DNA from: Haliotis cracherodii | Taxonomy: Eukaryota | Direction: 5' to 3' | NCBI RefSeq assembly: GCF_022045235.1 | Contig: NW_027266297.1 | Span: 10,292,001-10,356,000, forward strand | DNA: 64,000 nucleotides | Shown here: piece by piece, positions 1 to 64,000 of the stretch | Layout of the letters: each line of letters starts with the position of its first letter | Numbering within the stretch: the stretch's first letter is position 1 | Position numbers and translations under genes: made by a program | Notes under the pieces: model-generated | Told to the model about the DNA's origin: nothing | Seen by the model: the letters and a program-made list of their open reading frames with translations, nothing else | Database searches by the model: none

Positions 1-215
1 GCGACCATGCTTGTCGTAAAATGCGACTAACGTGATCGGATGGTCAGACTCGCTGACTTGGTTGATGCATGTCATCGATCCCAATTGCGTGGGTCGATGC
101 TCATGATATCGATCACTGGATTGTCTGGTCCAGACTCTTTTATTTACAGACCGCCGTCATATAGCTGGAATATTGCTGAGTACGGCGTTAAACAACAAAC
201 CAACAACAACAACAT
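1..215 (+). mobile_element. Interspersed retroposon family R1 (SINE-like), 5'-truncated by the window edge
   Basis: Homologous to copies at about 2100, 32385, 33800, 52165 and 53185; ends ctggaatattgctgag..cggcgttaaacaacaaac. Confidence 0.75.
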
Positions 216-907
216 CAAGAAGAACGACAACATGGTGAAGGATTATTCTTAACCAACCTTAATGCCGTACGATCTTCATGTATTCAGATACATTCCGTTG
301 GACATTGATTAATCCCGTACTCAGCCATATTACAGCTACATGTATATCACTTTAGTCTGCAAATCTAGGCCCGAGAAAACACAGCTCACATTTGGTGACT
401 CAATTGGCAAGAGACTTGTTCCAAATATACCTCAGCTGACCCAGCATTGAAAAGGTACTCGGTAGGATGGGATTGCAGTCTTACTGTTAAACTTCCTAAA
501 GCCACACAAGGCAGCTTGTTGTGTGTACTCCCAAGGGAGCTGAGATTGAAACTTGAGTACACACTGATCCAAACACCGGGGTAATATCAATATAGCGCCA
601 TGCTTATTTACTTGGAGAATGAAATATGTCGCATTATAAAATATGCTTATTAATATTATATGATAGTTATCTATAAGTTAATTCGCATTCTCAATCATCG
701 TTTAAGTAACAATTATCAGAAACTGCTCCTTGGTGGAAATCAGCATCGTGCCGACCAAGATATAGCAATGCCGTACGTGTATGTCAGCAATACCAGTACT
801 AAGAGATGACTATCTCATCCTACCGTATAGTGAAAGTCACTTTCTGGTGTCTTCGTCGTGACATTGCTGGACTTGTTTTGAATGCTACGTGAATCTTAAT
901 CGCGCAT

Positions 908-1226
908 TGTAGAGAGGTTGTAATTTAGAACTGCTGTGAAACCTCGTTAGTCCTGAAACACCACCTCCCGAACGATCTTGTTACACTGTAGAGAGGTGGT
1001 AATTTAGAACTATAGTTGAACCTCGTTAGTCCTGAAACACCATCTCCCGAACTATCTTGTTTCAATGTAGAGAGGTTGTAATTTAGAACTGTTGGGAAAC
1101 CTTGTTAGTCCTGAAACACCACCTCCCGAACTATCTTGTTACACTGTAGAGAGGCTGTAATTTAGAACTATAGTTGAACCTTGTTAGTCCTGAAACACCA
1201 CCTCCGAACTGTCTTGTTGCACTGTA
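908..1226. repeat. 79-bp tandem repeat, 4 copies
   Basis: Unit tgtagagaggttgtaatttagaact...cttgttacac starts at 908, 987, 1066 and 1145. Confidence 0.9.
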
Positions 1227-2097
1227 CACCGCTTAGAGAAAAAGAATTCGGTTTCATTGTTGCCTATAAAAATGCTTACTCTATATCTATACTGTCTCCA
1301 ATTCGGGTGGCTAAATGTACGTCTACCTGGAAAGTGGAAATTCTGCGGTTCGATGCCCTGACCGTATCCAGCAAAAGACTTTCCAAGATGGCATTTGTTG
1401 TTACCCTGCCTGGCGCTCTGAATGAAGGAAATAATACGGCGAGAACCGTGGCGTTAAGCGATAAATGCTCTGCTTCAAATTAAATCGTTGTTCAACTCAG
1501 CGAAATATAATACAAACTCAAACATATTACGTTTTAGCTAATTCCCCGAAGCGTGTTTGCATTAAACTAAACTGCCAGACAAATCTGCCAGGCAAATCAC
1601 CCAATTTTGATGGCCCCGGCAGTTTTGGATAGCAGACAGCTCTCTGGCGCTTAAACATAACTGGATATTCAGAATATATTTTATCATATTTTGTAGAAAT
1701 ATGAAAGTATTCTATAGTTTATTTGTTTGTTTTGGAAAAAAACGAAATATTTTAATATAACCATACAAAAAGTATTGACATATATGTTTATATTAAAATT
1801 ATTTTTATCATATTATTAGTGTCAATTCTTAAGCCAGTATTTCAATCTAGTATGCTTATTAGGCTGATAGAAAATGCTCTAAATCAGTTATGCTTAGTAA
1901 AACTACGACGGACGCTTTGCCCGCGGGGTCATCTATCAGCTCTCATTCTTTTATTGACCCAACTTAACTCTTAATGCGCGTAATCATTCAGCTAATGACC
2001 AGTAATTACATGTTGATGAGATACCTCAAATGACCAGTCCTTTATTGCGTAAGGAAGGTGGGCCCGTACTTCCGACCGGAGGGCCCTTTATTCATGA

Positions 2098-2293
2098 ACT
2101 TGTGAAGATCCGGGTTATAATAGGTTTCACAATCCTATGCTTGTCGTAAAAGGCGATTATGTTTGTCGTAAGAGGCGACTGACGGGATCGGGTGGTCAGG
2201 CTCGCTGACTTGGTTGATACGTGTCATTTTATCCCAATTGCTTTGATCGATACTCATGATATCAATCACTGGATTGTCTGGTCCAGACTCTTC
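2098..2293 (+). mobile_element. R1 SINE-like copy, 3'-truncated
   Basis: gtgaagatccggg...gtcgtaagaggcgact...ggattgtctggtccagactc matches the other R1 copies. Confidence 0.75.
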
Positions 2294-3189
2294 TTCATCC
2301 TCGAATCATGTTTATCTCAATTCTGATATATGCCCTTGTTCCAGGTGCTACCATAACTTCCTTTTGAGTCGTCCAATCAAATTGCAATATGGGATCCGAC
2401 ATGATGAAAGAAGACAGCGCACGAGAGTTAAATAACTTAAAAATTAAAACGAAAAACAGATTTACATATTTGATAGCCATCACTCTAGAACCTCGCAAGT
2501 ATATGTCTTACATTTAGGGGGTTTATTTTTTGCATGTTCCTTAATCCTAGAATGTTAGAATTTTAAATAATGGAGCCCGTTCATTATTCGTAACTCCTAC
2601 ACGGTAGAATAAAGTATCTCTGCTTTGGGTTGAGTCTATTCATTTTTAAAGAATCACTAGTATCTGGCAACCCAAACCCCAGTTTTTTAATCAAAGTTTC
2701 AATTTCATAATGAAAGTCAATTAATTAAAGGTGTGTGAAATCACAGTTACATACTAGTAAGTACATGATAGAGACTTCTGTGTGCATTTAAAGAAGGAGT
2801 ATGTTGGGCTAATTCACAGACCTTGCAAATTGAATTCACGTCTGTCAAGCACTACTTTGGTTGTCGGCAAAGTACGATGTCATGACATATATCAGTTTAA
2901 CAGTTAATGACAACCTAACAAACACGAAAAAGTGTATTACTGCACTAAATTTAAAGTCTAGACCTAGAATAGAAATGAACTGCAAATCGTGGAGCATCGA
3001 CTCTCTTTAATGAATCAAAAGCTGGATCGTTGAGATGCATATCTGTAAACTTCATTCCTTGATCCATTGGGCTCTTGTTACAAAACGTGGTGACCACAGA
3101 TACAGTTACGTATCTGTATTCAGAGGTTCACGACAATTTGTCATGAATGATAGCAAATGCCATCTGACTTTTACAGAGAAAACAATAAA

Positions 3190-3675
3190 TACTTGAAATC
3201 TGGACTTCCTCATCGATAAGGGGCGGTCGGGTAGCCTAGTGGTTAAAGCGTTCGCTCGTCACGCCGAAGACCCGTGTTCGATTGCCCACATGGGTACAAT
3301 GTGTGAAGCCTATTTCTGGTGTCCCTCGCCGTGATATTACTGGAATATTGCTAAAAGCGGCGTAAAACCATACTCATTCGCTCACTCCTCATCGATAACA
3401 TCAATGGAAAAGTTGGGGGTAAGACATTTAGGTAAAACGTAGGCATCCACATGGGCACCAATTGTGTTCCCCTTCTTGTGGATCTGTTTCTTTGTGCATA
3501 TGAATCGGAATTTCTGCTCGGATTGGCAAAGTCAAAACAATGTAATTTGGCCAAGAATTTAAACTGATATCGTTCACTAACCATCAAGTAACCAGTTTCT
3601 TCCACTGATTTACTCCCACTGAACTGAAAATAAAGGAGACCAGTGAGACGGCCTCATCAGTTTCAAATTTAGATC
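3190..3675 (+). mobile_element. Decayed Penelope-like (Neptune-type) reverse transcriptase fragment, interrupted by the R2 SINE
   Basis: Reads LDFLIDNI..GIHMGTNCVPLLVDLFLCAYESEF..ELKIKETSETASS (cf. PLE motif GIPMGTNCAPLLADLFL), with stops. Confidence 0.7.
3220..3385 (+). mobile_element. tRNA-derived SINE (family R2) with 13-bp target-site duplication (TSD)
   Basis: A-box tagcctagtgg, B-box gttcgattgcc, actc-type tail; TSD tcctcatcgataa at 3207-3219 and 3386-3398. Confidence 0.88.
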
Positions 3676-3676
3676 T

Positions 3677-3975
3677 TAGTTTATGAGTGAGTGAGTTAAT
3701 GAGTTTATGAGTGAGGTTATGGGTGAGTTTTTGAGTGATGTTATGAGTGCGTGAGTGAGTGAGTGAGTGAGCGTGCTGTTAACAGTACCCCAGTTATAGC
3801 AAGGCGTGTCAGCTATATGTGGGAGGAAAATCTGAATCCACGAGCACGGATATGGTGCTGACAAACCTAGAAACATAACTGGGGCGAACACCGGGATTCC
3901 AACCCACAATCATATGTTTCTGGGACGCAACTCTGCACAGCTAATTGTAGTGCCCTGACGACTGGTACCCTGTAC
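3677..3975 (-). mobile_element. tRNA-derived SINE family R3, degenerate, with expanded (ACTC)n tail
   Basis: Reverse complement matches the 46075 copy (gctgtgcagagttgcgtccc, gggttggaatcccgg). Confidence 0.65.
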
Positions 3976-5435
3976 TTTATGTTTGTTTAGGCGTTCCCAT
4001 TCATGTTGACTTACGAAGTAGCTATGCTTCACGGTTTCAATGTCTGTCATATATTTGAGTAAAGTATTATGATATGAAGCAAAAGTATTCGAGCATATAC
4101 CGCCCCATACTTTGTTTAAAGATTTAAAGACTGTTATCTGTATGTCCTTCATTCAGACAAAAACAACACTCTAAACTTTGGATTCCACTAATGCCACATC
4201 ACTCTATATTTTGGCTGAAGAGTTGACGTCTAATTCTAACATGGTAGAATGCAACTGTGCTTTCAATGGACGAAGTTACCTGTATATTTAACCGCGCTTA
4301 ATTTAACATTGGAAACCTCACGCTGCGCGCATGGTTCCAAGTTCAATTTAGCGCTTGGAAAAACGGTATTTTTATCTCCAATGTTTTTAATTTGACATCT
4401 TGTGCATTCCAGTACAACTGGAATGCGAGATTGGTGTCGTATCTTTTTGTCTTGATAATACTCATATTTGACATCACACTTTTTATGTTACAGACATAAG
4501 AATAAAGTAGTTGATATTCACAACATGCGTCAGGTCCTCAGGTATTTATTATAATGCGATTTTTTTTTCTATTCTGGCTCTTTGTTAACACTTTCCTCCA
4601 TTCTTAAACAAATCGAGGCTTAACTTATTTTCATTTGAAGTTCAACAGTTGTATATGAAAATAATTGAACCTCATCAGAAATTAATTAAATGAATAAAAT
4701 CTTAATATTACGCTATAAATTATTACGTTATTTTTTTAGAATAAAAAGATATATGCATCATTGTCTGACCCCGTTGTTGCCTACCTTAACATTGGACCAC
4801 TTTTCTTCAAGATGTATTTTGCACAAAAATGCATGGTATGTGTAGTATGTGTGTGTGCGTGTGCGTGTGCGGGTGTGTGTGACGGAAGTAATACAATTTT
4901 TATCATATTATGTCCTTCTTTAAATCAGACCAATCAGAATCAAGACTTCTTCAGTGTCATGGTAGAAATTCCTTTGTGACAAAAGACATTTAGTTCTTTC
5001 TTCGTCTTGAAACCCTTGTAAGTTTCAGAGTAACCCAGTCTTGTCTGGTTATGACAAAGACGTTGTTATATATACATACTACACGTGTAATCAGTCGTGA
5101 GTCGTGAGTTACTATTTTTGTCGGTGTATTCTCACACAACACCGGATCGAGAGGCATGTGTGGTGATTACGTTATTCGAAAGTCTACCAGAGCTATGATT
5201 CAGTGAGTTTACATCAGGGATGGTCTGTAAATGGAAGCCCATAGTACACTCTGCACAATGATATGGAACCTCCTATACTTCAAAAACCCACGTGCCCCTT
5301 ATCAAAGCTATGATCCAACACACATTCTTTCGATTTGAGGCACCGTTTAGTCTATCAAAGTTGTGATGTCTACCAGTTTGCGCATCAATGCTGTTTTGAG
5401 ATAAGAAATATGTAACACGTGTTGTTTTCGTAGTT

Positions 5436-5441
5436 TTTATT
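5436..5441 (-). terminator. Putative polyadenylation signal of A1
   Basis: AATAAA about 200 nt downstream of the stop; the same context is retained downstream of A2, A3 and A4. Confidence 0.55.
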
Positions 5442-5640
5442 TGTAAAATAAATACTCCCTGCGCTTTAGTAATACCCTGGTAGATAATGACTGATGATGA
5501 ACAGAACATGCAATGATATGAATACAACCGATGTAGTTATGTCACATGAGATGAACATATGATAAATTATATTGTTATTTAACTAAATTGACATTTCACA
5601 ACAGACACACCGGTTGCAGCTTTCAAATAACTCTTTCTGT

Positions 5641-7873
5641 TTATGGAGGTGTTGGTGTGACAGCATCCATGTTGTCGAATCCCAACTTGCAGCAGGCCAG
5701 AATAGGCTCCACACACACTTGACGTCCATCAGTGCCAGTGGTCAAGGATGTACACAGCTGGAAACAGCAGTAAGCTAATATCATTCATTTGTCTCAGAGA
5801 GTTTAAGGACACCGGTTCAAGTCTTTCGGACCTTATCCTATGTCCTTGTCCTTTTTAAAAAATAAGATAAGTACGACTGATTCACACATTGATCATTCTT
5901 CGTATTTCTCCACTTTTCCAATTTCCGTGATACGCGGTCAGTCAGTTTGATTTCGATGAACACAATACCAGCCATGTTGGTCTCATAAGACTATGAAACG
6001 ACATTATATATGATTTAAACAAACTACTTACAGCCATTCCACGTCCTCCGTATCTCTCGAGCTGTCTGAATGGTAGGTTGGCAGAGCCCAAGTCAACGAT
6101 AGTCTCCTGGTTGGTGGTGAGGGTGACAGAGGTGACAACTCCGGGGGTGGTGGTCGTTCCAGTGCCCCATGACTGACCCCATCCTTGTCCCCACTGCTGT
6201 CCCCATGGCTGACCCCACTGTTGACGAAGACCTTGACCCCACTGTTGGCCCCAAACGTTGCTACAGAAGAGACATAGTTTGATATTTAAGATGCATTTGA
6301 CAAGTGCTCTGTTTGAGTCATGATAAAAAGTATTTTACTGTGAAAAATGTAAAGATTCTTTAATCATATTCTGGGGAGACTCATGACGGGCAAACAATGA
6401 CATACAAATCACTTTCCTAGTATGGCTTTAACTTCCCAAACCCCTTCCAAGGGACCCAAAGGACAAATGACCCGCCCTTACCTTCCAAGGACAGGCCCGA
6501 GTCCATCAGCAGTACATCCTGCCTCCACGCGAGATCTCTCAGTGATAACAAGGTTGTAAGTTCCTGACGCGGTTGTGGTCCTCAGAACGGCTGATCCAGA
6601 CAAACCATTACGAGACTGACCAAACTATAATGAAAAATAATAAAACTCAGTTTAGTTCAAAACACACTACACGAGTGTAGTCACAATGGAGTAGCTGTTG
6701 CCATGCAAAATAAAGTACTTGGAATTAACCACAAATTACAAACCTTATCAAAACGTTTCCAGGCTGAAAACAGTGACCGATACACCGAATTTGAGGTCCA
6801 ACTGTGGTATCCATATCAAATATATCCCCGTCTAATAACCATTTCTTAATTTGTTACACCATCAATTAGCCTCCATCAAACATGGGTGTATAACTTCTTT
6901 TACCCGGCACTGTATTTACTTTAAGAATTATCTGACAACCCCAACCAATTCATTCAATAAATAAAACTACTTACACCCCATCCTCCCAAAGTTGGCTGCA
7001 TCCTCTTCAGGGTCAGTGACATCGCAAAACCTGTTGCTGTTCCAGTGCATGTGATGGTAGTATCTGGGGGGAATGTAAATACAGTTGAACACTTTGTATC
7101 AAGAAACATACACATACACATACAAGTAGTTAGTAAATGTGCGAGCTTCTTACGGATCGACCGTTTACTATTCTCAGATTTGGCTGAGGATTTTATTTTT
7201 GATCACCGTTTCAACACAAACATTTTTACTCTGAAAGGAGGCAAACATATGGGGTGTGATTTACCAAAAAACGTACATTTTCAAGACATCCAGCATGTAA
7301 GTTTACAAAGTATATAAAGGGATACAACATTTATTGGGGGCATAAACCCCGAGGATTACTTTTCAAGTATTTCTTTATTGTTTAACAACACTTGCGGTTG
7401 AGTGTTCGATTTCCATAGAGCGAATTCACCTTAACCTAGTTGTACAGTGGTTATATTATCTATAAATACTTACTCAGGTAAGGGTTGACAAAGTTCTGGC
7501 CCCATCCTGCTCCTACTTGACCCCAACCCGAGCTGCCAATCCCAAGTCTTTGGGTACCAAATCCAAGGCCGCCGGTACCAAATCCAATCGCAGCAGAGCC
7601 AAGTCCAGCTTGGCCTAAAGATGCTCCTGCCTGACCCAAACCAAGTCCTGCATTACCTTGACCAAGTCCGGCTTGACCCCAAGAAGCCCCTGCCTGTCCC
7701 AAACCAAGTCCTGCATTACCTTGACCAAGTCCGGCTTGACCCCAAGAAGCCCCTGCTTGTCCCAAACCAAGTCCTGCATTACCTTGACCAAGTCCGGCGT
7801 TACTCTGACCCCAACCTTGACCCAAAGTCAGGTGAGCTATGACAGATAGAAGAGCTACTGCGAGGAAAGCCAT
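5641..7873 (-). CDS. Gene A1: secreted Gly/Gln/Trp-rich protein with C-terminal metal-ligand-free Cu/Zn-SOD-like domain (325 aa, 5 exons)
   Basis: Exons 7873-7474, 7063-6975, 6624-6482, 6260-6032, 5757-5641. All introns GT-AG, phases 1-0-2-0, open frame to TAA. Signal peptide MAFLAVALLSVIAHLTLG; 3 x 21-aa repeat GLGQGNAGLGLGQAGASWGQA; C-domain NTTITC...GTYNLVITERSRVEAGCTADGLGPV...YGGRGMALCTSLTTGTDGRQVCVEPILACCKLGFDNMDAVTPTPP. The SOD-fold call is a by-eye alignment. Confidence 0.92.
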
Positions 7874-7928
7874 GGCAGATTTGTACTCGAGAAGAACCTG
7901 AGATAATGCTGGTATCTATCTGACCGGG

Positions 7929-8035
7929 TTTATATACACCACAGGTATAATAAGCTGGTAATTAATCACGTCACAGACATTTTAAGAGGGGATCAATCGG
8001 AAGTCCTATCCCATGTACCTTATGTAATTAAGGAC
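7929..8035 (-). promoter_or_regulatory. A1 core promoter: TATA box plus conserved upstream block
   Basis: TATATAAA on the minus strand at 7929-7936, about 56 bp upstream of the ATG. The block aatcggaagtcctatcccatgtacct-atgtaattaagg is conserved in all five A copies. Confidence 0.7.
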
Positions 8036-9159
8036 TGGCTTTGAGAGATATACAGCTTTCCATGATAAATTAAGAATGATGCATTCATTGATATCCAGCT
8101 CTTTCACCCCAAACATTTCACTCACGACGTTTCTTCAAGTTATGAAAGTTTGTGATCCTTATATATAATACGTTTTTCACTCATATACAATTTAATCAGA
8201 TTTCTGCGCTCACTATATCGAGAGTATGTTGTTTCCTTATGTAACAAAACTGTTATTAGAAACTAAGTCTGTAATCATTCTTCCCTTCATGGTAATATGA
8301 TTATAATATACCTGCATACATTCTACAATATTTAACGTTCTCAGCGTTCAAATGCCATGCACAAATGTTCTGGAATTTTATAAGCGAGTCTTTCGGTCGT
8401 CGGTTCATAATTATATTATTTCTCCGAAATGAAGAAATTATCAATCCAGGATCAAAGCTGAGGCAAACAACTTTTCTAAGTATTTTCTGCAACAAATTAC
8501 TTTTTTAAACATCCCTAATTCTATTGTTTGGAATGAGAAGTACAAATGGTTAATAATAAGACCACGCTTCTAACCCCAATGAAACACTAAGGGGAATGTA
8601 GTTATACCATGAAGCCTGAAGTTCATTATAATGCAATCAAGGTAAGGTATGGCCCCTATGTACCAGTGTGTCAAGGTTTATCTCAGTATATGACAAGCTA
8701 TTTCACAACAGGAAACAGAGAATGGTCATCCAAAATTTAGCATATGAACAACCCAGTTTTTTTATTCACTTACGTGAAGGGTAGGCAGGGTAAATGCATA
8801 CCCATTTTCGAACACATGGCAGGCATTTCGGTGAAAAGACAATACGCTCTTACTGTGAAGGTCACAAGACCGCATAGTAAATGGCTTAGTTGTCTCTAAT
8901 ACAGGCGCTGAAGATGAAATATCCAATAACCCATGACAATGTAAACTATTCATATTCAGTTTGAACATGACGTGACGCTCAACCCTCATTTCTGTTTAAC
9001 AATATTTATGATATATTTAACAACAGAAATCTTGAAATATTTTCACAAAATAACACATCGTCCAAACACAACAATGTACTGAGGAGAAAGTGATACACGT
9101 CAACGGCACGTATTTTTGTAGTCAATACGAAAAAGTGATAAAACACGTGCCGCGTTAGC

Positions 9160-10240
9160 AGCCGAAACCTCGCGTGCAATAAGGGCATATACATTATACG
9201 GTCAGCATATCGGACACTCGCACTGATAAAAAACCGCCACAGACTGCCATGACTGATACTCGAACAACGCGAACGAGCCCTGGGTATGATACAGATGGGA
9301 GCCACCCATGCCCACATTGCTGGAACTTTTGGATGCTCCCGCGTTGTTAACACAACCTGATGTTACGTTACTGACATACCGGGCAGACATCAGACATGCC
9401 AAGAACTACGCCCTATAAATACCGGTACTTGCATTGCGGACTTTGCATCTCCGGAATCGATTCTTGAAAATGACTTCATCAGTGACGAATGCCTTATTGA
9501 ATATGGTAGGTCAACAGACTCAAGGTTCTGGAGGTTGGGGGGGTGGGGGGTGGGGTGATTTGTTGGCAGGAGAGAATACCATGGTCATAGTCAACAACAT
9601 TTTGACAACTCATCGTGACATAGATGATATTCTTCATCCGACTGTTCTACCATATCTAAAACAGCCGTCATGTTGTGTCCTATATAAGCATGCCAACCCC
9701 ATACACCCCGAATCGTACGGAACTTCCTTGAAGCCAACAACGTCAACGTGTTACCGTGGCATGCACGCTCCCAAGACATGACCCCCACAAAACACCTCTT
9801 CGATGTCATGGATCGTCATGTTCGACAGAGAGCTCATCTTCCAGCCAACCAACATGAACTGATCCACAGTTAGGGAAATAGCAAAGAAGGGAAATAATTG
9901 TGGTCTGAAGCCCTCTCCATGAAGAATAGCAGGGTAGCCCCCATGACGTCATCAGGCGACTGACTTGTCTGTGCGCCGGAGTGTTTTTGCGTGTCTCCAA
10001 GCAAGGTTTGGTCATACACGCTATTTATGTGACGTTTCATTGAACTTGAGCGATTTTAGATATGTGTGTGCTCTTTGTCCATCACGTTGAAAGTGTGTCT
10101 TTGCTACCCCACTTCAATTCGGGCAACTGCCATGCCAATATCGGGTACTGTATGCCTGTCTTTTTAAATGTTGATATCGTTGAGATTTTGATCTTTTCAA
10201 TAATTTTACCTGTGGACTTTTTGTAGTTTTTAAACTAGTG
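9160..10240 (+). mobile_element. Decayed Tc1-like DNA transposon (transposase pseudogene)
   Basis: Frameshifted pieces EQRERALGMIQMGATHAHIAGTFGCSR, LRTLHLRNRF, ILHPTVLPYL and LPWHARSQDMTPTKHLFD (cf. WPARSPDLNPIEHLW). Boundaries approximate. Confidence 0.75.
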
Positions 10241-10281
10241 TGATTTATAACCGTGATATTGTTTCATTTGGCATCAGTTTA

Positions 10282-11684
10282 TTATCCCCCGCCATGAAGT
10301 GGAGGGGGATATATGGATGGGTGCCGTCCGTCCTTCCGTCCGTCTGTCCGTCCGTCACAATTCGTTTCCGGAGCAGATCATATTTCTTCACCAAACTTGG
10401 CACATAGATAGATCTAGTGGTGAACTGGTGCCGTTTGATAGTTTGGGATTTTAAAAAAAGTTATTTTTTGAGTTTCCATGGCAACGACTTTGATTTAGAC
10501 TAAAAATGGCAGTAGTCCTCGTTTCCGGAGCAGATCTTGAAAACCGTACCATATTTCTTCAACATACTTGGCACATAGATAGATCTAGTGGTGAACTGGT
10601 GCCTTTTGATAGTTTGGGATTTTAAAAAAAGTTATTTTTCGAGTGTCCAAGGCAACGACTTTATATCTAGACTGAAAATGGCAGTAGTCCTCGTTTCCGG
10701 AGCAGATCTTGAAAACCGTACCATATTTCTTCACCATACTTGGCACATAGATAGGTCTAGTGGTGAACTGGTGCCTTCTGATAGTTTGGGATTTTAAAAA
10801 AAGTTATTTTTCGAGTTTCCATGGCAACAGCTTTGATGTAGACTGAAGATGGCGGTAGTCCTCGTTTCCGGAACAGATCTTGAAAACCGTACCATATTTC
10901 TTCACCATACTTGGCAAATAGATAGGTCTAGTGGTGAACTGATGCCTTTTGATAGTTTGGGATTTTTAAAAAAATACAATTTTCGAGTTTCCATGGCAAC
11001 GACTTTGATTTAGACTGAAAATGGCAGTAGTCCTCGTTTCCGGAGCAGATCTTAAAAACCGTACCATATTTCTTCACCAAACTTGGCAAATAGATAGGTC
11101 TAGTGGTGAACTGGTGCCTTTTGATAGTTTGGGATTTTAAAAAAAGTTATTTTTCGAGTGTCCAAGGCAACGACTTTGATTTAGACTGAAAATGGCAGTA
11201 GTCCTCGTTTCCGGAGCAGATCTTGAAAACCGTACCATATTTCTTCGTCATACTTGTCACATAGATAGATCTGGTGGTGAACTGGTGCCTTTTGATAGTT
11301 TGGGATTTTTAAAAAAGTTATTTTTTGAGTGTCCATGGCAACGACTTTGATCTAGACTGAAAATGGCGGTAGTCCTCGTTTCCGGAGCAGATCTTGAAAA
11401 CCGTACCATATTTCTTCGCCATACTTGGCACATAGATAGGTCTAGTGGTGAACTGGTGCCTTTTGATAGTTTGGGATTTTAAAAAAAGTTATTTTTCGAG
11501 TTTCCTTGGCAACAGCTTTGATTTAGACTGACAATGGCGGTAGTCCTCGTTTCCGGAGCAGATCTTGAAAAACGTAGTATATTTCTTTACAAAAAGGCCC
11601 CATGAACATAGTTCACAGGAGCTAATGCATTGCACACACCCGACATGTCATATTGGCGGGGGATGTGAGTATTTCATGCTTGTT
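10282..11684 (+). mobile_element. Non-autonomous Helentron-type (HINE/pearl-like) element with an internal 171-bp tandem array (about 7 copies)
   Basis: Subterminal inverted repeat atcccccgcca / tggcgggggat, 5' (CCGT)n microsatellite, units recurring at 10521, 10693, 10864, 11036, 11207, 11378 and 11549, short 3' hairpin. Confidence 0.75.
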
Positions 11685-12499
11685 AAGGGTTGTTTCCGAG
11701 CTAATTCTTGCTCATGAGTGAGTGAGTGACGCCGCTTTGAGCAATATTCCAGCAATATCACGGCAGGGGACACCAGATTGCTCCAGCATGAGGTGAATTA
11801 TTACATGTAGAGTTTTCTACAGTCAGGTTAATATTTACATCGGATTAACGTACAAATATAAGATAATAGTTTTATCGAGACGTGGGAGGCGTGGTGAAAG
11901 CAGAGTGTTTGAAGTGGATGTGGTGCCAATTTGTCAATTTGTCTGTGATAATTATTCTCATTCAACCATTGACCACAATATTATGCTGGGTTGTAGATTG
12001 GGGTATTCCCACGAAGTAGAACTTTGGATTTTGGTTATGAAATGTGTTCTCTCAGGAACCGAAAAGGGATATTTTATTGAGTTGAGTTTCACTCAGAACT
12101 ATGTTCAATCAAATTTGATTGATTCACGACATGATTACCTAAGCTGTGAGGTCAATTGAAAATGACATGAAAAGCATAAATACTATCACAATGCTGGTGT
12201 ACAGTATCATTTTCATTATGGCAAATGCACTGTTGGACTACACGTTCATTCCTGGGAATGGTTCGTTCCATTCTCTGTTAATGTCTTGCTGGAATATTGC
12301 GAAATCCGGCAAAAAAGCACATTCACTACCCATTCTTACTTATCGGCTTGTTTCTTTGAATCTATGGTTTGTTGCGATCTCTAATCTCAGTAAACCCGTG
12401 GAGATCCGAGTGGAGCGTTAAACAACAAACAAACACACCCTGATCAATCATTTTTTCGCAGAAAGAGCATACTGTAATTTAATAATAAATATAATATAA

Positions 12500-12720
12500 T
12501 GATATAAACACCAACAGCTCGAGCTGCTGAAATATTGCTCGACATAAAGGGAGTTGGCTAAGTCATCCCTCTTGTCATACAGTCTAGTCGATAGTTTCTT
12601 GTGTCTCTTTATGCATAAATCCAAATATGAAAAAGACGATTTCTACTTCAGTTAGGTAAATCAGGGGAAGGGAATACGCTATTTAACTATTTATTGAAAT
12701 ATATCAAGATCATCTATATG
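12500..12720 (-). mobile_element. Penelope-like RT fragment
   Basis: Reverse strand encodes YIDD..FP*FT*LK.. and RLYDKRDDLANS; homologous to the 58055 fragment. Confidence 0.55.
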
Positions 12721-13364
12721 CGGGTGGCTTAAGGTTTACTTCTTGGCCAAGTTCCCAAGCAGAAATTTCGATTCGTATGCATTCGTAGTCACGAAAGCCC
12801 CACAGATCAATGAATGAAGTTTGCTCTTAAGTTTGAGGTAAGGTTTACACAGACATGAAACATGTTTCAGTCATATTAATATGAATGGAAAGCACACTCA
12901 AAACAATTCATTGCGGCCCCTTAGACCCCAGGGTCACACGTGCCACCTTACAAAGCTATGGTGCAACATGCGTGATTTGGATGTGAGTCACCCTTTTCTC
13001 TATCAAAGCTTGACCCAACATGATTCCTTTGGACTTGAATAACCCTTCGTCTACCAAAGCTGTGATCTTAAAATCACATGTGCATGCTGACACATTACCA
13101 GTTTGCACATTATCACTAATGCTCTTTTGACATAAGAAGTATGTAACACGTGTTGTTTTCGTATTTTTTATTTGTAAAATAAATACCTCCTATGATCTTT
13201 GTGAAGAGCCTTGATAATGATTGTTGATGAACAGTACAAGCAATGATGAATACATGAGATGAGAAATATGTGAAATTCATACAGATAAGAATAGTATTCA
13301 CATAACATGTAGTTTACATACAGCATTCACACACTTGTTGCAGCCTTCAGATAGCTCATTCTGT

Positions 13365-15534
13365 TCATGGAGGTGTTGGTGTGACAGCATCCATGTTGTC
13401 GAATCCCAACTTGCAGCAGGCCAGGATAGGCTCCACACACACTTGACGTCCATCAGTGCCAGTGGTCAAGGATGTACACAGCTGAAAAGAGCAGTAAGCT
13501 AATGTCATTTGTTTGTGTTTGGGAGTTAACGGCGTTTTCATAAGAACACATGTTTATCTCTTATGAGCCTGACCTGATGCATGTCCTTCGTTTTATAAAA
13601 TGACTGATTCTCGCATTGAGAATTCTGTGAATTTCTGTATCATTATAATTTTCAATTTACCCGGACGGTGGGTTTGAATTTTAATGTACATTATAACAAC
13701 CTATCTTCGGGTCTCGACAATAGACGACAATATATAGCATTAAAACAAACTATACTTACAGCCATTCCACGTCCTCCGTATCTCTCGAGCTGTCTGAATG
13801 GTAGGTTGGCAGAGCCCAAGTCAACGATAGTCTCCTGGTTGGTTGTGAGGGTGACAGAGGTGACAACTCCGGGGGTGGTGGTCGTTCCAGTGCCCCATGA
13901 CTGACCCCATCCTTGTCCCCACTGCTGTCCCCATGGTTGACCCCACTGTTGACGAAGACCTTGACCCCACTGTTGGCCCCACACGTTGCTGTAAAAGAGA
14001 CATAGTGTGGTATTTGAGATGCATTTGAAAATTATTGGTTTCCGATCATGAGGAAATGTATTTTAACTGTGAAAATTGTGAATTTTAAAAACATTGCGGG
14101 TGTTTAAAAACAATGTCACTATACTACTTCCCGAACCCTTTCCAAGGGACCAAAAGGACAAAGTACCCGTCATTACCTTCCAAGGACAGGTCCGAGTCCA
14201 TCAGCAGTACATCCAGCCTCCACACGAGATCTCTCAGTGATAACGAGGTTGTAAGTTCCTGACGCGGTTGTGGTCCTCAGAACGGCAGATCCAGTCAGAC
14301 CGCTTCGTGATCGACCAAACTGTATAGAAACACTTTGAACTCATTTCACTTGAAAACATACACTAATGAGATTATTATTAATGTAGTATTTGCCAGGCAA
14401 TTGAAAGTATCTGGTTTCGTCCAAAACATTACAAACGTTACCAGCCTGAAAACAGTTGCCTAAACACTGCCAACTTAAGGTCCAAATACAACTATGACAC
14501 CCGTATCAAATACATCACCATCGAATAATGTCTTGCTTGTATCATTTTAAGCCACCATCAGACATGGGTGTAAACTTTCTTTTGCCCGACAGTTTACTAA
14601 CCTTTCAAGACGTATCTGACAACCCAAACACTAGACCACATTCAGTCAATAGATAAAACCACTTACACCCCATCCTCCCCAAGCTGGCTGCATCCTCTTC
14701 AGGGTCAGAGATACAGCAAAACCTGTTGCTGTTCCAGTGCAGGTAATGGTTGTATCTAGGAACAAATACAAGCTTCGTAGGGATCAATGGTTTACTATGG
14801 CGGTGCCTCGGAATTATGGTATCGGTCACTGCTTCAATACAAAGAGTTAAATTCTTGCAAAGAGGGAACGTCTTCTTTTTCAACTAGACACACATATTTC
14901 CAAGACATCCAGCATATCCAGTGTACAATGTATGTCAGGGAATAAACCAAGAGGCTTACAGTTCCAGTATTTCCTGTATTATTGTACAAATCTTGCCCTT
15001 GGTCATTCGACAATCATAGAGAGAATAAACCTTATCCTGGTTGTACAGTGGCTATAACTAAAATTAAAGTATCTATGAATACTTACTCTGGTAAGGGTTG
15101 ATAATGTTTTGGCCCCATCCAGCTCCAACTTGGCCCAAACCCGAGCTGCCAATCCCAAGTCCATTGGTACCAAATCCAAGTCCACCAGCGCCAATTCCAA
15201 GTCCGGCTTGACCCCAAGAAGCCCCTGCCTGTCCCAAACCAAGTCCTGCATTACCTTGACCAAGTCCGGCTTGACCCCAAGAAGCCCCTGCCTGTCCCAA
15301 ACCAAGCCCTGCATTACCTTGACCAAGTCCGGCTTGACCCCAAGAAGCCCCTGCCTGTCCCAAACCAAGTCCTGCATTACCTTGACCAAGTCCGGCTTGA
15401 CCCCAAGAAGCCCCTGCCTGTCCCAAACCAAGTCCTGCATTACCTTGACCAAGTCCGGCGTTACTCTGACCCCAACCTTGACCTAAAGCCAGGTGAGCTA
15501 TAATAGATAGAAGAGCTACTGCGAGGAACGCCAT
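13365..15534 (-). CDS. Gene A2: tandem paralog of A1 (341 aa, 5 exons)
   Basis: Exons 15534-15087, 14755-14667, 14319-14177, 13988-13760, 13481-13365 (TGA). Exons 2-5 have the same lengths as A1 (89/143/229/117 nt); 4 x 21-aa repeat. Confidence 0.92.
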
Positions 15535-15589
15535 GGTAGATCTGTACTCGAGAAGAATCTGAGATAATTCTGTTATCTATCTGACCCGG

Positions 15590-15597
15590 TTTATATA
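15590..15597 (-). promoter_or_regulatory. A2 TATA box
   Basis: TATATAAA at the same offset from the ATG as in A1. Confidence 0.7.
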
Positions 15598-16859
15598 CAC
15601 TACAGGTATAATAAGCTGGTAATTAATTATGTCACAGATATAAAAGAAGACACCAATCGGAAGTCCTATCCCATGTACCTTATGTAATTAAGGAATGGCT
15701 TTAAGTGATCTACTATTTACCCAGGTAAACTAAGAGCGATATATTCATTAATATCCGGTCCTTTCACTCCAGACATTTCACTGATAGCGTTTATTTACGT
15801 TATGCAATAGTGTGATTCACACAACCATTCCTGTGTAATCCGCCTTTGATATTTATTTAGTGTTAAACGGTTTATTCAGACTTTGTCGTTAACTACATAT
15901 ACTGTTCATTGCATTCTTATAATTTTATGAATATTATGAATAAAGTTTATAAAATATATGCATACTTTCTATAAAATATAACTTTCTCAGCTTTTAATTT
16001 TCATGCTCAAATAGTATGCAAATAATGGTCACAATAAACTGACGTACAAAAGGCAGCATACTATTGAAAATAGGATTTGACCAAAATATGACAAACGTTA
16101 TTAAAACGATACCAGGCCGTAAACACTGCAAACTTAAGGTTCAAAACACAGCTATGATACCCGTATCAAATACATTACCATGGAATTGTTTCTTTCATTT
16201 TCAGCCACCATCAAACATGGGTGTTTCCTTTCTTTCGCCCTACAGTTTATTTTTCTTTATGAACAAATTGTTATTTACAGAAGTGAGTCCCTGGGAGCTT
16301 TTCACTGATTCAAGATTAATATTTTTATCTGAAGGGGAGAGTCGAGCAATGCTTTCTTTTCAAATTACGTTATTATTTTCAGGACATCCTGCATGTCCAG
16401 CGAAGCTGAAGCAAAACAACCTTTCTCCGCAAATTGTAATAACCACTGCGGTAGATTGTAATAAAATATTATTCGTTTGCAAATATACAAAGAAATTTGC
16501 ACGAAGTTTAAAATGTGCGACTAAGCTGTTTGAAAATCGAAATCTGGACTTTGAAACGACTGAATTGATAAAGGCAACTGTACATCAAATTCTTGATATT
16601 TGTATTTACAAAAAATAGATTTCGACTTCCAGTGTTCGTTCGACCTTAACAAGATCAATTCCAACCTCCAGCATGTTTAAGGAAAAAAATGCTATTTTGT
16701 TTCAATTTCTATCATTCCTATTGAAAGACAGGTGCGACAAATTGTAATACAAAGTGCGGTAAATTGTAATAACATCTCCACAACCTTCCGATTTCAAACT
16801 GAATTCGAGTTCCAGTGCTTGTTCGACCTTAACATGATCAATTCACCCTCCAGCATGTT

Positions 16860-17105
16860 TAAGGGGAAAAAAAGAAGCGATTTTGTTTCACGATAACTGA
16901 TCTTCTGGGTCGGATTCCAGCCTCGCAAAGATGGTTACTGACAGTCTGGTCCGATATCCTCCTCAAACCAGGGATGCGTCCTACAGTGTCCGTAGCTGTG
17001 GCATTGCGATGACGTAGGTGGAACAGCCGAAGGTAGCTATACTGTGCAGGGGTGGTAGCTGTTGTTCGGCCGGTTCTCGGCCGGTCTTCAGTGGAATTGA
17101 ACTGT
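16860..17105 (-). mobile_element. Tc1-like transposase fragment (DNA-binding region)
   Basis: DRPRTGRTTATTPAQYSYLRLFHLRHRNATA..RISDQTVSNHLCEAGIRPRR. Confidence 0.75.
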
Positions 17106-17179
17106 GTGTTTTTAAGAGTGTATTCGGAGTCATCCAGAGTCATCCAGATTAATTTGGTCAAGAGCGTATGAAACATTAA

Positions 17180-18350
17180 CATTACAAGTCAGAAAGGCTT
17201 CGTTTCCAATTATTACCTTCTTAAAAGATTATGCAAACATTTCTCTAAATCTACAATATTTGACAGTAAAATAGCTTCCATATTGTAATATGGTTTGGAA
17301 ATTTGGGGTTACACTTCTCGTGCAAGTATTGAAAAAATCAAGAGTTTTTACTTCAAACGTTATTTATGTGTTGATAAAAAAGTATCAACCAATGCTGTAC
17401 TAGGCGAAGTAGGTAGAACCTACTTATGTGTTAATTGTTTTAGTCGCTGTATAAAGTATTGGTGCAGGCTGTTGTATATGGATAGTTATCGATACCCAAA
17501 AGCATGTCATGACATGTTGAAATCACAGGATGAAAACGCCAGCCACTATTGGTTAACGCATGTTTGTTTGCTGCTATTAAAAACTGGATTTACTTATGTT
17601 TGGATCGCACAGGGGTGTGGCAGCATATCAAATTTTATACAAAAGCAGAGATGTAAAGACATAGAGATTCAGAACTGGCATGCTAAAATTATTTCTTCAT
17701 GATTTATAAACCATTATTCTACAAGTCTGTACTAAAACCAGAGAAATATATACTACCCAAAAGAAGTTAAAGAACACCCGATTCTTTCATATTACTATAG
17801 TTAATCTGTCTTGGCATGTGAGAGTAACTATAGTAATATGAAAGAATTGGGTGTTCTTTAACTTCTTTTGAGTAGTATATTATGAAGTTATGTCCAAACA
17901 AAGATCTTATCCGCATATTATTGAAATTCCGATGTTTGAGCCATAAGTTGGGTATTCAACACTTTCGACACAATGACAAAGTCAATACTGATTTACTTAA
18001 GTGCAAGAAATCTAATCATTATATAACTGAGGATGAATACCATTTTATTTTAGTTTGTCCATTTTATATGGAAAACAGAAAGCTCTACATCGCAAGCTAC
18101 CATTACAAGTATCCATCACGCGCAACCAAAAATGTGAAGCTAATTAAAAATATTGCTATATAGTTGAAAATAAATCTGCCTGTATAATGCATCATAAATA
18201 TTGTATTGAGATAGTATAACAGTTGTCCCACCTGTCCATGTGCAAACATGTATCTCGTGTATTGTACTCTTGGCCATGCGGCCTTTAATACCGAATAAGC
18301 TTCTTCTTCAATGCGGCCTTTGATACCGAATAAACTTCTTCTTCTTCAAA
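17180..18350 (+). mobile_element. 5'-truncated non-LTR retrotransposon (LINE ORF2 C-terminus, RTE-X-like)
   Basis: YGLEIWG..IEKI..NAVLGEVGR..IKYW; FRCLSHKLGI..EDEYHFILVCPFY; 3' duplicated gcggccttt.ataccgaataa.cttcttc tail. Stops and frameshifts present; clade tentative. Confidence 0.72.
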
Positions 18351-20561
18351 ACTATCAAAATGCGTCGTCTTATTATTAGGAACCAATTCAGTCGATTTAC
18401 TTCATAACTTATGTAGTTTCTTTAACATTTGATAAAAACCTGTATGTAAAAATCGTTTCGATGCTATTCATTATAGTAAAAATATTTACTCATTTTATTT
18501 TTTGTACTTTCGATTTTGCATGTGTTTTGCCTATCTTCAGTTTTATGGTGTTACTTTAGATATGTAAAGGTGGCCATCGAACGCTCATTGAAAGCGCTGC
18601 TTTGTACTCAAGCTGTACAAAAATTATCGTTCCATTATTGACATCCCTTGGACTTTCTACACATAAGTCCTAAGTCGTAATTATAAAACCTGTGTGTTGT
18701 GACAAAAGGGAACTCCATTGTGAAGTATTAAGGCCACATTGTTACTTTTTGTCTTCCAGCCTTTGGGTATAGCTCGACGGCTTCATGTAATGTTAATACT
18801 GCAAGGATAAATTAATAAAACCTTCTATAACAATATGTTCAAGGCGGACCTATTTCCTCGCAGCTTCCATCAATATGAGGTGATTTGCAATTAATCAATT
18901 ACATTATTGAAAGTGCATGCAAACGGAATGAAAGTTTTACGTGTGGAAACCATAATTACGTGAAACAGGCTAGTATCGCCCAACTCAACCCAAACTACAA
19001 ATGATCAAAACATGGTTAGATTTCCAACATATTGAAGACAAGTTATTTTTCAATTTCAGCTGCGGTGACTTTATAAATTAAGTGTATTATTTCTTTTTCC
19101 GTCATAGATTACACCAGAATGAACTATGTTAGAGCTGTGCAGTAGGTTACACCTATCTATTGAATGAGCCACGTTATTAATGAATGTGTTCTGAAATAGA
19201 TTTCATCATGTTTGACAAGATGATAATGTACAGATATCATGCATCGATTTGTAGGCCATCGATAGATACATGTATTCACACACATGTTTTTGTGTGAAAA
19301 GGCTTGTTAATTTTCCGATTTTAATGTTATTTTGACCAATCAGAATCAAGCATTCGTTTGTGTCCTGGTAGAAATTGTAATTGACAATTAGCTTATTAGA
19401 CCAATGATTGATAAGATGAGTTTGAAATTTGAAATATATTTCAGTAACATCTGGGCTCGTTATATCAATGTCAATGGAAAGCCCATAGTGCACTCTACAC
19501 AATGAAATGCGGTTTCTTAGAACTCAGGGCCCCACGTGGCCATTATCAAAGCTACATGTATGATCCAACATGCATTGTTTGGACTTGGGTCACCTTTTCG
19601 TTTATCAAAGCTGTGATCCAACATGCATTCGTTGGCCTTAAGTCTCCCTTCCATCTATCAAAGCTGTGATGCATGTCTATGTTGACACATAACCAGTTTG
19701 CACATTATCAATAATTCTGTTTTCACATTAGAAGTGTGTAACACCTGTTCTTTTCGTATATTTTATTTGCAAAAATAGTTTCTTGTATTCGTAAAAATAT
19801 CCCCTGTGCTTTTGTTAGGAGGTAACAGGTGACCCAGTATTGTCTGGTTATTACAAAGGCGTTGTCATATAAATACCACAAGTGTAATCAGTTTTGAATT
19901 GTGAGTTACTTTTTTGTCGGCGTATTCTCATATACTACAGGATCAGGAAGCGTGAGTGGTGGTTACGTTATTAGCTTTTGATGGTTGTTTCACATCAAGT
20001 TCCCTGAAGTCTATCAGAGCCATGATTGAGAGAGGTAAGGTTTACACAGACATAACACATGTTTCAGTCACATTTATATAAATGGAAAGCACACTCAAAA
20101 CAATTCATTGCGGCCCCTTAGACCCCAGGGTCACACGTGCCACCTTACAAAGCTATGGTGCAACATGCGTGATTTGGATGTGAGTCACCCTTTTCTCTAT
20201 CAAAGTTTTGACCCAACGTGTTTCCTTTGGACTTGAATAACCCTTCGTCTACCAAGGTTGTGATCTTAAACTCACATGTGTATGCTGACAGTTTAACAGT
20301 TTGCACTTTATTACTAATGCTCTTTTGACATAAGAAGTATGTAACACGTGTTGTTTTCGTACTTTTTATTTGTAAAATAAATACCTCCTATGATCTTTGT
20401 GACGAGCATTGATAATGATTGTTGATGAACAGTACAAGCAATGATGAATACATGAGATGAGAAATATGTGAAATTCATGCAGATAAGAATAGTATGCACA
20501 CACATGTAGTTTCCATACAGCATTCACACACTTGTTGCAGCCTTCAGATAGCTCATTCTGT

Positions 20562-22690
20562 TTATGGGGGTGTTGGTGTGACAGCATCCATGTTGTCGAA
20601 TCCCAACTTGCAGCAGGCCAGGATAGGCTCAACACACACTTGACGTCCATCGGTGCCAGTGGTCAAGGATGTACACAGCTGAAAACAGCAGTAAGCTTAT
20701 GTCATTTGTTTGTGTTTGGGAGTTAACGACGTTTTCATAAGAACGCCTGTTTATCTCTTGGCCTGATGTGATGTCCTTCCTTGCCTGACCCGATGTCCTT
20801 CGTTTTATAAAATGACTGATTCTCGCATTGAGGATTCTGTGAATTTCTGTATCATTATAATTTTCAATTTACCCGGACGGTGGGTTTGAATTTTAATGTA
20901 CATTATAACAACCTATCTTCGGGTCTCGACAATAGACGACAATATATAGCATTAAAACAAACTATACTTACAGCCATTCCACGTCCTCCGTATCTCTCGA
21001 GCTGTCTGAATGGTAGGTTGGCAGAGCCCAAGTCAACGATAGTCTCCTGGTTGGTTGTGAGGGTGACAGAGGTGACAACTCCGGGGGTGGTGGTAGTTCC
21101 AGTGCCCCATGACTGACCCCATCCTTGTCCCAAAGGCTGTCCCCATGGCTGACCCCACTGTTGACGAAGACCTTGACCCCACTGTTGGCCCCACACGTTG
21201 CTGTAAAAGAGACATAGTGTGGTATTTGAGATGCATTTGAAAATTGCTCGTTTCTGGTCATGAAGAAATGTATTTTAACTGTGAAAATTTTAAAATACTT
21301 GACATTTATAAAACATGCTGGATGTTTAAAAACAATGTCACTATACTACTTCCTTAACCCCTTCCAAGAGACCTAAAGGACAAAGGACCCGTCATTACCT
21401 TCCAAGGACAGGCCCGAGTCCATCAGCGGTACATCCAGCCTCCACACGGGATCTCTCAGTGATAACTAGGTTGTAAGTTCCTGACGCGGTTGTAGTCCTC
21501 AGAACGGCAGATCCAGTCAGACCGCTTCGTGATCGACCAAACTACAATGAAATTTTTGAAACTCATTTCGCTTGAAAACACACACCTCACGAGAGTAGTA
21601 CTAACGTCTTAACTGCCAAGCAAAAGAAAGTATGTGGTTTTCGACCAAAACATTACAAACGTTATTGAAACGTTACCAGACTGAAAGCAGTTGCCGAAAC
21701 ACTGCCAACTTAAGGTCCAAAACACAACTATGATACCTGTATCAAATACATCACCACCCAATAATGTTTTGTTTGTATGGGTGTATACTTTCTTTTATCA
21801 TAACTACTTACACCCCATCCTCCCCAAGTTGGCTGCATCCTCTTCAGGGTCAGAGATACAGCAAAACCCGTTGCTGTTCCAGTGCATGTAATGGTTGTAT
21901 CTAGGAACAAATACAGTTGGACACTTCATGTCACGCAATATACTCATACAAGAATTAGTTTCAGTAGTAAGTAAATGTACAAGCTTCTTAGAGATCGACC
22001 GTTTACTATTCTTTTGCGGTGCCTCGGAATTATGGTTAAGGCCACTGCTTCAACACAAACAATTAGATTGTCTGAAAGGAGGCAAACATCTTCCTTTTCA
22101 CAAAAGACACACATATTTTCAAGACATTAAGCATATCCAGTGTACAATGTATGTCAGGGAATAAACCAAGAGGCTTACATTTCCAGTATTTCCTGTATTA
22201 TTGTACAAATCTTGTCCTTTGTCATTCGACAACCATAGAGCGAATAAAACTTATCTTGTTTGTACAGTGGCTAAAACTAAAATTAAAGTATCTATGAATA
22301 CTTACTCTGGTAAGGGTTGATAATGTTTTGGCCCCATCCTGCTCCAACTTGGCCCCAACCCGAGCTGCCAATCCCAAGTCCATTGGTACCAAATCCAAGT
22401 CCACCAGCGCCAATTCCAAGTCCGGCTTGACCCCAAGAAGCCCCTGCCTGTCCCAAACCAAGTCCTGCATTACCTTGACCAAGTCCGGCTTGACCCCAAG
22501 AAGCCCCTGCCTGTCCCAAACCAAGTCCTGCATTACCTTGACCAAGTCCGGCTTGACCCCAAGAAGCTCCTGCCTGTCCCAAACCAAGCCCTGCATTACC
22601 TTGACTAAGTCCGGCGTTACTCTGACCCCAACCTTGACCCAAAGTCAGGTGAGCTATGACAGATAGAAGAGCTACTGCGAGGAAAGCCAT
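20562..22690 (-). CDS. Gene A3: tandem paralog of A1 (320 aa, 5 exons)
   Basis: Exons 22690-22306, 21900-21812, 21541-21399, 21200-20972, 20678-20562 (TAA). GT-AG, intact frame; 3 x 21-aa repeat. Confidence 0.92.
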
Positions 22691-22745
22691 GGTAGATCTG
22701 TACTCGAGAAGAATCTGAGATAATTCTGTTATCTATCTGACCCGG

Positions 22746-22753
22746 TTTATATA
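22746..22753 (-). promoter_or_regulatory. A3 TATA box
   Basis: TATATAAA at the same offset from the ATG. Confidence 0.7.
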
Positions 22754-24399
22754 CACTACGGGTATAATAAACTGGTAATTAATTATGTCACAGATATAAA
22801 AGAAGACACCAATCGGAAGTCCTATCCCATGTACCTTATGTAATTAAGGACTGGCTTTAAGTGATCTACTATTTTCCCAGATAAACTAAGAGCGATATAT
22901 TCATTGATATCCGGTTCTTTCACTCCAGACATTTCACTGATAGTGTCTATTTACGTTATGCAATAGTGCAATTCATACATCCATTCCTGTGTAATCCGTC
23001 TTTAATATTTCTTCAGTGCTAAACGGTTTATTCAGACTTTGTCGTTAACTATATATGGTGTTCATTGCATTCTCATCTGACAATAATGGCCCAAGAAAAT
23101 ATGGTCCGTCTTTCTCTTTGCGATGATATTATTTATGATTATTATCATGAATGAAGTTTATAAAATATATGCAATGTAAAATGTTTTCAGCGTTTCATTT
23201 TCATGCTCAAATAGTATGCAAATAATTGTTATAATAAACTGCCGTTCAAAAAACAGTATACACTTGAAAATTGGATTTGACCAAAAAATGACAAACGTTA
23301 TCAAAACGATACCAGGCCGTAAACACTGCAAACTTAAAGTCCAAAACACAGCTATGATACCCGTATCAAATACATTACTATGGAATTGTTTCTTTCATTT
23401 TCAGCCACCATCAAACATGGGTGTTTCCTTTCTTTCGCCCTACAGTTATTTTTTTCTTTATGAACAAATTGTTATTTACAGAAGTGAGTCCCTGGGAGCT
23501 TTTCATTTATTCATGATTAATATTTTTATCTGAAGGGGAGAATCGAACAATGCTTTCTTTTCAAATTACGTTATTTTCATGACATCCTGCATGTCCAGCG
23601 AAGCTGAGGCAAAACAACCTTTCTCCGCAACAAATTATTTATGTAAACAACCAAAAATGTATAGTTTGGAATTAGAAGTACAAATAGTTAATTATAAGGC
23701 GATACCCCCAAGCAACAAGTTCGTTATTATGCAGTCAGGGTCAGGTTTGGCCTCTGTGTGCTGGTGTGTCACTATATAATGACCCGACACATACATATGT
23801 CATTATGGGTTAAACATATTATATTTAACATTTGAAATCCGGATTGGTAACAAGAAAAGCATTGCTTATATAAATACCGCTCTGAGCTTCACAGATTCTA
23901 GCTGGTGAATTAATATCAACATTATCGTGTTAAGTAGGCAATTAAACAAAGAATGCATCCGTAAACTGGAGATAGCGATGTCCGAACTAAAGGAGTACAG
24001 TATAACAATTTCAATGTTTTTTTCCAAAACTGATTTATATTATTGTACCAACTATTCGAATCGTTTGCTTTTGACAAGACAATCGTGGACTAATTCAAGA
24101 ATTTCATGTTTACTGAGCCATTTTCTGAAGATTTTGTGTATAAAACTGTTTTCCGTGGTTGTAAAAGTGCACATTCTTTGTAATATTGTTATATTATATT
24201 GTATGTAAAAAACAAATGTGAAGGATATTCGAAATGAAACCACATTTGCAGTCCGATCTGTCCGATACATATCGATTGAATTTATAAGCGTTTAACTCAA
24301 TGCAGCCGAGCCTGAGGCGACAATGCATGATATGACAAAATATTGCTCGAACCGAAATTTAAGCTTATAGTTATTTGTAGTGTCAGGCCATTGATGAAT

Positions 24400-24890
24400 G
24401 TGTTACATTCTCTTAATGAGCAAGTGTTAATTGAGTCCTCTGGGAAGAGCGTACCACAGTTGTATCGAACTAGGGAGAAGCGAGCGTGCATATGCATAGG
24501 TCCTACAGTTCATTGTTTGTAAACTAGATCCACCCCTGAGATTATAATAGTTATTTTTTTTAATATGAGCTGGAATAAGTTTACTGATATCTTCACGTGC
24601 AATACCGGAATTCATTTCAGGTTTTCTAATAATAAAGATTGTTTGTGTGTGCACTTGTCCCAAATATGACAACAGAAGTCGCACATAGGCACTATGAAAA
24701 ATTTATACATTTTCTCTATATATTTTTTAAGATGACCTGTATTTCAAACTTCTATATCATGGGACTAACTTGTTTTGTCATTGATATGAGTTTTCCACGA
24801 ACAACCACACTGAAGTGTTATACCTAAGTGCTTATGACTTTTTACTTCTTGAATGGGGATATCGTTGATATACATCATTATAGGACTAAC
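24400..24890 (-). mobile_element. CR1/L2-group LINE ORF2 C-terminal fragment
   Basis: IQEVKSHKHLGITLQCGCSWKTHI and YNLR..CRTYAYARSLLPSSIQLWYALP. Confidence 0.7.
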
Positions 24891-26151
24891 TATATTACAA
24901 CGGGAAATGATGAGAATGATCATCCCACCATTTAGCATAATTATAAAAAACCGAGAACTTTGAAAAATGTACATGATGGCACATACAGCCAATTGTGTCA
25001 CTTATTGCCAAACATAATCTGTTGCTCGCTCTTCCGATGGGCATGGTACAAGCGCAGCCATTTTCGAACACCTGGTTTCCGATATTATGGGCATTGCAGA
25101 TGAAAAGACAATACACTCTTATTATAAAGGTCATAAGGCCTAAGACCTCAGAGTATAAGGTTTAGTATACGTAGGATTTAGTATGATCTTTGTAGCATTT
25201 ATCAATTACAAAAGACATGTGGGAGGGGAACCCCTCAAGAATATTCAGTGTGAACAGGCATCATCTTAAGATATCAAATGTACTTAACTCTCGCCCCATT
25301 ATGAAGCGTCATGTAGAGTTATCTGCAGTCAGGTTATACTTACATAGGATTAATGTACAAAGATAAGATAATAGTATTAACGAGGCGTGGAAGACGAAGT
25401 GAAAAGAGAGTGTTTGAACGGGATGTGGTGACAAGGTATACTCTTCAACAAAGGAAACGCAATACGGATATTGTTGGCCCGAAGAGCAAAATTAGCGGAC
25501 CAATAGGTGCAAAATAAAGAGGTTTAATATGTTATTGTGTCAGCGACAAATTTCCCGGATCAAATTAATTACAAGGCTATCCAAACCATTAGTCGGGAAA
25601 CACGTACGATTCGGAAAAAACGCACCCAGTACATCAACAAAAGGGCAATGTTTCCGTCACAGATGAAAGATTACACTAGAATGAACTATGTTAGAGCGGT
25701 GCAGAAGGTTACAACTATCTGTTGAATGAGCCACGTTATTAATTAATGTTTCTGAAATAGATTTCATCATGTTTGGCAAGATGATAATGTACAGATATCA
25801 TGAGTAGATGTGTAGGCCATCGATAGATACAAGTTTTTGTGTGAAAAGGCTTGTAAACTTTCCGATTTTAATGCTATTTTGACAAATCAGAATCAAGCAT
25901 TTGTTTGTGTCATGGTAGAAATTGTATGTGATAATACGTTTAGTGCAGCAATGATTAACTGAGGTGAGTTTGAAATTTGAAATATATTCAATAACATAAA
26001 GGCTCGTCATATCAATGTAAATGGAAAACCCTAAGTGCACTCTACAAATGACATGTGGCTTCTCAGACCTCATGGGACCACGTGAAACTTATCAAAGCCA
26101 TGATTCTGCATGCATTTTTGGACTAGAGGTACCCTTTCATCTATCAAAGGA

Positions 26152-26295
26152 GGATGTTGGGGTAGCCTAGTGATTAAAGCGTTCGTCCGTCAAGCCGGGT
26201 TCGATTCCCCACTTGTGTACAATGTGTGAAGCTAATTTCTGATATTCTGATTTTGCTGAAATATTGCTAAAAGTGGCGCAAAACCACACTCACTG
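26152..26295 (+). mobile_element. R2 SINE copy
   Basis: ggggtagcctagtgattaaagcgttcg..gggttcgattcccc..aatattgctaaaagtggcg. Confidence 0.75.
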
Positions 26296-27541
26296 ATTTA
26301 TTCATCTATCAAAGCTATGATCCAACATGGATTGTTTGGTCTCGAGTCACCCTTCCATCTCTCAAATCTGTTGTGCATGTGCATGCTAAAACATTATCAG
26401 TTTGCACACTATCACTATTTCTGTTTTCACATAAGAAGTGTGTAAGACCTGGTATATTTTATTTGAACTTGGAAACAACTATTGCATGTCTTCTGAAATA
26501 AACTTCATAATATTTGATAAGCTGTTGTGTTCAAGTGCGTGTGCAGCGTACCAGTCAGTGACAAAAACATCTGATATATATATCAAACGTATTCTAATGG
26601 GTTATCGGCGAAATCCAAAATCGATAGATAAATGTTTTCGCATGCAAGCATTTGAGTGAAAAAGCTTGTGAATTTTCCGATGTAATGTTATGTTGATTAA
26701 TCAGAATCAGGCCTTCTTCAGTGTCGTGGTAGAAAAGTGTTTGTGATTTGGTACTTTCTTAATTTTGAAGCCCATTTATGCTTCAGGGTAACATATAACC
26801 AAGTCTTGTCTGGTTGACAAAGACGTTGTGATATAAATACCACAAATATAATCAGTTTTTGGTCGTCAGTTACTCATTTTGTCGGTGTATTCTCATACAC
26901 TACATGCTGGAGAAGCGTGAGTGGTGGTTACTTTATTAGCCTTTGATGGTTGTTTCACATCGTATTCTCCGAAGTCTACCAGAGAGGTAAGGTCTACACA
27001 GATTTGAAACGTGTTTCAGCCGTATTAATATACATTGAAAGCACACTCTAAACAAATCATTGCGGCCCCTTAGACCCCAGGGTCACACGTGCCACCTTTC
27101 AAAACTATGATGCAACATGCGTGATTTGGGCTTGATTCACCCTTTTCTCTATCAAAGCTTTGACCCAGCATGATTCCTTTGGACTTGAATAACCCTTCGT
27201 CTACCCAGGCTGTGATCTTAAACTCACATGTGTATGCTGACACATTACCAGTTTGCACATTATCACAATTGCTCTTTTGACATAAGAAATATGTAACACG
27301 TGTTGTTTTCGTACTTTTTATTTGTAAAATAAATACTAGTACCTCCTATGATCTTTGTGAAGAGTATTGATAATGATTGTTGATGAACAGAACAAGCAAT
27401 GATATGAATACAACTAATGTAGTTCCGTCACATGAGATGAGAAATATTAGAAATTCATAAGTTAAGAATAGTATTCACATAACATGCAGTTTCCATACAG
27501 CATTCACACACTTGTTGTAGCCTTCAGATAGCTCATTCTGT

Positions 27542-29675
27542 TTATGGAGGTGTTGGTGTGACAGCATCCATGTTGTCGAATCCCAACTTGCAGCAGGCCA
27601 GGATAGGCTCCACACACACTTGACGTCCATCGGTGCCAGTGGTCAAAGATGAACACAGCTGGAAACAGCAGTAAGCTTATGTCATTTGTTTGTCTTTGAG
27701 AGTTAACGGCGTTTTCATAAGAACGCATGTTTATCTCTAATGGGCCTGACCTGATGTCCTTCGTTTTATAAAATGACTGATTCTCGCATTGAGAATTTTG
27801 TGAATTTCTGTAACATTCTAATTTCACGTTTACCTTGTCGGTGGGTTTAAATTTTAATGTAAATAATAGCCACCCTCTTCGGGTCAGAAGTAACAGAAGT
27901 AAGCTAATGTCATTTGTTTGTCTTATAGAATTTAGGGCGTATTCGTAAGAACACCAGTTTATCTGTTACGGACCTAACCTGTTATCATTTCTTTTAAAAA
28001 AAGACTGAGTCACGTATTAATAATTATGTGGATCACATCAAATCGTATTTACTATCATTCTTATCTCCCTGAAATGGCTTTGGAAGGTTTGATTTTGAAT
28101 GGACATTATAGCCAACAATTCTACGATTAAAAGAAACTACTTACAGCCATTCCACGTCCTCCGTATCTCTCGAGCTGTCTGAATGGTAGGTTGGCAGAGG
28201 CCAAGTCAATGACAGTCTCCTGGTTTGTAGTGAGGGTGACAGAGGTGACAACTCCGGGGGTGGTGGTCGTTCCAGTGCCCCATGACTGACCCCATCCTTG
28301 TCCCCACTGCTGTCCCCATGGTTGACCCCACTGTTGACCAAGACCTTGACCCCACTGTTGGCCCCACACGTTGCTGTAAAAGAGACATAGTGTGGTATTT
28401 GAGATGCATTTGAAAATTGCTCGTTTCCGGTCATGAGGAAATGTATTTTAACTGTGAAAATTTAAAATTCTTAAAAACATTCTTTAAAGATGTTCTTGGT
28501 GAGACGCTTGGAATTTTAAAAACATTGTGGGTGTTTAAAAACAATGTTACATAGTATGACATAGTATGATATTTAAGATGCATTTGATATTTGCTCATTT
28601 GAGTGTGAAAATTCTTTAAACATTTTAATGGGGAGATCATGTTTTAACTTCAGCAACCCTTTCCTTACCTTCCAAGGACAGGCCCGAGTCCATCAGCGGT
28701 ACATCCAGCCTCCACACGAGATCTCTCAGTGATAACGAGGTTGTAACTTCCTGACACAGTTGTAGTCCTCAGAACGGCAGATCCAGTCAGACCACTTCGA
28801 GACTGACCAATCTATAATAAAAAAGCTATGTTCGTTTCAAAACGCATAACTCGCGAGAGTAATATTAAAGTAGTATTGTCTTTCAAAAAGACAACCCAAA
28901 CTGCAGACTAATTCAGTCAATAAATAAAACTACTTACACCCCATCCTCCCCAAGTTGGCTGCATCCTCCTCAGGGTAAGAGACATAGCAAAACCTGTTGC
29001 TGTTCCAGTGCAGGTAATGGTTGTATCTGGTGGGAAAGTAAACACAGTTGAGCACTTTATGTTACGCAATATACACATACAAGTTGTAGTTTAAGTAGTA
29101 AGAAAGTAAAAGTGTATAAGCTTCTTTGGGATCAATCGTTCACTCTTCTGAGGCGGTGGCCTCGGAAATGTGGTTTTGGTCACTGCTTCAGCACACTCAA
29201 CAGCACAATGTGTTCAAAACATCGAGCATGTCCAGTGTACGCAGTTGGGCGTAGGATGGTCATAGAAAGGGTTAACCTTACCCTGGTTGCACAGTGGCTG
29301 TAAAGAAAATGAAAGTGTCTGTAAATACTTACTCAGATAAGGGTTGATAATGTTCTGGCCCCATCCTGTCCCTGCTTGACCCCAACCTGTTCTTCCAATC
29401 CCAAGTCCATGGGTACCAAATCCAAGTCCACCGGCACCAAATCCAAGCCCAGCAGAGCCAAGTCCAAGTCCAGCTTGACCTAAAGATGCTCCTGTCTGTC
29501 CCAAACCAAGTCCTGCATTACCTTGACCAAGTCCGGCTTGACCCCAAGAAGCCCCTGCCTGTCCCAAACCAAGTCCTGCATTACCTTGACTAAGTCCGGC
29601 GTTACTCTGACCCCAACCTTGACCTAAAGCCAGGTGAGCTATAATAGATAGAAGAGCTACTGCGAGGACAGCCAT
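27542..29675 (-). CDS. Gene A4: tandem paralog of A1 (306 aa, 5 exons)
   Basis: Exons 29675-29333, 29026-28938, 28811-28669, 28373-28145, 27658-27542 (TAA). GT-AG, intact frame; 2 x 21-aa repeat. Confidence 0.92.
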
Positions 29676-29730
29676 GGTAGATTTGTACTCGAGAACAACC
29701 TGAGATAATGCTGGTATCTATCTGACCGGG

Positions 29731-29738
29731 TTTATATA
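29731..29738 (-). promoter_or_regulatory. A4 TATA box
   Basis: TATATAAA at the same offset from the ATG. Confidence 0.7.
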
Positions 29739-32384
29739 CACTTCAGGTATAATAAGCTGGTAATTAATTATGTCTCAGAAATAAAAGAGGTGACCAATCG
29801 GAAGTCCTATCCCATGTACCTGATGTAATTAAGGACTGGCTATTGGAGAGTTACGGCTACAGCATTAGATTAGGTTATGCAATTATGCTATTCACATATT
29901 TCGACCTTAATCGTTGTTGCATTATTTTCTTCATTACTTTATTGCTTAATGACATTGACTTGATGATCGTTAATGTCACGTGTGCATTGATTGTTTATCT
30001 GAGACAATGACAATGTCCCATGCCCATTATGCAATTAAGGAATGGCTCTAAGAGATGTACAGCTATTCCAGATAAATTAAGAGCGATACATTCATCAAGA
30101 TCCAGCTCTTTCCCCTTCACATTCTTTCCCGTGTAATCCTTCCGTAATACTTTTGCAGTCCTGTGCGGTTTACTCGGACTTTTGCGGGAATATATCGAAT
30201 GTATATTGCTTCCTTATTTAACAATAATGTTATAAAATAATTAGGTCTGTATTCATTCTTCCCTTTATGGTAATAATTTTCATTAATTATTATTTATCAA
30301 GTAAATAAAATATATGCATACATATTACAACATTAAACATTCTCAGCGTTCAAGTTTCATGCGCAGATGCTCTGCAAATAATTGCCAAATATTTTTCTTA
30401 ATGATCAAATTGTTATAGTTACGACACTAGGCCGTAAACACTGCATACTTTAGGTCCAAAACACAACTGTGATACCCGTATTAAATACATTACCATGGTA
30501 TTGTTTGTTTAATTTTGAGCCACCATCAAACATGGGCATATACTTTCTTTCGCCCGGGAGTCTATTTTTCTCAATGAACCAATTGTTATTTACAGGAGTG
30601 AGTCTCTTGGATTTTTGTGAGAAAATGTTGTTTCGATCACTGATTCAATATTTATATTTTTATCTGAAAGGAAGAGTCGAACAATGTTTTGTTTTCAAAA
30701 TGCGTTATTTTCAGGACAACCAGTGGAGCTGAGTAAAACCCTCAACCAATTAGCTTTTATAAAACATCCAAAACTTTACTGTTATATGAATTTACAATTA
30801 GTTAATAATTAGGCCAAGCTTCAAAACCTAATTACACCATGAAGGGGGGTGTAGTAATGCCCTCAAGCGTTGTGTTCGTTATTATGCAATTCAGGTGATG
30901 TTTGGCCTGTGTGCACCAGTGAGTCACTATATAGTGACCCCATACATAAATACATCATTGTAGGACTAATTATATTATAACGAGAAACTGAGGAAGGTCA
31001 TCCCACAATTTAGCACATGGACAACGATGAACATATTTTGTTGACTTTTTTTTACTTTATAAGCAGTTAATTTCTGCACTTGTTCACAACACACCAATTC
31101 AACATTAACATATCGTTTTTAGTTTCAACAAAATTAGTAAATGCGCTATCGTGGCACTGCTTTTTCTGGTCCAGCATTTGTTTGTCTTGTTTGTTTACAG
31201 GCCGTCGTCGCATGACAGGAGTACTGCTGTGCGGCTTCAGGCAACACACATGTATTTGGTATTGTGTGAATGGCGAGTGCTACCAGTCGGGCAGGACAGC
31301 CATGGTTGCCCTTTTCGCGAACACCTGGTGTCATCACTTATATTCATTGATCCATTTCTATAATTTTCACCGATATTTTGTTTTTTACGCCCAGTGGACA
31401 CTGTTTCGGCGGATAATCGAGTCTGGCGTTGACATTTTATGTTTCGTAGTTTCTCATACAGACTCTGAAACACATATATCCGATAACCCATGCAAATCTA
31501 CATTATTCAGTTTCCATCTGAACATGAAGTGATTCTCAGGGCTCATTTCTGTTACACAATTCCTAAGAACATTTTACAAAAGACATCTTGAATATTACAA
31601 ATCTTGAACCGTCAGCCGATGATTTAGTAGATAAGAACATGAATATAACGATTTTGTAGCATAAGGAGAAAAATATTGTATTATTGTGTCACATGTTGTA
31701 TTACAACAAACGCAGAAAACAATAGGGGAAATACAACACCCGGCCCGTAGGTCTATAGATACACAATACGGTAAAATATGATAGTATATAAAATTTGAAA
31801 AACTGGTCTGCAAATATACATATTTATTACATAACGTTGCATGGAAAGTTCAATTCCATGTGTTTCTTATGACAACAGCTTATTACAACGTACAGCTCAT
31901 ATCATGCTTGTGATTAAATCTGTTTGGGTACAGATCGATTATGCAATAAAGTGATGCAATAAGATAATACGGAGAAGCCAATAGAGGCTCAGTTATCTTA
32001 TGAATTCACGTACGTATTCCTGGTGTCTTAAAACATCGATTTTGTACATCTGAAACAGAATTTTTTGAATCGTATGAACAAGAATCTTCAGTGTGAACCG
32101 ACATCATCTAAAACGTTTTATGTATAATAACTTTATTTTTAATTCTTGCTCCATCATGAGATGAATTATTACACCAGTATCGGAGTCCACAAATGCAGAT
32201 AATCCTCTTCGTCTACTGGATCATATCGTTAAGCTGACGTTAAGTGTTTTGTGTAGCAATGATGTTTTAAGGGAGTAAAACACTGTTTGCTGTACAATTG
32301 TGAAATATGTTCTCTCAGGAACCAAAATACGATTAATGAGGCGTGGAAGACCAGTCCAGAGTGGTTGAACTGGATGTTGTCATT

Positions 32385-32575
32385 TGCTTGTTGTTTGAAC
32401 GTTGTGAACGGACTCAACAATATTCCAGCTATATGACGGCGGTCTGTAAACAATCGAGACTGGATCAGACAATCCAGTGATTGACATCATAAGCATCGAT
32501 CTACGCACTTGGGAATCGATGATTTGCATCAATGAGATAAGCGAGCCTGACCACTCGATCCCGTTATTCATGGGG
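32385..32575 (-). mobile_element. R1 SINE-like copy
   Basis: Reverse complement of the R1 body. Confidence 0.72.
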
Positions 32576-33719
32576 TTACTGGGATTAGATGTCACAAAGA
32601 CACAAAGAGATGATTTCAGGCACGCCCATGGTACGCAACTTCTGTCATCGAATTGCGATGCATCGGGAGACTAGGGCGACCGCGCCCCCTCTCTAATCTT
32701 AGTCAATACCATCAAATAGCGTCGTCTTGTTATGATGACCATGTTTAGTCGATTTACCTCATATACTAGTAGTTTCTCTAGCATTGGATAAAAAAGGATT
32801 AATTAATCAATGCTATTTATTACATTCATAATATGAACTTATTATATTACTTTTACTTTCGATTTGTATGTGTTATGTGCCTACCATCTTCAGTTTTATG
32901 CTGTTACTGTAGGTATTCAAAAGTAGTCATCGAACATTCATTTTAGCGCTGCTTAAACCCCAAACTATGCCTATATTATTGTTCTATCATTAGCGTCACT
33001 AGGGTGTTCTACACATAAGTCCTAAGTGGTAGTTATAAAACCTGTGTATTTTTTAGAAAGTGAATTCCATAGTGACGTATTCTACTTTAGGTCTTCCAGA
33101 TCTTTGGGTATCGCTCGAAGGCTTCCTTTAATGTTCAACTTCAAGGACAAATTTACAAAACCTTCTATAACAGTCTGTTCAAGGTGGACAGTCTGCATGT
33201 GTGAGGTACAATACGTTCAGTGCTTACAGAATGTATTTGAACCAAATATACAACAAAACAACATTCTCTCTTGTGGGAATTTTCGTGGTTGTGATGTAGA
33301 CCCCGCTGATCTCGTTCAGCGATTTGTAACTATGGATCTGTCTTAGGTTCACGACTATCAGCCAGACAACTAAATAAAAGCGACAGAACCCTTTGACGTT
33401 ATCATAAGAAATCTCTTCTAAGAGCAGAGGCCAGAGTTCAATTGGGACTGTATCATGAACATGTGTTAATGGATCCCTATTAAATTCTGATGATACAATG
33501 TGTTCGCGAAATTTTTCCGATGCCACCCATCACAAACACATTTAACTGCAAGTCATTTGTTCACCTGAAAAATCACGGGATCATATGATTCAAGTCACAA
33601 TCGGGATTTGCATCGGACATTATTTGTGTCACTGATGCGTTTAATTTGGAAATGACCTTCACATGCCTACAATTAACTTTTGGAAGCTTTACTGTGGCTT
33701 TTTATGGTGTTAACCTTAT

Positions 33720-34490
33720 CAAAGAGTCATATGAACAGTCAAAGCTGTGGAAACATCAAATACTCCGACGAAGAAGGCAGTGTCTGTTCCATCGGAGGAC
33801 CCGTGAAGATCCGGGACAGAATTGGTCTTGCCGGGAAAGGCGACTTTGCTTATCGTAAGAGGCGACTAACGGGATCGGGTGGTTAGGCTCGCTAACTCGG
33901 TTGATGCATGTCATCGATCCAAATTGCGTGGATCGATGCTCATGATATTAATCACCGGCTTGTCTGGTCCATACTCGATTATTTACAGACGGCTGTCATA
34001 TAGCTGGAATAGAGTGCGGCGTTAAACAACCAACTAACAATCCATCCATCAGGAGGCAATGTGAAGATATCGGTTTTCTGGGATTCCACACAGGACTACC
34101 TCCCGAAAGGTCAGGCCCTTATCATGAACTGAACTGCTTAGGCAACTGACTGAGAATATGAAGACTAAACGTCGTTGAAAACTCACTGAAGGTGTGTTCT
34201 TGCACCAGGATAAAGCACCTTGCAAAAGGCTATTGTCGCCATGGTTGCAATGCATGACTATGGCTTTGAACTAATTGAACAGTCTCCGTATTCAGCAGAT
34301 TTGGCATTCAAGGTCAGTTTTCCACCTCTTCCCAAACTTGAAGAAAGAACTGTCTTGCAATCATTATGCAAATTAAGATGGCTTTTTACACCACCACGAG
34401 GAAGCCACACATCCAGGCACTCAAGCATCGTTGGCAGAAGTTTGTGGACCTTGGATGGGATTATATTTACAAATACACAAAATAATTAGG
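33720..34490 (+). mobile_element. Decayed mariner transposase, interrupted by R1
   Basis: WKH..TPTKKAVSVPS | GGNVKISVFWDS..DYLPKGQ..KLTEGVFLHQDKAP..FELIEQSPYSADLA (cf. mariner YSPDLAP). Confidence 0.78.
33800..34044 (+). mobile_element. Full-length R1 SINE-like copy
   Basis: Starts cccgtgaagatccggg, ends gcggcgttaaacaaccaac; approximate TSD tccatc(a)ggagg. Confidence 0.8.
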
Positions 34491-35222
34491 GACAACTCAA
34501 TCAACACAGTCAGTCCGTCATAGTTCCACCTCTCGTACATGTGAAATAAACATTAAGACATGTATACTTAGAAAACTATTATTCATTATCAAACAGCGTA
34601 TGGATTGTTCAAGTCTGAACCAGATACATTAGCGATTCAAATGATTGATTCAACGATTCTATATCAATATTCATTTTGAAGTTACACATATTTCAATTTC
34701 AATATTCCAAATCGTACAAATGATTCGATCAGGTTCTATCAAAGCTGTGAGCCAACATGCTTGCATGTGATTTAGGCTACCCGTGCCCCTATCAATTTCT
34801 ATAAGCCAGCATGCATATGATCTTATTCTGACAAGGTATAAAATCGTAGACTCACACAAATACTGTTCCAAGACAAGAAACATGAAAGATGTGTTGGCAT
34901 CTTTATTCAAACACCCTCTGCCCCGTTGTTCGGGAATAAATAATGATTGTTGTTGATGAACAAGACATATGATGATGAAAATGAGACATTCAAAAAGGAT
35001 TGCATTCAGTTAGGCAGTAAGTTATTTAACAATGGGACACTGGATAGATTAATTTTCTGATAATACAAGTGTTATTCCACATGATATGTAAAATGTGGAA
35101 ATTCTGTATTTGTCTGACTAGACTGATTAATGTGAGTACAGATAAGAATAGTATTAACACAGTTTACATTCAACATTTCACAATGGACACGCTGAATGCA
35201 GCTTCCAGATAACTCGGACTGT

Positions 35223-37217
35223 TTATGGAGGTGTTGGTGTGACAGCATCCATGTTGTCGAATCCCAACTTGCAGCAGGCCAGGATAGGCTCCACACACAC
35301 TTGACGTCCATCGGTGCCAGTGGTCAAGGATGTACACAGCTGAAAACAGCAGTAAGCTTATGTCATTTGTTTGTCTTTGAGAGTTAACGGCGTTTTCATA
35401 AGAACGCATGTTTATCTCTTATGGGCCTGACCTGATGTCCTTCGTTTTATAAAATGACTGATTCTCGCATTGAGAATTTTGTGAATTTCTGTAACATTAT
35501 AATTTCACGTTTACCGTGTCGGTGGGTTTAAATTTTAATGTAAATAATAGCCACCTTCTTCGGGTCAGAAGTAACAGAAGTAAGCTAATGTAATTTGTTT
35601 GTCCTATAGAATTTAGGGCGTATTCGTAAGAACGCCAGTTTATCTGTTACGGACCTGACCTGGTATCATTTCATTTAAAAAAAGACTGAGTCACGTATTA
35701 ATAATTATGTGAATCACCTCAAATCGTATTTCACTATCATTCTTATCTCCCTGAAATGGCGTTGGAAGGTTTGATTTTGAATGGACATTATAGCCAACAA
35801 GTCTCGTGAGGCTATGATTAAAAGAAACTACTTACAGCCATCCCACGTCCTCCGTATCTCTCGAGCTGTCTGAATGGTAGGTTGGCAGAGCCCAAGTCAA
35901 CGATAGTCTCCTGGTTGGTTGTGAGGGTGACAGACGTGACAACTCCGGGGGTGGTGGTCGTTCCAGTGCCCCATGACTGACCCCATCCTTGTCCCCACTG
36001 CTGTCCCCATGGTTGACCCCACTGTTGACCGAGACCTTGACCCCACTGTTGGCCCCACACGTTGCTGTAGAAGAGACAATGTGTGGTGTTTAAGATGCAT
36101 TTGACAATTGCTCATTTGAGTCATGTTAAAAATGCATTTTAACTGTGAAAATTATTTGAACATTTTAATGAGGAGGTCATGTTTTAACTTCCGCAACCCT
36201 TTCCTTACCTTCCAAGGACAGGCCCGAGTCCATCAGCGGTACATCCAGCCTCCACACGAGATCTCTCAGTGATAACGAGGTTGTAAGTTCCTGACACAGT
36301 TGTAGTCCTCAGAACGGCAGATCCAGTCAGACCACTTCGAGACTGACCAATCTACAATAGGAAAGCTATGTTCGTTTCAAAATGCACAACTCGCGAGAGT
36401 AATATTAAAGTAGTATTGTCTTTCAAGAAACCCAAACCCAAACCCCAGACTAATTCAGTCAATAAATAAAACTACTTACACCCCATCCTCCCCAAGTTGG
36501 CTGCATCCTCCTCAGGGTAAGAGACATAGCAAAACCTGTTGCTGTTCCAGTGCAGGTAATGGTTGTATCTGGTGGGAAAGTAAACACAGTTGAGCACTTT
36601 ATGTTACGCAATATACACATACAAGTTGTAGTTTAAGTAGTAAGAAAGTAAAAGTGTATAAGCCTCTTTGGGATCAATCGTTCACTCTTCAGAGGCGGTG
36701 GCCTCGGAAATGTGGTTTTGGTCACTGCTTCAGCACACTCAACAGCACAATGTGTTCAAAACATCGAGCATGTCCAGTGTACGCAGTTGGGCGTAGGATG
36801 GTCATAGGAAGGGTTAACCTTACCCTGGTTGCACATTGGCTGTAAAGAAAATGAAAGTGTCTGTAAATACTTACTCAGATAAGGGTTGATAATGTTCTGG
36901 CCCCATCCTGTCCCTGCTTGACCCCAACCTGTTCTTCCAATCCCAAGTCCATGGGTACCAAATCCAAGTCCACCGACACTAAATCCAAGCCCAGCAGAGC
37001 CAAGTCCAAGTCCAGCTTGACCTAAAGATGCTCCTGTCTGTCCCAAACCAAGTCCTGCATTACCTTGACCAAGTCCGGCTTGACCCCAAGAAGCCCCTGC
37101 CTGTCCCAAACCAAGTCCTGCATTACCTTGACTAAGTCCTGAGTTACTCTGACCCCAACCTTGACCTAAAGCCAGGTGAGCTATAATAGATAGAAGAGCT
37201 ACTGCGAGGAAAGCCAT
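35223..37217 (-). CDS. Gene A5: tandem paralog of A1, closest to A4 (306 aa, 5 exons)
   Basis: Exons 37217-36875, 36568-36480, 36351-36209, 36064-35836, 35339-35223 (TAA). GT-AG, intact frame. Confidence 0.92.
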
Positions 37218-37272
37218 GGTAGATTTGTACTCGAGAACAACCTGAGATAATGCTGGTATCTATCTGACCGGG

Positions 37273-37280
37273 TTTATATA
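37273..37280 (-). promoter_or_regulatory. A5 TATA box
   Basis: TATATAAA at the same offset from the ATG. Confidence 0.7.
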
Positions 37281-39169
37281 CACTTCAGGTATAATAAGCT
37301 GGTAATTAATTATGTCTCAGAAATAAAAGAGGTGACCAATCGGAAGTCCTATCCCATGCACCTGATGTAATTAAGGACTGGCTATTGGGGAGTTACGGCT
37401 ACAGCGTTAGATTAGGTTATGCAATTATGCTATTCACATATTTCGACCTTAATCGTTGTTGCATTATTTTCTTCATTACTTTATTGCTTAATGACATTGA
37501 CTTGATGATCGTTAATGTCATGTGTGCATTGATTGTTTACCTGAGACAATGTGTTAACAAGCAACACTTGTTGAAATTGACTGTAATATTTAAATTTTGA
37601 TCACTTGAATCATAGGTAATTTGAGATTCGGGTAGATTTATATAATGTAGTATCTTACATTGTGTTTGTTACTTATAGGAATAAGGTCATATCTTCACCC
37701 TGCTACGAAAATGATTCGGTAACGAAGTGTGCAATAAGCAGGGTTTTTTCGTTTAATTGTCGTAAACTTAGTGAAATCATATAAAACGCGTCATTATTTG
37801 TTAGACCTCAATGTCTCAGAAAACAATTCACAGATGTAATATTGAATTTGCCAAAATATTGATTCACAACCAGACAAAGAAGCAAATAAAATGCTTCTAT
37901 CAGTCGCACGAAATTTTCTGTATAGTTCTATATATCGAAAAATAATTATGCATGCATTACATGAGGTTCATCATAATTCCACGTGATAGTGTCAAGTTAT
38001 GCAATTGTAACTATCATGACAATAGCCAAAATTATATGGATAGTTTTATTATCAAATTGTCCTGTAAACTAAACACTGACTGCATTGCAAATGAAGGTAA
38101 ACAGCAACGTTCCAAAACACTGGAAATGAGCTTAACACATCACATCCATGGTGAGAATCGAACCTGGTTTTTCGGTGTGTCGTGCTTATTCATCTGGCTA
38201 CACCACATTGTTTGTGGTCACCTCCATTGCAAAATTATGCATATAAGCCAAGATGTTTCATTTACAAGACATCATATTTACACTGCATCTTTATAAGACA
38301 ACTGACTGAGCTGTCTGAACTGACGTGGTTTTGTGGCCGCTTTGAATAGTTATTGCGACGGATGCCTTCAGATTAAAATGAAGTTTGATGTAATTTACCC
38401 TCATTATGCTTTGTGACAATGAGTGTGTTTGAATATTACATAGCCATGAAGGCGATGTTAGAACAGTACAATCGTCTAACACGGTGTATTGTGTGTCAAC
38501 GTACCCGAACAACAGAGATGGTTGCTCATCGGATTATCTGATCCACACTCCATCCGCTACCTTATAGCTAAATATTCTGGGTACGGCGTTGAACAAACAA
38601 ACTGTTCTTTTCTGCTCACTACGTATGCCTACGCGGTAACATAAAATATATAATGTTGTATTATCTGACATCCATTTGAAACACGTGTCTTAAACAATTT
38701 ATTTAACGATACAATCGATGTAACTTCCGTGCATCAAATTCTCAATAACAACCGCAAATCTGAAAACAAATAACGTTTATCTCCCAACTGTCCCTATGTA
38801 ATTTGTTTGATATATTATCTGTACGATAAATCTTGATATATCATATGAAATAAGTAATGCGTGAATGACCTGACATCTGGTACTAGCTAGTTCCTCCTTA
38901 CTGTTATATTGCTGTTGGCGAATTGCCATGGGATAAATTCCAATATGTCTGCTTTTATTGTTGTGTGTAGTTACGTAACGACGTACACTAAAAGTCCTTT
39001 ACCGTGTAATTTCTGCCCGAGGCTGTGTAGGTTATATTTTCGAATTCTCAGTGTCTTCCTTGTGTTTTTATTGGCAAATCGTGGATTTTCAATTATCAAA
39101 AAAGGTGGGGAAAATAACTCTAGAAGCATGAAAGAAATAGTATCTAGAAAGCAAATAAACATAATTTGG

Positions 39170-39285
39170 TGAGTGGGAGAGTGAATATGGATTTACGCCG
39201 CTTTTAGCAATATACCAGCAATATCAGGACGGGGGACATTTGGGGAACCGAGAACGCTTTAACCACAAGATAACCCCACCGCCCC
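39170..39285 (-). mobile_element. R2 SINE copy, internally deleted
   Basis: tttacgccgcttttagcaatat..aacgctttaaccac..ccccaccgcccc. Confidence 0.65.
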
Positions 39286-39642
39286 ACATAATTTAGATAT
39301 TTTATCTCTTAACTCTGGCTGAATACACAAGACTACTTGATAATGATTACAACATACAATGAGACATGATGTGAGACTTAATACATGCAAATTGCAACTG
39401 TAAAACAATTCGTGGGTGTAAAACATGAAACGTTACATAATTATATACGCCTAATAATAAAACGTGGTGTGTATAAAAACAAACAAAAAACAAATTATAC
39501 ACTGTATGTACATGCTGGTGGGCTTGGCGAATGAGGAAGTGACCAACGTTCATGTTGTGTAATAAAGGATGGTTACGAAAATGACGCACATGGGATTAGC
39601 TTTATGAGTGATTTTGACACTACGTAATCGTCAGAGTTTGGG

Positions 39643-39649
39643 TATATAA
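39643..39649 (+). promoter_or_regulatory. Gene B TATA-like box
   Basis: TATATAA about 50 bp upstream of ATG 39699, similar spacing to the A genes. Confidence 0.55.
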
Positions 39650-39698
39650 CATAAGGTCACCGAGACCTGGAGTGTATTTGATTTCACTATCGACCAGT

Positions 39699-42600
39699 AT
39701 GTCTCTCTCTATTGTAACAGTGGTAGCTTTAATGGCCAAGATGGCCTTTGGTCAGTTGGGTAGCATGGGAGGTGGTATTGGCGGTTCAATGGGTGGCTTT
39801 GGAGGCGCTGCAACTGGTGCCATGGGCGGGGGTGCAATGGGTGGCATGGGCAGGGGTGCAATGGGTGGTTTAGGGGGAGGTGCAATGGGTGGTTTAGGGG
39901 CAGGTGCAATGGGTGGTTTAGGGGGAGGTGCAATGGGTGGTTTAGGGGGAGGTGCAATGGGTGGTTTGGGGGGAGGTGCAATGGGTGGTTTAGGGGGAGG
40001 TGCAATGGGTGGTTTTGGGGGAGGTGCAATAGGTGGCATGGGCGGAGGTGCAATGGGTGGTTTAGGGGGAGGTGCAATGGGTGGTTTCGGGGGAGGTGCA
40101 ATGGGTGGTTTAGGGGGAGGTGCAATGGGTGGTGGTGCAATGCTTGGTGGTGCAATGGCTGGCTTCGGAGAAGGTGCAATGGGCGGCTTGGGAGGAGGTG
40201 CAATGCGTGCTGGTGCAATGGGTGGCTTTGGAGGAAGTGTGATAGGGGGCATGGGAGGAGGTTCTCCATTTGGCATGGGTTCTGGTATGGTTGGTATGCA
40301 ATCTGGATCTTCAAGTGCAGGTGTTGGATTGGCTTCAGGAGTCGGTTCAAGTTCGCGGAACGGCGGACAAGGATCTAGCCAAAGCGGATTTGGATCTAGC
40401 CAAAGCGGATGGGGATCCAGCCAAAGCGGATGGGGATCTAGCCAAAGTGGATGGGGATCTAGCCAGGCCAGTTCGCCTTCCTCTGGATGGAGCCCTGTGT
40501 CTGGTTCAAGTGCTGCAGGAATCGGTAGTCCAGCTGGGTTTGGTGCAGGTAGATTTGGGTTCCCTGGCGCAGGTTTCGGAGCCGGTCTGCCAATAACTGG
40601 GCTTACAGGAGGAGCTGCTGGTTTAGGATGGGGATTCAACCCACAGCAAAGAATCCTGAGTGAGTAGTTCCGTGAAGTTCAACACACATCTACATATTTC
40701 AAAGTAGACCCAACAGTGATATAATCGGAACAATACAAACCCATAGAACCATAGAAATTGGAATTTGTGACATGACATAAACAATGTTTATAACCATAAA
40801 GTTATAGTCAAATATTTTATCAAATTCGCTGATCTTCTTCATTTTGATGATTTCGAAGAAAAACGACCCGTTTTCATATGTATCTATCTGAACACATCGA
40901 TAAGTCCCAAAACGATCATGCTCAATCGACACTCTTCTCTGACCAATCATATTTGAGATAATACCCACTTTCATGTTACAATAGTGATTTATATGAAACA
41001 TGTCTGTCAATCATTTTCTCATTATATACATGTAATGAGGATTTGAAGTCTATTGGTTATAGCGTTCGGTCACCCCATCTATTCTCACAAGGTACATTGT
41101 GTTAAGCTCATTGTTAGTTCTCCCATCCGTGATTTGACTGTAATGAAATGTATGTATATCAATTGGAATGAGATGAATCAAGGAGTTTGAGTACAAACCA
41201 TAACATATATTCCGTAATTAAAAATAAACTGTTACCATGGCATCAGTATTTGAGGAATTGTTTTTGTTTCAGACACTACAATTACCTGTGCCTTCACCGC
41301 TACCGGCTTTACCGGATCAGTCACCCTGAGAAGAGCAGCATGGGGGGTAAGTTTTAAATATTAGATGCGGAGTAGTTGTGTGGGTTTAACGCCGCTTTTG
41401 AAGTCGTTGACTTGATGTTGATGTTGACAAATTAAGTCAGGCCTCAGATTTCACGAAAGAATTAAACGTCATAATCAAGGCGAATATGGGATTCGAGCCC
41501 ATGTTCTGCACAGCGAATTGCTGCGTCTTAGACGACAGGGCCACCATTTGTAATTCTATATTCACATTATTAAAAAGTTATTAAGAAATATATCTCCCTC
41601 CAGTTTTCAAACCTTTCTCTCACCGGTTAGCAAACTATCGTCGACATTTTGATAGCATAATTTTTTGTGTGAATATATACAACTTTTTCATTACCGCCAA
41701 ATTCTGATGTCAGGAACTCCGTATGTAACGAACTCAATATACAACAGGACCTGGGAACTGTACATACAGTCAAGTCTCGTTAATCCGACAATCGGCTTTA
41801 TCTGACACTTATGATGGGAACCGATTAAATCAGTGCTATTTAGACCCGTTAATCCGACAGTCTCGCACTCCGACTCCGACACACCTAATTTGCAACGAAT
41901 GACCGAAATCACTCATTAATCAGTCTCGTTAATCCGACACAGTGATCAGCGAGCTCCGTGGTCATCTGCCCGCGAGTACACAGCCCCGTGTTTTGAACCG
42001 AGACGAGTCAGCTGGTAGCTACATAGTACTTATACATAGAGATAAACTTGCTTGACAGTAAACAATTAATGCTTTAAATAAACAAAACAGGATTAATCAC
42101 ATGCTGTATATGTCTGGTGGAGAATTGAACTTGTCTTCGTTTTCGACTTTTCAATGTATCCGCAATACGTTATAGCTTTTTAAGAAGTTTCCAGAGATGC
42201 CCTGGAATGCCGGCAAAACAAATGTTCTGAATGGTCTTGATCTTCCGCTCCAGTGGGTTAGAAGGAGTCCGTCAGGATCCATGACTATCAGCTCCACAAC
42301 AGGAACAGGAACATTCAGCGTTGTCCTGACAGAGAGGTCCCGTACAGAGGCTGGTTGTACGTCTGACGGTCTTGGTCCAGTCATTGCTAGGTAAGAGTTG
42401 CAGTTTGTTATAGTCATTCGTGAAACCCCATTAACTCGAATCGAAACATCATGTGACTCAAAGTGTGCCAATATGACTCTTGCTCAATGGGATCATTGAT
42501 CCACAAATTATGTCTGGTGCAATTTCCAATTTATGCATGTGCCATATGTTCACGTGTTTTTTCAAGTGAATAATTGACTTGCCTTCACGTGTGTTTGTGA

Positions 42601-44203
42601 CGTGGGGCACGATACACTCACCTTTTCGCACACATCTAGCATCATCACTATTTAATACACATATTCTTATATTATCGTAATTTGGCGCATGATAGACAAA
42701 CATGATGACTGATGCAGTTCTCTATTTTGATTTGTATCAAAAGTTTACGTGTTTTCTTTTAAGTGAACACTTGACTTGCATTTGCATGTGTTTGTGACGG
42801 GTGGCACCGACGAGACAGGATACGCTCACCTTAATTTATCTCATAATTATTCAGAAATACGTGCTTATGATTCAGTCGGAATCGTATAGTTTTTTTATGA
42901 TTAAGGGAATGGATTTGTCCCTGTTATTTTTACATTGATGTATTTATTGATCCAGGCGAGACTACCCTATATCATCTAGTATTGTTAGTAATTAGCTTCG
43001 TATGAAATACGATGTTGGATGAGACAGCAGTGGAACATCGTAGTCCTTGAATCGTCGACATTACATTATCCTTGTTACTTTATTCCGCCTTTAACGATTG
43101 AGCTGATGCGAACAATCTAATTATTTAACTTCATTACTTGCAAATTGGTATCTCAGTCTTTTGCGAAACATTGCACAACAATAAAACCTTACCCTGAAAT
43201 AATTAATACTATAATATGTTCCAGTAACCTAAGATGGGGTATGTGGAGTATGGGTTCCAGCAACCGTGGCGTCCTTGCTACCGTCACCCTCTCGGCCAAC
43301 CAGCAGAACAACGTCAACCTTGCCAACCTTCCATTCAACGAACTTGACCTCTACGCTGGACGTGGTCTTGCGGTAGGTTTTACCTCCGATTTTAAGTTTA
43401 TGTTTTTAAAGTTAAAGTAAACATTTACCTGAAAGTGTTTACCAGTTTCATTCAGTTTCATTTCCATGGTGACCTTCATAGATACATATTAAAGGTGAAT
43501 ATGTTATTGGTTAATATTCTTAACTGTATTATAAGTCCACTTATGATGCGTTATTCCACTCCCCAAGTGAATGCTCATTGCGCTACGTTATTATTACTGA
43601 AGTCATTGAATCAATGTGTGGTCAAATTTCATTCTCATCTCCCTGGGGAGTATACAACTTTAAATTTAACTTTAAGTTTCGTAGTTACATGAAGTACGTA
43701 TTAACTTTCTCATTTACCATTGTTTGTCGATTCCTAAAGGCAGTTAGGTAGCCAAGTGGCTAAATCTTTGGCCCGTCGCGCCCAAGACACGGGTATGATT
43801 CGTCACAATGATGTAATGTGTAATAGATGACTGGATTATGACCGAAAACATATTTACTCACTAGTTCAGTTAAGCGAGTTGAAATTTACGCCACATCGGC
43901 AGTACGTTATCCAAATAGTGGCGTGTCACTTGTGGCGTGTCGTGTCAATCTTAAAAAATATGACTGTCAATTTGACAAACAAATATTTCAAAGACATGCA
44001 CTGGTGAAATGTATGAAACGCTTTCTTTGCGTCCACCGCCATTATGTTACTTGAATAATGAGAAGTCGTTTACATCTAATTTCTTTGCATTTCAGTTGTG
44101 TTCAACTTTGACAACTGGTGTTGATGGCAGACAAGTCTGTTCCGATCCCATCCCCGCCTGTTGCAAGCTGGGATTCGACGACATGGATGCAATTACTCCT
44201 TAA
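39699..44203 (+). CDS. Gene B: secreted Gly/Met-rich repeat protein with the same SOD-like C-domain (about 475 aa, 5 exons)
   Basis: Exons 39699-40659, 41273-41346, 42254-42390, 43225-43372, 44096-44203; phases 1-0-2-0. Signal MSLSIVTVVALMAKMAFG, about 12 x GGAMGGLG, 4 x SSQSG(F/W)G-type repeat, then NTTITCAF..GTFSVVLTERSRTEAGCTSDGLGPV..YAGRGLALCSTLTTGVDGRQVCSDPIPACCKLGFDDMDAITP. The exon 3 acceptor could alternatively be the in-frame AG at 42175. Confidence 0.9.
41762..41942 (+). mobile_element. TA-flanked MITE / DNA transposon end in gene B intron 2
   Basis: tacagtcaagtctcgttaatccgac plus internal gttaatccgaca repeats; related to the 51168 terminal inverted repeat (TIR). Confidence 0.5.
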
Positions 44204-44440
44204 ACTTACTCTTCTCAAACGATTTTCACTCGGACCGTAACAGACCAATACACATCGACCAGCACTGACAGGAATTCATATTGGAAGTAGTATCGTGCAC
44301 GAGACTGCCACATGCCACAACGCAAATTGTATGCCTAACTGTCTCAAGAAGCAGTTTCAAATTATGCGAATTGTATACTACTCAATATTCGATAGGGATA
44401 GTGAGATATCTCATTATATATATCATGGTAAGATAAAATA

Positions 44441-44862
44441 TATCCCTATCAAAAGTTGAGTAGTATATACACTGCCTATCAAAAGTTGAGTAGTATATAC
44501 GCTGTCTATCAAAAGTTGAGTAGTATATACGCTGCCTATCAAAAGTTGAGTAGTATATACGCTGCCTATCAAAAGTTGAGTAGTATATACGCTGTCTATC
44601 AAAAGTTGAGTAGTATATACGCTGCCTAACAAAAGTTGAGTAGTATATACGCTGCCTATCAAAAGTTGAGTAGTATATACGCTGTCTATCAAAAGTTGAG
44701 TAGTATATACGCTGCCTATCAAAAGTTGAGTAGTATATACGCTGCCTATCAAAAGTTGAGTAGTATATACGCTGTCTATCAAAAGTTTAGTAGTATATAC
44801 GCTGTCTATCAAATGTTGAGTAGCATATACGCTACCTATCAAAAGTTGAGTAGTATATACGC
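44441..44862. repeat. 30-bp minisatellite, about 14 copies
   Basis: Unit gctg(c/t)ctatcaaaagttgagtagtatatac. Confidence 0.95.
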
Positions 44863-46074
44863 GGCAGCGTTAACAGTGAATTCATGCACTATCACGACTC
44901 CACTGCGGAATGAGACGATTGGATCCGAATGAAATGATATTACTTCAATTTTCTTCATAGAAAATCGCATTGGTTCTCTTCAGCATGCGATTTAATAATC
45001 AAATCGGACATAAGTATAAGTCCTTCCCTTTACTTGTATAGTTCAATATTCGTCATATACAAAAGCCTTAAGTTTTTTAAGATATTGTTTGAATTATTAT
45101 GTCAAATAGCAAAATATGCTTCTTGAACGTTAGCAAGGTTCAAACACCCCTAACCCTAACATACAGAACAGATGTAATTTTATGTTTGGAACTTGTACCG
45201 GTATACCTGTTTCTATGCATATACACACTAATATTATCGTTTTGATATACTACTCTACGTTTGATAGGGATATATTTATCTGTCCGTGATACACAAAAGT
45301 GATTCTCATAATATGTCAAGTGTATACTGAAATAGACCGACATAGCTCATTAACCCTATCTGAAGTTGAGAAGTATATACATGAATTAACTGTTACTCTG
45401 CATACATGACTCTGTATTCGTACCAGCTGGCAAATGTTTCAAGTTCACTGTCATTATTTATTGTCACATGTTTAAAGATAATTATCAGAAATATTTAAAA
45501 TAAATTATTTTTCACACATAATTAGCTTGTTTTGTTGTCCAGATAGGCGAATGCTATCCATTTGTGTAGATTCCATTATATTAATTATATATATCAATCT
45601 AATATTGGGAAATTCTGTTTTTACAAACGCATCAATTCGTCAACGTTATAGCTGTATAATTGTTTTAATAAGAACATGTTTTAAACTTACCAAGATGAAG
45701 CAAAGTAAAAAAAATACAGTTTTACAAGTGGACAAAGTGAAATCTCAAATGTCATACATGATTGCTTGAGTTGTTAACGTGCATGTAAATTCATTTTTAA
45801 AATAAATATGATTATTCACGAGAGGCTCAATCGTCTGAGCAGAATTGCAGAGTTGCGCCCCCTAGGCATTCCAGAATCATGACCGAGCATGTATCTTTCT
45901 CCATCATTCATCAGTGTTCAGATGTTACAAATAGTACTTATATCTTTCAAGATTGATTTGTAGATTTTTTAGATGATCCCTTGTTTATGGAGAATAATGA
46001 AATAAAAGATCTTGATCACAGATATCCCAAGTTGAGTCGTACTTACCCTTGCTGTCTTGAGGTCCTTAGGAAAG

Positions 46075-46350
46075 GGGGCACGGGTGGCCCAGTCGTGTAA
46101 GACCCCGGGATTCGCTGTGCAGAGTTGCGTCCCTTGGGCACACCAGAAACCTATGATTGTGGGTTCGAATCCCGGTTCGCCCCGATTATGTTTCTTGGTT
46201 TGTCAGCACTATACCCGTGCTCGTGGGTTTCATGGATATGGTAAACATCTGAGACCTGCATCACTTCGGGCTTTCCTCCCATATTAAGCTGACACGCCGT
46301 GATATAACTGGAATACTGTTAAACAAGGGTTAAACTCACTCACTCACTCA
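46075..46350 (+). mobile_element. tRNA-derived SINE family R3 with 11-bp TSD
   Basis: gtggcccagtcg A-box-like, gggttcgaatccc B-box, (ACTC)n tail; TSD ccttaggaaag at 46064-46074 and 46351-46361. Confidence 0.88.
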
Positions 46351-46377
46351 CCTTAGGAAAGTGGCAAAAGACAATGT

Positions 46378-47175
46378 GATGTACTGAACGCCACACAGCG
46401 ATGTACTGAACGCCAAACTGAACGCCATACAGTTATGTACCGAACGCCATACAGTGATATACCGAACGCCATACTGAACGCCATACAGTGATGTACTGAA
46501 TGCCATACTGACCGCTTCACAGTGATGTACCGAACGCCATACAGTGATATACTGAAAGCCATACAGTTATAAATAGAACACCATACAGTGATATACTGAA
46601 CGTCATACTGAACGCCTTACAGTGATGTACTGAACGCCATACTGAACGCCTTACAGCGATGTACTGAACGCCATACAGCGATGTACTGAAAGCCTTACAG
46701 TGATGTACTGAATTCCCTACACTGATGTACTGAACGCCTTACACTGATAAACTGAACGCCATACTAAACGCCTTACAGTGATGTACTGAACGCCTTACAG
46801 TGATGTACTGCACGTCTTATAGTGATATACTGAACGCCATACTGAACGGCTTACAGTGATGTGCTGAACGCCATACAGTGATATACTGAACGCCATACTG
46901 AACGCCATACAGTGATGAGCTGAACGCCATATTGCACGCCTTACAGTGATGTACTAAACGCCTTACAGTGATGTACTGAACGCCTTACAGTGATATACTG
47001 AACGCCATACAGTGGTATACTGAACGCCATACTGAACGCCTTACAGTGATGTACTGAACGCCATACTGAACGCCTTACAGTGATGTACTGAACGCCATAC
47101 TGAACGCCTTACAGTGATGTACTGTACGCCATACTGAACGCCATAGAGCGATGTGCTGAACGCCATACAGTGATG
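46378..47175. repeat. Compound minisatellite of 22-bp and 12-bp related units
   Basis: actgaacgcc(a/t)tacagtgatgt interspersed with actgaacgccat. Confidence 0.92.
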
Positions 47176-47688
47176 ACATGGACTCCATACAGCACTGAGG
47201 AGTGGATCATAATCAGCGTGAATATATGATCCTGGAATGCTAAATGAACGCAACGCTAACAAGATGTATTGTGCCGCCTGAGACGACTTGACCCTACGGC
47301 ATGGGGTATGTACTAGCATGTTATAGCAAAGTCCTGAATGTTGTACAGCGATTTGTGACTTGGTGTTTGTTGCAACATCAATGATTTTCTAAATAAATAG
47401 GAAGTGATTCTGACAGGTGACATACCGACAGCACCTGACCTTGAGCGGGTCAGGTGTCGATCAACATAAAATATTGACAAGTGAATCCATCAAAGTTGTC
47501 TTGAGTCATTGTAAATATTTATGGATAGATGTTTGGAAACTTTTATAGGAATAGAACATACACCACTGGATGGGAAATCAGCTACAAGACGGCATATACC
47601 GTTGACGGTTTTTTTTAGTATTTTACCGTCATCACAAAATGTGACCTTCGAGAGCTATACGACTGAAAAGCAAAACAAGCGGTACAAC

Positions 47689-48686
47689 ATGATGATGATG
47701 ATTCGCACTGCATTGTTCTGCTTAGCAGTATTTGTGTCCGGTGCACAGTGTCAAGTCTGGAGTGGACAGCAGCCACAGGGACAATGGAGCAGTCAAATTG
47801 GAAGCCAAGGAGGATTTGGTGGAAGCAACGGAGGACCAAGCATGTTTGGAGGCGGTAGCTTTGGTCCAAGTCTGTTCGGTGGAGGCAGTCTTGGAACAAG
47901 TCCCTTTGGTAGTTCAGGTCCATTTGGGAGTAATAACTTCAGATCTAACCCAGGGACTAACTGGATCAACTCGGGACCTTTTGGAATGAATGGTCGTAAT
48001 GCACCAGACGGTCAGCCTTTTGGACCCAGTTCCTTTGGTCCTAACGGACCAATGCCAAGCAACCCCAATGCATGGGGCTCATCTCCAAACCAAAGAGGTC
48101 CATTTTCACCAACGTCTCCCTTCCTGTCAAACTCACCGAATTCCCAGATGAATTCCTTTCAGTCAACATCAAATTTTCGACAAAATCCGTTTCAAAGGAA
48201 TCTGAACTCTCGATCTAATAATCCATTTGCACCACCATCAGGTAGTATGGTTCCGTTTCCCAACATGCCTTTCATGCCAAATTCTGCCCAGAATAGATTC
48301 GATACAGGGTTTTTTCAAGGTTTTGGATGGCAACCAGGAATGGCGTCTCTCGCTATACCAGGAACACCCAGCATAGGAAGCAGTAGGTCTGCTTCCAATA
48401 GTAATGGTATTGACATTTCAGAAGGTAGGTTTTATTAGAATTGAATATACCCCATAAACTTGTACTTACACATTTATGACCGTTTAGAAACATTTGGCTA
48501 CTTTGTTCACTGGTGAATATGGGGTGGTGTGGTTGTCAAAGTGTTCGTACGTCAAAACGAAGGCCTGAGCGAATTCCTTACATGGGTACAATGTTTGAAG
48601 CTTATTTATGGAGTCCCGAGTGTGTAATGGTTGCAATATTGCCAAAAGCTGCTCAAACCATACTCACTTTTTGTTCGTTTAACGTC

Positions 48687-48734
<48 letters not shown>

Positions 48735-51700
48735 TACATGCATTATTCATGTAAACTAAACTTCAATTTGAATTCAAATAGCAAACGCATTATTTATGGT
48801 ATTGTTGTCATGATGATATTCTTTCATTGAAGGCGAGACTCTCACCTGCAGTGCCAGAGACAATACAGGCTCTTTAGCAGTTACTCTATCATGGACGGAT
48901 AATAGCAGCCAGGTAAACTGTTATTAACTCATTTCTCACCTTCATACAAAATTTTGTTGTAGTGATAAAATAGGTGGTTGCCGCGTTCACTCGTATCGTC
49001 GAAGGCGCGTATACAAGGTGTGAACAATCAAAACGACGAAACCCTCCTCCACAATCATCAGAAATCTCTACTATATGATTACGATGATATAAGAACGTTC
49101 GCGAAAAGATGAGCGTATAGTGTCCCACAGGTGACGTACGTCATAAACACATGCAAAGGCTAAGTCAACTGTTCACTTGAAAAAACACAAGAACATATGG
49201 TACACGCCAACAATTGGGAATTGCAGCGGGCATTTTGGTCAATGATATGCATCAAACATGGAAATGTCCTCCTCTTGTCTATTATGAAACGTCTTGAAAA
49301 CTTCACTAAGGCCTTGCATATTCTTACCCTGATCAAATAACTTTTGAGCAGGAATCGCACGACGCTCTTTGATGTCTTCGTAGAAAGAGCATGTGCTAGA
49401 CTGTACCTCAAAGATTGTGAAATGTAAACACCAAAGGCTGGAGCTCCTGCAGTCTTGCTCAACATAAAGGGAAAGTTGACTATTGGAAAGTTGAAGTCAT
49501 CCCTCTTGTCATACAGACTTGTGGATAGTTTTTGTCACTCTGAAACCCATTTCCATGATCCCTGTCATGATATTGCTGAAAAATTGAAGAAAGCTGAGTG
49601 AAACCATACTCGCAGAATACAAAACAAAATGATGTACTATCACCGTACATGCACATGTTTATTTATCTATGCCAAAATTTAAACTAAACTGCCATGCTTG
49701 ACAAATAGAGATGAATTTGTTTCTATGACTTTTGGTCCTTAGAGAGGACAGACGTTTAACCCAATACAAGGTGTCGTCAACGTGACGTCAACGACGCTGT
49801 CTGGAACGTTTACGGTGCTCCTGACACGGCGAGCCCGGGTGGAAGCAGGGTGCTCTTTAACTACCATGGGCGAGATTCTCTCACGGTCAGTTTAGTCAGT
49901 GAATGTCAACATATTGAATACAGGTAAAAAGAATATGAGAGAAATATTGCCACTGTGCCAACATTTAGATAACCACTTGTTACTTTGGTAGTGTGTCAAA
50001 ACAGATTTAATATAAAAATTATAAAACAAACCTCACAGACACCATGTCCTCAGCACGTTCTGTCACATATATAGTGGAGCGGTGGGGGTAGCGGTCCGGG
50101 TTAGATTCTCCGTTTGGTTCAACGTGTGGAGCTCATTTCTTGTCTCCGCCGTGATATTGCGGGACCATTGCTAAAAGCGGCGTAAAATCATAGTATTACT
50201 CATTCACATGTATAGTGTAAACTCTCTATCAGAATCTAACCCAAATAATCAGTTTGGTTTTGTAAAATGATGTTATTTATCAGCACTGGTCATTTAGAAA
50301 CTGTTGTGTCAGTGAATACAGGACAATATGTGAAATCCTTGACTTCATGTAACTTCTCTATGCAATTTGGGCAAGGATAAGGCATCCCTATTGGCACTAA
50401 TTATGCACCCCACATATGTTGATCTGTTTCTGTATGCATATGCATCGGATTTTCTGCTCGGATCGGCAAAAACAAAGCGTGATAATATGGTCAAGAAGTT
50501 TAAGTTAAGCTTCATGTATATCAATGATCTGATACCGTTCAAAAATGGTCAAATAGCCAATTTACTCACCTGAATTAGAAACAAAAGCGACCAGTGAAAG
50601 CACCTCATCTGTTTCATATTTAGACCTATGCTTAAAGATTCTTAAAGAGCAATATTCCAGCAGCTCGAGGCTTTGGTGTCCACAGTTCACAATTTTGTCG
50701 GTGCAAACGAGCTTGCACTTTATGCGAAGATTTGAAAGAGCGCCATACGACTCTTCTGTTCTTAAACGCCTTTCAAGATTAACTTTTTTCTGTGACTGTG
50801 CGTTTCTAGCATGCAATGTGCACAAAGAAGCGACAGAAGTTTAATATTATTTATTAGGGAGAAAGAATAGGACAGTCAATACATAAGTCTCCAAATGTAT
50901 TCATATTCTTAACATGCTCGTCTTCAAGCTTCATGAAATGGATCATGGATCATGACGCCCGCTGAGTGACTTCCTTGTTCTCTCTACAGAACTACTACAA
51001 ACAGCGCATGGGGAGGCACCAGGGTCTTCAGCCTGGGAGTGTTGTCTTCAATACGTGTGAGACGTGGTGTGGAATCTTCAATTACTATACCGACACCTAA
51101 CCTGCCGTTGTTGAGTCTGCAGCAATATTCAGGGAGAGGAATCGTGGTAAGTGTATTTCCACATCGTTACTGTGAAACCTCGTTAATCTGGACCTCGGGC
51201 GGTTATTTTGAGCATCTTCAACTACAAACGACAATCGTTCGTTAATCCGGACGAATTACTGGGATCAATGTATCCGGAGTAACGAGGTTTCATTGTATAT
51301 GAAATTAACTTTTTTTTATCCCAATGGTCCAAGGTACACTAATGTGTCCTTTCGTAGAACACATGTATCACGTGTTAGCTCACCTTGCAATTACTAACGT
51401 TATGTAGACGTCTTATAAATACCATTGTTGACGTTATTTGAAATTACGTCTTTAACTGACGGTGTTATTGTGTATCATTGTTGACATCGTGTGACACATT
51501 TCTCTATGTAGTAGATAATACATTTTTACTACAGGTAATAATACAGTAGGGATAATTAAGAAGTTATATCGACCGCGTAGTGAAAATGTATATGTTCCTT
51601 GAAACCACTATGACACGCGCCCATGTAATGATATTTGTCTGATATGCGCGAGGGCTGTTCAGACAGCTGATAACAATCCCACTCAGAAATGATGATCAAG

Positions 51701-52144
51701 GAATTATAGTCTGAAATATGTGCCTAATGTTCATCATTTAATTGTTGAATTAAATTATTTGTATCTTTTTGCCGCAATGGGGTAATCCGGAACGCGTTCA
51801 ATGAATATACCCTTAAATCGTGTAGGATCTTCTAAGGCAAAGTGCTTGTTCCAAATGTACCTCTGAAGGATACTCTGTTGGATTAGACGGTTATCTTAAT
51901 GCAAGGCAGTTTGGGTTGTGTACTCCCCATGGAGCTGAGAATGTAATGTAGTGCGTGTGGAGACCTGTACAATATAAGTACACACAGCATTATTATCATC
52001 ACTAGTTGACCTTCATGGGAATTGTCTGTGTTTCAGCTATGTAGCGGCACAGCCTCAGATTCTACCGGAAGCGCCAGTTGCATTGGCACCTTTCACCTCT
52101 GCTGCAAACTCGGTTATGACAATCAAGACGCCATCCTACCATGA
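47689..52144 (+). CDS. Gene C: secreted Gly/Phe/Pro/Asn/Ser-rich protein with the same SOD-like C-domain (about 407 aa, 5 exons)
   Basis: Exons 47689-48424, 48833-48912, 49743-49885, 50990-51146, 52037-52144; phases 1-0-2-0. Signal MMMMIRTALFCLAVFVSGAQC; C-domain ETLTCSA..GTFTVLLTRRARVEAGCSLTTMGEI..YSGRGIVLCSGTASDSTGSASCIGTFHLCCKLGYDNQDAILP. Which of the four tandem ATGs initiates is uncertain. Confidence 0.88.
48512..48670 (+). mobile_element. Degenerate R2 SINE in gene C intron 1
   Basis: catgggtacaatgtttgaagc..caatattgccaaaagc..aaaccatactcac. Confidence 0.6.
48688..48733. repeat. (AAT)n microsatellite, about 15 units
   Basis: Direct observation. Confidence 0.95.
49160..49530 (-). mobile_element. 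Penelope-like RT C-terminal fragment in gene C intron 2
   Basis: STSLYDKRDDFNFPIVNFPFMLS..APAFGVYISQSLRYS. Confidence 0.75.
50075..50205 (+). mobile_element. Degenerate R2 SINE
   Basis: cgccgtgatattgc..ttgctaaaagcggcgtaaaatcata. Confidence 0.55.
50290..50640 (+). mobile_element. Penelope-like RT fragment in gene C intron 3
   Basis: GIPIGTNYAP..VDLFLYAYASDFL..SFMYINDLI..PELETKATSES. Confidence 0.72.
51168..51297. mobile_element. MITE with TA-flanked terminal inverted repeats (Tc1/pogo type)
   Basis: tactgtgaaacctcgttaatctgga ... tccggagtaacgaggtttcattgta. Confidence 0.75.
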
Positions 52145-52164
52145 TGCCCTGTTCCACCATCGAG

Positions 52165-52408
52165 ACTTTGCTTGTTTGTTGTCTAACGCCGCGCTCAGCA
52201 ATATTCCAGTTATATGACGGCGGTATTTAAATAATCGAGTCTGGATCAGACAATTCAGGGATTGACATCATGAGCATCGATCTACGCAATTGTGATACGA
52301 TGGCGTACATCAAGCAAGTCAGCGAGCCTGAACACCCGATCCCGTTTATCGCCTTTTACGACAAGCATGGGTTGGTGAAGACCTTTTCTCTGCCCGGATA
52401 TTCACGGG
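52165..52408 (-). mobile_element. Full-length R1 SINE-like copy 20 nt after the gene C stop codon
   Basis: TSD tccacc(a/t)tcgag at 52153-52164 and 52409-52420. Confidence 0.85.
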
Positions 52409-52446
52409 TCCACCTTCGAGGCATCTGGACACATCTTAGCGGACTA

Positions 52447-52590
52447 TAGTGAGTGATTATGGCTTGACGCCGCTTTTAGCCACATTCCCGCCATTTCACG
52501 GCCAGGGGCACCAGAAATAGGCTTCACATATCGAACCCGGTTCTTGGTGTGACAAACTAACGCTTTAACTACCAGGCTTCCCCACCGCTC
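52447..52590 (-). mobile_element. R2 SINE copy
   Basis: Reverse complement of the 3220 element. Confidence 0.7.
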
Positions 52591-53184
52591 TAGTGGAATA
52601 TAGAAAGGAACTGGAGTCTGTCCTTGTCGATGATCGCAAAACAAGACGTTCCTTCATCACGAATAACATCATACAGATTTAAAAAACAGCTGTAGGCCAA
52701 TGCTGTCAAACACTTTAGGCAGGCACCCAAGTATGGTCTTGTCTATCGTCACATCAGAAAGCCCTATTGCAGTTATAACATTTTTAGGTGAACCCATAAA
52801 TGAATGTCCGGATAAGCCAATCAGCTGTACGTATGACCCTCTGTACATCTGTATGTGTATAAAGTAGTAATTGTCCGGGGTTTGCAGATTAAAAGAGTCC
52901 GGACTAACGAGGTTTAACTGTAGTTATATACATAAAAGTAACTTTAATTGTTTAACGGTGCTGTACATATCATTATCCAATCTTTTATCACTTGTTTTAC
53001 TTTTCAAAATAAATTTTAATAATATTTGTACTGTTAGAACCATATATTCCAGGATCATCCGTTATCCAAAATGTATATAAATTTTCACCACCACATACAG
53101 GTGGAAACTTTGCTTTGTACATTTCCATATTATCAAATAAAAGAAACCAATATATAAATGTGTTTGAGTTCTGTTTCCTGTTTA

Positions 53185-53385
53185 AGGATTCCGGGTTAGA
53201 TTATGTCCCAGCAGACTATGTTGGTTGGAAGAGGCGACTTAAGGATCGGTTGTTCAATCTCGAGGACTTGGCTGATTGCGTGTCATCGTGCTTCAACGGT
53301 GTTCATAATATCAATCACTTGTTTGTCCGGCTGCAGTCATACAACTGGGATATTTTCAAGTGCGATGTTAAACAACAAATATAGA
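53185..53385 (+). mobile_element. Degenerate R1 copy
   Basis: ccgggttaga..gaagaggcgact..tcaatcact..gttaaacaacaaa. Confidence 0.6.
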
Positions 53386-53882
53386 AAAACAAAAAGCAGT
53401 GTTTATTTCGGGTTTCTTTTTCATTTTGGAATCACGAGCATTCACCCGATGAAGGAGTAATCATACACTCCGACACGTTGTGTTTCGTCATAAAAATGTA
53501 GTTAACATCCATACATTCTCTTCCTTATGAATAAATTATGTTAATTCTGGTTTTGGGTGTATTGCGACCGGATACATGCTCCTGGTCATAATGCGACTAT
53601 AAGGTCAGTAAAACTACTGATATGATTTGCATACGACGCTTGATTGATGCATTAACTGGTGACCATAGACGAATATCTTAGGTATGGTTTTAGAAATGTA
53701 ACTACTTTTGTTTGAAAACATATAGAAACCATTGAGTCACGTCTTTAGTCATCGAAATGTATAAGTTTTTTTCCTGAAAATTCCAGAGGAAAATCAATAT
53801 GGTTTCATCTAAGACAATGGGAACGCCAGAAACCTTTGATCTTGGATGATACACGTTCATATAACAACGTTAATGATAGATT

Positions 53883-54150
53883 GGGGGCACGGGTGGTCCA
53901 GTCGTATAAGGCGCCGAAATTCGCTGTGCAGAGTTGCGTCCCTTGGACACGCCAGAAACCTATGACTGTGGGTTCGAATCCCGGTTCGCCCCAATTAGGT
54001 TTCAATGTTTGTCAGGACCATACTCATGCTTGTGGGTTTCACCAAAGTGGTAAACTTGTAAGACCTGCGTCACTACGGGCTTCCCTTCCATATTAAGCGG
54101 ACACGCCCTGATATAACTGGAACGCTTTTGAATTCGGCGTAAACCCAAAT
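53883..54150 (+). mobile_element. R3 SINE copy
   Basis: Colinear with the 46075 copy. Confidence 0.8.
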
Positions 54151-57100
54151 CAAAGCAAGAGTGAACCCCTGCAAAATTATTACTAAAACCCAAGCGTTAA
54201 CGGACCAGCATAAAAAATGAAGACCGACAAAATCGAAATCTAAAACAATAAACGTAAAGAGCATATCAATGTCAATCATGGTATGAACAAATAAAAAAAG
54301 CATAAAGTACAAACAAAGTATGAAATACTAGTAAATACAAATACATATCAACATCTGCCTGAGAGATATCTAGGTTAGATGTTCTCGGAATAATAGCGAT
54401 ACAGTTGTCCACATCGAGGAGATACGTTTTTGAAAAAAATATATGCAATTACTGTATTTTGGAGCTTGTCCATGATTCCACACTCCTAAAAATGGGTTTA
54501 TCTTTTATCAGTTCTTGATGAAGATTGCAATTACCTTTAGCTTCCTTAAATACCACCTGCTTCATTACTCTGTTTAAAAAAAATGTTGTTTACCGTTAAC
54601 CTGAGGCGCTTTGGTATTCGTGTATTTCTTTCGTAATAAATAACGTCATTTTTAACGTACGAACTTACCCATGTTAATCTCAATGGCCATACGATGACGT
54701 GATTTGTTTTTTTCAGAATCACTACGTCAATGCATGGCGTGAATTATTTCCGTAGTATGTCACGGATCGTTTAAATATAAAGTTTTTAAAGATCAGAAAA
54801 ATGAATCTGAACTTGTGGCTTCAAATGGAATTTGCTTAAGAACCGGAAAGAGTGGGAAGACAATTACAAATGAGGTGGTGTGGGGAGCGCTACATGTGTG
54901 TTTTTGTTGCTGTTGTTGTATTTTATGGATTATAATTCTTCAAATTACGTTTACAAAATTACACATAAGCGTATTCGATCTAAATAAACCGCTAACAACA
55001 CACTTAAAACATAAAAGATTTTAAAGAATGTCCACACCTTGGTGACGCCTAAGGTGTAAAAAATACACCCAAGACGTGCCCTTAGGACGTACAGTGCAAT
55101 ACATCAATCACCCTGCAGTTGATAACGATCTTGATTGGGTGAAGGTACTAAAGTGCTATATAATCAATAATCAAACTTCCGTTTTCGTAAACATGTAACG
55201 TCTCCTTATTCGGGGTTTACTGTAAAAAAAATTATATTATATGGTACGCCATTTCAAAGACGTAATTCAAAATTAACATATAGTTTTTTATTTGTTTCAA
55301 CAAAGTCAGTAAATGCACCATCGTGTCACTGGTTTTTCTGGTCCAACCATCAATTGATTGGTTTGTTTACAGACCACCGTCACATGACAGTACTGTTGAA
55401 TTGCGTCAGGCAATAAATACAGTACCGACTTACATTACTCTCTTGCATTGACATTTTATGTTTTCAACAATATCATTTAAAAAAAGGAGTATTTATTGTC
55501 ATTAATCCAAAAATACTAAATCTGTATGAATGAACATGCAGGAAACATACATTGCTAGTCATCCTTGACGCGAGATGAAAGACAAGACATGCGGTTCAGA
55601 CACCTAGGCTGTTCTGGTACCGATGAATCTAGCCCGAGCCCGTGACGTATGCATTTAGAAAGTTGGTTGGATTAAGCGTACATATTAAGGAACGCTGCTT
55701 GTTCAGGGACAAGGAGACGGAGCGGGGAACACGGGTGCACGGGGGACACAGATAGGGGGCAGTACACTTTCAACCGTCTCCTTATCAAGCCTGACTGAAA
55801 CACTGTCCATTGCGCTGTTAGCCTCACTAACTCACTCTACATGAAGATATGCTATATATTTATATATCCATATTAATATGATGGAATCGATGCAAATGAA
55901 AATCTCAGGTCAACTAAACCACAAAAACTTCATATGACGTAGGTAAACAGAAGTAATATATTTCAAAAGACATACAAAATGAAACTGAAAAGTAAAAGTA
56001 ATTATATTAACTTTCCAGATCGATAAGTCTTTTAATTGTATACACAACGAACAACTTGTACAATGAGTGCGTTTAATGTCGTATAAAGCGTTTTGGGGTC
56101 CCAAAGTTAGTCACGCTTAAAATTGCAAATTATTTAAAACTGCCGCACACCTCACAGAGAATGAAAGAAACAGTCTTTTGTAAAATACAAAGAAATTTGA
56201 ATTTGAAGAATTTTAGAAACCTGAGGGATCCATTTTCAGAGCAATCAAACACCGGTATACTTGATAGATAGAGGTTTGGGTTATGTGCTTCTAAATAATA
56301 TTATACATAAAACATTAATTAAATTCTTTTGTCACTGTTAAAACTTGTTTAGAAATGGAGCAATAGTTAACTCATTTAAAACACCTGTACACTTAAAAAA
56401 GGAAAGCAAAGGAGTAAGGGGAACGACCATCCAAGAGCGACTCTCTACCCCCGGCAAATCGACCATAACCACCACAAGCCCTCCCCAAACGCCGATCATC
56501 AAATCGTTGGCACCTCGTGATCAGTGCATCTATTAACAAGAACCTGAATTTAGTGTTCAGTAGGTATATCCCAACAGTACCAAAAAGCAATACACACAAA
56601 TTGTACAGGATATATATAGGCAGTCTGAAGTGTCATGGCGATGGTTGACGCATGTACCCCGGGGCACCACAAACAGTAAGTTGTCGTGCAGCCGTGTAAC
56701 ATGCAACCTGACAGTGTCAATCACTGAATCAATCAATCAGCTTATTAATCTTTTAACGTCATCAATATGTACATCACATTGAAACTCTCATCATGGAGAA
56801 ACACCTCTGTCTAAATTATTAAAATCCATTGAAGACACCGATATCCCTAGTCTTACTCCTTGAAGTATATCAAGGGATTTCCTAAAGAAACGTCTATAAT
56901 CTGTCTCCCTTATCTGCCGAACCAGATTCCATTGGGTGTAAAAGGCAAAATGTCGGCGAAAATTATGTAAATGGATCACTGAAAATCAGTGACAACACCA
57001 GGTGTTCGCGAAAAGTGTAAGCATGTCCTGCTCTTCCGTAAGCACCAGGCACCCACACTATTTGCAAAAAAGTAAGTGTAAAAGAAACACAAATGTGGAT

Positions 57101-58054
57101 ATATATTAAAATTTTGAGAACTGTCTCCATTGATCCCACCTTATCTGTTAACTAGGGAACACAAGTGATCCAGTCTTCTAAAGCGCCACAATTCCTTGTG
57201 CAATTCCTTGTGCAATTCCTCAGAGTCCATTAGGCATCCAGAAACCTCAGATCGCTGGTTCGAATCCTAGTTGTTCGTCAGCACCATATCCATACTTTCC
57301 TCCCATTTAAAATCAAAGAATGTATACCTTTGTTGGACTTGACTTATGTGTGTAGTTGTTGTAATGATCGGGTACCCGACAATGAGAAACATTACGTTTA
57401 GGCTGTACTCTCATTGCTTTAGACGCATCCTAAGTATACGTGGGACATAACAGAGACATAGAATATTCCCTATTTCCACGGCAAATGGCACCAATCTGTT
57501 ACACGGATCGATACGAATCGAAGAGCAAGGGTAGATCTTTTTTTAAATAAACATGAACAACTCTGAAGAAATATTCCTTGTCTGTTTCATAAGAACTATG
57601 TACCTTGAAAGCTCGTTAAATTGAACTCCATCAACTCAATACGTCGTCAAAGACGTAGTAATTGCACGCCCCTGCACAATTCCTATTGGCAACTGGGTCT
57701 CGAACTACTATATGTATTGCTGCATTCTCATGACTTCGAGTTATCGAGGTATTGGCAAAGCTCCAACCTTCATGACTTCGAGTTGCAAACTTCATTTTAG
57801 GAGACAGACAATGCCAGTCTCATTGACGTTTTGTACATCACACTAGGTACTAACAAACTGAACTGTTCTGCGATGCAAGTATTTTCAGTTGCATTTGTTA
57901 GTTCTTTCGTTGTTTTACGCTGGCCCCTGTATGACGGTAGGTTGTAAATAACCGAGTCTGAACCAGACAATTCAGGAAATGACAACACGACCATCGATCC
58001 ACGCAATTGGGATAGGATACATCTACCAAGTCACAGAGTCTAACGAGATCCACT

Positions 58055-58400
58055 TTGTCGCATCTTCCACTGATTTACCCACCTGAACTAGAAATAAAGA
58101 TGACCAGTGAGACCGCCTCATCTGTTTCATTTTTAGATTTCTGCATAACGCTTAAGAGTGACAAAGCACTATCCACAAATCTGTATGACAAGAGGGATGA
58201 CTTCAACTTTCCAATAGTAAACTTTCCCATCATGTCCAGCATTATTCAATCAGCTCTAGCCTTTGGTGTTTACATTTCACACATTTTTAGATACAATCGA
58301 ATACGTCTCTTTCTGCCAAGATTTCAAGGAGCGTCATAAGACTCTTGCTCATAAGTTGTTCGATCAAGGTTGAGGTTAAAATAATAAGCATGCGTTTATG
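58055..58400 (+). mobile_element. Penelope-like RT fragment
   Basis: IYPPELEIKMTSETASSVSFLD..STNLYDKRDDFNFPIVNFP..AFGVYIS. Confidence 0.8.
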
Positions 58401-60362
58401 AAGCACTAGTAAATAGCGTATCCTGCCCTCCGGTGACACCCGACACAAACACATGCAATAGCAAGACAATTGTCCACCTGAAAAAAAAAACGGGGGACCA
58501 TTTGGCACAAGTCAAAATGGGGAATTGCGATGCACTTCACAACCCGTATTATGGACGATTCATGTTGGCATATTCATATGTATAAAAGATGGTCCAGTAC
58601 CGATACTACTTGAGAGTGGTTTGTTTATGCTTATAACACATGCTTTTGAAATAAACCAAACACAATTTATACGTTGTCAAGGATCTATTCCGAAACGTCG
58701 CCTTTTCAGTAAACAAAAAGTTGTTATCGAGAAATTGTGTCTACTTTGTCATCCGCCAACTTCAAAGTAATGCCTATCAAACACTTCAGCTTTTGAAACA
58801 GTTGGAATCGTACAATGGATTTTTAATATATTATATTACATTATAGTCATAGATTTTTTTTCGTCGCTTTTCATTCATATCAGTGGTCGTAATCTGATTG
58901 ATGTCCCACCGCCAAGTGACTCTCCGAAAGCCCTCTGATGGATTTGACACACTTGTGTAGGGTCAAGAGAGTATGTTAACATACACCCTATGGCGTGTAT
59001 TACGGGTAGATCAAACATATCCTTACCAAGTGCAATTAATCAACACTGACATCCCTTAGTCAACTTCTCACTAGCTTCCGGTCCTGTGAAAAAGGTTTTG
59101 AATATGGCCCGAAGACCCTCCAAAAATACCATTCATAAGATTAACCGCAAGTGTAAACTAGGATTAGCAAGAATGTCACGATCTTTAGTTGTAACAACAA
59201 TTGTAATAAAATTAATGTTAGATCTGAAAATATGTTAGTTTGTAATAAATCGCTGGCACTGATACATAAGTATTGAGCGAAAGTCGAAAGATATTTTTTC
59301 TAATTAAGTATTATGTTGCAAAAATAAATGCATGATTATAAGAAGAAAAAGTCAAACACTCTACTGTTATTACGTCGATGATCTCTTTCTAATATAATGG
59401 AATTCAGTTTGATTAAAGGAATTACATCTACCCTTAAAATAACACCTAGTGTTGTGGTGTTGTAGTGTTGCTCTAAAACAATGCCTTGTTTAGATTTTGC
59501 AGCAAATCAATGGTGAATAACAATGATAGAGAGTAAATCATACACTGTTTCATAATCGATGATTACTTTTTTGTGAATCCTCAGTTGAAATCGGAATAGT
59601 GTGTCCTATTTGGCCATTTGTATTCCGATTAATGCCAGTCTAACCCTAAAATACTGTTAGTTTAAAACCCTAATATTTTTATTTGGGACTAGGGGTGGGA
59701 TGGGGGTGGGGGGTGCGCACTTACAATTTCCACATACCATGATATATGACTGCAAATGATTCACAAATTAAAAGCCATTCACATTTGTCGAAAACATCAC
59801 CAAATTAAATAATTATATGCTTATACATGTTTGTTCTATCAAATGTAGTATCCTGCAAAATGCGGTAGTTGGTTTGAACGTTGCGTGGGGTGGGGGTGGC
59901 TGTAAGTTGAGGTGTTACTCTCAAACTCGCGAAATGTTATAAACTGACGCAAACAATTTTAGTATCATTCACCTAAAATCAGACCATCTCCCCTAATTAT
60001 CCACTACATATTTTGCGTTTAAGTGTGGCTTGAGGCTGTCTGTCATACTTGAAAAAAATTCAAAGGAATGCAGATTCCTGAAGCTATTATTACTGCCAAT
60101 TACAGAATGGTCAAATCGGAAGTTGACCAGGACCGTGTTGAACTCTGAATGGCACATAGGATAAGGAAGTGGCAAGGATGGTGTCGGTGTATGAATCAAT
60201 CACTCCACTCCTCAAGTGTGACGCTCTTCATAATCATATAAGAACATGCGACACCTATTGGCTAGGACTGCTACACTCCGCCTTTAGTTAATACCACCTT
60301 TAAAAGCAGTAACCATTTCGGAGTCGTCCATACCTTGAATCGGTCGTTTGTTTTAGTCAGAC

Positions 60363-62398
60363 ATGATCATGGCGTCCAAAAGTACCCTGGTTCTCGTCCT
60401 TGTTGGTGTGATGGGTAGGTTGATCTCTGCCCAGTGGGGTAACAACGGTTGGGGCAACTTTGGACAACAGCCTGGGTGGCCTCAACCCGGTGGTCAACCT
60501 GGCATTGGAGGTGGACTTGGAGTTGGAGGTGGACTTGGAGTTGGAGGTGGACTTGGAGTTGGAGGTGGAGTTGGAGGTGGAATGGGAAGTGGTCAAGGAT
60601 TCTGGGGAAACAACCAGAATACCCGTGAGTACATTTTCTTGACCATGCTATTGATCATTTACAGAAACAGAATTAGAAAGGTTATCGTTATGCTCTTAAT
60701 TGAGCATTTAATATCATAATGTTTTCAATTTACGTCATATTCAGTATTCCAAATTTGCCAATTAGACCACGGAGAGAATATGCAAACGTTAACGAAGCAA
60801 ATCTATCAAAATGACATCTAAAATGTGTGTAGTAGACATAGAAAGCAAACATAATCACCCCTTTGTCATAATTAAGCGTGTGATTGGTAGGAATGAAATT
60901 ATTGGAAACTATTACATTACTTTTCATATTTTCCAAGAGATTTTGTAAATTAAACATGGCTATGTTGCTATTTCAGTATTTACAATGTTTCTACTTTTTT
61001 ATGTTTTTCGTTGTGTATAGATAAGAATTATTCGAAAATGATATAGATTTGCCTCAAACAAACACAAAAAATGTATTTTTAAGCAACCATGTTTGTGTTG
61101 AATTAAATAAATCATAATAATTGCAAAGTATATTCTCGTAAATATACTTCGGATCTATGTTCAATATGCTGATATGGAATATTTCTTTCCAGAACGCTAT
61201 TTCACGTGTATAGGAAAAAATACAAATGGCGATGAGATGAGAGTGACCTTCACTCAAGCAGTATGTATATATTTATTGTTATTACAGAATTGGTGATTTT
61301 TTTTAGTATAGCCAAGACTGTTTGTTTGCTTGTGTTTACTGTTTACCAAACTCAGCAATATGATTGTGGCCTGTTAATTATCGAGCCTATACCAGAAAAA
61401 AACAGTGAGATTATGAAAAAAGCGAAAAAAACATCTTTCCCTGAGTAATGTTTTATGCCCTCTGGGTACGATGACGTGCAATCAGCTAAGTGACAGAGAC
61501 TGACCATCCGATTCACTGCTACCAGTATATTTAAACCCGGAATCCCCAGGGGGGTGGGAGGGGGGTGGGGGTGGTGGAATTGGGTATATTTTGTAAGAGG
61601 AAACCTGAGGTAAGATAAAGGATATACAGGAGAGGTAGAACTTTTCTGTCGCAATATATCTGTTAAGACGTCTTCACGGTTGTATATCATACACGTGTGT
61701 AGGATATTTCAAGTTGCCGACACAAAGGTTGAAATCACTATACGCATGGGGTTCTTGTTGAAAATACAGAGGTTTCTAATCATTAGGCAATGACATTTAC
61801 ATGTCATGTTAGGAAGATAGTTTGTGTGGAATAGACATACAGTAAAACCTCATTAATCAGAACAGTACATTTTATAGAGTAATTGTTCGGAGGATTGACA
61901 AATTTCCGGATAAACGAATCACTCTGCTGAAAATATATATAGTCGTTCCCAACAACATCGTCCAGAAGGTGGGGTTTCCATATTAACGGTGTCCGCACTG
62001 AAGCGGTTTCACTGTATTCAAATGTGAGTCCTTTTCTTAGAAAATGATTACACCGTGGTCTAGTAGATAGAACGCCTGCCCGAAAAGCGGAATGTAGGTG
62101 GTTCCGTCCCCTGGTCGAGTCACACTAAAAGATGTGAAAAGATGGTTGTTTCCCTCCTTGGCGTTCGGCATAAAGGTGCGACATGTTGTTGTTGGGCGTT
62201 GTTATTCATCCCCCCCCCCCCCCCCCCCCCTCCAAAGCCAGGATATGGTTGGATCAGCTCTGTGGCCGATCTTACAGCACAGTGATACTGACATACGATC
62301 CACCGTAGGCATAGAGTTACTTGTGATAGAAAAAACGCCCAAGTCACTTTAGCAGAACTCTGGCGCAGTGATCGTGAGTATGTCCCCTCCCTCCCCCC

Positions 62399-62429
<31 letters not shown>

Positions 62430-63861
62430 GCCCATACACCCGTGAACGAGATCTTTATCCTCATTTCGCCTCACCTCGACTACAGATTTATCATTTTGAA
62501 CTAACCACACTGGGAAATTACGGCATACAGTTTTCCCTACAGTTCGTTACATTTAACATATGGATAAAGGTGATTTAATGCATAAATATATCATTGCAGG
62601 ATCAGCAAGAGAGATGGCAAATCAACCGTTGGTTCAACCCCCAACGCATTCAGATGGATGCTGTGGTCCGCGTGTCTGGTCAGTCTCAGACCGCTGGACA
62701 GTTCCAGTTGGTGGTCACCCGCTACGGTCGTGTGGAGGATGGTTGTTCAAGCCAAGCTCTGGGCAGAATCGTGGATAACTTCCAAGGAGTGAACTTCTTC
62801 CAGCCAAGAGAGTCTAATTCCCAGTAAGTCCTTATAGATTTCCCCATTCCCATCATTTGTTTGCTAAGAAATAATTCACAAAAACACAGATCACCCAGTT
62901 CATCGGCATGAAGTAGGTGAAGGTGAGGTGAAATTTGGTTTAACTTCGCGTCCGGACTGATGCCGATTTATAGTGCTAGCTCACTGAGATACCATGCCGC
63001 AGTTTAACATGAATACCCCACTCAGACACAGGATACTGACTCCGAGCAAACCAGTCCTTGTTTAAGCCCTTAATGACGGGCGATAGGCAGGTTAAGGACA
63101 AGTACAAACTTTTAACGTCTTTTTGTATGACGCGGCTGGAGATCGAACGCTCTCGGGGCAGACGCTCTACCATTAGACCACGGATGCTTTTGCTCGTATT
63201 GGCCAAGGGGCCAAGTCTTCTAGGATGCCGGAAATCGCTGTGCAGAGTTACGTCCCGTAGGCGTACCAGAAGCCTGTGAATTCGAATCCCCGTCTGAGAC
63301 TTGCATCACTTTTCGCTATCCTCCCACATTAAAATGAAACACCGTGCTATAACTGAAATACTGTTCAAAGCGGCGTTAAACCCAAGTCAATTTACTGTCA
63401 AGCAGGCACGCCGTGGGGATTCTGGAGCAGATTACTATATACGCGTAAGCCTGCTCTTGAGGACATTGATGGTTACAATGTCAAACAGATTCTAAATAAC
63501 AGTGGACATTATATGAATAGATGCCTGAAAATCAGTGATGACACCAGGTGTTCGTTAAAAGGGTAAGCTTCTGATGTTGTAAAAGTACGGTTGAATCATC
63601 CCGTAAAAATAAACCTTAAATATTACATCCTATAACCGAAATCACATATTTGTTAATTCTATACATATCATGCTCAATTATCAGTGTTGAGTAGATGGTG
63701 GATTTGTGATATTTGATGATTTCATGCATTTTACCAAATCATCTTACAGAACTGGAGTGCTTGGATCGCCTTTCGTGCTCAGACCCAACCAAGGTCATAC
63801 ATCAAGCGGAATAGTGCGTGGCTTTGAGGCACTGGAAGAACTGAATGGACGTGGTCTTGCT
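60363..63861 (+). CDS. Gene D (3'-incomplete): secreted Gly/Val/Leu-rich protein with the same SOD-like C-domain; exon 5 lies beyond the window
   Basis: Exons 60363-60624, 61193-61260 (QRYFTCIGKNTNGDEMRVTFTQA), 62600-62823 (..GQFQLVVTRYGRVEDGCSSQALGRI..), 63750-63861 (TGVLGS..LEELNGRGLA). GT-AG, phases 1-0-2-0. Signal (MI)MASKSTLVLVLVGVMGRLISA, then GGGLGV repeats. Confidence 0.87.
61838..62016. mobile_element. MITE with TA-flanked TIRs in gene D intron 2
   Basis: tacagtaaaacctc ... gcggtttcactgta. Confidence 0.6.
62052..62350 (+). mobile_element. tRNA-derived SINE (family R4)
   Basis: ccgtggtctagtagatagaacgcctgcc..ggtcgagtcacactaaaagatg; related to the minus-strand copy at 62940-63185. Confidence 0.55.
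62940..63185 (-). mobile_element. tRNA-derived SINE (family R4-like)
   Basis: Minus strand ccgtggtctaatggtagagcgtctgcc..gttcgatctccagccgcgtcatacaaaaagacgtt. Confidence 0.6.
63205..63390 (+). mobile_element. Degenerate R3 SINE
   Basis: tcgctgtgcagagttacgtccc..ttcgaatccc..aaatactgttcaaagcggcgttaaac. Confidence 0.6.
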
Positions 63862-63892
63862 GTAGGTTTTATTTACGACCCATTCTGTCAGT

Positions 63893-63985
63893 ATGAGTGA
63901 GTGAGTGAGTTTAACGCCGCTTTGAGTGAGTATGGTTTTACGCCGCTTTAAGCAATATTCCAGCAATATCACGGCACATGTCCCC
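63893..63985 (-). mobile_element. SINE 3' tails (R2-type)
   Basis: (gagt)n ttaacgccgcttt..gcaatattccagcaatatcacggc. Confidence 0.6.
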
Positions 63986-64000
63986 ACGCCCGACGCCGCT

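Follow-up and report, generated by a model that had tools for sequence, protein, structure and literature searches.

Black abalone genes for putatively secreted proteins that join a glycine-rich arm to a predicted superoxide dismutase domain lacking metal-binding residues at the mapped positions

What kind of protein is encoded by a run of neighbouring, similar genes in the black abalone Haliotis cracherodii, each with a glycine-rich region followed by a conserved cysteine-containing domain? We examined a stretch of 64,000 nt (the window; assembly GCF_022045235.1, contig NW_027266297.1, positions 10,292,001 to 10,356,000). A preliminary description of its sequence had proposed eight genes for secreted low-complexity proteins whose C-terminal domain resembles a superoxide dismutase (SOD) without its active site, and had suggested that they form a gland-secreted structural material using the SOD barrel as an assembly module. 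The observation was borne out by our analysis, whereas the interpretation was supported only in part: its structural core holds, but the material role remains an inference.

Gene structure and expression at the locus

Eight intact paralogous genes were present at the positions described, five in tandem on the minus strand and three on the plus strand. Each possessed a hydrophobic, signal-like N-terminus (judged by eye), a low-complexity region and a conserved C-domain split over exons 2–5. Intron phases were 1-0-2-0 in all eight. The genes were as follows (window coordinates).

5641..7873, minus strand: gene A, 322 aa; exons 7873-7474, 7063-6975, 6615-6482, 6260-6032 and 5757-5641; splice sites chosen by phase and by homology to gene F, intact reading frame; the arm is a G/A/L/Q repeat, and a WGQ repeat sits at the start of exon 4.
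13365..15534, minus strand: gene B, 341 aa; exons 15534-15087, 14755-14667, 14319-14177, 13988-13760 and 13481-13365; C-domain 97% identical to that of A.
20562..22690, minus strand: gene C, 320 aa; exons 22690-22306, 21900-21812, 21541-21399, 21200-20972 and 20678-20562.
27542..29675, minus strand: gene D, about 303 aa; exons 29675-29333 (GTAAGT donor homologous to those of A–C; an alternative donor lies at 29282), 29026-28938, 28802-28669, 28373-28145 and 27658-27542.
35223..37217, minus strand: gene E, about 303 aa; exons 37217-36875 (alternative donor at 36824), 36568-36480, 36342-36209, 36064-35836 and 35339-35223; 95.9% DNA identity to D.
39699..44203, plus strand: gene F, 475 aa; exons 39699-40659, 41273-41346, 42254-42390, 43225-43372 and 44096-44203; the 300-aa arm has GGGAMGG and SSQSGWG repeats.
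47689..52144, plus strand: gene G, 406-407 aa; exons 47689-48424, 48833-48912, 49743-49885, 50990-51146 and 52037-52144; the arm is rich in S/G/P/N/F.
60369..63861, plus strand: gene H, of a second subfamily; exons 60369-60624, 61193-61260, 62600-62823 and 63750-63861, located by tblastn with the H. asinina orthologue (protein P0023) and by splice sites.

The preliminary description had noted that one gene (labelled D there) lacks its exon-5 part in the window. This gene is the last one, H, whose exon 5 lies on the same contig at +256 to +582 from the window end and carries a G/M/Q-rich C-terminal tail. The C-domain motifs that had been listed, TxTC, G-x-[YF]-x4-T-x-[RY]-x-R-[VT]-E-[AD]-G-C, GV[LV], GRG[MLI][AV]LC and CCKLG[FY]D, were present, with two small exceptions in gene H, which has YFTC instead of TxTC and, in its exon 5, CGKIG instead of CCKLG. 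The TATA promoters that had been claimed were found in part: TATATAA boxes lie at -63 (A–E) and -56 (F) from the ATG, and G and H have none.

The splicing of gene F was supported by transcript data. All four of its junctions (40659>41273, 41345>42253, 42388>43223 and 43371>44095, all GT..AG) were carried by contigs of three RNA-like runs at a depth of 300-1500 and were absent from a DNA-like run with a flat depth of about 5. Exon depth reached 300-2600 in runs of about 100 Mb. RefSeq protein models used the same exons for gene G (P0001, 100% identity) and gene F (P0005, matching from an internal Met). As to selection, the five tandem copies were 85-96% identical in DNA (4-15% diverged), but their C-domains were 94-97% identical in protein, and all were intact.

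The family extends beyond the window, with at least 13 genes in this cluster, at least 25 loci in this genome and 47 clusters worldwide. All named members are gastropods, including adult shell-less forms. Genome annotation currently hides them under misleading names such as rtoA-like, PE-PGRS-like, collagen-like, fibroin-like and elastin-like. A word-indexed homologue search with the C-domain of gene G returned only G orthologues. An alignment that mixed full-length proteins with exon fragments of the other genes was dropped, as MAFFT scattered the fragments. In database searches, genes A–E and H were represented exon by exon and genes F and G by P0005 and P0001; exons were joined only to check reading frames and composition.

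Predicted fold, descent and catalytic positions

We next assessed whether the C-domain is related to Cu/Zn SODs, a point set beforehand as a test of the proposal. AlphaFold2 models of F and G gave a confident all-beta C-domain (pLDDT above 90), whereas pLDDT was below 50 throughout the arms. VIA-align comparison with 48,161 PDB cluster representatives placed 14 chains of the Cu/Zn-SOD superfamily first for both F (Z 13.4 to 9.5; human SOD1, 136 of 153 residues aligned, rmsd 3.6) and G (Z 13.3 to 10.2). The next unrelated fold scored Z 6.7 and 6.3, respectively. Foldseek listed only Cu/Zn SODs and their homologues among its top matches (E down to 6e-6, TM 0.6-0.74 by target length, about 160 columns), and an ESM Atlas feature search gave 30 of 30 hits in Sod_Cu sets. 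Although these are predicted models and not experimental structures, the C-domain is thus placed at the fold level with the eight-stranded Greek-key beta-barrel of SOD1/SOD3, superposable over most of the domain.

In contrast, no sequence method linked the family to SOD. Pfam Sod_Cu (PF00080) gave no hit up to E = 10, and hence none at the gathering score, for the exons, for the family proteins P0001, P0003 and P0004, and for ten other members. A genome-wide scan with PF00080 found 29 SOD exons elsewhere, among them the true SODs, and none in this cluster. The family profile found no PDB chain up to E = 10. Exon-wise hhalign against an abalone SOD yielded collinear anchors without significance, which we used only to map residues.

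The gene structure pointed to common descent with the abalone's own extracellular-type SOD genes (loci L012 and L019, on the contig we number C2). Their intron phases, inferred from sequence and not from RNA, are also 1-0-2-0: a phase-1 acceptor before FATC, a phase-0 donor after strand 2, phase 2 in the Arg79 codon and phase 0 at GRAIV|VH. The last intron splits GRxxV|VH exactly where the family splits GRGxA|LC, and these genes end in the ACC motif that the family shares. The SOD1-like gene on another contig (C23) has an extra intron that the family lacks.

On the mapping described above, whose anchors are weak but collinear, none of 45 aligned family members had a ligand-type residue at the columns of His46, His48, Asp83 or His120. 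The columns hold V/A/L (His46), T/N (His48), V/I (Asp83, 40 of 45) and C (His120, 42 of 45), and the column of the catalytic Arg143 holds I/Y/V. The His63 region holds G or D/P/N. The Zn-loop ligands His63, His71 and His80 could not be placed exactly, because that loop is replaced by variable low-complexity inserts such as the WGQ repeat in A–E. The C-domain of gene F contains no His at all. The family GC and the first C of CC were aligned with the SOD GC and AC(C), i.e., with the positions of the Cys57–Cys146 disulfide of SOD1, and these columns hold Cys in 39 and 44 of 45 sequences; pairing of these cysteines is inferred.

A homodimer model of gene F through the SOD1-type interface passed its controls, with an ipSAE of 0.76 against a best control of 0.01. 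This mark was reached by 21 of 30 proteins solved as pairs and by 0 of 23 solved as single chains. The runs shared at least 78% of their contacts, and pLDDT was at least 78. The score may reflect the model's memory of solved SOD1 dimers, and the dimer remains a prediction. The interface was the best conserved surface, its residues being more conserved than the rest of the domain (0.56 against 0.38, p = 1.5e-4), although they include structural Gly and Cys.

The arms are almost uncharged. Glycine makes up 30-44% of the arms of A–F, which contain 0-6 charged residues. Together with the signal peptide read from sequence, the long, glycine-rich, repetitive and predicted disordered arm matches the architecture of silk-like structural proteins.

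Interpretation of the family

The explanation we favour, with moderate confidence, is that each protein has a signal peptide, then a disordered arm that is silk-, elastin- or FG-like and differs between paralogues, and ends in a domain of about 150-190 residues that most likely descends from an extracellular-type Cu/Zn SOD gene. In this view, the domain keeps the barrel, the cysteines corresponding to the SOD disulfide, and the extra Cys of the ACC motif together with the strand-1 Cys. It has gained a further conserved Cys pair, one member of which sits at the His120 position, and it cannot be a dismutase. The disulfide-locked barrel would dimerise through the conserved SOD1-type interface and so pair two sticky low-complexity arms, which could then associate into an extracellular gel, film or fibre. 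The domain would act as a terminal assembly module, as the terminal domains of spidroins do. We regard as established by the analysis the gene structures, the splicing and high transcript abundance of gene F, the predicted fold, the absence of ligand-type residues at the mapped positions and the family range, whereas secretion, disulfide pairing, dimerisation, the tissue, and the material role with presence in an extracellular material are inferred.

Where such a material would be deposited can be proposed only tentatively. The proteins may be mantle products built into the periostracum, the organic framework of the shell or the larval shell, with the SOD-derived domain as one more shell-matrix domain attached to repeats. 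Relatives in other gastropods carry typical shell-matrix-like inserts (G/Y, M/G, His-rich, poly-Asp), extracellular SODs and one SOD-domain protein with GDDR repeats are listed in the Lottia shell proteome, SOD is reported among shell matrix proteins of several conchiferans (bioRxiv 10.1101/2021.07.10.451900), and silk-like glycine-rich proteins of H. asinina are expressed in the mantle (PMC4944945). Several unnamed clusters hold sequences of ocean metatranscriptome collections, which would fit larvae or pteropods. However, ten family motifs were absent from 6.2 million characters of H. laevigata shell-proteome supplements, and the three Lottia family IDs (228102, 152430 and 155722) were absent from the Lottia shell-proteome supplements, although string searches of text cannot exclude presence and cleaned shells lose the periostracum. 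Moreover, the shell-less adult sacoglossans Elysia and Plakobranchus keep family members, and the abalone arms lack the Tyr, Lys and acidic residues typical of tanned or mineral-binding matrices. We consider the shell reading possible but doubtful. A non-shell secretion, such as pedal or epithelial mucus, an adhesive, or the jaw or radula matrix, in which the dimerising domain would cross-link gel-forming arms, is slightly less favoured still. The occurrence in shell-less adults, the uncharged elastomer-like arms, the lack of family motifs and IDs in the string searches of these two in-depth shell proteomes, and the Pro/Lys/Tyr peptide repeats of Lymnaea and Littorina relatives, which resemble adhesive or sclerotised proteins, speak for it, but no direct evidence of any kind does.

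Two other readings appear unlikely. Non-enzymatic secreted SOD homologues (cavortin, dominin, pernin) are major bivalve haemolymph proteins, and the very high transcript abundance could suit soluble plasma or immune proteins with an antimicrobial or binding arm. Yet the bivalve proteins keep part of the metal site and are not known to have long repeat arms, and many paralogues with different material-like repeats fit structural diversification better. A cationic glycine-rich antimicrobial role was rejected because the arms are uncharged. It is very unlikely that the proteins are still metal-binding or redox-active enzymes with an unusual site. The SOD fold and the UniRef name of one Lottia member (an SOD copper/zinc-binding-domain protein) favour this, but the residues at the mapped columns and the lack of His in the C-domain of gene F oppose it. 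Identity of gene F with the H. asinina glycine-rich boundary protein was also rejected, as that protein has GMGA and QQQV/QQQA repeats and gene F has no Gln runs.

We found no paper describing this family. Family motifs were absent from the papers searched, from the H. laevigata, Lottia and Lymnaea supplements and from the silk-like protein datasets, and searches by RefSeq-style names found nothing. A broader reading is conceivable, though we hold it as less likely than not: early in gastropod evolution an extracellular SOD gene was converted into a non-catalytic, disulfide-locked dimerising end-module and then repeatedly fused to silk-, elastin-, FG- and adhesive-like arms, resulting in a previously unrecognised class of biomaterial proteins, with at least 25 genes in abalone, whose assembly is governed by the old SOD dimer interface. 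If the favoured reading holds, it is a clear case of an enzyme fold stripped of its chemistry and reused as an assembly module for extracellular materials, with the evolutionary trail (intron phases, disulfide cysteines, dimer interface) still readable. It also gives gastropod biomaterial research a defined, highly expressed multigene family. The design of an uncharged elastomeric arm plus a small stable dimerising barrel could be addressed directly with recombinant protein and may be useful to materials researchers.

Comparison with known systems

The closest known proteins are extracellular-type (SOD3-like) Cu/Zn SODs, including the abalone's own. The predicted barrel matches human EC-SOD (2jlp_A, Z 12.3 and 12.8), and both groups have a signal peptide, Cys at the SOD disulfide positions, the ACC motif and a Cys in strand 1. 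The family differs in the loss of ligand-type residues at the five mapped catalytic positions, the replaced Zn loop, the expansion of exon 1 into a disordered arm of 100-300 aa, and the loss of recognition by Pfam Sod_Cu.

Reuse of the SOD barrel without classical catalysis is already known from CCS domain II, the B. subtilis SOD-like protein, silkworm EA4 and bivalve cavortin, dominin and pernin. CCS domain II and the B. subtilis protein were among the top structural matches (Z 9.5-13.3), and EA4 was the top Foldseek hit. None of these is known to be fused to long silk- or elastin-like arms or to form large tandem families.

The Lottia gigantea shell proteome contains secreted SOD-domain proteins (Lotgi1|101611, 166129 and 234845), one of which (234845) combines the domain with GDDR-type low-complexity repeats (supplement of PMC3374290), a precedent for fusion of an SOD domain with repeats. 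Their SOD domain is still recognised by standard domain tools, and their IDs differ from those of the Lottia members of this family.

Silk-like structural proteins of metazoan materials (PMC4944945, whose datasets do not include the family IDs) and spidroins share with the family a signal peptide, a glycine-rich disordered repeat region and a small folded end domain, which in spidroins dimerises and controls assembly, and they too occur as multigene families with rapidly changing repeats. In the abalone proteins, for which incorporation into a material is inferred, the folded module is a predicted SOD-derived beta-barrel and not a helical bundle.

Gene structures and expression

The window (positions 10292001-10356000 of contig C34 of the Haliotis cracherodii assembly, G000) lies on a 73.4-Mb contig and contains no N. 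Six-frame reading and motif scans identified eight genes. Five of these were tandem copies on the minus strand (A-E, spacing about 7-7.7 kb), and three were on the plus strand (F, G, and H). Splice sites were placed by phase, by GT/AG, and by homology, after which every gene had five coding exons with intron phases 1-0-2-0 and an intact reading frame. Genes A-E and H were examined exon by exon, with exons joined only for checks of reading frame and composition. Exon 5 of gene H lies just outside the window, at +256 to +582 (locus L022:256-582), and adds a Gly/Met/Gln-rich C-terminal tail. TATATAA boxes were located at -63 (A-E) and -56 (F) from the start codon.

All four junctions of gene F were observed directly. 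Contigs from three sequencing runs (X1, X2, and X4) skipped 40660-41272, 41346-42252, 42389-43222, and 43372-44094 with GT..AG ends at a depth of 300-1500, while intron depth in those runs was 0-7. A DNA-like run (X7) covered exons and introns evenly at about 5 and showed none of these joints. The RNA nature of X1, X2, and X4 was inferred from the spliced contigs and from the contrast between exon and intron depth, and transcript evidence was obtained for gene F only. As the runs hold only about 100 million letters, such depth means a very abundant transcript. RefSeq proteins confirmed the models: P0001 (“protein rtoA-like”, 406 aa) is gene G at 100% identity, and P0005 (“uncharacterized protein”, 349 aa) is gene F from an internal Met.

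The following additional features were observed within the window:
16859-17182 (-): an open frame between tandem units B and C with a helix-turn-helix-like stretch that recalls Tc1/mariner transposases, probably a transposon remnant in the spacer
41472-42095, 42564-42875, 43500-43655: stretches inside introns of gene F that reach depths of thousands to 44,000 in X7 and are also high in the RNA-like runs; these are high-copy interspersed repeats
43252: a 6-base, in-frame insertion (GGCTTC) in exon 4 of gene F relative to the assembly, carried by all four runs examined; it is either a polymorphism or a difference between the sampled animals and the assembly
44423-44932: a tandem repeat of about 30 bases downstream of gene F that reads as long repetitive open frames on both strands and is not a gene
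62120-62464 (-): an open frame on the opposite strand inside intron 2 of gene H that contains ATELIQPYPGFGGGG, closely resembling the start of the C-terminal tail of the neighboring gene I (P0035); it may be a relic of an inverted exon 5

Extent of the family

We assessed the extent of the family by running a profile of F and G orthologues on the whole assembly and by tblastn with family proteins. Four more genes were found just upstream on the same contig, among them P0052 with an elastin-like GVGPG arm, and one more gene was found downstream (P0035). Complete intron-less paralogues were found elsewhere: a cluster of at least nine on contig C9, two on contig C10, and one on contig C67. In total, there were at least 25 loci in two subfamilies, one A-G-like and ending right after the domain, and the other H-like and possessing a second low-complexity tail.

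The intron-less members are encoded in single open reading frames of 304-502 aa, at least nine of them forming the tandem cluster on C9. This looks like retroposition of an H-like (and one A-like) gene followed by tandem amplification. The regions concerned (loci L001-L008) were:
C10: 3211400-3216000
C67: 47887000-47891500
C9: 25556700-25612500
C9: 17028700-17033200
C10: 25963800-25968200

One of them, an A-like copy at L001:1532-2662 (+), has an elastin-like GVGTPGFGVGG arm and lacks the Cys that corresponds to SOD Cys57 (EGTK instead of E-x-GC), so one disulfide would be lost. It may be decaying or a variant.

Against 1.84 billion representative proteins, the same profile detected only 47 clusters at E <= 0.001. 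Two or three of the weakest were repeat proteins that look unrelated, and these were left out of the family alignments. Every named member is a gastropod: Haliotis spp., Gigantopelta, Lottia, Patella, Littorina, Lymnaea, Physella, Elysia, and Plakobranchus. The other members came from transcript-sized contigs, including those of ocean metatranscriptome collections. Source names describe only the repeats (PE-PGRS-like, collagen-like, fibroin heavy chain-like, elastin-like, and glycine-rich cell wall protein-like), with the one exception of Lottia V4CSQ0, which UniRef calls an SOD copper/zinc-binding-domain protein.

Predicted fold, origin, and residues of the C-domain

AlphaFold2 models of F and G were made using family alignments of 45 and 49 sequences. 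In both, the arm was disordered (pLDDT below 50) and the C-domain was a confident all-beta structure (107-111 residues at pLDDT 90 or more). Foldseek against the PDB returned 104 matches at E <= 0.001, and every match listed was a Cu/Zn SOD or a known SOD homologue, covering about 160 columns at TM 0.6-0.74 by target length and 14-19% identity. An independent all-against-all structural search of 48,161 chains ranked 14 SOD-superfamily chains first for F (SOD1, SOD3, CCS domain II, viral, fungal, and bacterial SODs, and the B. subtilis SOD-like protein) at Z 13.4 to 9.5, while the next, unrelated sandwich scored Z 6.7. Gene G gave the same picture (Z 13.3 to 10.2, then 6.3). A protein-language-model search with the C-domain alone landed only in Sod_Cu clusters (30 of 30, score 0.91).

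Sequence methods, by contrast, failed to make the link. Pfam Sod_Cu did not hit any exon or full-length member searched. In a scan of the whole genome, it found the true SOD genes on contigs C2, C56, C23, C80, and C45 but nothing in this cluster. The match on C80 (locus L009:1357-3306, minus strand) is a 649-aa single open frame with three Sod_Cu matches, two of them above the Pfam cut-off, and partly retained His motifs; it is a multi-domain SOD-like protein unrelated to the family described here. The family profile found no PDB chain up to E = 10. Exon-wise hhalign against an abalone SOD was not significant, although its three best local alignments were collinear and fell on the expected anchors: the GC-T-S stretch, the GR motif, and ACC.

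Gene structure supplied independent evidence on homology versus convergence. The extracellular-type SOD genes of the abalone on C2 appear to have a phase-1 intron just before the strand-1 Cys, a phase-0 intron after strand 2, a phase-2 intron in the Arg79 codon, and a phase-0 intron splitting GRAIV|VH, although these SOD splice sites were inferred from sequence and not from RNA. This is the family's own 1-0-2-0 pattern, and the last intron falls at the identical residue (GRGLA|LC). The intracellular-type gene on C23 has an additional intron near Cys57 that the family lacks. The C2 genes also end in ACC, like the family's CC; the same motif ends human EC-SOD. We conclude that the domain descends from an extracellular-type SOD gene whose signal-peptide exon grew a repeat arm.

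Residues were mapped through the hhalign anchors onto the 45-sequence alignment. The C-domain of gene F contains no histidine at all.

Residues in the family columns at SOD1 positions
His46: V/A/L
His48: T (38 sequences) or N
Asp83: V/I
His120: C (42 of 45)
Arg143: I/Y/V

Six cysteines are conserved. Two are at the positions of the SOD disulfide. Two more are the strand-1 Cys and the second C of CC, a pair that is linked in human EC-SOD and whose pairing in the family is presumed by analogy. The last two, the Cys at the His120 position and one in the former electrostatic loop, are a family-specific pair. Exon 5 of gene H reads CGKIG where all relatives have CC; the second Cys is Gly, as in SOD1, which would leave the strand-1 Cys without its presumed partner. 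The zinc-loop region is replaced by variable low-complexity inserts, which in A-E take the form of a WGQ repeat at the start of exon 4. The codon split by intron 1 (e.g., 7474/7063 and 40659/41273) is Asn and is followed by T-T, giving a conserved N-T-T glycosylation sequon right at the start of the SOD-like domain in A-F; gene G has no such sequon.

Putative assembly and role

The arms are long (about 110-300 aa), disordered, and rich in Gly. The arms of A-F have 0-6 charged residues and that of G has 12, and all have scattered Trp/Phe. The arms differ completely between paralogues: a G/A/L/Q repeat of spider-silk-like composition in A-E, GGGAMGG and SSQSGWG repeats in F, an FG/NPF-rich arm in G, and an elastin-like GVGPG arm in P0052. 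The five tandem copies have drifted 4-15% in DNA but stay intact, with C-domains 94-97% identical, suggesting purifying selection on dosage or function.

A two-copy model of the F domain scored ipSAE 0.76 against a best control of 0.01. The mark was reached by 21 of 30 proteins solved as pairs and by 0 of 23 solved as single chains; the runs shared at least 78% of their contacts, and pLDDT was at least 78. The contacts were residues 195-203, 246-252, 309-312, and 337-344, i.e., the TxTC strand, the stretch after the former His48, the GRG motif, and the CCKLG[FY]D end, which correspond to the SOD1 dimer interface. Such a pass may come from the model's memory of solved SOD1 dimers. Independently, these positions are the best conserved surface of the family (mean conservation 0.56 against 0.38 for the rest of the domain, one-sided Mann-Whitney p = 1.5e-4), although part of that conservation is due to structural Gly and Cys. 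In our view, the most economical mechanism is a disulfide-locked, non-catalytic barrel that would dimerise and pair two self-associating arms, which is the logic of a terminal assembly domain. The splicing of gene F was observed, whereas the fold and the dimer are predictions, and disulfide pairing, loss of catalysis, and a role in a material are inferred. We are highly confident of the molecular identity, consider dimerisation somewhat more likely than not, and regard the material role as about as likely as not.

A shell role and a role in another matrix or adhesive secretion were both considered. Family motifs were absent from the supplements of the H. laevigata shell proteome, and the three Lottia family IDs were absent from the Lottia shell proteome. 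As these were text searches, and cleaned shells lose the periostracum, the result is only weak evidence against a shell role. No description of the family was found in the literature searched, which was incomplete. Relatives in other snails carry G/Y, M/G, His-rich, poly-Asp, or Pro/Lys/Tyr repeats, which look like matrix or adhesive proteins, and shell-less adult sacoglossans also keep the family. The same Lottia tables list other SOD-domain proteins, one of them with GDDR repeats, and SOD is reported as a recurring shell-matrix component. A repeat-plus-SOD-domain design in a gastropod secretion is thus not without precedent.
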